Shown piece after piece: positions 1 through 64,000 of a stretch of DNA of 64,000 bases. Location of the stretch: the NCBI GenBank assembly GCA_963795855.1, contig CAWCIZ010000004.1, forward strand, positions 128,001-192,000, written 5' to 3'. Each line of letters opens with the position of its first letter. Position 1 is the stretch's first letter. The stretch comes from Vulcanimicrobiota bacterium. Lineage in GTDB: Bacteria > Vulcanimicrobiota > Vulcanimicrobiia > Vulcanimicrobiales > Vulcanimicrobiaceae. Below the pieces are notes generated by a model. It did not search any database, was not told the DNA's origin, and was given only the letters and a program-made list of their open reading frames with translations. The position numbers were made by a program, and so were the translations under genes.

Positions 1-1
1 C

Positions 2-448
2 GGCAAGGCCGAGATCGTGCACGGGCGCGAGCGCGTCATCGCCTCGACGACGTTCGAAATGCGTATGCCCTCGATCATCCGCATGCTCTACTACATCAAG
101 CGTCCGATGCAAAAAGTCGCTCTGACGAAGAAGAACATCCTCATTCGCGACGATCACATGTGTCAGTACTGCGGCTTGCGCGGGGACCGGTTCATGACCG
201 TCGATCACGTGCTGCCCAAGAGCAAAGGCGGCCCTTCGACCTGGGAGAATCTGGTCTGCGCGTGCATGCGCTGCAACAATCGCAAGAACAACCGCACGCC
301 GGACGATTGCAACATGAAGCTCAAGCGCAAACCGCGCCAACCGAAGTACATTCCGTGGATTCAGATCAAGCGGAACACGCTTCCGGACGAGTGGCACAAG
401 TTTCTCTTCCTCTACAACGTATCTATCGAGGAGCGCGTCGAAACGTAA
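2..448 (+). CDS. HNH endonuclease (McrA-like); probably 5'-truncated by the window edge
   Basis: CQYCG...TVDHVLPKSKGG...WENLVCACMRCNNRK zinc-binding HNH motif; frame is open to base 2. Confidence 0.85.
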   Translation, partial: GKAEIVHGRERVIASTTFEMRMPSIIRMLYYIKRPMQKVALTKKNILIRDDHMCQYCGLRGDRFMTVDHVLPKSKGGPSTWENLVCACMRCNNRKNNRTPDDCNMKLKRKPRQPKYIPWIQIKRNTLPDEWHKFLFLYNVSIEERVET

Positions 449-466
449 GTCCTTGCTAGAGTCGTT

Positions 467-1300
467 TCACTTGCACTCGTTCACGGCCGAGAACACGCTC
501 TGCGCCAGAGCCGACTCGGCCGTTCGCGTTTGCGCCTGATTCTGCGCGACCGAGACGTAAAAGCGGGCGAACGGATTGTGCGCCAGCTCCGACGCCTGCA
601 CCGTTACGCCGGGTGATTCGCCTATGGGATCCGCGTGCGAACCTTGCCGCGCGCGCTCGGAGGCTCCGAGAACGTCCTGAAAAGACACCGGTTGATCGTC
701 GTGGCTCACGCGCGCGCTGCCGCCGCCGTTTATCGCGCCGCTGGTGCCGTCTCCCCGCGCGATGAGCGCCTGTAATTCGTACGTATCGGCCAACCCGTAG
801 ACTTGATTGAGGGCGCTGCGCTGCTGATCGGCGACGGCTTGCAACTGCGTCTTGAGCGCTGCTGCCTGCCGATCTTGCGCGGTTTTTACATCGGCCGGGA
901 AGCGCGAGGGGTCTTGCAGCAGATTGTCGATGATTTCGAGGTTGTGCTGCACCTCCGCCGAGAGCTGCATCAAGTGTTGAGCATCGAACTGCAGGGCGGG
1001 GTTCTGGTCGTACTCGCCGGAAAAGGCGGCTGCGGTGTTTCCCCACATTGCCTGTTGCTGCGAGCCGCGCACGCCGCTGAACTTTTGAAACTTCGTGAAG
1101 TCCTTGCCCATCTCCAGGAGCGCGTCCGCGGCATTGCCCACCAACTTGTCGTTGATTCGCAGCCCTTGAATAGTGAGAAAGACGTTCGACTTGAGCGTCG
1201 TGCAAAGAGGAGAAACGCGCTCTCGCACGATCGTTTTCAAAGGCGACGGCGATGGCGAAGGCACGGTGCTCATCGCAGCGGCAAAGACAAGCGCCAACAT
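467..1300 (-). CDS. Hypothetical secreted protein
   Basis: ATG at 1300 gives MLALVFAAAM followed by a PSPSPSP linker and a helical Q/A-rich body; divergent from bioA. Confidence 0.65.
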   Translation of the reverse strand: MLALVFAAAMSTVPSPSPSPLKTIVRERVSPLCTTLKSNVFLTIQGLRINDKLVGNAADALLEMGKDFTKFQKFSGVRGSQQQAMWGNTAAAFSGEYDQNPALQFDAQHLMQLSAEVQHNLEIIDNLLQDPSRFPADVKTAQDRQAAALKTQLQAVADQQRSALNQVYGLADTYELQALIARGDGTSGAINGGGSARVSHDDQPVSFQDVLGASERARQGSHADPIGESPGVTVQASELAHNPFARFYVSVAQNQAQTRTAESALAQSVFSAVNECK

Positions 1301-1388
1301 GCGACCTCTCTTTCGCTGTGGCAACGCACGCATTCGCTCGGTTGTGACACGCCAGGGCCTGTGTGCCCGAGCGCCAAGTTCTAGGCGC

Positions 1389-2612
1389 GTGCCCCGATCC
1401 GTCACGGGCGGCCTTTGGCTGCCATTCACGCAAATGGATGCCTTCGATTTTTCCCAGCGAACGTTCGTGCGCGGCGACGGGAACTACCTGATCGACGCGC
1501 GCGGCCGGCGCGTTTTTGACGCCGTGAGTTCGATTTGGACCACCGTGCACGGCCACTGCCATCCGCACATCGCGCAAGCGATTGCGCGGCAAGCCGCGAC
1601 GCTCGACCACGCGACCCTGCTGGGAGCGAGCAACCCGCTCGCGGAGGAACTCGCGCGGCGGCTGGGGGCGCTTTTGAATTTGGACCGCGTCTTTTTTTCG
1701 TGCGACGGCGCCAGCGCCGTGGAGGCCGCGTTGAAAATGTCGCTGCAGTATTGGCGCAGCGCCGGACAACCCCAGCGCACGCGCTTCGTGCACCTCGTCG
1801 ATTCGTATCATGGCGATACCGCTGCAGCCATGAGCGTTTCGGATATCGCGCAGTTCAAGACGCGCTTCGCGCCGCTGACGTTCGAGACGCACGCGTACGA
1901 CGGCGACGTTTCGGTGCTTCACGCCGGCGATGTCGCAGCAGTCATCGTCGAGCCGATCGTGCAGGCCGCGGCGGGGATGCGCATCGTGGATGCGGCCCGC
2001 TACGAAGCGCTCGGGCAGATAGAGCCGCTGCTCATCGTCGACGAGATTGCCACGGGTTTCGGGCGCACTGGGACGATGTTTGCGCACGAGCAACTCGATC
2101 TTCGGCCGGATATCGTGTGCGTCGGAAAAGGCGTCACCGGCGGCGCGTTGCCGTTGTCGGCAACCGTCGTGCGCGAACGCGTATACGATGCGTTTCGAGG
2201 GACGCCCGGCGAGATGCGGCAGTTCTTTCACGGTCACTCCTACGCGGGGAACCCTATCGCGTGTGCTGCGGCGCTGGCGAGCCTCGAACTTTTCGACCGC
2301 GAAACGACCCTTGCGAACGTCGTGGACTTGTCTGCCGCGGCGCAACCCGACCTGGCGCGCCTGCGCTCGCTGCGTGCGGTCCGGGAAACGCGCGAAGCCG
2401 GCCTGATGATCGGAATCGAACTCGACGCTTCGCGCTTGGCGGCCCATTCGGCACAGACACCCGCTTGGCGCGTCGCGAACGCACTGTACGAGCGCGGCCA
2501 CTTCACGCGTCCAATCGGCGACGTCATACAATTCGTTCCGCCGCTTTCGAGCACGCCCGAGCAACTGCACGTTTTCTTCGGAGATCTCGGTGAGTTACTT
2601 GCAGCGGGTTGA
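1389..2612 (+). CDS. bioA: 7,8-diaminononanoate aminotransferase (class III PLP)
   Basis: WLPFTQM, YHGDT, DEIATGFGRTG, GKGVTGG, HGHSYAGNP motifs; first gene of the bio cluster; GTG start at 1389 inferred. Confidence 0.93.
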   Translation: MPRSVTGGLWLPFTQMDAFDFSQRTFVRGDGNYLIDARGRRVFDAVSSIWTTVHGHCHPHIAQAIARQAATLDHATLLGASNPLAEELARRLGALLNLDRVFFSCDGASAVEAALKMSLQYWRSAGQPQRTRFVHLVDSYHGDTAAAMSVSDIAQFKTRFAPLTFETHAYDGDVSVLHAGDVAAVIVEPIVQAAAGMRIVDAARYEALGQIEPLLIVDEIATGFGRTGTMFAHEQLDLRPDIVCVGKGVTGGALPLSATVVRERVYDAFRGTPGEMRQFFHGHSYAGNPIACAAALASLELFDRETTLANVVDLSAAAQPDLARLRSLRAVRETREAGLMIGIELDASRLAAHSAQTPAWRVANALYERGHFTRPIGDVIQFVPPLSSTPEQLHVFFGDLGELLAAG

Positions 2613-3690
2613 AGCGGCGCTTGCGGCCGTGCGCGCCGCCGATCGGTATCGGACGATATCCGTTGATGAACGCACGTACGCAGCCGACTTTTCAAGCAAC
2701 GATTATTTGGCGCTCGCAGCCGATTCGCGCATGGTCGAGGCGATGCGCCACGTCAAGCGCGTCGGCGCGGGCGGAGCGCGCTTGCTGGGCGGACGTCATC
2801 GCGAACACGCGCTGCTGGAAACGGATATCGCGCGCTGGCTCGGCCGCGAACGAGCACTATTGTTCTCGTCCGGATATATGGCGGCGCTCGGCGCGATCCC
2901 GGTCTTGGCGGCATTCTGCGAAACGATCTATTCCGACGAGCTGAACCACGCGTCTCTCATCGACGCGATGCGGATATCCAAGATGCCACGCGAGATCTTC
3001 CCACACCGGCGCGCTCCGTCGAAGGCGGATCGGCGCCACCCCGCACTCGTCGTGACCGAATCGCTTTTCGGCATGGAAGGCGATAGAGCCGGCATTCCCG
3101 CGCTTCTCGCGCAGCTTCACGACGACGACATTCTGCTCGTAGACGAAGCGCATGCCATCGGACTTTTCGGCCCGCAAGGCGCGGGCCTCGCTTACGGCAT
3201 CGACGATCCGCGCATCGTCGTGCTCGGCACGCTGAGCAAAGCGCTCGGCGCGGCGGGCGGGTTCATAGCGGGCCCGGCGCCGCTCGTCGAGCTGCTGATC
3301 AATGCCGCGCGGACGTTCATCTTCGACACGGCGCCGCCCCCGGCCATCGCGTTTGCGGCGCGCGTCGGCATCATGCTCGCGAGAAATGCGGACGATCGGC
3401 GCGCGCGGCTTTTCGCGCGATCTGCGCGTTTGCGCTCCGGGCTGCGCGATTTGGGATTTCCGGCGCCGGATGAAGATACGCCCGTTGTTCCGATTGTCGT
3501 CGGAGATGAACAACGCGCGCTCGATCTGATGCAACGGTGCGCGGAGCAAGGAATCTGCGCACCGGCGATTCGCCCTCCGACGGTGCCGCCGGGAACGTCC
3601 CGGCTTCGCGTGTCGGTGCGATCCGATCATACGGACGAGCAGATTACGTTGTTGCTGGAGCAGTTGGCATGCGGCACCGTTACCTCGTAA
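2590..3690 (+). CDS. bioF: 8-amino-7-oxononanoate synthase
   Basis: FSSNDYL, NHASLID, DEAHA, GTLSKALG, IRPPTVP motifs. Confidence 0.93.
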   Translation: MSYLQRVEAALAAVRAADRYRTISVDERTYAADFSSNDYLALAADSRMVEAMRHVKRVGAGGARLLGGRHREHALLETDIARWLGRERALLFSSGYMAALGAIPVLAAFCETIYSDELNHASLIDAMRISKMPREIFPHRRAPSKADRRHPALVVTESLFGMEGDRAGIPALLAQLHDDDILLVDEAHAIGLFGPQGAGLAYGIDDPRIVVLGTLSKALGAAGGFIAGPAPLVELLINAARTFIFDTAPPPAIAFAARVGIMLARNADDRRARLFARSARLRSGLRDLGFPAPDEDTPVVPIVVGDEQRALDLMQRCAEQGICAPAIRPPTVPPGTSRLRVSVRSDHTDEQITLLLEQLACGTVTS

Positions 3691-4316
3691 CCGGCACCGA
3701 CACCGACGTCGGCAAGACGCGCGTGACCGCTGCGCTCGCTGCGGCGTTGCGCGTTGCGGGCGAGGCGCCGACGATTGTGAAACTCGTACAAACTGGTTTG
3801 GATGCGCGGGTGCCGGGCGATGCGGCGCGTGCCGGCGGGCTTTCCGGTTGCAGACATGTGGAGCTCGCGCGATTCCGTAAGCCCGCCGACCCGTGGTCCG
3901 CCGCGTTGGCCGAAGGGATGCCGACGGTTCATGCGGAGGACTTGGCGCACGTGATCGACGGCATCGCGGGAGCGGTCGTCGCGGAAGGCGCGGGCGGTCT
4001 GGCCGTTCCGCTGAATCGCCTGCAGAATTTTGCGACGCTTGCCGTTCTCGCCAAACTGGAAATCGTCGTCGTCGTCGGCTTGCGACTGGGATGCATGAAT
4101 CACGCGTTGCTCACGCTGGGGCTGTGCGATCAGATGCATCTGCGCGTTGCCGGCGGCGTGCTCGTGGACCGGTGGGAGCGCTCGGAGCCTTCGTACGTGG
4201 CGGACGTTCGTCGAGCGTTGCAGGGAAAAGTCGAGATTCTTGGCATTCTGCCGTTTGACCCTGACGAGGCGGCCGCCGTCGAGCAGGGCGCGCAGATGTT
4301 CGTACCGCTACTCTAG
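3669..4316 (+). CDS. bioD: Dethiobiotin synthase
   Basis: VTGTDTDVGKT P-loop, EGAGG, LGCMNHALLT. Confidence 0.93.
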   Translation: MRHRYLVTGTDTDVGKTRVTAALAAALRVAGEAPTIVKLVQTGLDARVPGDAARAGGLSGCRHVELARFRKPADPWSAALAEGMPTVHAEDLAHVIDGIAGAVVAEGAGGLAVPLNRLQNFATLAVLAKLEIVVVVGLRLGCMNHALLTLGLCDQMHLRVAGGVLVDRWERSEPSYVADVRRALQGKVEILGILPFDPDEAAAVEQGAQMFVPLL

Positions 4317-4332
4317 AGGAAGCACGACCGAG

Positions 4333-5316
4333 TTGATCCATCCTACGATCGAACGCGCGCGCGAACGTGCGTTGTGCGAGCGTGCCGCCGCGGATCGCGA
4401 GCTGCTTGCCGACCTCGCCGAACTTTCACAAGAACACGTGCCGGAACTGCTCGCGCTCGCCGATCGCGTGCGCGCCGCGTATTGCGGCGACTCCGTTGCG
4501 GTCGAGGTACTGTATAACGCCAAGAAAGGCGGCTGCTCGGAGGACTGCAACTTTTGTTCGCAGAGTGCCCGCTTCGCTACGGGCGTCGAACCGGAACCGC
4601 TCGGCTCCGTCGAGGGCTTCGTGGACGCGGCGCGCGATGCGCACGAACGAGGCGCGGCCGAACTCTGCATCGTCGTAGCGGTGCGCGGGCCTTCGGCCGG
4701 ATTGCTGGAGCGCGTCTGCAGCGCCGTGCCGATCATCAAAGACCGCTATCCGCTCAGGGTTGCCGTTTCGCTGGGAATCTTGCGCGAAGAGCACCTTGTG
4801 AAGCTCGCCGCTGCGGGCGTTGATAAGGTCAACCACAATTTGGAGACGTCGCGCCGGTACTTTCCGTCGGTGTGCACGACGCATACGTACGACGAACGCG
4901 AGCAAACCTGCCGGCTGGTCAAGTCTTCCGGTATGGAACTGTGCTGCGGCGGAATCATCGGCATGGGCGAGACCGTTCAGGATCGCATCGATTTTTTGAT
5001 TGCGCTCCAGGAGTTGCAGCCCGAGGAAGTGCCCGTCAACTTTCTCAACCCGCGCCCCGGCACGCCGTTCGGGGATCGTTCGTTAGTGGAGCCAACGGAG
5101 GCGTTGCGATTCGTGGCCATGGCGCGTTTGGCACTCCCGTCCGCGCTGATTCGTTTCGCCGGCGGCCGCGAGGTGACGCTGCAAGGCTTACAGGATCTCG
5201 GCATGCGCAGCGGCGCCAGCGGCCTGGTTCTCGGCAATTACCTCACGACTTCGGGACGCCAAGATCGCGACGACTTCGAGATGCTGGATCGGCTCGGATT
5301 CGAAGTCCTCGCTTGA
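4333..5316 (+). CDS. bioB: Biotin synthase (radical SAM)
   Basis: CSEDCNFCSQ, NHNLETS, CCGGIIGMGE, VPVNFL, GNYLTT; TTG start inferred. Confidence 0.95.
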   Translation: MIHPTIERARERALCERAAADRELLADLAELSQEHVPELLALADRVRAAYCGDSVAVEVLYNAKKGGCSEDCNFCSQSARFATGVEPEPLGSVEGFVDAARDAHERGAAELCIVVAVRGPSAGLLERVCSAVPIIKDRYPLRVAVSLGILREEHLVKLAAAGVDKVNHNLETSRRYFPSVCTTHTYDEREQTCRLVKSSGMELCCGGIIGMGETVQDRIDFLIALQELQPEEVPVNFLNPRPGTPFGDRSLVEPTEALRFVAMARLALPSALIRFAGGREVTLQGLQDLGMRSGASGLVLGNYLTTSGRQDRDDFEMLDRLGFEVLA

Positions 5317-5326
5317 CGTAACGCGC

Positions 5327-6817
5327 GTGGACCAGTCGAAGACGCCATACTTTCAAGCACTGCTCGAGTACGTCGATTCGGGCGTCATTCCGTTTCACAC
5401 GCCGGGTCATGTACAGGGCATCGGAATGGATCGCGCGTTCCGCGAATTCGTCGGAGACAACATCTGCGCGATCGATCTCACGCCGATGCCCGGAATCGAC
5501 GACTTGCTGCAGCCCGCCGAATCGTTGCTGGAAGCGCAGCAACTGGCCGCGGAAGCGTACGGCGCCGACCGTTCGTATTTTCTGATCAACGGCTCGACCA
5601 GCGGCAATCAGTGCATGATGATGACCGCCGTAAATCCCGGCGACAAGATCGCCGTACCGCGGAATTCGCACAAGTCCATGCTTGGCGGTCTGGTGATGAG
5701 CGGCGCGGAACCCGTGTACATGCAGCCCGTCGTGGACGAAGCGCTGCACATGGATCACTGCGTCACGCCGGAAACGGTCGCTCAGACGATCGTCGAGCAT
5801 CCGGACGTCACAGCCGTGTACATCGTGAGCCCGACGTATTACGGCGTCGCGGCGGACCTCGAATCGATCGTCAAGATCGTCCACGACGCCGGCAAACTGC
5901 TGCTCGTCGACGAGGCATGGGGCCCGCACTTCCATTTCCACCCCGCGCTGCCTATGTCGGCCACCGCGGCCGGCGCGGATCTGTGCATCAATTCGACGCA
6001 CAAAATGCTTTCCGCGTTCTCACAATGCGCGATGCTGCACCAGATCGGTCCTCGGGTACGCGTCGACCGGCTCGAAGCGGTTTTGAAAATGTTTCTTTCG
6101 ACCTCGCCGAATCTGCCGATGGTCGCATCGCTGGACGTGGCGCGCAAGCAAATGGCCGTGGAGGGCGCCGCGCTGCTCTCCAAGACCATCGCGCTGGCCG
6201 AAGAAACGCGCCGCCGCCTGAACGCGATCGAAGGCGTGTATTGTTTCGGCGAAGAGCTGCAAGCGCAGCCGGGCGTCTTCGATCTGGACCCGACCAAAGT
6301 GTCGGTGACGGTGAAAGATCTGGGCTACACGGGTTACGAAGCTTCGGAAATTCTGCGCCGCCGCTACAACGTGCAGGTCGAATTGGCCGACCTCTTCAAC
6401 GTCGTCGCGCTCTTCACGATCGGCACGACGCAGGCTGCGGCGGATCGGCTTGTGGAGGGCGTCATGGAACTCGCGCGCGAGGACCGCCCGATCGACATCT
6501 TCTCTCCGTCAGGCGTCCTCAAGCGCCGGATGAAGACCGGCACGTACAAGCTCCCGAAGATCCCGCCGATGCGCATGCTTCCGCGGGAGGCGTTTCTAGC
6601 GCAGACCGAATTCGTTACGTTCAAGAGCAGCAAAGGCCGCATTTGCGCGGAAACGATCTCGCCCTACCCGCCGGGCATCCCCGTCATTTCGCCCGGCGAA
6701 CAAATCACCGAGGAGATCATCGACTATCTTTCGCTCGAACTGAAGGCCGGTGTGCGCATGCAAGGGCCGTTCGACAAAGAGCTCAAGAAGATTCGCGTCG
6801 TCAAGGGCTTACAATAG
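5327..6817 (+). CDS. Orn/Lys/Arg decarboxylase (PLP, YaaO/SpeA-like)
   Basis: FHTPGH, NGSTSG, RNSHKS, VDEAWG, STHK, PYPPGIP motifs. Confidence 0.9.
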   Translation: MDQSKTPYFQALLEYVDSGVIPFHTPGHVQGIGMDRAFREFVGDNICAIDLTPMPGIDDLLQPAESLLEAQQLAAEAYGADRSYFLINGSTSGNQCMMMTAVNPGDKIAVPRNSHKSMLGGLVMSGAEPVYMQPVVDEALHMDHCVTPETVAQTIVEHPDVTAVYIVSPTYYGVAADLESIVKIVHDAGKLLLVDEAWGPHFHFHPALPMSATAAGADLCINSTHKMLSAFSQCAMLHQIGPRVRVDRLEAVLKMFLSTSPNLPMVASLDVARKQMAVEGAALLSKTIALAEETRRRLNAIEGVYCFGEELQAQPGVFDLDPTKVSVTVKDLGYTGYEASEILRRRYNVQVELADLFNVVALFTIGTTQAAADRLVEGVMELAREDRPIDIFSPSGVLKRRMKTGTYKLPKIPPMRMLPREAFLAQTEFVTFKSSKGRICAETISPYPPGIPVISPGEQITEEIIDYLSLELKAGVRMQGPFDKELKKIRVVKGLQ

Positions 6818-6877
6818 GAGGGCGATTGCCCGATAATGGGAAAAAGGCTCAAAACGCTCTAGAAGCGAGGGTCAGTA

Positions 6878-8425
6878 TTGGCGGTTAAAGCCGAGTCGTT
6901 CGCTCCCAATTGGGAACTCACACAACTCCTCGATATCTTTCCGCTCCCCATCCGGCAGTCGCTCGTTCGCCTTTCCAACCTCGACGCGATGATCGAGGTA
7001 GTTTTGGATTTGGGACGACCGCCCGAGGCGCGCTTCGAAAACGATTTCGTGTATCTTTCCGAGACGGCCGTTACGCCGGAAGATATCGCGCACGTCTGCT
7101 CGCGTTTGTCGACGTTCGGTGCGGACAACCGCGCCGGCATCGAACAAACGCTGCACCGCATCAGCGCGATTCGCAATCGCACCGGAAAGATCGTCGGCCT
7201 CACGTGCCGCGTCGGACGCGCAGTGTACGGAACGATCGACATTCTGCTCGACATTTTGCGCAGCGGAAAATCGATTTGTCTGCTCGGGCGCCCGGGTGTC
7301 GGAAAAACGACGATGCTCCGAGAGTGCGCGCGCGTGCTTTCCGAAGATCGCAAACGCGTGGTCATCGTCGACACGTCGAACGAGATCGCCGGCGATTCCG
7401 ATATTCCGCATCCCGGCATAGGAACGGCGCGCCGCATGCAGGTCGCGGATCCGGCGCTGCAGCACTCGGTGATGATCGAGGCGGTCGAAAATCATATGCC
7501 GCAGGTCGTCGTCATCGACGAAATCGGCACGGAAGCCGAGGCCGGCGCGGCGCGGACCATCGCGGAGCGCGGCGTCGCACTCATCGGGACGGCGCACGGG
7601 CAAACGCTCGAGAATCTGCTGATGAACCCCACGCTTTCGGACCTCGTCGGCGGGATCAGCGCCGTCACGCTTTCCGATGAAGAAGCGCGCCGCCGCGGAA
7701 CGCGCAAGACCGTCCTCGAGCGCAAAGCGCCGCCGACGTTCGACGTCGTCGTGGAAATTCACGACCGCGACACGATGGCGATCCACAAGAACGTCGCGGA
7801 CGTCGTCGACGCACTCCTGCGCGGTTATCAACCGCAGCCGGAAGTACGCAAACGCACCGCCGGCGGACAGGTGCGGATCGTTCAGGAAGCCGACACCGAG
7901 TCGATGCCGCAGCTCGCCGCGTCCTCCGCGTATCACGACGAAGAACGGGAACGTGAGGACCGCGACAAGCCGCTGCTCATTTTCCCGTACGGCGTTTCCC
8001 GCAACAAAATCGAACGCGCGGTGCACAATCTGCGCGTCAACGCCTCGATCGCGCGCAACTGGGACGACGCGGACGTGGTTCTCACGCTCAAGACGCTCGA
8101 ACGCAAAGAACAGCCGAAGCTCAAACAGATCGCTTCGGAAAACATTCCGATTTACAGCATCAAAACGAATACGACCACGCAGATTCAAGGGTGCCTCAAA
8201 GACGTGTTCAATCTGCCGTCGATCGACACGGAAGAAATCGCGCTGCGTGAGGCGGAAGAAGCGGTCTATCAAGTCCTGCTGGACAGCAAAGCCATCGAAC
8301 TTTCTCCGCAAACGTCGTACGTGCGCCGTATGCAGCACCAACTCGCGGAAAAGTACCGGCTGCAGTCTCGCAGCACGGGACTCGAACCGAACCGGCGAGT
8401 GCGCATCTTCAAAACCGAAGCGTAA
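6878..8425 (+). CDS. Ycf45/SpoIIIAA-like AAA ATPase with C-terminal R3H domain
   Basis: GRPGVGKTT Walker A, DTSNEIAGD, VIDEIG, GTAHG; C-terminal RRMQH R3H motif. Confidence 0.88.
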   Translation: MAVKAESFAPNWELTQLLDIFPLPIRQSLVRLSNLDAMIEVVLDLGRPPEARFENDFVYLSETAVTPEDIAHVCSRLSTFGADNRAGIEQTLHRISAIRNRTGKIVGLTCRVGRAVYGTIDILLDILRSGKSICLLGRPGVGKTTMLRECARVLSEDRKRVVIVDTSNEIAGDSDIPHPGIGTARRMQVADPALQHSVMIEAVENHMPQVVVIDEIGTEAEAGAARTIAERGVALIGTAHGQTLENLLMNPTLSDLVGGISAVTLSDEEARRRGTRKTVLERKAPPTFDVVVEIHDRDTMAIHKNVADVVDALLRGYQPQPEVRKRTAGGQVRIVQEADTESMPQLAASSAYHDEEREREDRDKPLLIFPYGVSRNKIERAVHNLRVNASIARNWDDADVVLTLKTLERKEQPKLKQIASENIPIYSIKTNTTTQIQGCLKDVFNLPSIDTEEIALREAEEAVYQVLLDSKAIELSPQTSYVRRMQHQLAEKYRLQSRSTGLEPNRRVRIFKTEA

Positions 8426-8451
8426 TCGAGGTCCGTGTCGAAGCACGGTTG

Positions 8452-9061
8452 GTGTTCATTTCTTTCGAAGGCATCGAAGGCAGCGGCAAGTCCACGGTCA
8501 TGACGGCGGTCGAGCGCGCGCTGCTCGCCGACGGTCACGAGGTCGTTCTCGCCCGCGAGCCCGGCGGTACGCCGGCGGGCGATGCGGTGCGCGCGATCTT
8601 TTTGCAGCCGGGCATCGCGCTGAATCCCGAGACGGAGATGCTGCTGATCAATTCGTCGCGCGCGCAGACTCGTGGGCGACGTCGTTCGACCGGCCCTTCG
8701 GCGCGGCGCGGTCGTGCTGTGCGACCGGTACGTGCATTCGACGCTCGCGTATCAGGGTTACGGCCGCGGACTCCCGCTCGATCTCGTGCGGTCGGTGTGC
8801 GATGCTGCGACCGGCGGCCTCATGCCCGAACTCACGCTGCTCGTCGACGTTTCGTACGAAACCTCGCGCGCTCGTCTTGCGGCGCGCGGCGACGGCCACG
8901 ACCGCGTCGAGCAGGAAGAAGAAGCGTTTCACCGCCGCGTGCGCGACGGCTACTTGGAGCTCGCCCGGCGCGACGAACGTTTCGTGCGCATCGACGGCGA
9001 GCGTGCGCCGGAACAGGTTGCCGATGCCGCATTAGCGGCGCTATCGGCCGTCATCGCATGA
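8452..9061 (+). CDS. tmk: Thymidylate kinase; apparent +1 frameshift at 8668
   Basis: FEGIEGSGKST and REPGGT in one frame, LCDRY...AYQGYGRG in another; removing A8668 restores RAQLVGDVVRPAL. Confidence 0.92.
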
Positions 9062-10071
9062 GCGATCTGCATTTCGACGTGGTCGGAGCGGAAGGACCGA
9101 AGCAGTTCTTTTCACGCCTGACCAAAGAGACCATCGCGCACGGCTACCTCTTCACCGGAACGGGCGGAGCCGGCAAGAAAACGTTCGCGCGCCGCCTCGC
9201 GCAATCGCTGCTGTGCCAGGCGCCGCACCCGGCCGGCATTCTCGGTTACGACGGTACGTGTACTTCCTGCAAACTCATCGGCAAGACCGAAACGCGGCAT
9301 CCGGATTTGCTCGAAAGCGTCGGAGCGTTGAAAATCGGCGAAACGGATGAAGCGCTCGGTTTCCACGAAACCGAAGCGATTACGTCGCGGGATTTGGTGC
9401 GCCAACTCTCACTGCAGTCGTACAGCGGAGGCTTTCGCGTTTTCATCTTGGGCGACGTCGATTTCGCCTCGCCGGCCGCCGCGAACGCGCTGCTGAAGTT
9501 CTTCGAAGAACCGCCCGCGAGCGTCGTGCTTCTCGTGACCTCGTCGACTCCGGCGCGGCTGCTTTCGACGATTCGCTCGCGTCTCATCGAGATTCGTTTT
9601 CCCTCGCTTTCCGCCGCACAAGTAGAAGCGATCCTGCGCGAGCACGGCTTCGGCGAAGAGCGCGCGAAACTCGGCGCAGGGTTGTCGCAAGGCTCGGCCA
9701 CGCGCGCGATGGATGCGCTGGCGGAAGAGGAAGAGCATTTGCGAGGTCAGGTCGCCGCTTGGTTCTTCGAAGTGGTCGGCGGGACGACGCCGGAAGGTAC
9801 GTGGGCGACGCGCGAAACGTTGGACGAAGGACTCGAGATCCTAAAAACGCTGCTGCGGGATTGGGTCGCCCTGACGAGTGCCGGACGCAACGCGCGTATT
9901 CTCGCGCTCGACTACGACGCGGACCTTCAGAAGTTGCCGAAAATCGATTCACAGAGCGCGATTGCGGCGTTTGCGAAACTCACGGAAGCGCAGCGTCTGG
10001 CGCGCACCAACGTGAGTCCGGCGCTCGTCGCCGATTTCGTGCGTATGGCGCTGACCGGGACGGCCGCTTAA
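9058..10071 (+). CDS. holB: DNA polymerase III delta' subunit
   Basis: HGYLFTG..GAGK, HPD, AANALLKFFEEPP, TIRSR; follows tmk with ATGA overlap. Confidence 0.88.
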   Translation: MSDLHFDVVGAEGPKQFFSRLTKETIAHGYLFTGTGGAGKKTFARRLAQSLLCQAPHPAGILGYDGTCTSCKLIGKTETRHPDLLESVGALKIGETDEALGFHETEAITSRDLVRQLSLQSYSGGFRVFILGDVDFASPAAANALLKFFEEPPASVVLLVTSSTPARLLSTIRSRLIEIRFPSLSAAQVEAILREHGFGEERAKLGAGLSQGSATRAMDALAEEEEHLRGQVAAWFFEVVGGTTPEGTWATRETLDEGLEILKTLLRDWVALTSAGRNARILALDYDADLQKLPKIDSQSAIAAFAKLTEAQRLARTNVSPALVADFVRMALTGTAA

Positions 10072-10072
10072 C

Positions 10073-10774
10073 TTACCAAAATCGAAAGGCGAGATCGGCG
10101 TACTGGCGCGCGACGATCAGTGCGATGTATCCGAGCGCCACCGCCGTTAGCAGCACCTGCGCCGCATCGAATCCCACCCCCATGTATCCGCCGATCGCGT
10201 TCAGCGCGAAAACGGTAAGCCCGCGCCAGACGACGTACGAGACGATCGTGAGGATCGCCGTTGCGAGCGGATGGCGACGCGCGGCCTGCACGGACGCGGA
10301 GAAGACGCCGCCCGCGGGAATGCCGCCGATCGCGGCCGCGGGGATCGCGTAGATGAACGCCCACACCGCCAAGACGGTGAGCGCGAGCGAAACGTACGGG
10401 CCGCCGATGTTTCCAATCAATCCCGCGACGTAAATCAAGAAATAGAAACCGATGATCGCGAGCAGGATGTTACCAGCCTTCGCTTTACCTTGCTCCCATG
10501 CCGCGGGCAAGTTTCCGCGTCCATGGCGCCACGCGTCGTCGGCGAAGATGACGGCAAGCGCAAAGCCGAATCCGTAAACCAGCTGGATGACGAAGTTGAT
10601 TATCGGATCGCCTGCGCCGCCGATCGGATTGAACAGGGGAGCTTCGAGGTAACTCAAGCCGAGTCCGATGACCGCCGCGATGATCGGATAAAACAGTACG
10701 CCGGCGTTGCGCACGTACAGCGGCAACGCCTCGAAGTACAGTTTCCAATCCAGTCCGCTCGTCGGGCGGCGCAT
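10073..10774 (-). CDS. Hypothetical integral membrane protein (about 6 TM)
   Basis: Long hydrophobic segments; coupled downstream of mtnP. Confidence 0.7.
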   Translation of the reverse strand: MRRPTSGLDWKLYFEALPLYVRNAGVLFYPIIAAVIGLGLSYLEAPLFNPIGGAGDPIINFVIQLVYGFGFALAVIFADDAWRHGRGNLPAAWEQGKAKAGNILLAIIGFYFLIYVAGLIGNIGGPYVSLALTVLAVWAFIYAIPAAAIGGIPAGGVFSASVQAARRHPLATAILTIVSYVVWRGLTVFALNAIGGYMGVGFDAAQVLLTAVALGYIALIVARQYADLAFRFW

Positions 10775-10775
10775 C

Positions 10776-11582
10776 CTAGGCTCGTGCTCCTTGGAGCGCC
10801 GTCCGGCAAGTGCACTTCTGATCGACGTCGAGATGCTCGACGATTTTGAAGATGCCGTCCTTCACGCGCGCGTTGTTCTTGTTGAATACTTCGATGACTT
10901 CGTGATGCGAGACGGGCTGAATGCCCCCGACCCCCTCGAGGCCTACGTCGTAATCGGTTATCAGCGAGATGTTCACATAGCACATCTCCAGCTCGCGCGC
11001 CAGATACGCCTCGGGATATTGGGTCATGTTGATGACTTCCCATCCCATCGAAGAAAACCATCGGGACTCCGAGCGCGTCGAGAACCGCGGTCCTTGGATC
11101 ACCACGACTGTGCCGCGATCGTGCGTTTCGATGCCTAGCGCTCGCAGCTGTTCGAGGGCGACCGGGCGCATCGTCGGACAGTACGGATCGGCAAAGCTGA
11201 CGTGCGTGGTTATCGGTCCGTCGTAGAACGTGTCTTTTCGGCCGGACGTGCGGTCCACGATCTGATCCGCGACCACCATCGAGCCCGGCTTGAATTCGGG
11301 CGTGAGCGAACCGCAGGCGGTCGGCGCGATGATGCGCTTGACGCCCAGGGACTTCATCGCCCACAGGTTTGCGCGATAATTAATGGCGTGCGGCGGGTAG
11401 CGATGGTCTTTTGCGTGACGCGGCAGAAACGCGACGCGTTTTCCGGCGATTTCGCCGAGTGCCAATTTATCGCTGGGTGCGCCGTACGGCGTTTCGATCG
11501 GGACTTCCCGGGCGTTCTCGATGAGCGAATAGAACCCCGAACCGCCAAAAACGCCGATGTCGGCGCGCTCTTCTGTCTCCAT
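10776..11582 (-). CDS. mtnP: S-methyl-5'-thioadenosine phosphorylase
   Basis: IGVFGGSG, TPYGAPS, FLPRH, GPRFSTRSES, NMT, ITDYD motifs. Confidence 0.9.
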   Translation of the reverse strand: METEERADIGVFGGSGFYSLIENAREVPIETPYGAPSDKLALGEIAGKRVAFLPRHAKDHRYPPHAINYRANLWAMKSLGVKRIIAPTACGSLTPEFKPGSMVVADQIVDRTSGRKDTFYDGPITTHVSFADPYCPTMRPVALEQLRALGIETHDRGTVVVIQGPRFSTRSESRWFSSMGWEVINMTQYPEAYLARELEMCYVNISLITDYDVGLEGVGGIQPVSHHEVIEVFNKNNARVKDGIFKIVEHLDVDQKCTCRTALQGARA

Positions 11583-11626
11583 AAGGGGCGCTGGATTCTG
11601 GGAAAAGGCCGCCACCCCTCGAAGCA

Positions 11627-13261
11627 ATGCCTATGCTCAGGCGATTCGCCGGCGGCGTGCTCGCCGCAACCCTGCTCTTCACCGGATGCAGCCGCGTAGC
11701 GCAAAGCCCCGCACCGAACGGCCGGCATGCGTTCAGCGTGCCGCACGTTCTGCGAATCGCCGACATTTCGGATCCGGACAATCTAAACGAGTATCTGTCG
11801 ACGATGGATTTGGTGTATTTCCTCTCGTCCATGATCTACTCGTACCTCGTCGTTGCGGACGATCGGGGGCAACTCGAAGGCGATCTCGCGCTCGAGGTGC
11901 CGACGCTTGCAAACGGCGGCATTTCGCGCGACGGCAAGACGTACGTCTACCATTTGCGCCGGAACGTCCGCTGGCACGACGGCGCGCCGCTGACGTCCGC
12001 CGACGTGCGCTTTTCATGGCAAGCTGTCGTCAATCCGAACAACAACACGCTGCATCGCGAAGGCTACACGGAAATCGCCTCAATCGATACGCCGGATCCC
12101 TACACGGTCGTCGTACATTTGCGGCGCCGTTACCCACCGTTCGTGTCCAAATTTTTCACGCCGCTTCAGGAAGGCGGCAAGCCGATTCTGCCCGCGCACC
12201 TCCTGGCAAAATACCGCTCGATAAATCAAGTGCCGTTCAACTCCGCGCCGATCGGAAGCGGCCCGTTCCGGTTCGTGCGGTGGGAGCGTGGACGCAAGAT
12301 AGTTCTGGAACGGAATACCGCCTACTACAGAGGCGTTCCGAAGCTCGAGCGTATAGAATTGAACGTCATCCCGGAAGATCAAACGATTTTCAACGAAGTA
12401 AGACTGCATCATCTAGACCTCGTCGATTCGCCGCCCGTAACGATGTACGATAAATACCGCTCGCTGCAGGATGTCACGACGCAGCTGTACCCGTGGAACT
12501 CGCAGGCGTTGCTTATTATGAACGAAAGTCACCCCGGCTTGGACGACGTTCGCGTGCGGCGCGCCCTGGTACAGTCGATCGACTACGGCGCAATCATACA
12601 AAAACTCACGCACGGTTCGGGGGAACCGGCGTACGACATCATTCCGCCGACCGCGGTCGGTTACGTGAAAAATCCGCCGTACCAGTACGATCCAACTGCG
12701 GCCAATGCGACCCTCGAGCAAGCGGGCTACAAGATGGAGCCGGACGGCGTGCGCGCCAAGGGCAAGGTTCGGCTGGATTACACACTCGACATCATCGCCG
12801 GATCGGATTCGCTGCGGATGGTTGCGGTGCAACTGCAGGAGTATTTTCACGCAATCGGCGTCCGCCTTTCGATTAAGACCTGGGCGTACGACGAGATCTT
12901 CACGCCGGACGGCCCAATCTACGGCAACCGCTACGATTTCGCGACGTACGGCGTGACGCTCTCGTGGGATCCGGACATGCTGTATTATATCGGTTGCGAC
13001 TACTTCTATCCCAAGGGTGAAAACACGTACCGGTATTGCAATCGCCAAGTCGACGCGTTGGAGAAAGCGGGACTGGACACGGACGATCCGGCAAGCCGCG
13101 CGCGCGTCTATTTGCGAGCGGAGCCGCTGCTCTGGCAAACGGTTCCTTATATTCCGCTCTACGAGCGGCGCCGCATCGCGGTTCACTCTCCCGACCTGCG
13201 CAACTTCAAGGTGAATCCCAGCAGCACGCCGTGGTACAACATTTGGCAGTGGGACATTTGA
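11627..13261 (+). CDS. Peptide/nickel ABC transporter substrate-binding lipoprotein (family 5)
   Basis: Lipobox FTGC; LRRNVRWHDGAPLTSADVRFS family-5 signature; PIGSGPF. Confidence 0.88.
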   Translation: MPMLRRFAGGVLAATLLFTGCSRVAQSPAPNGRHAFSVPHVLRIADISDPDNLNEYLSTMDLVYFLSSMIYSYLVVADDRGQLEGDLALEVPTLANGGISRDGKTYVYHLRRNVRWHDGAPLTSADVRFSWQAVVNPNNNTLHREGYTEIASIDTPDPYTVVVHLRRRYPPFVSKFFTPLQEGGKPILPAHLLAKYRSINQVPFNSAPIGSGPFRFVRWERGRKIVLERNTAYYRGVPKLERIELNVIPEDQTIFNEVRLHHLDLVDSPPVTMYDKYRSLQDVTTQLYPWNSQALLIMNESHPGLDDVRVRRALVQSIDYGAIIQKLTHGSGEPAYDIIPPTAVGYVKNPPYQYDPTAANATLEQAGYKMEPDGVRAKGKVRLDYTLDIIAGSDSLRMVAVQLQEYFHAIGVRLSIKTWAYDEIFTPDGPIYGNRYDFATYGVTLSWDPDMLYYIGCDYFYPKGENTYRYCNRQVDALEKAGLDTDDPASRARVYLRAEPLLWQTVPYIPLYERRRIAVHSPDLRNFKVNPSSTPWYNIWQWDI

Positions 13262-14817
13262 ACGCGGCGGACCTCGACGTTTTGATCGTCGGCGCGGGCC
13301 CGGCCGGTCTGGCGACGGCGGCGGAGGCCGCCAGATTCGGCCTGAGATATCGCCTTATCGACAAAGCGTCGCACGGCGCGCAGCATTCCCAGGCGCTCGT
13401 CGTGCAAGCAAGAACGCTCGAACAATTCGAACGCTACGAAATCGCGCAGCGCGCCATCGAGCGCGGCAGACGGCTGCACCGCATCCGCATGTACAGCGAC
13501 GGGAAGCGGATGCTCGAGGCCTCCTTCGATGAAATCCCCGGCAGCTATCCGTTCGTACTGTTTTTGCCGCAGACGCAGACGGAGCAGCTGCTGACCGAAC
13601 ACTTAGAAGCCCAGGGCGGCCGCATCGAACGCCAAACGGCGTTGACTTCGTTCGAAGACCGAGCAGACCACGTTGAATGCGAATTGGCGAGCGCGGACGG
13701 CACGACCGAACGCGTAACCTGCGCCTACCTCGTCGGCGCGGACGGCGCGCATAGCACGGTGCGGAGCATCCTCGGCATGCCGTTCGAAGGGCGCTCGGTC
13801 GACTTCGATTTCTTTTTGGGCGACTTGCGCGTGCAGGGCGACGTGCCGGCGGACGAACTGAGCGTCCATCTTCATGCGGGAAACCTCGTGTTTCTCGGGC
13901 GTATGGACGACACGCACTGCCGCTTCATCGTCGCGCTGCACGACGATCCGATGCAGCGTGAACCGGCCGTCGAAGATTTTCAAGCGGCCATCGATCTCTG
14001 CGGCATCGAAAATCTGCGCGTGAGCGATCCGCGGTGGATGGCCGCATTTCACGTGAGCGAGCGCAAGACGCCCGCATATTCGAAGGGACGCGTATTTCTC
14101 GCGGGTGACGCCACGAATATCCACTCGCCGGTCGGCGGGCAAGGAATGAACACCGGCATTCAGGACGCCGCCAATTTGATTTGGAAGATCGCACTGGTCG
14201 AATCGGGGCGGGCCCGCCCGGAACTTCTGGAGTCGTATGACGCCGAACGCAAACCGATCAGCGACGCGCTGATGAACACGACGGCGGCCGCGCTTCGGGC
14301 GGCGACTTCGTCGAACTGGCTGCTCGAACGCTTTCGGGACGCACTGCTTTCGCGTATTGCGACGTTCGATTCCGTTCAGGACCGTTTACGCGGCGCAGTG
14401 TCCGAGATAGGCATATCGTATCGGCGCAGTCCGATCGTGCGCGATTGCGGCGGAGGCGCCGCGCTCCGCGCGGGCGATCGCGCACCCGATTGCGAGGCGA
14501 CGGATGAAGCAGGCACGCATTTCCGTCTGTTCGATTTGCTCAAGGAACCGATCCATACCGTCATCGCGGCCAAACCGGAGCCGGGAGCCGACTTGCATCG
14601 TCTCGCCGCGCTGCTCGCTAAGTATCGCGACGTCATGCAAGGCAGCGTCCTCGTCGACGGCGACGCGGATTTTCAGCAGCAGTACGTGCACGGCGGCAGC
14701 ATGCTGTATGCGGTGAGGCCTGACGGCTATATCGGATTTCGCGGCACGTGCGCCGACGTTCCCGCTCTGGAGGAATGGGCCGGCGAATTGTTCGTCAAAC
14801 ACGAGCTGCGCTCGTGA
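13258..14817 (+). CDS. FAD-dependent monooxygenase (PheA/TfdB-like)
   Basis: GAGPAGL, GADGAHS, GRVFLAGDA, GGQGMNTGIQDA, C-terminal RPDGY. Confidence 0.88.
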   Translation: MNAADLDVLIVGAGPAGLATAAEAARFGLRYRLIDKASHGAQHSQALVVQARTLEQFERYEIAQRAIERGRRLHRIRMYSDGKRMLEASFDEIPGSYPFVLFLPQTQTEQLLTEHLEAQGGRIERQTALTSFEDRADHVECELASADGTTERVTCAYLVGADGAHSTVRSILGMPFEGRSVDFDFFLGDLRVQGDVPADELSVHLHAGNLVFLGRMDDTHCRFIVALHDDPMQREPAVEDFQAAIDLCGIENLRVSDPRWMAAFHVSERKTPAYSKGRVFLAGDATNIHSPVGGQGMNTGIQDAANLIWKIALVESGRARPELLESYDAERKPISDALMNTTAAALRAATSSNWLLERFRDALLSRIATFDSVQDRLRGAVSEIGISYRRSPIVRDCGGGAALRAGDRAPDCEATDEAGTHFRLFDLLKEPIHTVIAAKPEPGADLHRLAALLAKYRDVMQGSVLVDGDADFQQQYVHGGSMLYAVRPDGYIGFRGTCADVPALEEWAGELFVKHELRS

Positions 14818-15281
14818 ACAAGTACGTCGAGTTTCATTTGGGCCGCACCATAACGTTATCGACGCTTTCGGAGATGCTCGTAGAGGTCGGCATCAAGCGT
14901 TTTCAGGGTTTCGTTCGTCTAAGCGAAATGGGTGAAGGGCGGTTCGTGCTGTCATTTCCGCGTTCCGGTTCGGCGGAAATTTCGCTGTTTTCGCTGATCC
15001 GTGAAAATCCGAGCCAGTTATATGCCGAGCGCAGCGTTGCGTTTCTCGGCGATTGGGTGCTCGAGGCGTACACGGCCGAAATTTGCCGGCGCACCGGCGC
15101 GTTGATATCTACCGAAGAGGACACGGCTTTGCACACTTCGCAGATGAAGCCGCACCCGACGTTCGCCGATTGGCTGCTCGCGGATCCGGCACGAGAAGCA
15201 ACGGCTGAGGAACTGTTCGCCCGCTATTCTCCTGCCGTGCCGCTGCCGCTTCGCGGCATCGTCAGCTTCCGCCACCGCTAG
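14814..15281 (+). CDS. Hypothetical protein
   Basis: GTG start overlapping the upstream stop (GTGA); fills the gap to a convergent gene. Confidence 0.55.
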   Translation: MNKYVEFHLGRTITLSTLSEMLVEVGIKRFQGFVRLSEMGEGRFVLSFPRSGSAEISLFSLIRENPSQLYAERSVAFLGDWVLEAYTAEICRRTGALISTEEDTALHTSQMKPHPTFADWLLADPAREATAEELFARYSPAVPLPLRGIVSFRHR

Positions 15282-15653
15282 AGCAGTTCGATCCGGTTGC
15301 CGAACGGATCGTGCACGAATGCGCGGATCGATCCGGACGCGTCATCCGTTTGGTACGCGATGCCGGCATGGCGCAAGCGGTCGAGCATCCCGGGCAAATC
15401 CGCGCAGCGCAACGCCGGATGTGCCTTGCGCGCCGGCCGAAAGTCGTCCTCGACGCCTAAGTGCAGCCGGACGTCGCCGGCCTCGAACCAGCAGCCGCCT
15501 CGCTTTGCGAGCCTGCGCAGGTTTCGGGACTTCGGTCATGCCGAGCACGCCGCAAAAGAACGCGCGCGCTTGCTCTTCACCGCCGGGCGGCATCGCGAGC
15601 TGAACGTGATCGATCGTGAGTAAGGCGGCTCGCGCACGGAGCCCGTCCTTCAA
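15278..15653 (-). CDS. Glyoxalase/VOC family protein; apparent +1 frameshift at about 15512
   Basis: IDHVQLAMP..EEQARAFF..VLGMTEVPKP, then in the shifted frame LAKRGGCWF...HLG...AHPA...DPFGNRIELL. Confidence 0.82.
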
Positions 15654-16123
15654 CGGTTGAAGTCCGACGGCTTGAGCTCTTCGATGAATTTTTTGAAGCG
15701 CTCGACTTCCGCGTCTTCGGTCTTTTTGTCGGGTACGGATTCTTCGAGCACGATATTGTCTGAGACGTAGATCGGCGCGCTCATCCGAAGCGCCAGTGCG
15801 ATGCCGTCCGAGGGACGGGCGTCGATCTCTTGGAGTTCGCCATTGGTGCGCACGACGAGCTTCGCAAAGAAGGTCGACTCGCGAATGTCGTGGATCACGA
15901 CCTGCTCGAGTCGAGCGTCGAGCGTTTCAAACACATTGCGCATCAGATCGTGCGTCAGCGGACGTGGAACGGGCGCACCTTCGAGCGCGAGCGCGATCGC
16001 GGTTGCTTCGAACGGACCGATGAGAATCGGCAAGAAGCGCTTGCCGTCAATGTCCTTTAGGATGACGACCGGGTCGTGAGTCAACAGATCGATGCCGAGC
16101 TTGTCGACCTTCATCTGGCGCAT
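15650..16123 (-). CDS. Bifunctional nuclease family protein (DUF151)
   Basis: LPILIGPFEATAI, PRPLTHDL, IDARPSDGIALA motifs. Confidence 0.9.
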   Translation of the reverse strand: MRQMKVDKLGIDLLTHDPVVILKDIDGKRFLPILIGPFEATAIALALEGAPVPRPLTHDLMRNVFETLDARLEQVVIHDIRESTFFAKLVVRTNGELQEIDARPSDGIALALRMSAPIYVSDNIVLEESVPDKKTEDAEVERFKKFIEELKPSDFNR

Positions 16124-16237
16124 GTGAGTCCTATCCTACGCACTCCACCGCTAATCATGCCTGAGGCACCAGCCGGGCCTGCCGAGCCGCCGAGCCAGGG
16201 TGCGTCGCACCCGCAGCCGAACGGAGCGCGGTTCATC

Positions 16238-17332
16238 ATGGCTCTTTCGTGCGGAATCGTCGGGTTGCCGAACGTCGGCAAGTCCACGATATTCAATGCG
16301 CTCACCCGTTCGGCACAGGCGTTGGCGGCAAACTATCCGTTCGCGACCATCGAACCCAACGTCGGCGAAGTGCCGGTGCCCGACGCGCGCCTCGCCGTCC
16401 TAGCCGATCTCGTCAATTCCAAACAGATCGTCCCCGCGACGATGCGGTTTGTGGACATCGCGGGGCTCGTGCGCGGCGCCAGCACCGGTCAAGGCCTCGG
16501 CAATGCCTTTCTAAGTCATATTCGCGAAACGGATGCGGTCGCTATGGTCGTGCGCTGCTTCGAAGACGAGAACGTCACGCACGTCGAAGGCGGCCCGGAC
16601 CCGCGCCGCGACATCGAAATCGTCGGCATCGAAATGGCGCTTGCGGATTTGGCTTCGCTGCAGAAGCGGCTCGACAAACTGGAGCGCGAGGCCCGGGCGA
16701 ATCCGAAGCTGCGATACAAAGTCGATGCAGCCAAGAGCCTCGTCAAAGCGCTGGAGGACAACGTTCCCGCGCGTACGTTCGCGAAAGAGTCGCCTGAAGC
16801 CGAGGTCGCCGCTGAGTCGTTCTTGCTGACCGCCAAACCGCTGCTCTACGTCGCCAACATCGACGAGGAGCAGATCCGCCGGCCGGGCCCGCTGCTGCAA
16901 AGCGTGCATGAGGCGGCGGCGGCGGACGGTAGCAGCGTGGTCGCCTTCTGCGGCAAGGTCGAGGCCGAACTGGCCGGGCTCTCGGAAGACGAGGCCGCAG
17001 AGTTCCGGGCTGAACTCGGGATCGAACGCGGCGGCCTCGACCAGCTCATCGTCTGCGCGTACGACCTGCTCGGCCTCATGACGTTCCTGACGGCGGGCGA
17101 AAAGGAAGTGCGCGCCTGGACCATCGGGCGCGGAACGAAGGCTCCGGCCGCCGCGGGAAAGATTCACAGCGATATCGAGCGCGGCTTCATCCGTGCCGAG
17201 ATCGTCGATTACGACGACTACGTCGCATGCAAGTCCATGGATGCGCTGCGCACTGCGGGTTTGGTGCGCAGCGAGGGAAAGGACTATGTAATGCGCGAGG
17301 GCGACGTCGTCAATTTCAAGTTTAACGTGTAG
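16238..17332 (+). CDS. ychF: Redox-regulated ATPase YchF
   Basis: GIVGLPNVGKST, ANYPFATIEPN, DIAGLV, GKIHSD, EGKDY...FKFNV. Confidence 0.96.
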   Translation: MALSCGIVGLPNVGKSTIFNALTRSAQALAANYPFATIEPNVGEVPVPDARLAVLADLVNSKQIVPATMRFVDIAGLVRGASTGQGLGNAFLSHIRETDAVAMVVRCFEDENVTHVEGGPDPRRDIEIVGIEMALADLASLQKRLDKLEREARANPKLRYKVDAAKSLVKALEDNVPARTFAKESPEAEVAAESFLLTAKPLLYVANIDEEQIRRPGPLLQSVHEAAAADGSSVVAFCGKVEAELAGLSEDEAAEFRAELGIERGGLDQLIVCAYDLLGLMTFLTAGEKEVRAWTIGRGTKAPAAAGKIHSDIERGFIRAEIVDYDDYVACKSMDALRTAGLVRSEGKDYVMREGDVVNFKFNV

Positions 17333-17433
17333 GAGGCGGGCGGCGCCTTGGGTGCGACTTTTGAACATAGGGGAACACTCGTGCAGGCCGTAACTCTCTC
17401 AAGTTTGGTTTCTGCTGGAGGCTCTACATCTCG

Positions 17434-18693
17434 ATGACCACTGCTGTGCGCGAAGTGTCCGTATTCGGAGACGCCATTACGTATTTCAACGAGGCTGCCG
17501 CGCTCCTGGAACTCGATTCCACCATGCGCGCGATCCTGACGCACCCCACCCGTCAGATCATCTTTTCGATTCCGTTCCAGCGCGACAACGGTGAATTCGA
17601 AGTCTACACGGGCTACCGTGTGCAGTACAGCTTTGCGCGCGGCCCGGCGAAGGGCGGCATCCGCTTCCACCCGGGGGTGACGCTCGACGAGGTAACGGCC
17701 CTTGCGTTCTGGATGACGTGGAAATGCGCGGTCGTCGATCTCCCGTTCGGCGGCGGCAAAGGCGGCGTCACCTGCGATCCGTCGAAACTTTCGCAAGGCG
17801 AGCTCGAGCGCATCACGCGCCGGTACGCCGCGGAGCTCGTCGAAGTGGTCGGACCGGACAAAGACGTCCCTGCGCCCGATGTGAACACGAATCCGCAAAC
17901 GATGGCGTGGTTCATGGACACGTATTCGATGCACGTTCGTCAGGCGGTGCCCGGCGTCGTCACCGGCAAACCCCTGTCGATTGGCGGCTCGAAGGGCCGC
18001 GTCGAGGCCACGGGCCGCGGTGTCATGATCTGTGGAATGGATGAACTGGAGAATCTCGGCGTCAAACCTGCGGACGCGCGCATCGTCATCCAAGGTTTCG
18101 GCAACGTCGGCCGCTGGGCCGCGGAACTTTTCCAACTGCGCGGCTGCAAAATCGTCGGCATCTCCGACGTGACCGGCGCTTACTACAACGAGAAAGGTAT
18201 CGACATCTCGCAAGCGGTCGCGCATACCGGCCGTTATCGCAATTTGGACGGATTCAAAGGCGGCGAGAAGATCAGCAACGCGGAATTGCTGGAGTCCGAC
18301 TGTGAAGTGCTCGTCCCTGCGGCGCTCGAGAAAGTCCTCACGGCCGAAAATGCCGGCAAGATCAAAGCGAAACTGATCGTCGAAGGCGCGAATGGTCCGA
18401 CTACGCCGGATGCGGATCGCATCTTCAACGAGCGCGGCATCGTGGTGATTCCCGACATCATGGCCAACGCAGGCGGCGTGACGGTGTCGTACTTCGAGTG
18501 GGTTCAGGATCGCATGGGCTACTTTTGGAAGCTGTCGGAAGTGAACGAACGGCTCGAAGATACGCTTATCACGAATTTCCACGAGCTGCGCGGCGTGTCG
18601 AACCGGCACAGAATTCCGTACCGGACGTCGGCATACATGATCGCGATCGATCGCGTCGTACAGGCCCTCAAACTGCGCGGCGTCTACGCCTAA
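17434..18693 (+). CDS. gdhA: Glu/Leu/Phe/Val dehydrogenase (glutamate dehydrogenase)
   Basis: GPAKGGIRF, PFGGGKGG, DVPAPDV, ATGRG, QGFGNVG, EGANGP, NAGGVTVSYFEW. Confidence 0.92.
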   Translation: MTTAVREVSVFGDAITYFNEAAALLELDSTMRAILTHPTRQIIFSIPFQRDNGEFEVYTGYRVQYSFARGPAKGGIRFHPGVTLDEVTALAFWMTWKCAVVDLPFGGGKGGVTCDPSKLSQGELERITRRYAAELVEVVGPDKDVPAPDVNTNPQTMAWFMDTYSMHVRQAVPGVVTGKPLSIGGSKGRVEATGRGVMICGMDELENLGVKPADARIVIQGFGNVGRWAAELFQLRGCKIVGISDVTGAYYNEKGIDISQAVAHTGRYRNLDGFKGGEKISNAELLESDCEVLVPAALEKVLTAENAGKIKAKLIVEGANGPTTPDADRIFNERGIVVIPDIMANAGGVTVSYFEWVQDRMGYFWKLSEVNERLEDTLITNFHELRGVSNRHRIPYRTSAYMIAIDRVVQALKLRGVYA

Positions 18694-18704
18694 CTTCCTA
18701 GCCG

Positions 18705-19025
18705 TTACGGCAGCGAACGCACTTCGGTAATCGGCTCGAGCGCAAGCCCGGCGTCTTTCCACGCGGCATAGCCGCCTTCGAGCGCCTCCGCGTTGACGTA
18801 TCCTCTTTCGCGCAGCGTCTGCGCGATGCGCGACGACGAGTTACCGCTGCCGCAATACAGAACGACGCGCTCGTCTTTTGCAAACGGCAGCGGATTCGCG
18901 TTTTCGAGAGCCTCGCCGCTATAGCGCTCCGAGCCGGGAATCTGCATGCCGTCCGGCGTCTTGCGGATGTCGACCAACCTGACGGGCCGGCCCGGCGTCT
19001 TTTTCAAGTCCTCGACGTTTGCCAT
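18705..19025 (-). CDS. Rhodanese-like domain protein
   Basis: VVLYCGSGNSS active-site loop, LEGGYAAW. Confidence 0.85.
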   Translation of the reverse strand: MANVEDLKKTPGRPVRLVDIRKTPDGMQIPGSERYSGEALENANPLPFAKDERVVLYCGSGNSSSRIAQTLRERGYVNAEALEGGYAAWKDAGLALEPITEVRSLP

Positions 19026-19032
19026 GACGTCG

Positions 19033-20624
19033 TTAAAAACCCGGCACGCGATATGGATCGTACGGATAGATCGTCGACACGTCGACGGGCGGAATCGTCA
19101 TACCGTATGCGGTGTCGGCTGTTTGTATGAAGAGATTGGCAACCAGTGCGTAGCCGACGGTCGAGGGATGCAGCCCGTCGAAGTCAGGATTCCGCCGCCC
19201 CAACGCAAGTCCGCAGTGTCGCCTTTCGAATCTACGGGGAAGACGTAGGGCGCAGTATTCGACTGCTGATACATCTGGTTGAAAGAAGCGTTGATCGGAA
19301 CGACGGGTGTCCCGGACGCTTGACCGACGGAATCGATGATTTGATTGTAACCCGCGTTCAGCTGCGCAACGCTTGCCGCGAACGAGTCCGTAAGATACGC
19401 GGGGCCCAAACCGCTCCCGGCGCCGCTCGGATCGAGTTGGCAGCTCGTGCCGGTGAAGTTGCCGCTCGTAACCAGGGTCAAGAGCGAGAAGAAGCCCGTT
19501 GCCGTGAGATAGCCGTTCGCGCCGACGCCGCATCCGGCAGGTTCCGGCTGCGCAAGCGCCGTCACGACGCCTTGCGCTTGCACCGGCGAAATCGCACCCT
19601 TCGAGAACGCCTGCAAGTAGTAGAAGACGCTCTGGCTCGGTGCCGGCTGCACGCCGCCCTGAAAGAAGCCGCCCGTTTCGAGCACGGTCGGAAGCTCCGC
19701 CACGATCACTTTCGACCCCGCGCCTTTGAGCTGCGCGACGATCGACGTCAAATCGGTTTGGAATTGCGCCGGCGTGTCGGTAATCGGCGAGCGCCCACCG
19801 CTTCCGGCGTACTTGAGCAAATCATTCGCTCCGAGCCACACCGTCGTGAGTTGCGGTTTCAGTGAAATCGCCACGCCGATTTGCGTGAGCGGCTGCACGG
19901 CTTTCGCGTATCCGCCGAGGACCGGATAAAAATTCGCGCTTTCCGAGTTCACGATCTCTTGCAGCGCGCCGGAGGTCGGATCGCCGGGTATTGCGGGATA
20001 TCCCGGGCATTGCAGGCCGCTAGGGGTGCTGACCGGTCCCGGCGGCGGACCGGTCAGCGGTGCCGTCATCGTTAGCGCTTCGTGCATCGTAATCCCCGGG
20101 ATGCCGAGATCGTAGACTTTGTTTGCAAGACTCGCGCGCACGCCGCCGAGCGTCGTAAGCGAATACGCCTGCTGATCGAACGTGTCGCAGTCCGGATGCG
20201 TCGTGAACAGCGTGCCGGTCGAACTGAGCAGCACTTGACCGCCGATGCCGGGCGACGCGATGAGAGGGAGCGGCGAGAGCGGTGCGTTGCCGAGCGCGGT
20301 ATCGACATTGTATTGCGCGGGATCGAGCGCGATGCCGTTTGCCTGCGCGAAGAAGAGAGCAAACCAGCCGTTCTCCTGCGTCGGCGGCACGAGGTTGCCC
20401 GGAAGCGGCGATAACGGATTTTGGCCCGGAGCGCCCATCGTCGTACCGGACTGTGTGCCGGCGGTCAGGCTGTCTCCGATGCCGACGATGTTCTGGGTGT
20501 ACGATCCGCCGGTCGTCGGCGGCGATGGCGTCAGCGATCCGCCGCTGTTCGTGTTGCCGCTGCCGCACGCGGTTACTGCGAGAATCGCCAGCGCCGCAAT
20601 CGCTCTATGAAAACGTTTAAGCAT
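19033..20624 (-). CDS. SGNH/GDSL hydrolase lipoprotein; apparent -1 frameshift at about 19183
   Basis: Lipobox VTAC, GIGDSLTAG (block I), WLGAND (block III); catalytic DGLHP (block V) lies in the shifted frame. Confidence 0.82.
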
Positions 20625-20642
20625 GTGTGGTAACCCCGTGCT

Positions 20643-21854
20643 TTAGAACTGTATGACGCTCGGCGAACCGATGCCGAATTGAATCTGTACTTGCGTGGCC
20701 TTCAGGCCGCCGACCATCGGCAGCGTGTTCTGCGAACACGGCAACTGCAGACAGTCCAGTTGTTTCACGCCGTAAGGGCTATAGTTCGTCGGGCCGCCGC
20801 TGTTGAGCACGACTTGAACGAAACCGATTTTTCCGACGCGCTGCGACGCACCTAAGAAGTACGCGGCAAGGTGCTGGGCGTATGGGTCGGTGGGCAGATA
20901 GTCGCGAGAGCTTTGCGGTTCGAAGAAGAGACGCGTACCATCCGCCGGCGTGTATTCGAGATAAAGAATCTGGTAGAGCTGCGTGTGATTTTGCTGGTTC
21001 AACCCGGCAGTATGCACGAGCCAGGACGGCGCGACGGTGAAGGTTCCGAACATCTTCGGCGTCTTGAGGAACGGCAGCGTCACGGCGAGCGAGTACACCT
21101 GCGCCGTGCGCGTGTTGATATCGGTGTGCGGGATGCCGTTCGCGTCGACGAACGGCACGACGTCGTTGTTTCCGTTCGAACCGCCGACGGTAGACCAGCG
21201 CGCAACGTACGTGGGGGTAATGACGATCGGAACTGTGTGCTTACCGATTTTCCCGAGCGTTATGAGTTTCTCGAACATGAACAACGCGAATTTGTCCTTC
21301 GTCGTCACGTCGATCTGCTGCGGAATGCCTTGACACGAGGCCGACGTCGCACCGCTGAGATCGATGCAACTCGGGTTGACGCCCGGACTTAGCGGAAATG
21401 GGGCCGGAAGATAATTCGGAACTTGTCCGCTGTTGAACCCGACCGGATAGTGCTGGAGTTCGTAATAATTCGCGACTAGACGCGCGGTGGGGCTGAAGCC
21501 GTAGCCGAGCACTCCGTCCATGCCGCCGGGCAGCCACTTCTTACCGAACGTTCCCGTGTTGCCGAGTGAGTGCGCCACGGAAAAATCGAGCGTGTAGGTC
21601 AAGCCCGCCGGCAGCCCCACCGCACCCTCTCCCGGGCCGGCGCCTTTGGCTTGGGTTACCGGTGGTACTTGAGCGATCGTGCCGTCGGGAAGGTGAACGA
21701 GTTGCCGCGCCGGTGCGTTCTCCGCATTCTTGATCGCGGCGTTCGCGCCCGATACTGCGGCGCCGAACATGCCGGCGGGATCGGCCAGAGCCGGAGCGGT
21801 CATGGCCGCGGCCAACGCGAGGGCGGCGGAAGTACGAAGGAACGTACGAACCAT
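20643..21854 (-). CDS. Secreted hypothetical protein, possible outer-membrane beta-barrel
   Basis: Signal peptide ending ALA; amphipathic beta-like segments rich in aromatic residues; C-terminal Phe (SVIQF). Confidence 0.65.
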   Translation of the reverse strand: MVRTFLRTSAALALAAAMTAPALADPAGMFGAAVSGANAAIKNAENAPARQLVHLPDGTIAQVPPVTQAKGAGPGEGAVGLPAGLTYTLDFSVAHSLGNTGTFGKKWLPGGMDGVLGYGFSPTARLVANYYELQHYPVGFNSGQVPNYLPAPFPLSPGVNPSCIDLSGATSASCQGIPQQIDVTTKDKFALFMFEKLITLGKIGKHTVPIVITPTYVARWSTVGGSNGNNDVVPFVDANGIPHTDINTRTAQVYSLAVTLPFLKTPKMFGTFTVAPSWLVHTAGLNQQNHTQLYQILYLEYTPADGTRLFFEPQSSRDYLPTDPYAQHLAAYFLGASQRVGKIGFVQVVLNSGGPTNYSPYGVKQLDCLQLPCSQNTLPMVGGLKATQVQIQFGIGSPSVIQF

Positions 21855-21970
21855 TTCGATCTCCAACAGCGGGACTCTATTAAAAATAATAGTCCAAGGT
21901 TGAGCACAAAGTACCCCTCGGTCGAGTCAAAACCCTGGCGGCGTGCGAGAAAAGTCCGAAGGTCGCGATG

Positions 21971-24900
21971 CTATACCGGAAGGGGCGGTTCCGCGATTTC
22001 GGCCGGGAGCGCATCGGTGGCGATGCGGCGCCTGCGCCGCCGAAGAGACCACGACTTCACGATCACATAGAGCACCGGCGTAATGGCGAGGTTCAATATC
22101 GTAGAGACGATCATGCCGCCGAACACCACGGTGCCCAGCGAGTGCCGCGCGGCGCTTCCTGCGCCGCCGGCAAACACGAGCGGCGTGACCGCGACGATGA
22201 ATGCGATCGAGGTCATGAGAATGGGCCGCAGACGCGTTTGAGCGGCTCGCGCGGCTGCCGTTACGACGTCCGCGCCGGCACGGATCTGCTGGTTTGCGAA
22301 CTCGACGATCAGAATCGCGCTCTTGCTTGCCAGGCCGATAAGCATGACGAAGCCGACTTGCGCGTACGCGTCGCTCGGCAGCCCGCGCACACCCAGAAAT
22401 GCCAGCGCGCCCAAGATCGCGACCGGCACGGCCAGCAGCACGATGAGCGGATCGACGAAACTCTCGTATTGAGCGGCGAGCACCAAAAAAACGAAGACGA
22501 TGCCGATGAAGAAGATCAGCGCGGAGAGCGATCCGCCTTCAATCTCGTCCAGCGTAAGCCCCGACCATTCGTACGTCACGCCCGGCGGGTCGATTTGATG
22601 CGCGAGCTGTTCCATCGCGGCGATCGACTGTCCCGAGCCCTTCCCCGGCGGCGTCTGCCCGTTGATTTCTATGGAGCGGAACAGGTTGTAATGCGTGATG
22701 ATAGGTGCCGACTTCGTCATTACCGCAGTCGCCAATCCGCTGAGCGGCACCATACCCCCGTTTTGGGACCGCACGTATAGAAACTGCAGTGCATCCAGAC
22801 TGCTGCGATACGGATCGTCCGCTTGAACGAAAACCTTGTACGAGCGGTTCAGATAGTCGAAATTGTTCACGTAGAACGAACCGAGATCCGTCTGCATCGT
22901 ATTGAAGACGTCAGTGAGCGAGACGCCGATGCTTTTTGCCTTCTCTCGGTCGATGTGTACCTGGTACTGCGGCGCGTCGATGCGGAACGTCGTGAATACT
23001 TGCGAAAGATTCGGGTTGCGGTTTCCCAGCCCCATGAAGCCGTAAGCCGTCTTCATCAACGCGGGAAATCCGACGTTTCCGGCGTCCTCGAGTTCGAATT
23101 GGAAACCGCCGAAATTGCCGACGCCTTGAATTGCGGGTGGATTGAATGCGAATATCTGCGCTTCGGGAATTCCGAAGAATTGCATCTGCACGCGCTGCAA
23201 AACGGCATTGAGCGAATGTTGCGCGCCCTTGCGCTGGGACCAGGGCCGAAGCCCGATGAAAGCGATACCGCGATTCGGCCCGCTGCCGGCAAAACTAAAG
23301 CCCGACACGTCGAAGTCGTGGAGAATTTCGGGCTGCGCGTCGAGAATGCGCTCGACCTTTGCCGCCACGGCCTGCTCTTGCGAGAGCGATGCGCCTTCGG
23401 GCAGCTGAATCGTCACGATGAAGAAGCCTTGGTCTTCATTCGGAATGAACGCGGTCGGCGTCGTACGGTACAGCAGGACCGTTGCAAGAAGTGCCGCGAT
23501 GAAGAGCATCCCGACGACGGCGCGGCGCCGGAAGAGCTTGGGCATCAGCCCGCGGTACCAGTTCCGGAATGAGGCAAGTCCGCGGTTGAACCACACGAAG
23601 AACGGGAAGCGCGATTCGGTTTCACCCGTGAGCATTAGCGCGGACATGACGGGCGTCAGCGTCAGCGATGCGAAAAGCGAGATCGCGATCGACGCGGCAA
23701 TCGTCAGCGCAAACTGCCGATAGAGTTGCCCCGTCGTCCCCGGGAAGAATGCGACCGGCACGAAAACGGCAAGCAGCACCAGCGACGAAGCGACGACGGC
23801 GCCTTGAACCTCGCGCATTGCCGCGCCGGCACCTTCCACGCCGCCCATCCGTTTTTCCTGAATGAAGCGCGCGATGTTTTCTATGACGACGATTGCGTCG
23901 TCCACCACGAGCCCCGTTGCCAGAGTCAATCCGAATAAGGTAATGGTGTTGATCGTGAAACCGAACACTTTCATCACTGCGAACGTGCCGATTAGGGAGA
24001 CGGGCAGCGTTACGGCGGGAATCAGCGTCGACCGCGGATTCTGCAAGAAGATGAAAATGACCAGAACGACGAGCAAAATCGAGAAGATCAAGGTCAAAAC
24101 GACTTCTCTAATCGACTCTTTGACGAACTGCGTTACGTCGAACGCGACGTCGTAGGAAACACCGGCCGGAAAGTTGCGCGAGAGAATTTCGAGTTCTTTC
24201 TTGACGCCGTCGGCGGCTTGAAGCGCGTTCGCCGTGGGCAACTGCTGAATGCCCAGACCGACGACGTTCTGGTTTCCGTCGAAGGCGATCGAACTCGAGT
24301 AATCTTCCGCTCCGAGCTCGACACGCGCGACGTCGCCCAAGCGCGTGAAACCGCCGCCCGACTCGGCGCGAACGATGATGCTGCGGAACTGCTCCGGCGT
24401 ACTCAAGCGGCCTTCCGCATGCACCGTGATGGTGAACGGCTGGTTTTTCCGCTCCGGTGCGCCGCCGATACTGCCGGCTGCAACCTCCACGTTTTGCTCT
24501 TGCAGCGAGTTTAGGACGTCGCTGATTGCCAGGCCGCGCGCTTCGAGTTCGTGCGGATCGACCCAGATGCGCATCGCGTAACGCCGCTGGCCGAAGATGA
24601 TGACGTTGCTGACGCCTTTTACGCGCTTGAGGGCGTTGACGACGTTCAGTTCCGCATAGTTGCTCAGAAACAGACTGATTGAACTGCGGATTGCTCGACT
24701 TGAGCGCGAGCGCCATAATAAACGTGCCGGAGTTTTTAGTGACCGTTACGCCCGTCTGCTTCACCTCGGCCGGTAACAGACCGGATGCGGACTGCACGGC
24801 GTTCTGGACGTCCGTGGCGGCAATGTCGAGATCGGTCCCGAGATTGAACGTGCACGTGATGGTGCTCGTGCCGTTGTTTGCGCTCGTGGATGTAATGTAA

Positions 24901-25127
24901 CGCAAGCCTTCGACACCGTTGATCGCCTGCTCGAGTGGAGTGGTGACGGCAGATTCAACCGCCTGCGCGTTGGCGCCGATGTACGTTGCGTTAACGGTTA
25001 CGACCGGCGGCGCGATCTGCGGGTATTGCGCGATAGGCAGCGTCGGAATTGCTATAAGGCCGGCGATCAGGATCACCAGCGAGCAAACCGCGGCAAAGAT
25101 AGGCCTGCGCAGAAAAAACTGAGTCAC
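21971..25127 (-). CDS. RND efflux permease (AcrB/HAE1); apparent +1 frameshift at 24674
   Basis: FLRRPIFA, AQYPQIAPP, GLVVDDAIVVIEN, RLRPILMTS; removing A24674 gives NQLFLSNYAELN. Confidence 0.92.
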
Positions 25128-25243
25128 GGATCCTCCCGCCAAACGAACCGTCGGTTCTTTCGCCCTTTGACCCGTTAGCACCGCAAGGGGTTGCCGGCTC
25201 TGCTCGATTTCGTCGACGGGCCGTTAAATTGACCGGCGAGAGA

Positions 25244-26137
25244 TTATCTAAAAGCCTGCTCTGCGTGGTACGAGCTGCGCGAAAGCGGGCTCGAGACGAC
25301 CTGATGGAATCCCTTGGACCGGCCCAGCCGCGCGTATTCGGCGAATTTTTCCGGAGTAACGAACGTGTCGACCGGCAGATGCTTTTTGGTGGGCTGCAGG
25401 TACTGCCCGATGGTGAAGATGTCGACGCCGGCGCCGCGCGCGTCGTCCATGGTTTGCGCGACCTCTTCGTCGGTTTCGCCTAGACCCACCATTATGGACG
25501 TCTTGGTAAAGCGCTCCGGTGCAAAATTCTTGGCATGCTCTAACACCCGCAGCGACTGCTCGTACTTCGCGCGTTTGTCGCGCACGCGCGGAGTAAGCCG
25601 GCGAACGGTCTCGAGATTGTGCGCAAAGACGTCCGGCTTCGCATCGAGCACGATGTCGAGCGCATCGATATCGCCGCGGTAATCGCCCGAAAGAATTTCG
25701 ACGCGCGAGCCGGGAACGCGCTCGTGAATCGCGCGGACCGTATTCGCGAAAATCAGTGCCCCGCCGTCCGGCAAATCGTCGCGATCCACCGCAGTCAGGA
25801 CCAGATAACTCCAGCCCATGTCGCGCACGGCGTCGGCAACGCGTTGCGGCTCCATCCAATCGACGGCGCCCTTCGGATTGCCGGTCTTGACGTTGCAGAA
25901 CCGGCACCCTCGCGTGCACGTATCGCCGAGAATCATGATGGTGGCCGTACCGGCGCCCCAGCACTCGGCCAAGTTCGGACAATTCGCTTCTTTGCAGACG
26001 GTGTTCAGCGCTAGTCCGTCGACCTTGGCTTTCACGCGCTCGTACGCTTCACCGTGCGGCAGCTTGACCTTCAGCCACGCAGGCTTGGGTATGCGCGCCG
26101 GTCCGTCGCGGTCGATCAAGTCGATTTCGATAGCCAT
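25244..26137 (-). CDS. lipA: Lipoyl synthase
   Basis: KPAWLK, VCKEANCPNLAECW, CTRGCRFC, HNLETV, GQYLQP, RSSY. Confidence 0.96.
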   Translation of the reverse strand: MAIEIDLIDRDGPARIPKPAWLKVKLPHGEAYERVKAKVDGLALNTVCKEANCPNLAECWGAGTATIMILGDTCTRGCRFCNVKTGNPKGAVDWMEPQRVADAVRDMGWSYLVLTAVDRDDLPDGGALIFANTVRAIHERVPGSRVEILSGDYRGDIDALDIVLDAKPDVFAHNLETVRRLTPRVRDKRAKYEQSLRVLEHAKNFAPERFTKTSIMVGLGETDEEVAQTMDDARGAGVDIFTIGQYLQPTKKHLPVDTFVTPEKFAEYARLGRSKGFHQVVSSPLSRSSYHAEQAFR

Positions 26138-26147
26138 TATGCCGATT

Positions 26148-26824
26148 TCACGATGCCGGTTTGAGCCCACGCTTGCGGCGCCTGCTCAAACTCGATCTCA
26201 AACGCTTTCGACAGCGCGCGCTCGACGATCGGTTTCGTTTCTTCGACGCAAACGGCTCGCCCCGTTTCGCGCGAGAGGCTGGTGATGCCGCGATCCGTGA
26301 GCCCGCACGGATTGATGAGCCTGTCGTCAGCTCAACTCCGTGTTGACGTTCAGCGCTATACCGTGCAGCGACGTCATCTTTTGGACGGCGAGCCCAATAG
26401 CGCAAATCTGGTCGCGGCCGACCCAGACGCCGGCGTGTTCGCTCCACCGCTCGGCGTGCACGCCGAAATCCGCGCAAGCGTCGATGATCGCACCCTCGAG
26501 CGCGCGCACCAGCGGCACCACTTCGCGAAACCGCTCCAAACGCCGGATCGGATACACCACAAGTTGGCCGGGACCATGATACGTCACATCGCCGCCGCGC
26601 TCGATGCGTACGACGTCCACGCCGCGCACGGCGAGCGCTTCCGGTGAAAGCAGCAAATTCTCGGCTTTTGCGGTGCGGCCCAGCGTGATTACCGGCGGAT
26701 GCTCGACGAAGATCCAGGTTTCCGGCTCTTCACCGCCGCGCACGCGCGCATGCAGTGCATGCTGCAAGCCCCATACGTCGCGATACGAACGCAGGCCGAG
26801 ATCGAGAAGCCAGGCGCGGGTCAC
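26148..26824 (-). CDS. lipB: Octanoyltransferase; apparent +1 frameshift at about 26328
   Basis: EHPPVITLG, RGGDVTYHGPGQLVVYP, HGIALNV, then shifted frame YDRLINPCG. Confidence 0.92.
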
Positions 26825-26954
26825 GCCGCTCCTTTCCGCAACGGGAGCGCGGCGATGCGTCGACAGGACGGCGACATCAAAACTTCGTTCTCTGCAAAAA
26901 GCGGAGAAGCAGCAAAATCACACGATGTGATTTTGCGAGTGTCTTCGACGAAGT
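26825..26954. other. Multi-hairpin structured intergenic element between lpdA and lipB
   Basis: Perfect IR GCAAAATCACA-CGA-TGTGATTTTGC (26912-26936), TTCTCTGC/GCGGAGAA, closing ACTTCGT/ACGAAGT, and two further hairpins. Confidence 0.55.
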
Positions 26955-26975
26955 CTCGTACCGCGACCAACGCCG

Positions 26976-28427
26976 TTACTTCGCTCCCACCGGTTGAGGA
27001 GCCGGTTTCTTTGCGTTGACGATGTGAATCGCTTTGCCGTGCGCGGCTTCCGCGGCGTCCATGATCCCTTCGGTGAGCGTCGGGTGCGGATGGATCGAGA
27101 GGCCGATATCTTCGAGCGTCGCGCCCATCTCGAGTGCGATCACGCCTTCGCCGATCAGCGATTCGGCTTGCGGCGCGACGATGTGCATGCCCAGCAGCAT
27201 GTCCGTCTTTGCGTCGCCGACGAGTTTGATCAGGCCGTCCGATTCGTTCATCGTCCGCGCGCGGCCGCTCGCTGCGAGCGGGAACTTGCCGATGCGCACC
27301 TCGTGGCCTGTCGCTTTTGCTTCTTCTTCCGAAAGACCGACCGTGGCGACTTCGGGGTCGGTGTAAACACAGTTCGGAATTGCTACCGGATCGAAAGCCG
27401 CGGAGCGATCGCCGCCGATCACTTCGGCCGCGACGACGCCTTCCTTCATGCCTTTGTGCGCGAGCATCGGCGCTCCGGTGACGTCCCCGATCGCGAAAAC
27501 GTTCGCGACCTTCGTACGGCGTTGAGCATCGACGTCAACGAAGCCGCGCTCGTTCGTGGATAAGCCGGCGGCTTGCAGGTTGAGACCATCGGTTACGGGA
27601 CGCCGTCCCACTGCGACGAGCACGCAATCGAACTCCCGCGTTTCATCTTTTCCGCCCGTGCCGTCTCCGTTGAACGTCGCCTTGACGCTTTTGCCGGATT
27701 TCTCGATGGCGCCGACTTTCGTGCCGAGCATGATCTCCACGCCTTGCTTTTTCAGAATGCGCCCAAGAGTTTTCGAGATCTCGAGGTCAGTGCCGGTCAA
27801 TATCTGAGGCAGCGCTTCGATCACGAGCACTTTGCAGCCCATGCGCGTGTACACCGTCGCGAATTCCAGCCCGATCACACCGCCGCCGATCACGAGCATC
27901 GTCTTGGGAACGCGCTTGAGTTGGACGGCGTCGTCCGAATTTATGATGTATTCGCCGTCGCGCGGCCAGGCTTTCACGTCGATGGGCGCGGAGCCGGTTG
28001 CGATGACGACGTGCTCGGCTTTGATGGAGTCTTGGCCGCCTTCTTTTTTCTTGACGACGATCTCGTTCGCGCTTTTGAAGCCGGCTTCGCCGTAAATGAA
28101 CTGCACGTTGTTCGCCTTGAACAGCGTCTTCACGCCGCCGACATTTGAGTTCACGACGTCGGTTTTGAATTTCGCGACGCCGTCGCGATCGACGTCCGCT
28201 TTGGCGACTTTCAGGCCGATCGCGCCGGCGTGATCGATGTGGCGGATCACCTCACCCACGTGCAGCAAAGCTTTCGTCGGAATGCAGCCCCAGTTCAGGC
28301 ACACGCCGCCGACCTCGTCGCGATCGACACAGATCACTTTCTTGCCGAGTTGTCCGAGGCGTATGGCCGCGTGGTACCCGCCGGGGCCGGCGCCGATGAC
28401 GACCGCGTCGACTTGATGTTCAGCCAC
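26976..28427 (-). CDS. lpdA: Dihydrolipoyl dehydrogenase
   Basis: GAGPGGY, GGVCLNWGCIPTK redox disulfide, GGGVIGLE, HPHPTLTE. Confidence 0.96.
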   Translation of the reverse strand: MAEHQVDAVVIGAGPGGYHAAIRLGQLGKKVICVDRDEVGGVCLNWGCIPTKALLHVGEVIRHIDHAGAIGLKVAKADVDRDGVAKFKTDVVNSNVGGVKTLFKANNVQFIYGEAGFKSANEIVVKKKEGGQDSIKAEHVVIATGSAPIDVKAWPRDGEYIINSDDAVQLKRVPKTMLVIGGGVIGLEFATVYTRMGCKVLVIEALPQILTGTDLEISKTLGRILKKQGVEIMLGTKVGAIEKSGKSVKATFNGDGTGGKDETREFDCVLVAVGRRPVTDGLNLQAAGLSTNERGFVDVDAQRRTKVANVFAIGDVTGAPMLAHKGMKEGVVAAEVIGGDRSAAFDPVAIPNCVYTDPEVATVGLSEEEAKATGHEVRIGKFPLAASGRARTMNESDGLIKLVGDAKTDMLLGMHIVAPQAESLIGEGVIALEMGATLEDIGLSIHPHPTLTEGIMDAAEAAHGKAIHIVNAKKPAPQPVGAK

Positions 28428-28450
28428 TTCGTATAGCTCCGTTCTAAAAA

Positions 28451-28496
28451 GGCGCTTCGGCCTAGGCGGCGCGCCCCCCACTTCGTGGACCCAAAA
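28451..28496 (-). repeat. Dispersed CTAG-loop hairpin element, copy 1 (upstream of lpdA)
   Basis: Minus strand GGCGCGCCGCCTAGGCCGAAGCGCC (28475-28451) preceded by a CCAC-GAA-GTGG mini-hairpin; related to 39272-39296 and 45652-45676. Confidence 0.7.
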
Positions 28497-28560
28497 TATC
28501 GTCTCTCACTATGACAACCAGACCGCGCTCGCGTCTGCAACTTCCAAAGTAGGGGTGATG

Positions 28561-28605
28561 CCATCCAATCGAAGAAATGGATTGGAAATGCCGAAAATTG
28601 GATGG
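28561..28605. promoter_or_regulatory. Putative MocR-family autoregulatory operator
   Basis: CCATCCAAT (28561-69) and ATTGGATGG (28597-605) are perfect inverted repeats; third site ATTGGA at 28581-86. Confidence 0.45.
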
Positions 28606-30051
28606 CTTGCCGGCTTGCCCGAGCTCGACCGCCGGAGCATTGTCCCGCTGTACCGGCAAATCTACGAGGCGCTGCGCGAATCGATTCTTGCCGGCACTCT
28701 TCCCGAATCTACCCGGCTGCCGCCCGAGCGCTCCCTTGCAGATCGGCTCAACGTCAACCGGAGCACGGTCGTGCACGCATATCGCGAGCTCGTTGCCGAC
28801 GGCCTCATCGAACAAAAGGTCGGTTCCGGTTCGCGCGTCGTGCCGCAGCTGCGTGCCGGACAACCCGAACGTTCGGCGGCGGTGCCGTGGTGGGTGACGC
28901 TGCCGCCGTGGCGCGTCGGCGAGTTCCCGACCATTCTGGGCGAGTTGGCGGCCAAACAGGAGCCGGGGCGGATCAGCTTCGTGCAGGGCGTCGCGCCCGA
29001 CGAACCTTCGCCGCTCGGCGAACTCGCCAAATCGTTTTCACGCGTTGCGTCGGATCCGCGCTTCATTCTTTCGTACGGCGACTCCGAAGGCTATGAGCCG
29101 CTGCGCGAAGCCATTTCGCGTCGGATGAAAGTGCGCGGCGCGCAAACGCAGCCCAAAGACGTGATCGTCTTGACCGGATCGACGCAAGGCATCATGGTCG
29201 TCGCTCAATCGCTCGCGGAGCCGGGCGACGAGATCATCGTCGAAACGCCGAGCTATCCGGGCGCGCTGCAGATTTTTCAGATCTGCGGCTTGCGCGCGAT
29301 TCCGGTTCCGGTCGACGAAGACGGAATGCGCGTCGATCACGTGGAGGCGATTTTGCGCACGCGCCGTCCGCGGTTCATTTACACGATGCCGTCGCTGCAT
29401 AATCCGACGAACGTTACGATGAATGCGGATCGCCGTGAACGGCTGGTCACGCTTGCACGCCGCGCCGGAATACCGATCGTCGAAGACGATCCGTACGGCG
29501 AGCTCGCCCAGCACGGATTGGTGCCGCTGGTCGGCTTGGCGCCCGACTACGTGGTGTACCTGAGCACGTTCAGTAAAACGATCGCGCCGTCGCTGCGCGT
29601 CGGGTGGCTCGCCGCGCCGCGCACCATCCTGGAACGCCTGTTACTGCGCAAGCAGGCGCTCGACATGGCGACGAGTCTCTACGTACAAGCCGCGATCTGC
29701 GATTACGTCGAGAGCGGTTACGATGCGCACGTCGCGCAATTGCGGCAAGAGCTGCGTTTGCGGCGCGAAATGGCCGACGCTGCGATTGCCGAACACTGGC
29801 CGAATAGCATGCGAGCGAGCAAAGCCGGCGGCGGATTCTACCTTTGGGCTACCACTCCGCGAGAGTTGCGCGCGCGGCCGCTTCTGGATCAAGCCGAGCG
29901 CCTTGGCGCATCGTTCCTGTTCGGCGAACCGTTCTTCGCGAATTCCGGCGGAGACCACAACTTTCGCTTGGCGTTGACGCCGGTCACGCGAGAGCAGATT
30001 CCCGAAGGAATCCGGCGCATAGGGAAAGCCGTCGCTCAGATGCGCCCATGA
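28588..30051 (+). CDS. GntR/MocR-family regulator (wHTH + PLP aminotransferase-like domain)
   Basis: PLYRQI, RLPPERSLADRLNVNRSTVVHAYREL wHTH; EDDPYGEL, STFSKTIAPSLRVGW. Confidence 0.92.
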   Translation: MPKIGWLAGLPELDRRSIVPLYRQIYEALRESILAGTLPESTRLPPERSLADRLNVNRSTVVHAYRELVADGLIEQKVGSGSRVVPQLRAGQPERSAAVPWWVTLPPWRVGEFPTILGELAAKQEPGRISFVQGVAPDEPSPLGELAKSFSRVASDPRFILSYGDSEGYEPLREAISRRMKVRGAQTQPKDVIVLTGSTQGIMVVAQSLAEPGDEIIVETPSYPGALQIFQICGLRAIPVPVDEDGMRVDHVEAILRTRRPRFIYTMPSLHNPTNVTMNADRRERLVTLARRAGIPIVEDDPYGELAQHGLVPLVGLAPDYVVYLSTFSKTIAPSLRVGWLAAPRTILERLLLRKQALDMATSLYVQAAICDYVESGYDAHVAQLRQELRLRREMADAAIAEHWPNSMRASKAGGGFYLWATTPRELRARPLLDQAERLGASFLFGEPFFANSGGDHNFRLALTPVTREQIPEGIRRIGKAVAQMRP

Positions 30052-30884
30052 CCCACGGACGAGGCGTCGCCGATGCCGATCGCGACGTGCGCCAATACCT
30101 CGTGCGGGTCGCTGCGGTGCTGGGCCACGCGCTCGGCGACGAACTTCGCGGGTTGTACGTGCACGGCTCGCTCGCGAGCGGCGCGTTTCGCCGGGAGCAC
30201 AGCGACATCGATTTGCTTGCCGTCTGCCGCTCGAAACTCTCCCCCGGACGCCGAGAAGCGGTAGCGCGAGCGCTGGTGCAACTTTCCGACGCGCGCCCAA
30301 CGCTCGGCGACATCGACGTGAGTGTCGTCCAAGAACGGTTCGCGCGAGCATTCGAGCATCCGATGCCGTACGAAGTGCACTACAGTTCCGCCTGGCACGA
30401 AGCGATCCGGCACGGGAAAGTTGAATTCGCCGCCGATCCCACGAACATCGACCTGGCTGCCGACATCGTCGACGCTCGCGAGCGCGGCGTCACGCTCTAT
30501 GGGCCGCCGCCCGGTTCGTTGTTCGGGCCTGTGCCGTGGCATGCGTTCATCAACGCCCTGCAGGCGGACTTTCAGTGGGCGCGCGCGCATGTGAGCGACA
30601 TGCCGGTCTATGCGGTGCTGAACGCGTGCCGAGTGCTGCACGGCGCAACTTCACGCACCGTCACGGCGCTGAACAAGGACGAAGCGGCAACGTGGGCGCT
30701 GCAAACCGTACCGCGCATGTATCATTCGATCGTCAACGACGCGCTGCAAATCTATCGGGGCAGCAAGTCGCTCGACGACGTCGTCATCGCCGAACGCGAC
30801 GTCATCGCATTGCGCGAGTACGTGCGCCGGCGTTGCGAGTCGGCGTTCGCGCGCGCTTCGGATTGCGGAGAAGAAGAAGCGTGA
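30048..30884 (+). CDS. Nucleotidyltransferase with DUF4111-like C-terminus (ANT(3'')/ANT(9)-like fold)
   Basis: GLYVHGSLASG...SDIDLL Pol-beta NTase motif; DLAA..R.RGV.LYGP; YAVLNACR; KDEAATW. Confidence 0.8.
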   Translation: MTHGRGVADADRDVRQYLVRVAAVLGHALGDELRGLYVHGSLASGAFRREHSDIDLLAVCRSKLSPGRREAVARALVQLSDARPTLGDIDVSVVQERFARAFEHPMPYEVHYSSAWHEAIRHGKVEFAADPTNIDLAADIVDARERGVTLYGPPPGSLFGPVPWHAFINALQADFQWARAHVSDMPVYAVLNACRVLHGATSRTVTALNKDEAATWALQTVPRMYHSIVNDALQIYRGSKSLDDVVIAERDVIALREYVRRRCESAFARASDCGEEEA

Positions 30885-31789
30885 CCGACGTTCAACGCCT
30901 GTTGCTGGGGTGGTACGCGCAGCATGGACGCGTGCATCTCCCATGGCGTGCGACGCGGGATCCGTACCGTATTCTGGTCAGCGAATTCATGCTGCAGCAG
31001 ACGCAAGTGGATCGCGTTCTTCCGAAGTACGACGCGTTCGTTTCGCGATTTCGCGATTTCCGATCGCTCGCCGCGGCAAGCACTGCCGACGTTTTACGCA
31101 TGTGGAAGGGCCTTGGCTATAATTCCCGGGCAGTGCGGCTCAGGCAGATCGCGCAAGAAATCGTCGAGCGGTTCGGCGGCGCCATGCCGCAGGACGTGGA
31201 AACGCTCCGGACGCTTCCGGGAATCGGCCCATACACGGTTTCGGCACTCCGCGCCTTCGCGTTCGGGTGCGACGACGCGGCGATCGACACGAACGTGCGC
31301 CGCGTCACGCACCGCGTTCTGTACGGACTTGAATTGCCGGCGCTGGTCGCAAAGGCGCAGCTGGACGCGCAAGCGCATGCGTTGGTACCGCCTGGCCGCG
31401 GCCACGATTGGAATTCCGCGATGATGGATCTAGGCTCATCGCTTTGTACGGCGCGCGCGCCGAAGTGCTTACTTTGCCCGTTGCAGACCGCATGCGCCGC
31501 CGCGCCGATCGATGCGGCGCAGCTCGAACGAGCGCGCAGCCGCCACGCCGTCAAGCGCTCTCCACAAGAAACGATTCCGTTCGAAAAGACGACGCGGTAC
31601 GCGCGCGGCCGCATCATCGATCGCCTCCGGGAACTTCCGCCGGGAAGGCGCATATCGCTGCTCGATCTCCACCATCAAGTCACCGGACGGATCGGCCGCA
31701 GCGCCGAGGAACTCGCAAACCTCGTGGACGTGCTCGCTCGCGACGGGCTCGTGCAAGTTCACGGCGAGCAGGTTTGCCTGCGCGACTAG
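30881..31789 (+). CDS. mutY: A/G-specific adenine glycosylase (short form)
   Basis: LPWR..DPYRILVSEFMLQQTQVDRV, WKGLGYNSRA, LPGIGPYT HhH, DTNVRRV, C-x6-C-x2-C-x5-C Fe-S motif. Confidence 0.9.
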   Translation: MTDVQRLLLGWYAQHGRVHLPWRATRDPYRILVSEFMLQQTQVDRVLPKYDAFVSRFRDFRSLAAASTADVLRMWKGLGYNSRAVRLRQIAQEIVERFGGAMPQDVETLRTLPGIGPYTVSALRAFAFGCDDAAIDTNVRRVTHRVLYGLELPALVAKAQLDAQAHALVPPGRGHDWNSAMMDLGSSLCTARAPKCLLCPLQTACAAAPIDAAQLERARSRHAVKRSPQETIPFEKTTRYARGRIIDRLRELPPGRRISLLDLHHQVTGRIGRSAEELANLVDVLARDGLVQVHGEQVCLRD

Positions 31790-31802
31790 CAGAGGATAGC
31801 GT

Positions 31803-32552
31803 ATGCCGAAGATTCCCTTCCCGCTGCGCCGCGTTTCGAAAGAGGTCGCGCGCCGGCAACTGGCGATTCTGGAACGCACGTATCCGCACGCCGAAACGGC
31901 GCTCGCGTATTCAAACGCGTTCGAATTGCTCGTCGCCGTGATCCTGTCCGCTCAGTGCACCGACGCGCGCGTGAATATGACGACGCCGATCCTGTTCGAG
32001 AAGTATCCGACCGCGAAAAAACTCGCCTCAGCCGAGCAAGAAGACGTCGAGACTATCATCAAGTCGTGCGGGTTCTTCCGGATGAAAGCGCGCAACATCG
32101 TGAATTGCGCGCGCGAGCTGGTCGAAAAGTATGGCGGCGAGGTTCCGCGAGAGCGGGAACAATTGGAAGCCCTCGCGGGCGTTGGGCGAAAGACCGCGAA
32201 CGTGGTCATGTCGGTTGCGTTCGAAGAGGCCGCGATCGCCGTCGACACGCACGTGTTTCGCGTCGCGCACCGGCTCGGGCTTACGCTCGGGAAGACTCCT
32301 CGCGAGGTTGAGAACGATCTCGAAGCGATCGTGCCCCGCAGCGATTGGCGGCACGCGCATCATTGGCTCATCTTGCACGGACGCGCGATTTGCAAAGCGC
32401 CCGTGCCGCTGTGCGCGCAATGTCCGGTACGCGACTTATGTCCGACGCCGAAGATTTTGGCTAAAAGCTTAGGGGCCCGGGGCCGTTCAAATGCGGCGGA
32501 CGCGGCAGCTCGGCGTCCTGCGCGATCCGCTTCAACAAAGAAGAAGGCGTAA
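31803..32552 (+). CDS. nth: Endonuclease III
   Basis: FELLVAVILSAQCTDARVN, GVGRKTANVV, VDTHVFRV, HGRAIC..C..C..C. Confidence 0.95.
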   Translation: MPKIPFPLRRVSKEVARRQLAILERTYPHAETALAYSNAFELLVAVILSAQCTDARVNMTTPILFEKYPTAKKLASAEQEDVETIIKSCGFFRMKARNIVNCARELVEKYGGEVPREREQLEALAGVGRKTANVVMSVAFEEAAIAVDTHVFRVAHRLGLTLGKTPREVENDLEAIVPRSDWRHAHHWLILHGRAICKAPVPLCAQCPVRDLCPTPKILAKSLGARGRSNAADAAARRPARSASTKKKA

Positions 32553-32976
32553 GGGCTTCGCCGTATCCGGCTTCGGTCGATATTTTGGAAAGATTGATCA
32601 GCGACGGGGTCGGTGCATCGGGGTCGAACTGCCATTCGCCGTCGAGATCGAGACCAGCGATCCGCACGAGTTGATGGACTTCATCGAGATCCAGACCGAC
32701 TCGCTTGTCGCCGAAGCGCAACCGCAAGCGCGGCGGCTTCTCCAAACGAATGAATTTTACGCCGGCGCGCGCGCCTAAGATCGCGTTCAGGCGTTTCGAC
32801 GCCAGCTGCAGACGCTCGCCGAATGCGGCGAAAGCGGTTTCCGCATCTTCGAACGCGATCGGCTGCGCGGGTTCCCCTTCGACGACGGTATCGATCTCCT
32901 TACGCGCGCGGATTCGCATGGCGGCGGCGACAATGGGATTTTGGCGGGTGAACTCCTCGTCGAACGGATCGGGCAT
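32461..32976 (-). CDS. Hypothetical protein
   Basis: ATG 32976 (MPDPFDEEF...); globular composition; 3' end overlaps the non-conserved tail of nth. Confidence 0.6.
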   Translation of the reverse strand: MPDPFDEEFTRQNPIVAAAMRIRARKEIDTVVEGEPAQPIAFEDAETAFAAFGERLQLASKRLNAILGARAGVKFIRLEKPPRLRLRFGDKRVGLDLDEVHQLVRIAGLDLDGEWQFDPDAPTPSLINLSKISTEAGYGEALTPSSLLKRIAQDAELPRPPHLNGPGPLSF

Positions 32977-33021
32977 TTCGCAGCAAGTATTCGCGGGACG
33001 CGCCGGTGAACTCCGCCTCCC

Positions 33022-33834
33022 ATGAACCCGAAACTGCCGGTGCCCGACCACAGTGTCGTGGTCGATACGCCGGGCTGGCGGAAGATCAAGCCGCGGATAC
33101 CCGATACGCCGCAACGCCGCACGCTCGAGCGCCAGCGGAGCATCCGCGAACTCGTGTTCGGCGTACAGGACGGGATTCTCACCACGCTCGGCATCGTGAC
33201 CGGCGTCGGAGAGGCGGAAGGCAAGCACTGGTTCGTCATCATCAGCGGGTTGCTCGCGCTGATTTCCGGTGCGCTTTCGATGGGCGTCGGCGAGTATTTG
33301 GGATCGAAGGCGGAGCGTGAGGTCGTGCAGGCAGCCATCGATATGGAGCGATCCGAAATGGAAGCGCATCCGGAAGACGAGTTCGCCGAGCAAGTCGCGT
33401 ACTACAAGCTCAAGGGCTTCAGCGCGGACGAGGCGCACACGATCGTCAAGCGCCTGGCGCAGAATCCCGAGATCTACTTGTATGAAATGATGCGCGACGA
33501 ATTCGGAATCGATCCGCGTATTGCCGAAAAGGTCAGCCTGCGCGGTCCGCTCGCGATGGCCGGTTCGTTCGCGATCGGCTCGCTGCTGCCGATCATTCCG
33601 TATTTTACGCCTTGGAACCCGCGCCTTACCCTGATCGTGAGTTTGGTGTTTGCCATTGCGGGACTATTCGGAATCGGGTTCTACGCCGGGACGCTCAGTG
33701 AGCGCAGCCCCTGGCGCAAAGGCATCGAGATCGTGCTGTTCGGGATGGTAGTATTCGCATTGTCGTGGGCGGCGGGCTACTACATACCGACGCTGCTCGG
33801 CCACAGACCCGGCGGGCTGTTGGGCGTAGGTTAA
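33022..33834 (+). CDS. VIT1/CCC1 Fe/Mn transporter family protein
   Basis: VFGVQDGI, GALSMGVGEYLG, E-rich cytoplasmic loop, GSLLPIIPY. Confidence 0.9.
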   Translation: MNPKLPVPDHSVVVDTPGWRKIKPRIPDTPQRRTLERQRSIRELVFGVQDGILTTLGIVTGVGEAEGKHWFVIISGLLALISGALSMGVGEYLGSKAEREVVQAAIDMERSEMEAHPEDEFAEQVAYYKLKGFSADEAHTIVKRLAQNPEIYLYEMMRDEFGIDPRIAEKVSLRGPLAMAGSFAIGSLLPIIPYFTPWNPRLTLIVSLVFAIAGLFGIGFYAGTLSERSPWRKGIEIVLFGMVVFALSWAAGYYIPTLLGHRPGGLLGVG

Positions 33835-33836
33835 CG

Positions 33837-35420
33837 GTGGAGCGAAATCTGCGCCTTCTGTGCGCCGCACTGGCGGTTTCGATCCTCGCGGCCTGCAGTC
33901 GCGGGCCGGTACACAACGCGGGCGCCCAGACGCTGCGCGTTGCTGTGTTTGCCGACGTCAAGACGTTGAATCCTCTGTTGGACTCGACTACCAACGATGG
34001 ATTCGTGCAACGGTTCACGTTCGAACCACTCATCTCCGCGAACGCGCGAGGCGAACCCGTGCCGATTCTCGCCGCGGAAGTGCCGTCTCGCGAAAATCGC
34101 GGAATCGGCGCGGACGGTTTGACGGTTACCTATCACTTGCGCCGCAACGCGCGATGGTCCGACGGCGTGCCGGTCACGGCGGCAGACGTGAAATTTTCGT
34201 GGCAAGCGATCATGAACCCGCAGAACGACATCGCGTCCCGCCACGGCTACGACGACGTGCAGCGAATCGACACACCGGATCGGTACACGGTAGTCGTGCA
34301 TTTGAAGCAGCCGTTCGCACCGTTCATCACGACGTTCTTCGGCGAGAGCGATCAAGGGTACGACGTGGTCCCGGCGCACGTCTTAGCAAAATATCCGAAC
34401 ATCAACCACGTTTCCTTCGACTCCGATCCGACCGTGACGGACGGTCCGTTCACGTTCGTTTCGTGGTCCCACGGCGACCGCGTCGTTTTGAAAGCGAACG
34501 ACGACTTTTTCCTTGGCAAACCGCACTTGCGCCGCATAATCATCGAAGTGGTTCCAAACGAGGACACAGAGATCAATCTGCTCCAGACGCATGCCGTCGA
34601 CTATATGCTCGAACCATCGATAGCGACGTACCCCGCCATGAAAGCCGCGCGCGGCGTTCATATCGTGTGGGTGAACGTGAACGGATACGAGGGCATGGCG
34701 TTCAATTTGAATCGCTCGCCGCTGAGCGATCCGCGCGTGCGGCTCGCACTTGCGTATGGAATCGACAAACAAAAACTGCTCGACACTCTGACGTTCGGAC
34801 AAGAAAAGATCGCCACTGAGGATTTACCCGACTGGATGTGGGCGTCGAACCCCGCACTTCATCCCCTCCCGTATGACCCGGGCAAGGCTCGGGCGCTCTT
34901 GCGGGCCGCGGGCGTACGCCTTCCGCTGCAACTGCTACTCGTCACCGACACGGGAGACGTGACGCACGCGCGCGAGGCAGTGCAGCTGCAGGCGCTGCTG
35001 CGAAAAATAGGCGTGGCGATAGAAGTGAAGATGTATCCGGCGGATCTGCTTTACGCGCCGGCCGGCGCAGGCGGAGTGATAACCGGCGGAAAATTCGATC
35101 TCGCGCTCTTTCCTTGGTTCTCGGGAATCGATCCGGACGATTCCGCGCAGTTTTCGTGCGTGAACGCGGCACCGCACGGATGGAACGTCGCGCGATATTG
35201 CAACCGCGAGATGGACGCCCTGCAGAAACAAGCGCTGACGCACTACGACCGGCCCGCCCGCGAACGAGCCTACCATAGCATTCAAGCAATGCTTGCGCGT
35301 GACAATCCGCTCGTGTTCTTCTGGTGGCGCCGCCAAGCGCAAGCGCTGTCGGTCGATTTGCATGGGTTTGCGCCGAATCCCGTAACCGAGTCGTGGAACG
35401 CATGGGAGTGGAGCCTCTGA
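33837..35420 (+). CDS. Peptide ABC transporter substrate-binding lipoprotein (family 5)
   Basis: Lipobox LAAC; LRRNARWSDGVPVTAADVKFS; paralog of 11627-13261. Confidence 0.88.
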   Translation: MERNLRLLCAALAVSILAACSRGPVHNAGAQTLRVAVFADVKTLNPLLDSTTNDGFVQRFTFEPLISANARGEPVPILAAEVPSRENRGIGADGLTVTYHLRRNARWSDGVPVTAADVKFSWQAIMNPQNDIASRHGYDDVQRIDTPDRYTVVVHLKQPFAPFITTFFGESDQGYDVVPAHVLAKYPNINHVSFDSDPTVTDGPFTFVSWSHGDRVVLKANDDFFLGKPHLRRIIIEVVPNEDTEINLLQTHAVDYMLEPSIATYPAMKAARGVHIVWVNVNGYEGMAFNLNRSPLSDPRVRLALAYGIDKQKLLDTLTFGQEKIATEDLPDWMWASNPALHPLPYDPGKARALLRAAGVRLPLQLLLVTDTGDVTHAREAVQLQALLRKIGVAIEVKMYPADLLYAPAGAGGVITGGKFDLALFPWFSGIDPDDSAQFSCVNAAPHGWNVARYCNREMDALQKQALTHYDRPARERAYHSIQAMLARDNPLVFFWWRRQAQALSVDLHGFAPNPVTESWNAWEWSL

Positions 35421-35424
35421 ACCG

Positions 35425-36552
35425 ATGTACGACGTCGTCGTCATCGGCTTGGGTGGAATGGGGAGCGCCGCACTCGCACATTGCGCGCTTCGCGGAGTGC
35501 GCGCGCTTGGAATAGAGCAGTTTGAGCCGCTTCACGAACTCGGCGCATCGTCCGGGCAAACGCGCGTAATCCGCCAAGCGTATTATGAGGATCCGGCATA
35601 CGTGCCGCTGCTGTTGCGCGCGTACGAGCTTTGGGGAGATTTAGAACGCCGCACGGAAACGGAATTGCTGCACCTCGCCGGGTTGTTGATGGTTGGGACG
35701 CCGGACACTGAATTGATCCGCGGTTCTTCGCTCGCCGCTCGCCTTTACGATTTGCCGGTGGAGCATTTGGATGCGTCCGAACTGCGGCGCAGATATCCGC
35801 TGCTGAACGTACGCGACGAAGAGAGCGGCGTATTCGAAGCGCGAGCGGGCGCGATTTTTCCGGAACGTGCCGTCCGAGCGCATCTCGATCTCGCACGCGA
35901 TAGCGGCGCGGAGACGCTCTTTGGCTTGGCGATGCAAGAATGGGATGCGGATGCAGACGGCATCACCGTGAAACTCTCGGACGGTTCCTCGTTTCGCTCG
36001 CGTTCCATGGTCCTAACGCTCGGGCCATGGTTCGAACGTGAATTGCGCGATGCCGGAGTGCCGATGCGCGTGCAGCGAAACGTGCAGGTCTGGTTCACTC
36101 CGCGAAATGGCGCGTACGGCGCCGGCCGCTTTCCCGCATTCTTCATCGAGCGGGAGTCGCTGCCGGCGCCGCTGTACGGTTTTCCGGATTACGGAGCGGG
36201 CGTGAAGGCGGCCTTTCACGGTTATGGCGACTTCGTCGAGCCGACCAGGCTGCAGCGTTCGATCGATGAGAGTGCGGACGTGAAACCCGTTGCGGACGCC
36301 GTGGAGCAATTCATGCCGGGCGGCGCGGCACGGTATCGTGCCGGCAAGGCGTGCATGTATTCTCTGACGCCGGATCGTCATTTTGCGATCGACCGTCATC
36401 CACGAAACGAACGCGTCGTGCTGTGCGGTGGATTCTCCGGGCACGGGTTCAAATTCGCGAGCGTCGTCGGCGAAATCGCCGCGCAACTGGCGCTCGACGG
36501 CGGCACACGTCACGACATCGGATTCCTTTCGTTCGATCGCTTCACGAAATAA
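35425..36552 (+). CDS. solA: N-methyl-L-tryptophan/sarcosine oxidase family flavoprotein
   Basis: GLGGMGSA, SSGQTRVIRQAYYE, CMYSLTPD (covalent FAD Cys), GFSGHGFKF. Confidence 0.85.
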   Translation: MYDVVVIGLGGMGSAALAHCALRGVRALGIEQFEPLHELGASSGQTRVIRQAYYEDPAYVPLLLRAYELWGDLERRTETELLHLAGLLMVGTPDTELIRGSSLAARLYDLPVEHLDASELRRRYPLLNVRDEESGVFEARAGAIFPERAVRAHLDLARDSGAETLFGLAMQEWDADADGITVKLSDGSSFRSRSMVLTLGPWFERELRDAGVPMRVQRNVQVWFTPRNGAYGAGRFPAFFIERESLPAPLYGFPDYGAGVKAAFHGYGDFVEPTRLQRSIDESADVKPVADAVEQFMPGGAARYRAGKACMYSLTPDRHFAIDRHPRNERVVLCGGFSGHGFKFASVVGEIAAQLALDGGTRHDIGFLSFDRFTK

Positions 36553-36577
36553 AAAAAGCGCGGTCTTTCGACCGCGC
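36551..36577 (-). terminator. Rho-independent terminator of the Lys/Ala-rich gene
   Basis: GCGCGGTC-tttc-GACCGCGC hairpin (36558-36577) with an adjacent A7 run (U7 on the minus strand). Confidence 0.75.
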
Positions 36578-36604
36578 GGGATAAACGAAATAAAGACGGG
36601 TGTA

Positions 36605-37027
36605 TTACGGTTTCTTGGTCTTGGGGGTGGTCTTCGCAGCCTTCGTTGCTTTGGTCGCTTTGGCGGCCTTCGCAGACTTGGCGGCCTTCACGGTCTTGGC
36701 GGCCTTCATCGTTTTGTTCGACTTGGCAGCCTTCACTTTGTCGGCCATCTTTTTGATGTTCTTCTTGGTCTTGGCAGCCTTGGCGGCTTTCGTCGCCTTC
36801 GCAGCCTTGGCCATCTTAGCCGTCTTCGCAGAGGCCTTCACTTTGTCGGCCGTCTTTTTGATCTTCTTGGCGGTGGTCGCCTTTTTGGCGGCAACCTTCT
36901 TCGCCGGCGCGGTTGTCTTCACCGCAGCCTTGGTCGTGGTCTTGGCGGCGGTCGTCTTGGTGGCGGCCATGGCCGTACCGGTGAGCAGAAACGCTGCCGC
37001 GATCAATGACGCGAGTACTTTGTTCAA
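36605..37027 (-). CDS. Exported, highly basic Lys/Ala/Thr-rich low-complexity protein (Asr/histone-H1-like composition)
   Basis: Strong SD AAAGGAGG, TTG start, signal peptide NKVLASLIAAAFLLTGTAMAA, then KAAK repeats; has its own terminator. Confidence 0.8.
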   Translation of the reverse strand: MNKVLASLIAAAFLLTGTAMAATKTTAAKTTTKAAVKTTAPAKKVAAKKATTAKKIKKTADKVKASAKTAKMAKAAKATKAAKAAKTKKNIKKMADKVKAAKSNKTMKAAKTVKAAKSAKAAKATKATKAAKTTPKTKKP

Positions 37028-37199
37028 CGTAATTTCCTCCTTTCGCACGAGCGTCGAGCGCTCTGAAAACTCCGAGCGTCGCACAGGCATAACGCCGGGC
37101 GACGCCCGTCTGTTTCGCTTGCTTGCCCGGCAGCCCTTTTAGTTTCGGTTAAGCGCCTTAATCGAGCGCGGCCGAAGCGCGCGCTCGCTCGAAACCCTG

Positions 37200-38363
37200 C
37201 TATTTCGATTTGCCGACCAGATTGCGCGAGATCACGAGGCGCTGGATCTGCTGCGTGCCTTCGTATATCTGCGTTATTTTCGCGTCGCGCATCATCCGTT
37301 CGACGGGGTAGTCGACGGAATAGCCGTAGCCGCCGAGGATTTGCACGGCGTCCGTCGTCACGTTCATTGCCGTGTCGCCGCATTTCAACTTGCACATCGC
37401 GGCCCACAACGTAACGTCCGCCGCGCCTTCGTCGCATTTGCGTGCCGCTTCATAGAGCAGCAGGCGCGCGGCTTCCACTTCGGTCTTCATGTCCGCCAGC
37501 ATGAATCCCACGCCTTGCTGTTGACCGATCGGCTTGCCGAACGCAACGCGCTCGCGCGCGTAATTCGTCGCATACTCGAGTGCGCCGGCGGCAATGCCGA
37601 GCGCTTGGGCCGCGATGCCGGGGCGCGACTTGTCCAGCACTTTCATCGCGATCTTGAAACCTTCGCCTTCGTTGCCGAGCAGGTTCGCCGCCGGAACTTC
37701 GCAATTGTCGAAAACCAGTTCCACGGTCGGAGATCCTCGGATGCCCATTTTCTTCTCGAGTTTGCCGACGCTGAAGCCGGGAAAGGTTTTCTCGACGATG
37801 AACGCGCTGATGCCGTTCGGGCCCTTTTGCGGATCGGTGACGGCAAATACGCACACGACGTCCGCGACGCTGCCGTTCGTGATCCAGATTTTTTGACCGT
37901 TCAGAACGTAGGTATCGCCGCGTTTTTCAGCGCGTGCGCGCATGGAACCAGCCGCGTCGGAGCCGCTGCCCGCTTCAGTGAGTGCGTATGCCGCGATCCA
38001 TTCACCGCTTGCGAGCTTAGGAAGGTAGGTTTTTTTCTGCTCTTCGCTGCCGCCGATCAGAATCGGCAGCATGCCCAATTCCTGAACTGCGACGATAAGC
38101 GAACTGGAGGCGCACGCTTTGGCGATCTCTTCGACCACTTTCACGTACGTCAGGAACGTACCGCCCAAGCCGCCGTACTCGGCGGGAATCGGGATGCCCA
38201 TGAGGTCGTTCTGAGCGAACAGCTTGCGGATGTCTTGCGGATATTCACCGCGTTCGTCGATATCGGCGGCGCGCGGCGCGACTTTTTCGGCAACGAGTTC
38301 GCGCACCACGTCGAGGATCATCGCCTCTTCGTCGGAAGCGTGATGCGGGCTGGCGAGGGCCAT
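37200..38363 (-). CDS. Acyl-CoA dehydrogenase
   Basis: ALTEAGSGSDA, LNGQKIWITNG, KMGIRGS, QILGGYGY, RDAKITQIYEGTQQIQ. Confidence 0.93.
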   Translation of the reverse strand: MALASPHHASDEEAMILDVVRELVAEKVAPRAADIDERGEYPQDIRKLFAQNDLMGIPIPAEYGGLGGTFLTYVKVVEEIAKACASSSLIVAVQELGMLPILIGGSEEQKKTYLPKLASGEWIAAYALTEAGSGSDAAGSMRARAEKRGDTYVLNGQKIWITNGSVADVVCVFAVTDPQKGPNGISAFIVEKTFPGFSVGKLEKKMGIRGSPTVELVFDNCEVPAANLLGNEGEGFKIAMKVLDKSRPGIAAQALGIAAGALEYATNYARERVAFGKPIGQQQGVGFMLADMKTEVEAARLLLYEAARKCDEGAADVTLWAAMCKLKCGDTAMNVTTDAVQILGGYGYSVDYPVERMMRDAKITQIYEGTQQIQRLVISRNLVGKSK

Positions 38364-38454
38364 TGGCGTGTGGATCTCCTGATGAGCGGGGGTAGAGACG
38401 CGAAAACTTCGCGGGGCGGGACCCCGCGTCCCCGCTATAGCATTACCGGCTTCT

Positions 38455-39213
38455 ATGGACAAAGTCGTCTCTTCGTGCGCCGAGGCGGTGAAAGACATTT
38501 CGAGCGGCGCATCCATCGCCGTGGGCGGGTTCGGCCTGAACGGCATTCCGCACAACCTGATCCAGGCGCTGTTCGAGCAGGGCGCGACCGACTTGGTTAC
38601 GGTTTCGAACAATTGCGGCGTTGACGGCTGGGGATTGGGCGTACTGCTGGACGCGAAACGCATCAAGCGCACCACCGGATCGTACGTCGGCGAAAACCGC
38701 GAGTTCGAACGGCAGTACCTGCAGGGCGAACTCGAAGTGGAATTGGTGCCGCAAGGCACGCTCGCCGAACGGCTGCGCGCCGGAGGCTGCGGCATACCGG
38801 CCTTCTATACTCCTGCCGGCGTCGGCACGCAAGTGGCCGAGGGCGGACTTCCGTGGAAGCACGCGCCTGACGGCAGCATCGCCAAACCATCGCCGAAGAA
38901 AGAGACCCGCGCTTTCGACGGACGCGACTATGTGCTCGAAGCGGGCATCGTTTGCGATTTCGCGCTGGTGCGCGCGAGCATCGGCGATCGCCACGGCAAT
39001 CTCATCTTTCACAAGGCGACGCGAAACTTCAATCCGTTGTGCGCCATGGCCGGAAAAATCACGATCGCAGAGGTCGAAAAGTTGGTCGAACCGGGCGAAA
39101 TCGATCCGGAACAGGTGCATCTGCCCGGCATCTTCGTGCAGCGTGTCGTGCACGTTGGATCGGCCGGCAAACGCATCGAACGCGTCACTACGCGAAAGAA
39201 AGGTACTCGATAA
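38455..39213 (+). CDS. scoA: 3-oxoacid CoA-transferase subunit A
   Basis: GGFGLNGIP, SNNCG, SYVGEN, PQGTLAERLRAGG, RNFNP. Confidence 0.92.
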   Translation: MDKVVSSCAEAVKDISSGASIAVGGFGLNGIPHNLIQALFEQGATDLVTVSNNCGVDGWGLGVLLDAKRIKRTTGSYVGENREFERQYLQGELEVELVPQGTLAERLRAGGCGIPAFYTPAGVGTQVAEGGLPWKHAPDGSIAKPSPKKETRAFDGRDYVLEAGIVCDFALVRASIGDRHGNLIFHKATRNFNPLCAMAGKITIAEVEKLVEPGEIDPEQVHLPGIFVQRVVHVGSAGKRIERVTTRKKGTR

Positions 39214-39300
39214 TGCGGCGTCCGCGGCCCCGCCGACGGCGGACATTCCTGTTGCGCGTGTGCCGAACGGCGGCGCGAAGGCTAGACCGCAGCGCCTTAA
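39214..39300 (+). repeat. Dispersed CTAG-loop hairpin element, copy 2 (between scoA and scoB)
   Basis: GGCGCGAAGGCTAGACCGCAGCGCC at 39272-39296; adjacent CGTGTGCCGAACGGC matches 45701-45715 (reverse complement) at 14/15. Confidence 0.7.
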
Positions 39301-39321
39301 AAACCAAAGGGGTTTCCTAGG

Positions 39322-39990
39322 ATGGCGATTTCGCGAACACAACTCGCCGCACGCGTTGCTCAGGAGTTGCGCAACGGACAATACGTTAATCTGGGCATCG
39401 GCTTACCAACGCTGATTCCGAATTATCTTCCCGCGGGCGTTACCGTCGTGCTGCAAAGTGAAAACGGCATTTTGGGCATGGGGCCGTATCCGTTTGAAGG
39501 CGAGGAAGACGCGGATCTCATCAACGCCGGCAAGGAAACCGTCACCGTTCTGCCGGGCGCATCGTTTTTCGATTCATCGCTTTCGTTCGGGATGATCCGC
39601 GGCGGACACATCGACGTCGCGGTGCTGGGCGCCATGCAGGTCTCCGAGAAGGGCGACCTGTCGAATTGGATGATTCCCGGCAAAATGGTCAAAGGAATGG
39701 GCGGAGCGATGGATCTTGTGCATGGAGCCAAGTATTTGATCGTGATGATGGAGCACGTCGCAAAAGGCGGTGCGCACAAGATCGTCAAGGAATGCGATCT
39801 CCCCTACACGGGCCGCGCCGTCGTGAATCGCATCATCACCGATCTCGCGACGATCGACGTTACCCCGCAAGGATTAGTGCTTCGCGAACTCGCCCCCGGC
39901 GTGAGCGTCGATGAGGTGCGCGAGGCAACCGGCGCGCCGCTGCATGTGCCCGAAGAACCGAAAACGATGCGGATCGATGGATCCGCTTGA
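39322..39990 (+). CDS. scoB: 3-oxoacid CoA-transferase subunit B
   Basis: [14 protein letters not shown] catalytic Glu, [17 protein letters not shown]. Confidence 0.93.
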
Positions 39991-40417
39991 CCTCATCGTC
40001 GCGCCTCCACGGTCGCCGCGCGTTCGGCTCGCCGGATTGCTCATGCTCGCAAGAACCGTGGACAAGGCGCGCGCCCAGCTTCACGGCGGAAAACCCGGTC
40101 GCTACTACATAACGCCGGGGCTCAGCGAATGGCTGCTTCGAAAATTGCGGTTCTCGGAAGCGGAATTCGTCGATCTGGTCGCTCACGCAACGGACGAGAC
40201 GCAAATCGTCGCAGAAGTGCAGGAGCGCTGCTCGCCCGAACGCATCGCGCATCTCAACCAATACATGGAATCGTTCACCGTCGCTGCGGTTCCGGAGCAC
40301 ATGCGGGAACGGTTTTTTGAAGACCAGGGCGAGGCGCCGGCAGCGGAACTAGTGATCGACGCGATCGAACGCGACGATCGTCACATGGCTTCCGCGCGCG
40401 CAAACCCGGTGCCCTGA
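39977..40417 (+). CDS. DUF5069-like protein
   Basis: DL...[20 protein letters not shown]...G..G.Y N-terminal signature. Confidence 0.65.
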
Positions 40418-41961
40418 CCGGCAATGCGCGCGGCCGCAAAGGCCACGAGCAGCAGCGTTTCTACGAGCGAGCAGAAGATGCCCGCCGCGATCGATCCGCC
40501 CATCGTGCGCAGCACGACGAGGGTCATGACTGCGGCAATCAACGGCGGAGCGGCGAACAGATACGTAATCAGCGCGCGCACGAACGCAAGCGGTCCGCGC
40601 TGATCGATCGTTGAAGGGAAGAGCGCATACAACGCAAGTCCGACCGCGCGAAGATACAGCACGAGCGCGATTGCAATCGGAATGCCCGCGGCAGCGACGG
40701 CACCCGCGTGCAGCGCGAGCGCCCACGAGCCGATGCCGATTCCCAAGCACGCCGCAAGGCGCCACGACGTGCCGGCGATCCAAGCGAAAAGCCGCAGCCA
40801 AAGCGGATCGCGGCCCATCCACCACAGGGGTTTGGAAATATCTGAAGAGAGCGCTACCGCGGAGCCCATTGCGACGAAAATCACGATCATATTTCCGGCC
40901 ATCGCTGCGAACGCCGCCGTCTCGCCCAGTTTGTCCGCCGATCCGGCGATGACTCGCCCGAAAAGCGCGCCGACTGCCGCGCACGCCAACAAACCGAAGT
41001 AAAACATGCGTTGCATCGACGGCGAACGCACGAAGGCAATCCACTCTTTCCAAACGATCGTCCACGGACCGCGAAATACGTCGAAGATTGGATGCGCGCC
41101 CGACGCTGCGTGCTGCCGATAACTGTGCTCGATCGAAAGCACTGCCGCGCCGCGGCGCCGATCCCGAAACTCCAGCACACGGAGCGAAGAGGCGTAGAGA
41201 TCTGGGTAAAGTCCCGCGCCGCAAAAATAGGCAAGCACGATAGCCAGCGCGGCCGCGCAATACAAGGCAGCGATCGCCGCGAAGTGCCCGTCGAACAGCG
41301 CGGTGAAGGCGAATCCCGCCCCGATGTGTTCGAGCCGATGCGCCCAGAGCCGATCCGTCGAGTCTGCGGGCAGACTTGCGAATAGCACGGACATCGGCAG
41401 AATTCCAACCGCCGCCACTGCGCCCGCAAGGCTTTGCGCGGTTCGGATGCCGGTAATCCGCCGAAGCTTGAGCATCGGAATCGCCGTTGCCGTCGCAATT
41501 ATGGTTCCACCGATCATCGCGAGGCCTATTCCGGCGAACGTTCCGGATCGAGAGAACACGAGAGCGTAAAGCAGCAGGGTGAAGAAGAGACGCGCAATTG
41601 CGGATCCGGAGCGGCGCAGTTGCAGCCACATGACGACCAGCCGCTGCGATATCAGCGAGCCGGTGAGAAAGCGCGCATCCGAAGCGGATGAAAACGCGCC
41701 GACGATTCCCGACGCTGCACCGTACATCATGATCCCGAGCAGCGTAATGTACGCGAAAAACAGACCGCTCGCGTATGGCTCCGGTATGGCGAAAACCGGC
41801 AGCGCGTGATGAGCGCGCGAGCGCAGCACCGTGGCGACTACGAAGTATCCCACCGCAAGCAGGTAAAGCACCATACGGCTGGGCCGGCGCAGCGCTTCTC
41901 GAATCCGGTTGACGATCTGCCGGGACTCGAGATACGCCAGCGCGGAAAGGTCGGCGATCAT
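40381..41961 (-). CDS. Putative ABC exporter permease (multi-TM)
   Basis: About 12 hydrophobic segments; start overlaps the ABC ATPase stop. Confidence 0.75.
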   Translation of the reverse strand: MIADLSALAYLESRQIVNRIREALRRPSRMVLYLLAVGYFVVATVLRSRAHHALPVFAIPEPYASGLFFAYITLLGIMMYGAASGIVGAFSSASDARFLTGSLISQRLVVMWLQLRRSGSAIARLFFTLLLYALVFSRSGTFAGIGLAMIGGTIIATATAIPMLKLRRITGIRTAQSLAGAVAAVGILPMSVLFASLPADSTDRLWAHRLEHIGAGFAFTALFDGHFAAIAALYCAAALAIVLAYFCGAGLYPDLYASSLRVLEFRDRRRGAAVLSIEHSYRQHAASGAHPIFDVFRGPWTIVWKEWIAFVRSPSMQRMFYFGLLACAAVGALFGRVIAGSADKLGETAAFAAMAGNMIVIFVAMGSAVALSSDISKPLWWMGRDPLWLRLFAWIAGTSWRLAACLGIGIGSWALALHAGAVAAAGIPIAIALVLYLRAVGLALYALFPSTIDQRGPLAFVRALITYLFAAPPLIAAVMTLVVLRTMGGSIAAGIFCSLVETLLLVAFAAARIAGQGTGFARAEAM

Positions 41962-42669
41962 CGCGTCAATTCGAGGAAGAGGTCTTCGGCGTTTGAGTGC
42001 GTTCCGGCACGCTCCTGCAGTTCTTCAAACGTCCCCGCGGCGATCGTGCGTCCGTTTTTCAAGATCACGACCCGATCGCAAACGACCTGCGCCTGCTCCA
42101 GCATGTGCGTGCTGATGACCACCGCTTTACCGCCGGCGCGCAGGTTGCGGATGATTTCGCGCAGACTCGCGTTGGCCAAGCGGATCGAGCCCAATCATCG
42201 GCTCGTCGAATAGAATGACCGGCGTCGCGGACAGAACCGTGGCCGCAACGAGGGTTTTCTGGCGCATGCCTTTCGAAAGCGAAGCGCCCAGCGTGTCGCG
42301 CTGATCGCTCATGCCGAAACCGCGAAGCAGTTCTTCCGCGCGCGTTTGCCAGCCGTCTTCCAGGCGGCAACTTTTCGCCACGAACACCATATGCTCCCAA
42401 ACGGTAAGCATCGGATAGACGTCCGGCGTCTCGGGAATCAGCGCAATGGTGCGACCTCTGCTCGAGCCGAGCTCGCGCCCATCCCAGGCGAACGTACCCC
42501 GATCTGCGCGCAAAAGGCCGGCGGCACACATGAACGTCGTACTCTTCCCGGCGCCGTTCGGGCCCAGCAGCCCGACGATCTCGCCGCCGCGCACCTCGAA
42601 CGAAACGTCTTCGACGGCGTTTTTATTTCCGAAGCGTTTGCTCAGGCCGCTCACTCGCAGGACGGGCAT
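41958..42669 (-). CDS. ABC transporter ATP-binding protein; apparent +1 frameshift at 42165
   Basis: GPNGAGKST, LSKGMRQK, FDEPMIGLDP; removing A42165 gives GQRELREII...ISTH. Confidence 0.9.
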
Positions 42670-43822
42670 AACCGCTAATCCCAGCGGCTCGCGCTTGTTC
42701 CCTGCGCATGATCCGAATGAATACGAAAGGCGCGGCAATCAGCGGGGCGGCGGCGCAAGCGGAAATGGCCGCCGCGTAAGACAGGCCGAATCTGGTAAGC
42801 AACGCCGCCAGCAGCGCTCCGCTCGAGGTTCCGATCGCGAAGGAAAGATTGTAAGCGCCCATGGCGGCGCCGCGCGTTCCGGGCGTGCTTTGCTCGAAGA
42901 ACAGCCCCACGCCCACGGGCACGACCGCGGACCACGCGATGCCGAGCAGTGCGCCCGCAAGCAGCACGCTTGCAGTCGTATGCGCCGAAGCTGCAACTAG
43001 GCATCCCGCGACTTGCGCAACCGCGACCGGCACCGTCATGAAGCGCGGGCCGTACTGTTCCACAAAACGTCCTGCGGGATAGCGAAACGCCGCAGTTACG
43101 ATCGCCATCGAGGTAAAGATGAGCGCGCCGTTGACGATGCCGCGCTGCGTGAACGTCACGACCGCAAGCGCGGTATTCACTCCGCTCTGCATTGCAGCGG
43201 CGCTGAGAAACGCGAGCGCGGGCAGCCACGCGGAACGCATCAGAATCAGGCGCGACCGGCGCTGCGGACGCGCATCGCGCTTCTGCGGCAAGAACCAAAG
43301 CACGATGCCGCCTGCAAGCGTAAGCGCAGCGCCGTATGCAAACTGCCCGCGCCCGATTCCGGAGTTCCACAGCCAAACGCCGACCGCAGGCGCGAACGCG
43401 AAAACGAGATTCGCGATCATGCCGAGCGTCGATACCGCCGAGACCGACCGGTCTTGTGGCACGATTTCCGAAACGTACGCAAATTCCGCCGTTACGTAAC
43501 TCATCATCGAAAAGCCGCGCAGTCCCATCAGCACTCCGCCCCATGCAGGCCCGCGCAAAAACGCCATTCCGAAGGTTGAAAGCGCCATCAGCAGCACCGA
43601 CGCGCGAATCGTTTTCAAACGTCCGATGCGATCGACGACCGCGCCGACCGGCACGCTGCCGAGGAGTTGAGCGAACAGTCCGCCGCCCATCGCGAACGCG
43701 ACCTCGCTGCGCGTTGCACCCTCATGCAGCAGCGCGAGCGGCAGCGCGCCGATCGGCAAGTTACATGCGAATTCGCTCAGGAGCGTCGAGAAGATGAGGA
43801 AGTAAAAAGCGCGTTGCTTCAT
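42623..43822 (-). CDS. MFS transporter
   Basis: GAVVDRIGRL MFS motif A; about 12 TM. Confidence 0.85.
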   Translation of the reverse strand: MKQRAFYFLIFSTLLSEFACNLPIGALPLALLHEGATRSEVAFAMGGGLFAQLLGSVPVGAVVDRIGRLKTIRASVLLMALSTFGMAFLRGPAWGGVLMGLRGFSMMSYVTAEFAYVSEIVPQDRSVSAVSTLGMIANLVFAFAPAVGVWLWNSGIGRGQFAYGAALTLAGGIVLWFLPQKRDARPQRRSRLILMRSAWLPALAFLSAAAMQSGVNTALAVVTFTQRGIVNGALIFTSMAIVTAAFRYPAGRFVEQYGPRFMTVPVAVAQVAGCLVAASAHTTASVLLAGALLGIAWSAVVPVGVGLFFEQSTPGTRGAAMGAYNLSFAIGTSSGALLAALLTRFGLSYAAAISACAAAPLIAAPFVFIRIMRREQARAAGISGYARPASERPEQTLRK

Positions 43823-45641
43823 TCAGGACGACGCGATAGTTCGCGATTCGTCCCGGAATTGCTTGCGATACAAGCGCGCGTATTCTCCGCTGCGGGCCAG
43901 GAGCACGGCATGAGTGCCGCGTTCGACTATGCGACCGCGATCGACTACGAAGATGACGTCCGCCGATAAAATCGTCGAGAGGCGGTGCGCGATTGCAAGC
44001 GTCGTTCGCCCGCGCATAAGCGGAACGAGCGCCGCTTGTATGGCCGCTTCGTTGTGCGAGTCCAGCGCGCTGGTGGCTTCGTCGAGAATGAGAATTTTCG
44101 GATTCTTGAGCAGCACTCGCGCAATCGCCAAGCGTTGGCGTTCGCCGCCGGAAAGTTTGTGACCGCGCTCGCCCACGACCGTGTCGTAACCGGCCGGCAA
44201 CGACGTGATGAAATCGTCGATGTTCGCCGCGCGAGCCGCGGCGCGCAGCTCCTCCTGCGTTGCGTCCGGCTTGGCGTAGCGCAAATTCGAAGTCTACGGT
44301 GTCGTGAAAGAGATACGTTTCCTGCGTTACGATGCCGACGCCTCGCCGCAGCGATTCGAGCGTGAGCGTGCGCACGTCGTAGCCGTCAATGAGCACGCGC
44401 CCGTCATTCGGGTCGTAAAACCGCGGAACGAACTGCGTAATCGTCGTCTTTCCGCCGCCCGACGGTCCGACGAACGCGGCCACCTGACCCGGTTGGATGT
44501 GCAAATCGATTCCGTCGAGGACGGTGCGTTCGCTCGAATAGCCGAACGTCACGTTATCGAAGCGAATCTCGCCGTGTACTTCCGAAAGCGTTACCGCAGC
44601 CTGCGGTTCGTACTCCTCGGGCGCCATGTCGAGGTAATCGAAGATGCGTTCGAAGACGGCGAGCGCGCTCACGATCTGCACTTGGATGCCGGCGAGCGAT
44701 GCGGCCGGGCCGTACAGCCGCTGCTGAATGTATTGCACGAACGCGACCACGACGCCGATTGCGATCGAGCGGCTCAAGGCAAGCCAGCCGCCGCCGAGCC
44801 AAACGATGGCGGGACCGATGATCACCATCGCCGTGATCGCCGCGATGAACCACCGGCCGACCATGGCGAGGCGGACTTCCAGCTCCATCAGTTCCGTGCC
44901 GGCTTTGAAGAAGCGCGCTTTTTCGTACGCCTCACGCGCGAACGACTTGATCAGCGTAATGCCGGATATCGAAAGCGTCTCTTGCGTTATCGACTCGATC
45001 TCGTCGCGCTTCTCGCGCGTTCTGCGGCGGATTTCGTACATGCGCCGCCCGACCGGCGAGAGCGGCAACACCATCAGCGGCACGATGGCTATGGAGAGCA
45101 GCGCCAGGCGCCAATTCCAAAAGAACATCCACACGACGGTCGTCAGAATCGTCACGAAATTGGTAAGCAGGGTGGTGAACGTGCCCGTGACGACGTTGTC
45201 GATGTTGTCGACGTCGTTCGAAACGCGGTTCATGATCTCGCCGGTCTTCGTGCCGGTGAAGAACTTGAGCGGCATTCGATGCAGATGCGAGACGAGGCTC
45301 GTTCGCATGTCACGCATGATGCCTTCGCCGACGATGGAGTTCAAATAACCTTGTGCGACCGTGAGCAGCATCGTGACCAGTGCGGCTGCGAGCATGCCGC
45401 CCACGTCGATTGCGACTTCCCGAAAATTCCCGTGCGGAATCGCTTTGTCGATGATGTGTGCGATGAAATATGCCGGCGCCAAACCGACGAGCGCCGACAC
45501 CACGATGCAAAACAGCACCAAACTCTGCTGCCGCCAATATGGCGAAAACAGCGCGCCGATGCGCCGCCAATCCACGCGTTTGCGGACTTTCGGTTTGTCG
45601 GGGCTGTACATGTTGGACCACATGAGGTGGCCGCCTGACAT
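43823..45641 (-). CDS. ABC exporter, fused permease/ATPase; apparent +1 frameshift at 44293
   Basis: TM domain, GPSGGGKTT, then shifted frame [29 protein letters not shown]; start uncertain (45644/45641/45623). Confidence 0.9.
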
Positions 45642-45651
45642 CACTTTAAAA

Positions 45652-45837
45652 GGCGCTCCGGCCTAGCCTGCGCGCCCCCGAGCGAACAGGATGTGAGCCT
45701 GCCGTTCCGCACACGAGGTGCAATGGGAACGGCCACTTCGTGGGGCCCCCAAAAATTCACGGCGCCTGTATATTCTGCTCGCATGCACTCTCCCCGAGGG
45801 CGCCGCAAACCCACTGCGTGCGGCCCCCAAGCATTCA
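45652..45837 (-). repeat. Dispersed CTAG-loop hairpin element, copy 3 (long composite form)
   Basis: Minus strand GGCGCGCAGGCTAGGCCGGAGCGCC (45676-45652); two 27-nt direct repeats 45733-45759 and 45811-45837 (23/27 identical). Confidence 0.7.
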
Positions 45838-45845
45838 TCAATCGA

Positions 45846-46208
45846 TCAGTGCGGGACGGTGATTTGGTGCAGCGTTACTTTGTTGCCTTCGGGGTCGTGA
45901 AACGAGCCGAGTCTGCAAACGGGCGTTTCGTGAATTTCCTCCGTCTCGACGCCCTTCGATCGCAAATCCGCGAACGTTTTCTCCAAATCGTCGACTTCGA
46001 ACGCGATGCTTCCCGCGGGGCCATTGCCGCCCCACTCCGTCGTCATGAGGGAAAACCAGCCGTTGCCGATCTGCGCTTCGTCGTATTTCAAAACGCCCTC
46101 CTCACTGTATGGGGCGGAAAACTTCAGACCCAGCGCGTCCGTATAGAACGAGCGCAGCCTTTCGACGTCTTCCGCGGGATAGGCGGTGAAGGCAATGTCT
46201 TTGAGCAT
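45846..46208 (-). CDS. VOC/glyoxalase family protein
   Basis: FYTDALGL, IAFEVDDL, FHDPEGN motifs. Confidence 0.85.
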   Translation of the reverse strand: MLKDIAFTAYPAEDVERLRSFYTDALGLKFSAPYSEEGVLKYDEAQIGNGWFSLMTTEWGGNGPAGSIAFEVDDLEKTFADLRSKGVETEEIHETPVCRLGSFHDPEGNKVTLHQITVPH

Positions 46209-46275
46209 GGGGACCCTCCTCGACATGCTTCGACCGGTTCCAGAACGGCGCGGTTTCACGCGCGGACGCGAGGGG

Positions 46276-47304
46276 CTATTTCTTCCCGTTGCGCAGCGCG
46301 GAGAGTTCTTTGAAGAGTTTCTTTTCTTTGTCGCTCAGGTCGGTCGGAAGCTGCCCGATGAGCCGCACGTAGAGGTCGCCCATCCCGCCGTTGCGCACCT
46401 TCGGCATGCCTCTGCCGGTTAGGCGCAGCAGGCGGTTGTTCTGCGTTCCGGACGGCACGGTCATGGTGACTTGTCCGCCCATCGTCGGCACCTTCACTTC
46501 GCCGCCTAAGACCAAATCGTAAACGCTAACGGGAAGGTCGACGTACAGGTCGTCGCCTTTGCGTTTATACGCTGCATCGTCCAACAATTTCACCACCAAA
46601 AATAAGTCGCCGTTAGGGCCGCCGGCGATTCCGGCTCCGCCTTGCCCGGCCAATCGAATGCGCTGCCCTTCGCCGATTCCCTTGGGTATTGTGACTTCGA
46701 ATTTTTTGGAGATCAGCAGCCGGCCGGTGCCGTGGCAATGCGTGCAAAGTCCGCCGCGGTCGGTTCCGGTTCCGCGGCAGCGCGGGCAGACGTCTTCGAC
46801 CTGCAGTGAAACGGATTTCTTTCCGCCGTCGTACACGTCGCGCAGTGAAAGTTCGATCGTCGTTTCGAGATCTTGTCCGCGCTGCGCGAAGCCGGTAGTT
46901 TGCGCAGTGTTGCGTTTCCCGATACCGGAGAAGAACATGTCGAAGAAGTCGGAGAAGCCGCTGGGCCCGCTTCCCTGCGATCCGCCGCCTTGCGTTCCAA
47001 AATCACCGAAACCGAAATTGAACGTCTCATGCTGCGCATTGCGGTAGCGGCGCTGCTGCTCCGCCTGTTGCGCGGCTTGCTGCCAATTGCTGCCGAGAAC
47101 GTCGTACTTGCGGCGCTTTTCCGGATCGCCGAGGACCTCGTATGCCTCTTGAATCTCTTTGAACTTTTCCTCGGCTTCTTTTTGATTGCTCGGATTCGCG
47201 TCCGGGTGCCACTTTCGCGCAAGTTTGCGATACGCGGACTTGATGTCTTTTTCCGGCGCGCTCTTTGGGATGCCGAGGAGCTGATAGTAGTCCTTATAGT
47301 TCAT
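46276..47304 (-). CDS. DnaJ-family co-chaperone (CbpA-like, with a reduced zinc finger)
   Basis: J-domain with HPD, G/F region FSDFF, two CxxCxGxG motifs, DnaJ C-terminal domain. Confidence 0.92.
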
Positions 47305-47828
47305 GCGCTCTTTGCGACGATGACCTTCGCGGGACGCAAAATCTCCGCGCCCATGGTGTACGCCTTTTGCGCTTCTTCGAGCACGGTGTCGTCTTCCACA
47401 CCGGAAGCTTCCTGCGTGCCGATAGCCTCAGCCAGTTTCGGGTCGAATTTTTGCCCCTTGAGCGAGACCGGTTTGACGCCTTCCATACTGAGCACCGCTT
47501 CGAACCCTTTGAGCGTCTGTTGAACGCCGTTGCGCAGAGCCTCGAGCGAGGTTTCTTCCACGGAGAGAGCGCGCTCGAGGTTGTCTATGACGGGAAGAAA
47601 GCTTTTCAACAGTTCGCGCCGCCCGGAATCGGAAATTTCGCGAATGTTTCGTTCGATGCGTTTCTTGTAGTTCTCGAAATCCGCCATTGCGAGAAGGAAC
47701 TTGTTGTAGTTGTCTTCCGCGCGCGCGTTCGCCGCGTCGATCTGCGACTGCAGATCGGCGACCGATGCGCCGCCGCCGTTTTCAGACGCTGCGGGAACGT
47801 CTGCTTCCGTTACGTATTCGTCTTGCAT
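47301..47828 (-). CDS. grpE: Nucleotide exchange factor GrpE
   Basis: [29 protein letters not shown]. Confidence 0.93.
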
Positions 47829-47848
47829 AAATAATCGTAAATAACAGT

Positions 47849-47936
47849 GCGTTTTTGCTGCGGAACGAGGCTGCGTGAAGCCCGGTGCTAGTTTGCTAGG
47901 CCGGGCTTCACGCTACGGCGTTCCGCACAAAAGTGC
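47849..47936. other. Long intergenic stem-loop between dnaK and grpE
   Basis: GCGTGAAGCCCGG (47873-85)/CCGGGCTTCACGC (47901-13) and TGCGGAACG (47859-67)/CGTTCCGCA (47919-27). Confidence 0.7.
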
Positions 47937-47938
47937 CG

Positions 47939-49795
47939 TTATTTTGCTTCCTTGAATTCGGCGTCGATTACATCTTCAGCCGGTTCCTGAGTCTCCGCGC
48001 CGGCTTCACCTTGGGTCGCGCCTGCGGCTTCGCCGTCCTGCGCGGCGCCGTTTGAGCTCGCCGTCGTCTTTTGGTACAGCAGTTCGGCCATCTTGTAGCT
48101 GGCTTGCTGCAGCCGTTCGATCGCGGGCTTCAGCTCCGCAACGGTTGCGTTCTCGTGCAGCCGTTTGAGCTCGCCAAGCGCGCTTTCGACTTCGCCCCGA
48201 GCGCCGGCGTCGAGTTTGTCGCCGACTTCCTTAAGCGATTTCTCGGTGGAGTACACCAAACTCGAAGCTTGGTTGCGCACTTCGGCCTCTTCACGCTTGG
48301 CTTTGTCCGCAGCAGCCTGCAGCTCCGCATCTTTGACCATGCGCTCGACTTCGTCTTTCGACAGATTCGTCGAAGCGGTGATCGTGATCTGCTGCTCTTT
48401 GCCGGTGCCGAGATCTTTTGCGCTCACGTTCACGATGCCGTTGGCATCGATGTTGAACGTCACTTCGATCTGCGGTACGCCGCGCGGTGCGGCGGGAATG
48501 CCTTCCAAGCGGAAGCGCCCGAGCGTCTTGTTGTCGAGCGCCATGGGCCGTTCGCCTTGCAGCACGTGGATGTCGACCGACGTTTGACCGTCTTCGGCCG
48601 TCGTGAAGACTTGCGACTTCTTCGTCGGAATCGTCGTGTTGCGTTCGATGAGCGCGGTCATTACGCCGCCGAGCGTTTCCAAGCCCAATGAGAGCGGGGT
48701 CACGTCGAGCAGAACGACGTCGCGCACTTCGCCCGCGAGGACGCCGGCTTGAATCGCGGCGCCGACCGCGACGACTTCGTCGGGGTTGACGCTCAGATTC
48801 GGCTCTTTGCCGGTCAATTTCTTGACGAGTTCCTGAATAACCGGCATGCGCGTCGATCCGCCGACCATGACGACTTCGTCGATCTGCGAGATGTCGATCT
48901 TCGCGTCGGCCAGCGCATTCTTGAACGGCTGCACGCAACGGTCGGTGAGATCGCTGGTGAGTTCCTCGAACTTGGCGCGGGTGAGCGTGAAGTCGAGATG
49001 CTTGGGTCCGTTCTGATCCGCTGTGATGAACGGCAGGTTTATGCTCGTCTGCACGACGGAACTCAACTCGATTTTCGCCTTTTCCGCGGCCTCGGTCAGA
49101 CGCTGCATGGCTTGCTTGTCGCCGCTCAGGTCGATGCCTTGCTCTTTGCGGAATTCGGAAACGAGCCACTCGACGATGCGATGATCGTAATCGTCGCCGC
49201 CCAAGTGCGTGTCGCCGTTCGTGGCCTTTACTTCGAAGACGCCGTCACCGACTTCGAGAATCGAAACGTCGAACGTGCCGCCGCCGAGATCCCAGACGAG
49301 GATCGTTTCGCTGCCCTTTTTGTCCAAACCGTACGCCAGGGCCGCGGCCGTGGGTTCGTTGATGATGCGCAGAACGTCCAGTCCGGCGATTTTGCCGGCG
49401 TCTTTGGTTGCCTGGCGCTGCGAGTCGTTGAAGTATGCGGGAACCGTGATGACCGCTTTCGTGACGCGCTCACCCAGATAGTTGCTCGCATCGTTGACGA
49501 GTTTTTGCAGAATCATCGCCGAGATCTCTTGCGGCGAATATTCTTTGCCGTCGATCTTGACGTGATAATCGGTGCCCATGTGCCGCTTGATCGAGGCAAT
49601 GGTGCGATCCGGATTCGTGATGGCTTGGCGTTTCGCGAGTTGTCCCACGAGACGCTCGCCGGTTTTGGTGAACGCCACTACCGACGGAGTCGTGCGCGAC
49701 CCTTCGGCGTTGGCGATAACGGTGGGCGAAGAGCCCTCCATTACGGCGACGACGGAATTCGTCGTGCCCAGGTCGATGCCGACCACTTTTGCCAT
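47939..49795 (-). CDS. dnaK: Chaperone DnaK (Hsp70)
   Basis: [40 protein letters not shown]. Confidence 0.98.
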
Positions 49796-49983
49796 GAATT
49801 GTTACTCACTTTCCGAGCCCATGGACCAGCTGTTCGGGAGCGCGCAGTGCGCAGTCCCTACTAAGCCTTGCCGCTTACTGAGCTCAAGGACGGTAGATAC
49901 CAAGGTACGGTCTCAATCATACTACGCGATTCAACCGTACGTGTTCCACCATCCACAACAGCTTTCAGGGCCGAAGGATGCAG

Positions 49984-50012
49984 GAAAGCCCTGCCGGCGG
50001 GGCAGGGCTTTC
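49984..50012 (-). terminator. Stem-loop/terminator downstream of htrA
   Basis: GAAAGCCCTGCC-ggcgg-GGCAGGGCTTTC, 12-bp perfect stem. Confidence 0.65.
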
Positions 50013-50018
50013 GGGACT

Positions 50019-51266
50019 TCAGGGATTCTGATCCGGCGGTCCTTGCTCGTCCGGAGGTCCGCTTTGCTGCTGCTCGTACCCCGTTTGAGCGGGCCGCGCG
50101 CCGAGCGTGGCTTGGACCAACCGGCGCGTGCCCTGCGACCAGATCTCCAGATTGACTTTGTCGCCGGCCTTGTGTTTGCCGATGTCGGCGACCAGCGTCT
50201 GATAATTGTCGTAGCTCTTGCCGTTGACTTTGAGAATCACGTCGCCCGGATTGATGCCGGCTTGGTCTGCGGGCGAGCCGCTCGCGACTTGGTAGATTGC
50301 CACGCCGCCTTGGCCGCGGTACCCCGTCTGACTGCGGAACCCGTTCGTCACCGGGCCTAGGACAACGCCGAGGAACGCCTGCGCCGGCGGTTCCGTGACG
50401 CCCGGATGCGCGATCATTTCTGAGACGACGCGCCTGACGGTATTCGACGGTATTGCGAAGCCGATGCCTTCCGCTCCACCCCGGAGCGTTGACTGGTTGA
50501 CGCCGATGACGTCGCCGTTCATATCGATGAGCGGACCGCCGGAATTACCCGGGTTGATCGGCGCCGACGTCTGAAGCAAGCCTTTGAACGTAATCGTCTG
50601 ACCGGTCTCGGTTTGAATCGGTTCCGTCCGGTTGAAAGCGGAGACGACGCCGAAGCTGACGCTTTGCTGCAGCTCGTACGGTTCGCCGATCGCGATCGCC
50701 CACTGCCCTTGCTGGAGCTTGTCGGAATCCGCGAGGTTCAGCGCGGGCGGAAGGCCCTTGGTGTCCACGCGAATGACCGCGAGATCCGCCCCCACGTTCG
50801 CTGCCAGCAGCTTGGCTTTGACGCGGGCATTGTTCGGGAAGGTCACGGTGATGTCGCTGACCTGGGCGTTGGGAAGCGGCGGCCGCACGACGTGCGCGTT
50901 CGTGACGATGTCGCCTTTGTTGTCGAAGACGAATCCGGATCCGGATGCTTTGCCGCTGAAACTCTGCGGCACGCTGGGTCCTTGCTGGCCGAAAAATTGC
51001 TGTAGTAACGGGTCGACCGGCACGTATTCTTTGCCATTTACGGTCACCGTGATCGCGACCACGGACGGCTTGGTGCGCTTGACCGCATTGACGATTCGGT
51101 CTTGGTCGCTGCCGCCGGATAACGGTGCTGCGCTGACCGCGGGGGGCGTGCTATCCGGTCCCGCGACGTTCGAAAAGTGCGTGCTCGCATAGAGCATCAT
51201 AACGAATGCGCCGACAATCGCGCCTACGAGAGCAACGATCGCCGTCGGCATCAGGCGATTTTTCAC
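50019..51266 (-). CDS. htrA: HtrA/DegP-family serine protease with PDZ domain
   Basis: TNAHVV, DLAVI, INPGNSGGPL catalytic triad; PDZ (SPADQAGI..GDVI). Confidence 0.92.
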   Translation of the reverse strand: MKNRLMPTAIVALVGAIVGAFVMMLYASTHFSNVAGPDSTPPAVSAAPLSGGSDQDRIVNAVKRTKPSVVAITVTVNGKEYVPVDPLLQQFFGQQGPSVPQSFSGKASGSGFVFDNKGDIVTNAHVVRPPLPNAQVSDITVTFPNNARVKAKLLAANVGADLAVIRVDTKGLPPALNLADSDKLQQGQWAIAIGEPYELQQSVSFGVVSAFNRTEPIQTETGQTITFKGLLQTSAPINPGNSGGPLIDMNGDVIGVNQSTLRGGAEGIGFAIPSNTVRRVVSEMIAHPGVTEPPAQAFLGVVLGPVTNGFRSQTGYRGQGGVAIYQVASGSPADQAGINPGDVILKVNGKSYDNYQTLVADIGKHKAGDKVNLEIWSQGTRRLVQATLGARPAQTGYEQQQSGPPDEQGPPDQNP

Positions 51267-51327
51267 GAAGTAAGTTCCTCCGGTTTTTTCTACCCCCTAC
51301 GATTACCAAAAGTAGCGGGACGCTCGC

Positions 51328-52044
51328 TTAAGATTTGATGAGAGAAGCGCGTGCCGGCGGGCCGTCCGACACGACCAGTCCGTCGAGAACGCGCAAGATC
51401 CGCTTTGCATGCGAGGCGACGTTCTCGTCGTGCGTAACGATGATGATCGTGCGTCCGAGTGCGTTCAGCCGGTCGAAAAGTCCGAGAATTTCCGCGCTGG
51501 TCTTTGAATCCAAATTGCCCGTCGGTTCGTCCGCAAGGAGCACCGCGGGGTCGTTCACGAGCGCGCGCGCAATGGCAACGCGTTGCTGCTGCCCGCCCGA
51601 GAGCTCGTTCGGTTTGTGCTTTCCCCGATCGGCGAGGCCGACTTCGGCGAGTTGCGCGATTGCCGCGGCGGTTCGCTGGCGCGGCGGAATGCCGGCGTAG
51701 AAAAGCGGCAGCGCGACGTTTTTGACGGCGTCGGTGCGCGCGAGCAGGTTGAAGCCCTGGAAAATGAACCCAAGCTTCTTTAGTCTAATTTGCGCGAGCG
51801 CGTTGTCGTCCAGGCCGGAAACGTCGACCCCGTCCAGCAAATACGTTCCGCTCGTCGCGCGATCCAGACAGCCGAGCACGTTCATGAGGGTGGATTTACC
51901 GGAACCCGACGGCCCCATGATTGCGACGTATTCGCCGCGCGCTATCGTGAACGACACCCCGCGAAGCGCTTCCACCTCGAGGGAGCCGGATTTGTACACT
52001 TTCGTGACGTCGCGTACGTCGATGGCGTTGCGAGATTCATTCAT
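51328..52044 (-). CDS. ABC ATP-binding protein (MacB/LolD type)
   Basis: [37 protein letters not shown]. Confidence 0.93.
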
Positions 52045-53233
52045 ATCGGAGTGCTTCTATGGGGTCCAGCGCGGCGGCGCGCAATGCCGGATACGTGCCG
52101 AATGCGAGCGTGATGATCGCTGCGAAGAGGCTGGCTAATACGACGGATTGCAGCCACGGCAGCGGAACGATGATGCCCGAGATCTTGATGAGATAGTGCA
52201 CGTTGACGTACCAGCCGGCCAGGAGTCCGAACATCGCGCCCAAGCCGCAGCCGAAGATCGCCAGCAGCGCCGCTTCCAGAAAAAACTGCAGCAGTATCTG
52301 GCTCTTTTTTGCACCGATCGCTTTGCGAACGCCGATCTCGCGCGTGCGTTCCACGATCGAGACCAGAAGAATGTTCATGATGCCGATTCCGGCGACCACG
52401 AGCGAAATCGCGCCGATGGCGCCGACGACCGCGCTCATGACGGCAAAACTCTTGTCCAGGAAACCCGCGACGAATTGACTGTCGATGGCGCGGTACGTGA
52501 ATTTGTTGCCCGTGGCGTGGTGCAGATAAGTTTTGATCGCGTCCTCGGTTTGGGTCATCGATGACGTATCGTCGACCAGCACTTGGCTTTCGAACAGCTT
52601 GCTGCCGTGCATGTCGCGGCGCTCGAATACCGTGTACGGGATCAGAATATCCGGCGAAAAATCGAAATTCAACGCGCCGGTCGGCGGCTTTTCCATGACG
52701 CCGACTACGTTGCAATGGTCGTCGCCGTAGCGCAGCGTCTGGCCCAGAATTTGCTGCGGATCGGCCTGGAGTTTCGTCGCGGCATTTGCCGAGAGCACGC
52801 AGACCGGTGCGCGCACGCCGACGTCGCCCTCGTCGATCGCGCGCCCGAAGCTCAAAGGCTGCGCGAGGAAACGCGGGTCGCCGCCCGTCGGCGCCACGTT
52901 CAATTTTGCGGTTTGGCTCCCGAAGCGCGCGACCTGCGAAAGCTGGGAGAACGGTATGGCTTCGTGCACGTTGGCCATGCCGTTGATTACCGTGAGATCC
53001 TGCAGCGTGAACATCGACTTGGGGTCGAAGCCTTTTTCGGTGTTCGGGAAGACGATGAACGTGTTCTGACTCAGAATGCGCAGCGAACCCGCGAGCGCGC
53101 CCGCCGTCGCTTGGCCGAGCACTTGAATGGCAATGACCGATGCGACGCCGACGACCAGCCCGATGAGGGCGAGCACCGTGCGCAGGCGATTTTGATACAG
53201 AACGTCGAGCGCTTCGCGCAGGTAATTGTTCAC
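52037..53233 (-). CDS. ABC permease (MacB/FtsX type)
   Basis: [36 protein letters not shown]. Confidence 0.92.
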   Translation of the reverse strand: MNNYLREALDVLYQNRLRTVLALIGLVVGVASVIAIQVLGQATAGALAGSLRILSQNTFIVFPNTEKGFDPKSMFTLQDLTVINGMANVHEAIPFSQLSQVARFGSQTAKLNVAPTGGDPRFLAQPLSFGRAIDEGDVGVRAPVCVLSANAATKLQADPQQILGQTLRYGDDHCNVVGVMEKPPTGALNFDFSPDILIPYTVFERRDMHGSKLFESQVLVDDTSSMTQTEDAIKTYLHHATGNKFTYRAIDSQFVAGFLDKSFAVMSAVVGAIGAISLVVAGIGIMNILLVSIVERTREIGVRKAIGAKKSQILLQFFLEAALLAIFGCGLGAMFGLLAGWYVNVHYLIKISGIIVPLPWLQSVVLASLFAAIITLAFGTYPALRAAALDPIEALRYE

Positions 53234-54441
53234 GAGCGCAGCGCTTCCACCGGATCCAAGCGGCTCGCCCGCATCGCGGGATACACGCCGAACGTGATGC
53301 CGATGACGATCGAAAACGACAATCCGTAGAGGAAGAGGTTCGCGTACGGGATGGGCAGCGGTCCCATCTTCGCGGCCAGCGCGCCCGACGCTCCGCCCAG
53401 CGCCAGAAGGCTCAGCGCAAAGCCGAGAATTCCCCCGGCCAGCGATATGAGCGTCGCTTCGGACAGAAACTGGGTCACGATATCGCGGCGTGAGGCGCCG
53501 ATCGATTTGCGAATGCCGATCTCGCGCGTGCGCTCGGTGACGGAGACCAGCATGATGTTCATGATTCCGATGCCCGCGACGAGCAGCGAGATCGCGCCGA
53601 TCGCCGTCAGACCGGCGGCTACCACGTCCACGACCTGCTTGTATTTTTCCAGCACCTCGCGATTGCTCTGCACGTCGTACGCGGCGCGCTTGCCGTGTAG
53701 GCGGTGCAGCGCGTCCAATGCGACCGTCTTTGCCGTATCCTCATCTTGAGGAGAATCCAGCCACAGGTAGAGGCCGTCTATCGGGCCGGGTGCAAAGTCG
53801 TGATACGTCGTAAACGGCAGCACGAAATAGTAATTGCCGCCGAAGTAGTTGCTTGCGGTTCCTTCGCGGTCGTTTGCGACGCCCACGATGGTAAAGCGCG
53901 TTCCGCCGACCTCGAGGTCTTGTCCGACCGCACCGTCGTGGCTTGCGAAAAATTCGAATGCCAGATCGGGGTTGACTACCGCAACGTGCGCGTGCGCGCG
54001 CTCGTCCTGCGCCGAAAGCGTCCGTCCCGCGATAACGTTGAACTTTTGGTCACCGCCGTACCAAGACCATCCGATGGCTACGAGGTGTTTCGTTTGCCGC
54101 CGTACGGCGAAGATGCCGTGCTCTCCGAACGATGGCGCATAGTACGGGGTAATGCGCGTCGTGATGCCCGCTTCGGCGTCTTCTACGACGCGGTAGTCGC
54201 GATAGTTCAGTTGCGCAATCGCCGGATTTGCCTGCTGCGGGTCCGGCGCAATCGTGAGGGAAGGGTTGTCGCTCGAATTGACGTTCGCGTTGATTGCAGC
54301 GGCGGCGCCTTCGCTGAGGCCGTACACGGAGAGGACCGCCGCAACGCCGATCAACATGCCGAGCATCGTCAGTATGGTGCGGGTCTTGTTGCGCATCAGC
54401 GCGTCGAAGGCTTCGGCAACGTACTCGAGCAGGCGGGTCAT
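53230..54441 (-). CDS. ABC permease (MacB/FtsX type)
   Basis: GIGIMNIMLVSVTERTREIGIRKSIGA, DPVEALRS. Confidence 0.92.
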   Translation of the reverse strand: MTRLLEYVAEAFDALMRNKTRTILTMLGMLIGVAAVLSVYGLSEGAAAAINANVNSSDNPSLTIAPDPQQANPAIAQLNYRDYRVVEDAEAGITTRITPYYAPSFGEHGIFAVRRQTKHLVAIGWSWYGGDQKFNVIAGRTLSAQDERAHAHVAVVNPDLAFEFFASHDGAVGQDLEVGGTRFTIVGVANDREGTASNYFGGNYYFVLPFTTYHDFAPGPIDGLYLWLDSPQDEDTAKTVALDALHRLHGKRAAYDVQSNREVLEKYKQVVDVVAAGLTAIGAISLLVAGIGIMNIMLVSVTERTREIGIRKSIGASRRDIVTQFLSEATLISLAGGILGFALSLLALGGASGALAAKMGPLPIPYANLFLYGLSFSIVIGITFGVYPAMRASRLDPVEALRS

Positions 54442-55706
54442 TTCTGAACTACGACGGCGACTCCATCGCTGAGGGCGGGATTTTTGTCCACGATCACCTT
54501 ATCGCCCCGCTGCAAGCCGCTCGAAACGACTGTTTGCGTGTCATTGGATTCGCCTGTCCGCACGAGTTGCTTGCGCGCTTTGCCGCCGCGTGCGACGAAA
54601 ACGTACGTCTTGCCTTGCTCGCGTACGATTGCCGCGGCGGGAACCGTGAGCACGTTGCGGAGATTGGTCGTCACGATATCGACGTCCACGCTCATCCCGT
54701 CCTTGAGATATGAGGGCGCGTGGTCGAGTTGAATCGTGGTCAGCACTTGACGCGCCGTGCTGCTGGCATCCGTCGAACGAATCGCGAGCGGCGAAATGGA
54801 CGTGACGTGGCCCGCGAGCGTCTTGCCGGGAAAGTCTTCGCTGCTCACCTCGGCCTGCTGACCGCGCCGTACGTTGATGACGTCTTGTTCGTCGACCTGC
54901 GCCTTGACGATATACGCGTCGCTTCCGGCGATGGTGAAAAGCGCTTGTCCCTGCGTAACCGCGTCGCCCTCGCGCATGTTCGTCAACGGGTCGTTCGGTT
55001 GCGTGGCGATTGACTGTATGACGCCGTCGAAGGGCGCGACGATGCGCGTGAACCCGAGTTGCTGCTGGTTCGACGCGTTGACGATCTGCATCTTTTGCGC
55101 GTTCGCTTGCGCGTACTGAACGCTATTCTCGCCATATCCCGTCACCGCGCCCAGGCGCAGTTGGCGAACCGCCTGCTCGTACTCGACCTGGCTTTGAACG
55201 AGCTTCGTCCTATCAGTGTCCACTTGGTTTCGCGCGATGGCCTTGTTGGCATACAGCGCGACGTCGGCGTCGTAGATGCGCCGAGCTTCGTCGAGATTCG
55301 ACTTTGCCGTTGCGACCTGCGCTTGATACGTCACCTTGGCGTTCTGTTCTTGAATTCTCGCCGTTTGAATGGTAGCGACGGCGGAATCGTAATCGGCTTG
55401 CGAACCGGCCGCGTTAGATTCGAGTGCCGGATTTTCGATGGTCGCGAGCATTTCGCCGCCTGCGACGCGTTCTCCGGGGCGCACATAGATGTGCGCGATG
55501 TTTCCGGCGACCAGCGTCGGAACGGTGACGACCTGCGGCCGCTGTACGACGCCGTTTTCGGGAAGTTTCGATTGAAACGAACCCGGCTTGACCGCGACCG
55601 CGCGCACCGAGATTGCGTCCGCGCCGTGCCGGCTCGAAAGCGCGGCCACGGCCACGATTACGCCCAGGACCACGACGATGATGATGAGATTACGAATGCG
55701 TTTCAT
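54438..55706 (-). CDS. Periplasmic adaptor / membrane fusion protein (MacA/HlyD)
   Basis: N-terminal TM, lipoyl-like halves (GERV..G, IVAPFDGVI), coiled coil, VDEQDV, GMSVDV. Confidence 0.9.
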   Translation of the reverse strand: MKRIRNLIIIVVVLGVIVAVAALSSRHGADAISVRAVAVKPGSFQSKLPENGVVQRPQVVTVPTLVAGNIAHIYVRPGERVAGGEMLATIENPALESNAAGSQADYDSAVATIQTARIQEQNAKVTYQAQVATAKSNLDEARRIYDADVALYANKAIARNQVDTDRTKLVQSQVEYEQAVRQLRLGAVTGYGENSVQYAQANAQKMQIVNASNQQQLGFTRIVAPFDGVIQSIATQPNDPLTNMREGDAVTQGQALFTIAGSDAYIVKAQVDEQDVINVRRGQQAEVSSEDFPGKTLAGHVTSISPLAIRSTDASSTARQVLTTIQLDHAPSYLKDGMSVDVDIVTTNLRNVLTVPAAAIVREQGKTYVFVARGGKARKQLVRTGESNDTQTVVSSGLQRGDKVIVDKNPALSDGVAVVVQK

Positions 55707-55714
55707 GCCTGATC

Positions 55715-57025
55715 CTAAATGTCCGCAACCGCTTGTTCGGGAGAGATTATTCCGAGGGCAACGCGCAACTTGACGATTGCGTCGACGTACGCGACCCGCG
55801 CGTTGTACAGATCGACCTGAGCGGACAGCGCCGCCTGCTGACGCTGTTGGACGTCGACCAGCGTGATGAGCCCGTGCTGATACTGCAACTCGGCGATGCG
55901 GGAAGCCTCACCGGCGAACCGCGTCTCATCCTGCGCTGATGCAAGCTGTGCGGTCGCGGTTTGTGCAGCGCGGTACGATTGTCGAACGTCTATTTCCGCT
56001 TGCGCGCGCGCGGCGCCCAGGTTCACCTCGGCAGCTGCAATTTGTTCGTTCAGGTTCCGGTGATTCGCCCTGCGCGCGCCCCAATCGACGAACGGCAGCG
56101 AGATGCTCGAGGTTACGCCGATGTTCCAATATCCCGGATTGCCGCGGTTTACCTGACCGAATTGTGCCTGCTGTGAAGCCAATGTCGGCGAGAACTGATT
56201 GCCGATCCCCGCGAAGGTTTGAATCTGCGGAAACAAATCCGTGTCGGCCGAGCGGCGATTCGTTTGCGCTATCGCCACCGCATCTTGCGCAGAGGAGACG
56301 TCGGGGCGGTTTGCCTGCGCGATCGCGATGAGCGCGTCGAGCGAACCGGCGGGCAGCGCCGGCTGCGGCACTTGCACCGGCACGTCGAATGCCGTGTCGA
56401 GCGGCGCGCCGATGATTTGCGCGAGCGATTCTGCGGCGTTTTGGGAATCCGCTTGCGCCGAGGCCAGCGTGTACCGGCTTTTTTCTTCGGCGGCCTGCGC
56501 GCTCAGCACGTCGACCCCGGCGGCGACTCCTGCGCGTTCCTTTGCGCGAGCTACGGAGACCAACGCCTGCTGATACCGCAGATCCCCTTCGTCCAGACGG
56601 ACGCCTTCGTTCTTTCCGGCGAGGTTGAAAAAGGCGTCCGCGACGTCGCTCGTGACTTGCTCCTGGGTGCGCCGCAGATCCGCTTGCCCCTGCTCGTATT
56701 GCTGACGAGCTGCGAGCGAGAGATAATGCGAGAGCCCGCCGTCAAAGGTGTACGTCGTTCCCAAAGCGGCGGTGTTCTGCGAAAAAACCGACCTTTGGGA
56801 AGCGCCGATGACGGAATACGCGCCGGTGTAGTTCGCGGACTTCGACATCTGATTTTGAACCTGACCCGTCACGCCCGGCAGCGTTTGCGAACGCGCTTTG
56901 ACATAAGCCGACTCGAGTTGGGAAACGGCGGCGACCTGTTTGGCCACGGTGGGACTGTGCGCGAGTGCATACCGCACCGCGTCCGGAAGCGAAAGCGCCG
57001 CCGATAGAATGACCGCCCCCACCAC
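55715..57025 (-). CDS. TolC-family outer membrane efflux protein
   Basis: LSLPDAVRYALAHSP, NRPDV, ISLPFVDWG, YQHGLITLVDV; SD GGAGGT at 57036-57031 before GTG. Confidence 0.88.
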   Translation of the reverse strand: MVGAVILSAALSLPDAVRYALAHSPTVAKQVAAVSQLESAYVKARSQTLPGVTGQVQNQMSKSANYTGAYSVIGASQRSVFSQNTAALGTTYTFDGGLSHYLSLAARQQYEQGQADLRRTQEQVTSDVADAFFNLAGKNEGVRLDEGDLRYQQALVSVARAKERAGVAAGVDVLSAQAAEEKSRYTLASAQADSQNAAESLAQIIGAPLDTAFDVPVQVPQPALPAGSLDALIAIAQANRPDVSSAQDAVAIAQTNRRSADTDLFPQIQTFAGIGNQFSPTLASQQAQFGQVNRGNPGYWNIGVTSSISLPFVDWGARRANHRNLNEQIAAAEVNLGAARAQAEIDVRQSYRAAQTATAQLASAQDETRFAGEASRIAELQYQHGLITLVDVQQRQQAALSAQVDLYNARVAYVDAIVKLRVALGIISPEQAVADI

Positions 57026-57030
57026 GAGAC

Positions 57031-57202
57031 ACCTCCGACCCAAAAATAAAGACCCCGCGGAAAAAATCCGCTGGTCGATGTACTGCTCACCGGGTCTTAC
57101 GTTTCACATGCCGGCCGCATGCGGCCGCGTCGACCCGAATCTACTTGGCTCGGCAACCGTAGCCCTCCATCCGCGGAAGGGACGGGCTGCGGGATGAGCC
57201 AA
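57031..57202 (-). promoter_or_regulatory. Structured 5' leader, candidate attenuator/riboswitch-like RNA of the TolC-MacAB operon
   Basis: 58-nt hairpin 57145-57202, GGTCGA/TCGACC-closed domain, competing AAGACCC/GGGTCTT stem followed by a U-rich tract. Confidence 0.45.
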
Positions 57203-57751
57203 ATGAACTACCAAGCGCTTGCTTGTTTAGAGTGCTTTATTTTGTTCTCGCGCGACGGGGTGGAGCAGCCGGTGAATCTGCGGTTTTCGGATCCGAAGGT
57301 GCTTGTAACGGAAAACCGTTTTCTGGCTGCGCCGGTCCGCATGCGATTGGAGCGGGATCCGCGAGCGCGGCTCGCGGCGGCGTTCATGGCCTCGCGCCTC
57401 CATGAAGATCTGCGGCTCGAAGACGTCGCCGCAGCCGTTCACATGAATAAGCGCGCGTTGTGCAATTTCTTCGCACGAGCGGTCGGTGCGAGCGTTTTCG
57501 AAGTCGTCCGCGCCATGCGCGTTTACCACGCGGTAAGACTGTTGGAGATCGCCGCCGGCGTTCCGGTCCGCTCGATAGCCCGTGAGGCCGGTTACGAAAA
57601 TTTTTCGAGCTTTTGCCGAGCGTTCAAAGCCGTGACCGGCATGCCGGCCACCGCGTATACGTCTTATGCCATGCCGAAGTTGTGCAGCGCCGCCACGCCG
57701 CCGGCCGCGAAAACCGCGCCGAGCAGAAGCACGATGGCTGCGAACGTGTAA
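57194..57751 (+). CDS. AraC-family HTH regulator (essentially DNA-binding domain only; start uncertain)
   Basis: LEDVAAAVHMN..LCNFF, IAREAGYENFSSFCRAFKAVTGMPATAY AraC signature. Confidence 0.75.
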   Translation: MSQMNYQALACLECFILFSRDGVEQPVNLRFSDPKVLVTENRFLAAPVRMRLERDPRARLAAAFMASRLHEDLRLEDVAAAVHMNKRALCNFFARAVGASVFEVVRAMRVYHAVRLLEIAAGVPVRSIAREAGYENFSSFCRAFKAVTGMPATAYTSYAMPKLCSAATPPAAKTAPSRSTMAANV

Positions 57752-58416
57752 GCAATCCCGGCGCTCGTTTTGCCGGTCACACGCAGCATCGTCGTGTTGA
57801 GGAAGAAGCCCCATACCGTAAAGATGCTGATCGCGGAAAGAAACGCGAGCAGAGCGGGGCTGCCGTGTCGCACTACGGTCGCCAAACTCGGCATCGCTTG
57901 CGCCATCGCGATACTGCTCTCGAACGAATCGGCGCCGCGAACCATCGTGATGACGCCGAGCGCAATCGCACCCAACCCGATTGTGGGGACCGCGATGTTC
58001 ATCGAACCGCACCACAGCCGTTTGAAATCCGCTTGTCCGCGGCCGAGCGCGTTTCCGGCCAGCAGGATCACCGTATTGAAAAACACCGCGAAGAAAAGCA
58101 CGAGGATTGGAGCGACGTCACTGAAGACCGACGGTTTCCCGGCGTTTGCAAGGGCTTTCTGTTTCTGTTCGGCAGTCGCGTTCGCGAAAAGCGGGCTGGT
58201 GCTAACCATCCGCTGCACCTGCGCGTTCGCTACGTGGCGAGCCGCGGGCGCCTGCAGAAACGTACCGGCGAGCAACAGCACCAAGCTGACGACGAGCGCC
58301 CAACCCCACGTCGGCGCGGTGCGCTGACGTTCGAACGCGTCCGCAGGTGCGGCTATCGTATCGACGACGGTAGAAAGCCCGTTTACCTTAGCGGCGGCTG
58401 GTACCGACACGCTCAT
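57664..58416 (-). CDS. YIP1-family membrane protein
   Basis: TIAAPADAFE...PTWGWAL N-terminus and about 5 TM, typical of Yip1 proteins beside MacAB-like operons. Confidence 0.75.
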   Translation of the reverse strand: MSVSVPAAAKVNGLSTVVDTIAAPADAFERQRTAPTWGWALVVSLVLLLAGTFLQAPAARHVANAQVQRMVSTSPLFANATAEQKQKALANAGKPSVFSDVAPILVLFFAVFFNTVILLAGNALGRGQADFKRLWCGSMNIAVPTIGLGAIALGVITMVRGADSFESSIAMAQAMPSLATVVRHGSPALLAFLSAISIFTVWGFFLNTTMLRVTGKTSAGIAYTFAAIVLLLGAVFAAGGVAALHNFGMA

Positions 58417-58478
58417 GAAAACCTCCTAGACCAACGATAACTGCCGCAACTGTATGAGCGTGCGGCGCCGCCTGATCT

Positions 58479-58754
58479 TCACGGCGTCTTCAGCAACTCC
58501 TCGATGGGTACCCGCGCTTCGATCGCTCTGCGGACGCGGTCGAGCCGCTCCCTTCGCAACTCGAGCAGTTTGAGTTCGAGAATAATTCGCACGCGCCGCA
58601 AGGCGCGGCGAGAATACAGCTCCGCGGCGGTGGGCGGCGCTGCGGCCAAGCGGTGGCGCGACGCTCGGTGGTGCTTGGGCGGATCGGCGGCAGCGGGCAG
58701 GGAGGCGGCTAAAGCCAAGGTCAGCGCCAAGGCGGCGAGGTAACGAGGCGGCAT
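58479..58754 (-). CDS. Small secreted hypothetical protein
   Basis: Signal peptide ending AAA; basic helical body. Confidence 0.5.
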   Translation of the reverse strand: MPPRYLAALALTLALAASLPAAADPPKHHRASRHRLAAAPPTAAELYSRRALRRVRIILELKLLELRRERLDRVRRAIEARVPIEELLKTP

Positions 58755-58788
58755 GCCGTCCCATCACGTCGACTCCGCGCGTCGCTAG

Positions 58789-60489
58789 ATGCTCAAGCCC
58801 GCCAGTCCGCTCGTCGTTCCCGATCCGCCTGCGGAGCCGTACGTTCGAATCGTTCCGCTCGGCGGCTGCGGAGAGATCGGCCGCAATATGACGCTGATCG
58901 AGACGAACGAGGACATGGTCGCGGTGGACTGCGGGCTCATGTTTCCGGACGAAGAGATGTACGGCGTCGACATCGTCATCAACGATTTCACGTATATCCG
59001 CGAACGCCGCGAGAAGTTTCGAGCGATACTCGTAACGCACGGGCACGAAGATCACATCGGCGGCATTCCGTATCTGCTGCGCGAGTTCAACGTCCCCGTG
59101 GTGGGCACGCCGCTGACGAACGCGCTCATCAAAGCAAAAGCGCGCGACCATAAAATGATGGGCGAAGCGCAATTCGTCACCGTGCAGCCCGGCGATCGTG
59201 CACGCTACGGACAGATCGAAGCGGAATTCGTGCACATCAATCATTCCGTCGCGGGCGCGTGCTCGCTCGCGCTGCGCACGCCGGTGGGGACGATCTTCCA
59301 CACCGGCGATTTCAAGTTCGATCAAACGCCCATCGACGGCAAGCCGGCGGACTTCGCGGCGATCGCGCGCATCGGCGAGGAAGGCGTTCTCTGCATGCTG
59401 TCCGACAGCACGAATGCCGAGCGACCGGGTCACACGCAATCCGAGCGAATCGTAGGCGAGGCGTTCAATACGGTTTTTTCTCAAGCGAAAGGGCGCATCA
59501 TCGTCGCGTCGTTCGCCTCGAACGTGCCGCGCATCGCGCAGGTCATCGACCAGGCGATCCGCTTCAACCGGAAAATCGCCTTCCTCGGGCGATCGCTCAC
59601 CAACGTCGTCCATTTCGCTTCCGAACTGGGCTATTTGCGCGTTCCCGCGGATCGCACCATCCGCGTCGAAGAAGTGGACGAGTATCCACCCGAACAAGTC
59701 GTCGTCATGACGACGGGCTCGCAGGGCGAGCCGATGAGCGCGCTCACTCGCATGTCCGTGCGCGACCACGCAAAATTCAAAATCGTTTCAGGCGATACCG
59801 TCGTGATCAGCGCCACGCCGATTCCCGGAAACGAGAAAGGCGTGTACAAGACGATCAACAACTTGTGCCGCCTCGGTGCCACGGTCGTGCATGGGACCGA
59901 TGGGCGCTCTCACGTCTCCGGACATGCCTCGCAAGAAGAACTGCTGCTCATGCTCAATCTCGTGCGCCCCGAGTTTTTCGTTCCGGTGCACGGCGAATAC
60001 CGGATGCTCGTGCAGCACGGCAAACTTGCCGCGAAAACCGGAGTCGATCCGCAGAACGTGTTCGTCGTCGAAAACGGCGACGTGCTAGAGTTCACGCACG
60101 ACTACGGCGATAAGATCGGCAAGACGTACGGCGGCCACGTGCTCGTCGACGGTTCGAGCGTCGGCGACGTCGGTGAAGCAGTCTTGCGCGATCGGCGTCT
60201 GCTTGCCGCGGACGGATTCATGATGGTCGTGGTCACGATCGACAGCGAGGAGGCGCGAGTGATTGCCGGCCCGGATCTGATCTCCCGCGGCGTTTTCTAC
60301 GTTCCCGAATCGGACGGCGTCATGGACGATCTGCGTGCCGAACTCGTGACACTGATTGAAGAAGTGCCGGTCGAGGGGATTCGAGACGTAAACACGGTGA
60401 AAGAGCATATCCGCAGCGGTCTTGCAAAAGCAATCCACTCGCGGTACAGACGCCGTCCCGTCATCGTTCCCGTCGTGATGGAAGTGTGA
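58789..60489 (+). CDS. rnj: Ribonuclease J
   Basis: PLGGCGEIGRNM, THGHEDHIG, HTGDFK, SDSTNA, GSQGEP, HVSGHA, PVHGEYR. Confidence 0.96.
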   Translation: MLKPASPLVVPDPPAEPYVRIVPLGGCGEIGRNMTLIETNEDMVAVDCGLMFPDEEMYGVDIVINDFTYIRERREKFRAILVTHGHEDHIGGIPYLLREFNVPVVGTPLTNALIKAKARDHKMMGEAQFVTVQPGDRARYGQIEAEFVHINHSVAGACSLALRTPVGTIFHTGDFKFDQTPIDGKPADFAAIARIGEEGVLCMLSDSTNAERPGHTQSERIVGEAFNTVFSQAKGRIIVASFASNVPRIAQVIDQAIRFNRKIAFLGRSLTNVVHFASELGYLRVPADRTIRVEEVDEYPPEQVVVMTTGSQGEPMSALTRMSVRDHAKFKIVSGDTVVISATPIPGNEKGVYKTINNLCRLGATVVHGTDGRSHVSGHASQEELLLMLNLVRPEFFVPVHGEYRMLVQHGKLAAKTGVDPQNVFVVENGDVLEFTHDYGDKIGKTYGGHVLVDGSSVGDVGEAVLRDRRLLAADGFMMVVVTIDSEEARVIAGPDLISRGVFYVPESDGVMDDLRAELVTLIEEVPVEGIRDVNTVKEHIRSGLAKAIHSRYRRRPVIVPVVMEV

Positions 60490-60492
60490 GCA

Positions 60493-60798
60493 TTGAGCAC
60501 GAGAAAGCAATTCATCGCCGCGGCGGCAGCAGTTCCGCTCGTCGCGGCGGCGCCGCCGTCGCCGAAACCGGCCGCACCCGAGCCGACGCCGACACCCAAG
60601 AAATCGCAAGTCTCTGAAGCGGCGCGCGGACTTGCCGCGCAGATGCGCCGCTTCGACTCCTCGCTGAGCGACAAGGAGCTCGAGGAGATCGCCGCGGGGA
60701 TCGACGGCAATCTCAAGATCGGAGGCGCCGTCAATCCGCACGGCACGACGCTCAAGAATTGGGACGAGCCGGTGACCACGTTCGAGGTGCCGGAATGA
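60493..60798 (+). CDS. Small amidase-associated protein with Tat-like signal (GatC/AtzG-like)
   Basis: STRKQFI Tat-like motif, Pro-rich linker, C-terminal L.N.DEP..F; ATGA overlap with the amidase. Confidence 0.6.
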   Translation: MSTRKQFIAAAAAVPLVAAAPPSPKPAAPEPTPTPKKSQVSEAARGLAAQMRRFDSSLSDKELEEIAAGIDGNLKIGGAVNPHGTTLKNWDEPVTTFEVPE

Positions 60799-62198
60799 AC
60801 GAGGAAACCGTCGCGTTCTCCGACGCCGTCCAGCTCGGACGGCTGGTAGCGAACAAGTCCGTCTCCTCGGTCGAACTGACGAATCTGTATCTTTCGCGTT
60901 TGGAAAAATACGGTACGTCTTACGGAGCCGTAGTGACGGTCATGCGCGAGCGCGCCCTTCGCGAGGCTCGAGCTGCGGATAAAGAACTTGCCGCGGGGCG
61001 ATCGCGCGGACCGCTTCACGGCGTTCCGTACGGCGTAAAAGATTTGCTTGCCGCAGTCGGCGCGCCCACTACATGGGGAGCGGCGCCGTATCGCAATCAA
61101 GTCTTCGACTACGACGCAAGCGTCGTGCAGAAGCTGCATGCCGCGGGCGCAGTATTGTGCGCAAAACTGGCCATGGTGGAACTCGCGGGCGGCTTCGGCT
61201 ACAACGACGCCGACGCGTCGTTCACCGGGCCGGGCCGAACGCCGTGGAATCGCGCGTATTGGAGCGGCGGTTCTTCCAGCGGTCCCGGCGCTGCAGTCGC
61301 CGCCGGCCTCGTCGGATTTGCGATCGGCTCGGAAACGAACGGATCGATCATGGTTCCGGCCGCATTTTGCGGCGTCAGCGGCTTGCGTCCGACCTATGGA
61401 CGGGTCAGCCGCCACGGAGCGATGGCGCTGATGTGGACTTCCGACAAACTCGGGCCGCTGTGCCGGTCGGCACGCGATGCGGAGGTCGTTCTAAAAACGA
61501 TCGCGGGACACGATCCGAATGACGCAACCTCGCGCGACCGCGCATTTCCCGCCGTTCGCGGACGGCGGCCCAAGCTTGCCGTCGTAAAGAACGCGATCGC
61601 GAAGACGATGCCCGCCATCGCGAAAAATTTCGAAGCATCGCTCGACGTGCTCCGCGAATTTTGCGATCTCGCACCGAACGTAACGCTGCCGAAGGGACCG
61701 TACGGCGCGGTCTTCGGCGCGATCTTCAACGGCGAGTGCGCGTCCGCGTTTCGCGATCTCATCGAGAGCGGGCGTTCGCGCGAACTGCAGTCCGTCGACG
61801 ACAGAATCGGCGGATACGAAGCCTACGGCTCACTCGCCGTCGATTACGTGGACGGCATGCGCCGTCGCGCGATTCTCAACGCGGAACTCGATCGGGCGCT
61901 CTCGCGGTACGATGCCGTGGTCTATCCGACGCTGCCGACGGTCGCGTATCCGGTGGGCATTCCGTTCGACAAGGCCTATCCCGACAAATATTCCGGCGAA
62001 ATCGAAATGGGCAGTCCCGGCAACCTGGCCGGTTTGCCGGCGCTGAGCGTGCCCAACGGTTTTGGAGATCACGGATTGCCCACGGGCCTTGCGCTCATGG
62101 GACGACCGTGGGGCGAGCTGCAATTGACGCAAATAGCGAAGGCGTATCAAACGCGCACCCGGTTTCATTTGCAGCATCCCGTTTTGCACGCCGTTTAG
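60795..62198 (+). CDS. Amidase signature family enzyme
   Basis: GPLHGVPYGVKD, GGSSSG, GSETNGSI (Lys-Ser-Ser triad), GLRPTYGRVSRHG. Confidence 0.92.
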   Translation: MNEETVAFSDAVQLGRLVANKSVSSVELTNLYLSRLEKYGTSYGAVVTVMRERALREARAADKELAAGRSRGPLHGVPYGVKDLLAAVGAPTTWGAAPYRNQVFDYDASVVQKLHAAGAVLCAKLAMVELAGGFGYNDADASFTGPGRTPWNRAYWSGGSSSGPGAAVAAGLVGFAIGSETNGSIMVPAAFCGVSGLRPTYGRVSRHGAMALMWTSDKLGPLCRSARDAEVVLKTIAGHDPNDATSRDRAFPAVRGRRPKLAVVKNAIAKTMPAIAKNFEASLDVLREFCDLAPNVTLPKGPYGAVFGAIFNGECASAFRDLIESGRSRELQSVDDRIGGYEAYGSLAVDYVDGMRRRAILNAELDRALSRYDAVVYPTLPTVAYPVGIPFDKAYPDKYSGEIEMGSPGNLAGLPALSVPNGFGDHGLPTGLALMGRPWGELQLTQIAKAYQTRTRFHLQHPVLHAV

Positions 62199-62203
62199 CA
62201 CGC

Positions 62204-63037
62204 TTGGCGATTCTCTTCGGGCTGCTTGCGGCCGCCTTTTACGGAGCGGCGGACTTTTGCGGCGGCCTCGCCACGCGCAGCAGCAGCATGTTCGCGGTGG
62301 CGGTTGTTTCGCAGGGCGCCGGTTTCGTTCTGCTGTTTGCGGCTCTGCCGCTGCTGCCCGGACGGTTCACGGACGACGCAGTGCTGTACGGCCTGCTCGG
62401 CGGCGCATGCGGCGGCGCGGGAATCCTGCTGCTGTATCACGCGCTATCGATCGGCAAAATGGGCGTCGTGTCGCCGATCACCGCCGTGCTGGCCGCTTCG
62501 CTTCCCGTGGTCGCGGGCATTGCGCGCGGCGAGCGCTTGAGCCCGTGGCAATTCGCGGGCATCGCCGTGGCGCTGACGGCGGTCGTGCTGATTTCGTTCT
62601 CGAACGAACCGGACGGACGCATCGAACTCTCGACCGCCGGCGTTCGCGAGGCAATTGCATCGGGGTTTCTTCTGGGCGGGTTCTACATATGTTTGGCGCT
62701 TGCGGGAAAGACGGCGGGCCTTTACCCGCTGCTCTTTGCGCGTTTCGGATCGATGGCACTGCTCGCACTCGCGGCGCTGTTTTTGAAGCGCCCGCTTTGG
62801 CCGGCTGCCGCGTACCTGCCGCTCGTGCTTTTCGCGGGCGCTTTGGACATGAGCGCAAACATCCTCTACCTTAGCGCGGTGTATGCGGGGTATCTTTCGA
62901 TAGCTGCCGTTCTGACGTCGCTCTATCCGGCAAGCACGGTGTTTCTGGCTCGGTTCGTACTCGGCGAGCGTCTCGCGGGCGTGCAAAAGATCGGCGTGGC
63001 GCTCGCGCTCGCCGGCGTAGCGCTCATCGCAAGCTGA
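62204..63037 (+). CDS. EamA/DMT family transporter
   Basis: YGAADFCGG, GKMGVVSPI, LTSLYPASTVFLAR..LGER; about 10 TM. Confidence 0.88.
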   Translation: MAILFGLLAAAFYGAADFCGGLATRSSSMFAVAVVSQGAGFVLLFAALPLLPGRFTDDAVLYGLLGGACGGAGILLLYHALSIGKMGVVSPITAVLAASLPVVAGIARGERLSPWQFAGIAVALTAVVLISFSNEPDGRIELSTAGVREAIASGFLLGGFYICLALAGKTAGLYPLLFARFGSMALLALAALFLKRPLWPAAAYLPLVLFAGALDMSANILYLSAVYAGYLSIAAVLTSLYPASTVFLARFVLGERLAGVQKIGVALALAGVALIAS

Positions 63038-63038
63038 T

Positions 63039-63887
63039 TCAGCTGCTTCGGCGGATGTTCGCGAGTTGCGAGGCGTGAATGTATCGCGCGAGCTCTTCGC
63101 GTGCCATGCCGTCGACCTCGAGAAACTGTAATTCGTAGGAGTCGCGGCGCCGCGAATCTTTAACCGCTCCCAGCACGCGCGCACGCAGTTTGAGTTGCGC
63201 GAACGGGCGGCGCAAATACTTGCGGGGCACGCGGCGGTAACCGAACGGTCCGACGACGAGTTCGTCGTCTTTACCTTTGTGCACGCCGAGCACGTGCTCG
63301 GGCAGCGCGAACTGTAGAACGAGAACCGCTCCCGCTCGCAGCTGCTGCTCGCAACGCAGGCGCAAGCCGTTGCCGGTAACGTCCGAGGCCGACGCGGTCT
63401 TAGCGATCGCGCGCACGTCGTCCGCACGAAATGCGACCTGAAAGTCGTCGGGCACGCGATAGCCGGTGAACTGCGAAATGTCGACGAGCGAGGTGTCGTA
63501 GCTGCGCGCGGAAGCGGTGCGTTTGGCAAGCATCGCCGCCTCGCGCGACAACGCATCGGCATCGTCTGCCGGAATTTGTTCGAGCGCGACGGCATACTCG
63601 AAACCTACGCCGCCGTTTCGCGGAGTGTATCGCGCTGCAATAGCACCCGTCAGCGTCAGCAACTTTCCGTCCGTCAAGCGCCATTCGAACGAAACGGACG
63701 TGCCGCGCTCCAAAAGCATCCAGGAGCGCAAACGGCAGCCGGCCAACGCGATATGAAGCAAGGTCGCTTGCACGGGTTCCTTTACCCCGCGCAAACGAAG
63801 CCGCACCGGCACGTCGAAGCTCTGCTTGACGGCAGGCTGGTCGTTCGTTTGCTGCTCCGCCAAAGGCTTGCTTAACCAGGACATCAC
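63039..63887 (-). CDS. Tandem PilZ-like domain protein
   Basis: Two beta-barrel-like repeats with HIALAGCRL and DVTGNGLRL, each followed by a C-terminal helix. Confidence 0.6.
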   Translation of the reverse strand: MMSWLSKPLAEQQTNDQPAVKQSFDVPVRLRLRGVKEPVQATLLHIALAGCRLRSWMLLERGTSVSFEWRLTDGKLLTLTGAIAARYTPRNGGVGFEYAVALEQIPADDADALSREAAMLAKRTASARSYDTSLVDISQFTGYRVPDDFQVAFRADDVRAIAKTASASDVTGNGLRLRCEQQLRAGAVLVLQFALPEHVLGVHKGKDDELVVGPFGYRRVPRKYLRRPFAQLKLRARVLGAVKDSRRRDSYELQFLEVDGMAREELARYIHASQLANIRRSS

Positions 63888-64000
63888 TGAAAAGCGTACT
63901 ATGGCAAGCTTGCTCTGTCAGCGGCCAAAGGGACGAAGGATCGTCAATATTGTGTTAGGCTGCGCGTCCGTTTAACGCATTTCTTACAACGTCGACCAGA

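What the first reader, a model, noticed from the sequence alone, without database searches (positions are those of the whole stretch)
8660..44300. All seven frameshifts in the window fall on AGCT: footprint of a sequence-specific DNA modification
Seen in sequence: seven intact-looking genes are each broken by one 1-nt indel, and the repair that restores the conserved protein recreates or abuts AGCT in every case (+ strand shown). tmk CAG[A]CTC at 8668; VOC GAG[C]CTG at about 15512; GDSL AAG[-C]TCA at 19183; RND CAG[A]CTG at 24674; lipB GT[C]AGCTC at 26328; ABC ATPase CAG[A]CTC at 42165; ABC exporter AAG[T]CTA at 44293. Five are insertions at the AG^CT centre. Flanks vary, so the motif is the 4-mer. 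AGCT is expected very roughly once per 300 bp at this composition, so 7/7 is not chance. Established: modified bases cause motif-specific nanopore basecalling errors, and AGCT is the AluI-type methylation target. Inference: the genes, including normally essential tmk, are intact in vivo. The organism would then carry a modification system encoded outside this window that marks AGCT (m4C, m5C or a less common adduct). A less likely alternative is scars of blunt AG^CT cleavage repaired with a non-templated base, in vivo or during library preparation. Caveats: the GDSL repair could equally be a homopolymer deletion, and many AGCT sites here read normally.
Basis: partly seen in the sequence, partly recalled or inferred. 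Interest (0 to 1): 0.8.

Follow-up and report, generated by a model that had tools for sequence, protein, structure and literature searches.

The report
AGCT methylation fakes gene frameshifts
The seven broken genes are very probably intact in the living cell: they look like sequencing errors left where this soil bacterium appears to methylate the DNA word AGCT, most likely with an enzyme of a family characterised in archaea, so the errors betray its methylation pattern.

Summary
All seven 1-nt indels are in the sequence, each at or beside AGCT (chance about 3e-11). The link holds outside the window: 45 of 175 well-placed insertion frameshifts sit at AG-N-CT, against 3.3 expected. It is not universal: 53 of 90 isolated insertions are AGCT-type, but only 6 of 99 in dense error clusters, the chance level. 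Artefact is strongly favoured. tmk and rpoB are hit. A second few-contig assembly of the genus shows the same signature (28 of 53); fragmented kin carrying the same enzyme show none. Two other genera share an identical CAG[A]CT insertion in rpoB. The likely cause lies outside the window: an orphan beta-class methyltransferase (G000:C3:115533-116486), 55-59% identical to the Methanomicrobiales/Methanohalophilus family whose distribution matches the published AGCT m4C group HG16. Reads, raw signal and the sequencing platform were unavailable, so m4C and the enzyme are inferred. AGCT is also truly avoided in this genus. Verdict: a known artefact class that reveals a new bacterial member of a known methyltransferase group.

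The parts
8666..8670 (+). tmk: extra A at AG^CT (CAG[A]CTC, base 8668); probable basecalling error
   Evidence: gap against 7 relatives; thymidylate kinase profile split 1-66 / 72-183
15510..15514 (-). VOC/glyoxalase-like gene (label recalled): extra base at AG^CT (+ strand GAG[C]CTG, about 15512)
   Evidence: gap against 4 relatives; frame switch in translation; no Pfam family for the ORFs tried
19182..19185 (-). GDSL lipase-like gene: one base missing inside AGCT (+ strand AAG-TCA)
   Evidence: 4 of 5 relatives read AGCT here; found by the reference-free caller; Lipase_GDSL_2
24672..24676 (-). RND (AcrB-family) transporter gene: extra base at AG^CT (+ strand CAG[A]CTG, 24674)
   Evidence: gap against 7 relatives; ACR_tran split
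26328..26332 (-). lipB: extra base abutting an intact AGCT (+ strand GT[C]AGCTC)
   Evidence: gap against 8 relatives; LplA-B_cat ends at the break
42163..42167 (-). ABC ATPase gene: extra base at AG^CT (+ strand CAG[A]CTC, 42165)
   Evidence: gap against G002; ABC_tran
44291..44295 (-). ABC exporter gene: extra base at AG^CT (+ strand AAG[T]CTA, 44293)
   Evidence: gap against G005 and G002; ABC_tran split 1-75 / 79-137

Best explanation
The indels are consensus errors of a long-read assembly made from native DNA. The organism (family Vulcanimicrobiaceae/Baltobacteraceae by the names of its close homologues) methylates AGCT, most likely at N4 of the cytosine, with an orphan beta-class methyltransferase at G000:C3:115533-116486 (P0001). 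The modified base shifts the pore signal; in some contexts, chiefly CAG^CT, the caller adds a base (mostly A on that strand), and a few percent of AGCT sites keep the error in the consensus. The genes are intact in vivo. Shown: the indels, their AGCT enrichment, their context bias, their absence from fragmented kin, the enzyme's presence, synteny and homology. Inferred: nanopore as platform, m4C as the base, P0001 as the enzyme.
For: AGCT is the top 4-mer at frameshifts by alignment (23 of 72 insertions vs 3.3 expected, 6 of the 23 being window sites) and reference-free outside the window (45 of 175 vs 3.3). Isolated insertions 53 of 90 vs 6% null. Essential genes hit: tmk and rpoB, one of whose two frameshifts is at AGCT. 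G005 (2 contigs): 28 of 53 vs 2.7. Five fragmented kin of the genus: 5 calls in 443 kb, none AGCT-type; three of them (G001, G002, G004) were checked and carry the orthologue at 84-87%. G165 and G017 share one CAG[A]CT insertion at the same rpoB site. Context bias: 44 of 61 A/T insertions read CAG[A]CT vs 37.5% C-flank among intact sites; CAG[A]CTC 15 vs CAG[T]CTC 1. P0001 is 55-59% identical over about 310 aa to Methanohalophilus, Methanospirillum, Methanoculleus and Methanoregula proteins. That distribution matches HG16 (AGCT, m4C), the only homologous group listed for M. mahii, whose M.Mma5219II is AGCT m4C (PMC10609329; PMC11033074). The other two methyltransferases fit worse: a Dam-like enzyme with the E. 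coli Dam GATC-reading segment (its role is recalled) and a C5 enzyme not shared with G005, G012 or G017.
Against: No reads or raw signal (one search listed no run); platform unknown. The characterised REBASE proteins were not compared directly, only genus-mates. P0001 has DPPY, a motif I recall as more typical of m6A enzymes, though the six archaeal homologues checked have it too. Published modification errors that I read are mainly substitutions (PMC10687267 Results, PMC11610603 passages), whereas G000 shows no substitution excess at AGCT (289 vs 294). The Dam-like gene co-occurs with P0001 in 4 of 5 signature genomes tested, so distribution alone does not separate them. Genomes without P0001 have too few frameshifts to be a real control (6 calls in 275 kb, 1 near an intact AGCT). 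Two carriers with few contigs (G114, G071) show no signature, and two more fragmented carriers (G104, G087) each gave one AGCT-tagged call. G000 is 86% complete.
Confidence: 0.8

Rival explanations
1. Artefact from a modification at AGCT, but by another base or enzyme: m6A or another adduct made by P0001, m5C by an AluI-like C5 enzyme, or a system missing from the assembly.
For: DPPY motif in P0001; a C5 methyltransferase exists in G000; strong real AGCT avoidance with AGCT/AACT exchange dominant, as deamination of m5C would give (recalled); errors are indels, unlike the published substitution pattern; genome 86% complete.
Against: No match to the C5 enzyme in G005, G012, G017, only weak ones in G165 and G013; PF00145 in 1 of 7 genus kin. 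No dndC, dpdA, pglX, Eco57I-type or type I methyltransferase found in G000. Homologues match an m4C group.
Confidence: 0.11
2. A basecaller or polisher weakness at CAGCT-like words that needs no modification.
For: Strong CAG[A]CT context bias; no adequate control among genomes lacking P0001.
Against: A fitting AGCT-type enzyme is present in every genome that shows the signature; the 9 frameshift calls in non-carriers (6, 3, possibly overlapping) include no central AG-N-CT; the genus avoids AGCT in all three codon frames, which points to biology at this word.
Confidence: 0.05
3. Real scars: an AluI-like nuclease cuts AG^CT bluntly in vivo and Ku/LigD end joining adds a base.
For: A Ku gene is present; central insertions are the commonest class (77 of 314 insertion calls).
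Against: About a hundred or more genes, tmk and rpoB among them, would be dead in the consensus; fragmented kin have none; identical insertion at one rpoB site in two genera; no nuclease beside the methyltransferase; strand and flank bias.
Confidence: 0.02
4. Library artefact: blunt cut at AG^CT, dA-tailing and religation leave an extra A or T.
For: 61 of 77 central insertions are A or T.
Against: Most molecules would have to rejoin their own partner to reach the consensus (inference); A and T should be equal on either strand, but CAG[A]CTC outnumbers CAG[T]CTC 15 to 1; abutting insertions, G/C insertions and deletions are not explained.
Confidence: 0.02

Closest known systems
HG16 orphan AGCT m4C methyltransferases of Methanomicrobiales and Methanohalophilus (M.Mma5219II, M.MhuIV, M.Msp273III); PMC10609329, PMC11033074
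   Same: Beta-class N6/N4 methyltransferase, orphan, conserved through a genus; 55-59% identity to proteins of the same archaeal genera; co-occurs with a Dam-like enzyme, as HG16 does with HG3; AGCT also depleted in the archaeal loci (O/E 0.70).
   Different: Bacterial host; own clade in the tree (support 100/97); fixed beside a histidine kinase and/or typA; the Dam-like partner sits next to a PD-(D/E)XK nuclease gene; activity not measured.
Modification-mediated nanopore consensus errors (Chiou et al. 2023, PMC10687267; Hammerhead, PMC11610603)
   Same: Errors at one short motif tied to a lineage's methyltransferase, surviving into the consensus.
   Different: Those reports describe mainly substitutions at GCAGC, GCTGG and other motifs; here 1-nt insertions dominate with no substitution excess; motif AGCT; inferred from the assembly alone, platform unknown.
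AluI restriction-modification system (AGCT, m5C, blunt AG^CT cut; recalled)
   Same: Same target word and same central position.
   Different: The shared enzyme is an amino-methyltransferase, not a C5 enzyme; no nuclease beside it.

Membership tests
HG16 / M.Mma5219II-type AGCT m4C methyltransferase | Beta-class amino-methyltransferase (catalytic motif before SAM-binding motif) | tested here: met
   PF01555 over residues 23-240; DPPY at 29, FMGGG at 210
HG16 / M.Mma5219II-type AGCT m4C methyltransferase | Close homology to the family found in Methanoculleus, Methanoregula, Methanospirillum and Methanohalophilus | tested here: met
   55-59% identity over 310-321 aa in 6 of 6 pairs run; these genera dominate the non-phylum hits among the best 80 of 589; cluster 357 = HG16 in both M. 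mahii and M. hungatei
HG16 / M.Mma5219II-type AGCT m4C methyltransferase | Direct similarity to an experimentally assigned enzyme | tested here: inconclusive
   M. mahii DSM 5219 and M. hungatei JF-1 sequences were not among the loci; only genus-mates and one M. hungatei MAG were compared
HG16 / M.Mma5219II-type AGCT m4C methyltransferase | Orphan: no adjacent restriction endonuclease | tested here: met
   neighbours in G000 and 8 related loci are histidine kinase, typA, SDR, sugar kinase, oxidoreductase, DUF4760 and two ORFs with no family
HG16 / M.Mma5219II-type AGCT m4C methyltransferase | Persistent (at least 75% of a taxon) | tested here: met
   genus level: PF01555 hit in 7 of 7 kin, orthology checked in 4 of 4, another genus 4 of 4; not at family level, 7 of 71 sampled
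HG16 / M.Mma5219II-type AGCT m4C methyltransferase | Methylates N4 of C in AGCT | not testable with these tools
   no signal data or assay; only the error footprint
Modification-mediated nanopore consensus error | Errors enriched at one short motif | tested here: met
Modification-mediated nanopore consensus error | Errors vanish in short reads or amplified DNA of the same sample | not testable with these tools
   no run listed; only fragmented kin as proxy, 0 AGCT-type of 5 calls
Modification-mediated nanopore consensus error | Assembly made from native-DNA nanopore reads | not testable with these tools
   platform not given; 6 large contigs and many 1-nt indels suggest long reads
Modification-mediated nanopore consensus error | Substitution excess at the motif, as in the published cases | tested here: not met
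   289 vs 294 reciprocal one-base differences at AGCT against fragmented kin; here the errors are indels
AluI-type R-M system | C5 methyltransferase shared by genomes with the signature, with adjacent blunt-cutting nuclease | tested here: not met
Phosphorothioate, deazaguanine, BREX or type I systems | dndC, dpdA, pglX, Eco57I-type or N6_Mtase gene | tested here: not met
   none found in G000, which is 86% complete; ssp genes not searched

The most novel reading that the evidence does not exclude
The AGCT(m4C) plus GATC(m6A) pairing that was proposed to have a shared epigenetic role in two archaeal lineages has been established a third time, in a soil bacterial clade, where the AGCT enzyme is vertically kept beside a histidine kinase and the genus has purged AGCT from its genes: a cross-domain regulatory methylation code, readable from the frameshift errors of public long-read assemblies without raw signal.
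Probability: 0.15. Interest if true: 0.65.

Novelty: new member of a known kind. Interest (0 to 1): 0.33.

Why it matters
First, it corrects annotation: on the order of a hundred or more apparent pseudogenes in this reference genome, tmk among them, are probably intact, and the same holds for other few-contig assemblies of the clade. Second, it assigns a probable methylation motif and enzyme to an uncultured soil lineage for which my searches found no methylome paper. Third, the frameshift footprint is a cheap way to screen public long-read genomes for methylation motifs when raw signal is not at hand. The artefact class itself is known, and the enzyme family is characterised in archaea.

Tried and rejected
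Substitution excess at AGCT: none. A second motif: after removing AGCT-type events no 4- or 5-mer stood out among 257 calls; GATC 40 vs 33.4 expected among 178 insertions, so the GATC signal is a by-product of GAG-N-CT. AGCT depletion as a marker of the enzyme: rejected, since carriers outside the genus and non-carriers have the same codon-pair odds ratios and a non-carrier, G096, has O/E 0.69. TGACA depletion: shared by all seven kin sampled, not followed. C5 enzyme as cause: not shared. Other modification systems: not found. PDB search gave only distant beta-class enzymes. The Atlas search of the C-terminal extension gave no usable hit. Supplement of PMC10609329: no text hit for AGCT or Mma5219; HG tables were usable. 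Earlier findings of the scan: none for this genome, motif or protein; one loosely similar note. Literature searches listed no paper on methylation in this lineage or on AGCT indel errors; the library lacks most subscription papers, and REBASE could not be queried.
Full report
Setting. The window is G000:C4:128001-192000 of a 3.06-Mb assembly in 6 contigs, 86% complete. Close homologues of its proteins are named Baltobacteraceae or Vulcanimicrobiota. The sequencing platform is not given. No claim below rests on the unpublished genomes G014 and G030.

The observation. Orthologous DNA of relatives shows a 1-nt gap at six and at the ABC ATPase site (one genome only). Pfam domains break at tmk, the RND gene and the ABC exporter. 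At the GDSL site 4 of 5 relatives read AGCT, so the missing base is the C. The chance that a random site spans or abuts AGCT is 0.031, about 3e-11 for seven. AGCT is rarer than stated: 124 in the window. A codon-model caller that uses no reference made 9 calls in the window, 5 gene junctions and 4 frameshifts, all among the seven. It found no eighth and missed three.

Genome-wide test by alignment. I aligned a sample of relatives (0.5 Mb of G005, 0.3 Mb of G002, 16-47 kb of five others) to G000. Of 115 unique frameshifting gaps assigned to G000, 90 were single gaps and were kept; 25 multi-gap clusters and 14 unassigned events were dropped. AGCT was the top 4-mer: 23 of 72 insertions vs 3.3 expected (6 of the 23 are window sites), and 11 of 18 deletions vs 4.1 under a looser rule. 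Isolated events were AGCT-type in 13 of 17, events with two or more neighbours in 12 of 54.

Genome-wide test without reference. Of 640 calls, 218 were flagged as gene junctions and dropped, leaving 314 insertions and 108 deletions. Among the 175 insertions that were tightly placed and outside the window, 45 had AG-N-CT within 8 nt, against 3.3 expected. By local density, window included, AGCT-type insertions were 53 of 90 (isolated), 37 of 66, 12 of 59 and 6 of 99 (dense), with a null of 6.0%; deletions 13 of 36, 5 of 20, 2 of 16 and 2 of 36. So there are two error classes: scattered AGCT-linked errors, and dense motif-free clusters. In all 130 of 422 calls are AGCT-type, about 105 above chance. 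With recall near 4 in 7 this suggests roughly 180 coding sites, a few percent of the 5240 intact AGCT; this is a rough estimate. No second motif remained after removing them. One prediction held: the nuclease gene next to the Dam-like gene looked truncated and proved to carry CAG[T]CTA.

Why an artefact. Essential genes are hit: tmk, and rpoB with two frameshifts, one at AGCT. G005, a 2-contig assembly of the same genus, has the same signature at its own sites: 28 of 53 insertions vs 2.7; 60 calls in 509 kb. Five fragmented assemblies of the genus gave 5 calls in 443 kb, none AGCT-type, though the three checked carry the methyltransferase. I take fragmented to mean short-read; that is an inference. 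G165 and G017, of two other genera, share the insertion CAG[A]CT at one rpoB position where G000 is normal. The inserted base is A or T in 61 of 77 central cases; written as A, 44 of 61 follow C, against 37.5% for intact sites, and CAG[A]CTC outnumbers CAG[T]CTC 15 to 1. A strand- and k-mer-dependent error is what a pore signal gives (inference); blunt-end repair or A-tailing would not be so biased. Against a clean story: six few-contig carriers of other genera gave only 6 AGCT-type among 17 calls, none in G114 and G071; G104 and G087 each gave one doubtful AGCT-tagged call; and non-carriers have too few frameshifts to act as a control.

The enzyme. G000 has three DNA methyltransferase genes by family search and no type I, Eco57I-type, BREX, dndC or dpdA gene. 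The C5 enzyme (with HNH-like and Vsr neighbours) has no match in G005, G012 or G017. The Dam-like enzyme resembles E. coli Dam and DpnM, lies beside a PD-(D/E)XK nuclease and is most simply a GATC enzyme (recalled role of the conserved segment). P0001, a 318-aa beta-class enzyme at C3:115533-116486, is 84-87% identical in 4 of 4 genus kin checked, present in 7 of 71 family genomes sampled and in none of the other families, and in G012 and G017, where the gene is itself frameshifted. It lies beside a histidine kinase and/or typA across genera, with no nuclease. Outside its phylum its nearest relatives among the best 80 of 589 hits are mostly Methanoculleus, Methanoregula, Methanospirillum, Methanofollis and Methanohalophilus, at 54-61%. 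In a 44-row tree the G000 clade has support 100/97, while its join with the archaeal group is unresolved. PMC10609329 lists HG16 (AGCT, m4C, orphan) in Methanoculleus and the Methanoregula/Methanospirillum group, while the GTAC and CTNAG groups are listed only for the latter. Its Table S3 puts M. mahii and M. hungatei in the same HG16 cluster and gives M. mahii no other group. M.Mma5219II and M.MhuIV are AGCT m4C enzymes (PMC11033074; PMC6329791). The family that spans these genera is therefore most likely HG16. The characterised proteins themselves were not compared.

Real avoidance of AGCT. AGCT is the most depleted 4-mer of G000 (O/E 0.59), and it is depleted in fragmented kin too (0.38-0.86). 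With amino acids held fixed, odds ratios are 0.33, 0.53 and 0.34 in G000 and 0.29-0.45 in fragmented kin, but 0.67-0.84 both in carriers of other genera and in non-carriers. So the purge is specific to the genus and does not simply track the gene; it is unexplained. The Dam-like gene accompanies P0001 in 6 of 7 family carriers and in 6 of 64 non-carriers (kin are not independent), which echoes the GATC plus AGCT pairing noted in archaea.

Comparison with known work. Modification-mediated consensus errors are established (PMC10687267; PMC11610603), there mainly as substitutions; here I found no substitution excess (289 vs 294). What I saw of each paper: PMC10609329 section 3.5, passages of Table 3 and supplement rows; PMC10687267 abstract and first part of Results; PMC11033074, PMC6329791, PMC8919816, PMC11610603, PMC12392509 and bioRxiv 10.64898/2026.06.24.734251 passages only (its supplements are closed and might list further bacterial AGCT enzymes; its text reports AGCT in Armatimonadota, so AGCT methylation in bacteria is not new); all others search listings only. 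AluI facts and the VOC label are recalled.

Verdict. Observation confirmed; interpretation supported and narrowed to m4C by an HG16-like orphan enzyme (0.8). The frameshifts are not biology; the methylation they point to probably is. New member of a known kind; interest 0.33.

Noticed in passing
G000 C1 about 250-300 kb and 650-700 kb; C3 74-80 kb, 200-250 kb, 1030-1034 kb; C2 677-684 kb; C6 131-134 kb: Dense clusters of motif-free frameshifts, mostly insertions (6 of 99 AGCT-type, the chance level); probably low-coverage or strain-mixed stretches.
   Followed up: partly
L037:1408-2709 (G000:C3 about 959.8-961.1 kb): Dam-like methyltransferase followed by a PDDEXK_11 nuclease gene, which is broken by a CAG[T]CTA insertion; the Dam-like gene co-occurs with P0001 in 6 of 7 family carriers vs 6 of 64 non-carriers.
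   Followed up: partly
genus-wide (G000-G007): AGCT is avoided in all three codon frames in this genus only, not in other carriers of the enzyme; about 70% of one-base differences at AGCT between kin are AGCT/AACT exchanges. Unexplained.
   Followed up: partly
P0001 residues about 258-318 (L024:1264-1450, - strand): C-terminal extension after the methyltransferase domain, conserved in many homologues, with a helix-turn-helix-like look (recalled); no Pfam or Atlas hit.
   Followed up: partly
L027:1468-3838 (G000:C3 about 855-857.5 kb): C5 methyltransferase, HNH-like ORF and Vsr gene; the methyltransferase has an internal TGA and its tail and the Vsr gene look frameshifted; not found in G005, G012 or G017, so probably a recent island.
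   Followed up: partly
L237 (G012), L238 (G017): The P0001 orthologue is itself frameshifted in both few-contig assemblies; the break sites could not be placed.
   Followed up: partly
L038:6473-7618 (G000:C3 about 112.5-113.6 kb): Weak phage-integrase match next to tRNA-Sec, about 2 kb from the methyltransferase gene.
   Followed up: no
genome-wide: TGACA/TGTCA is the most depleted 5-mer (O/E 0.49) and is depleted in all seven kin sampled.
   Followed up: no
G000:C3:294625-295122: Ku gene present.
   Followed up: no
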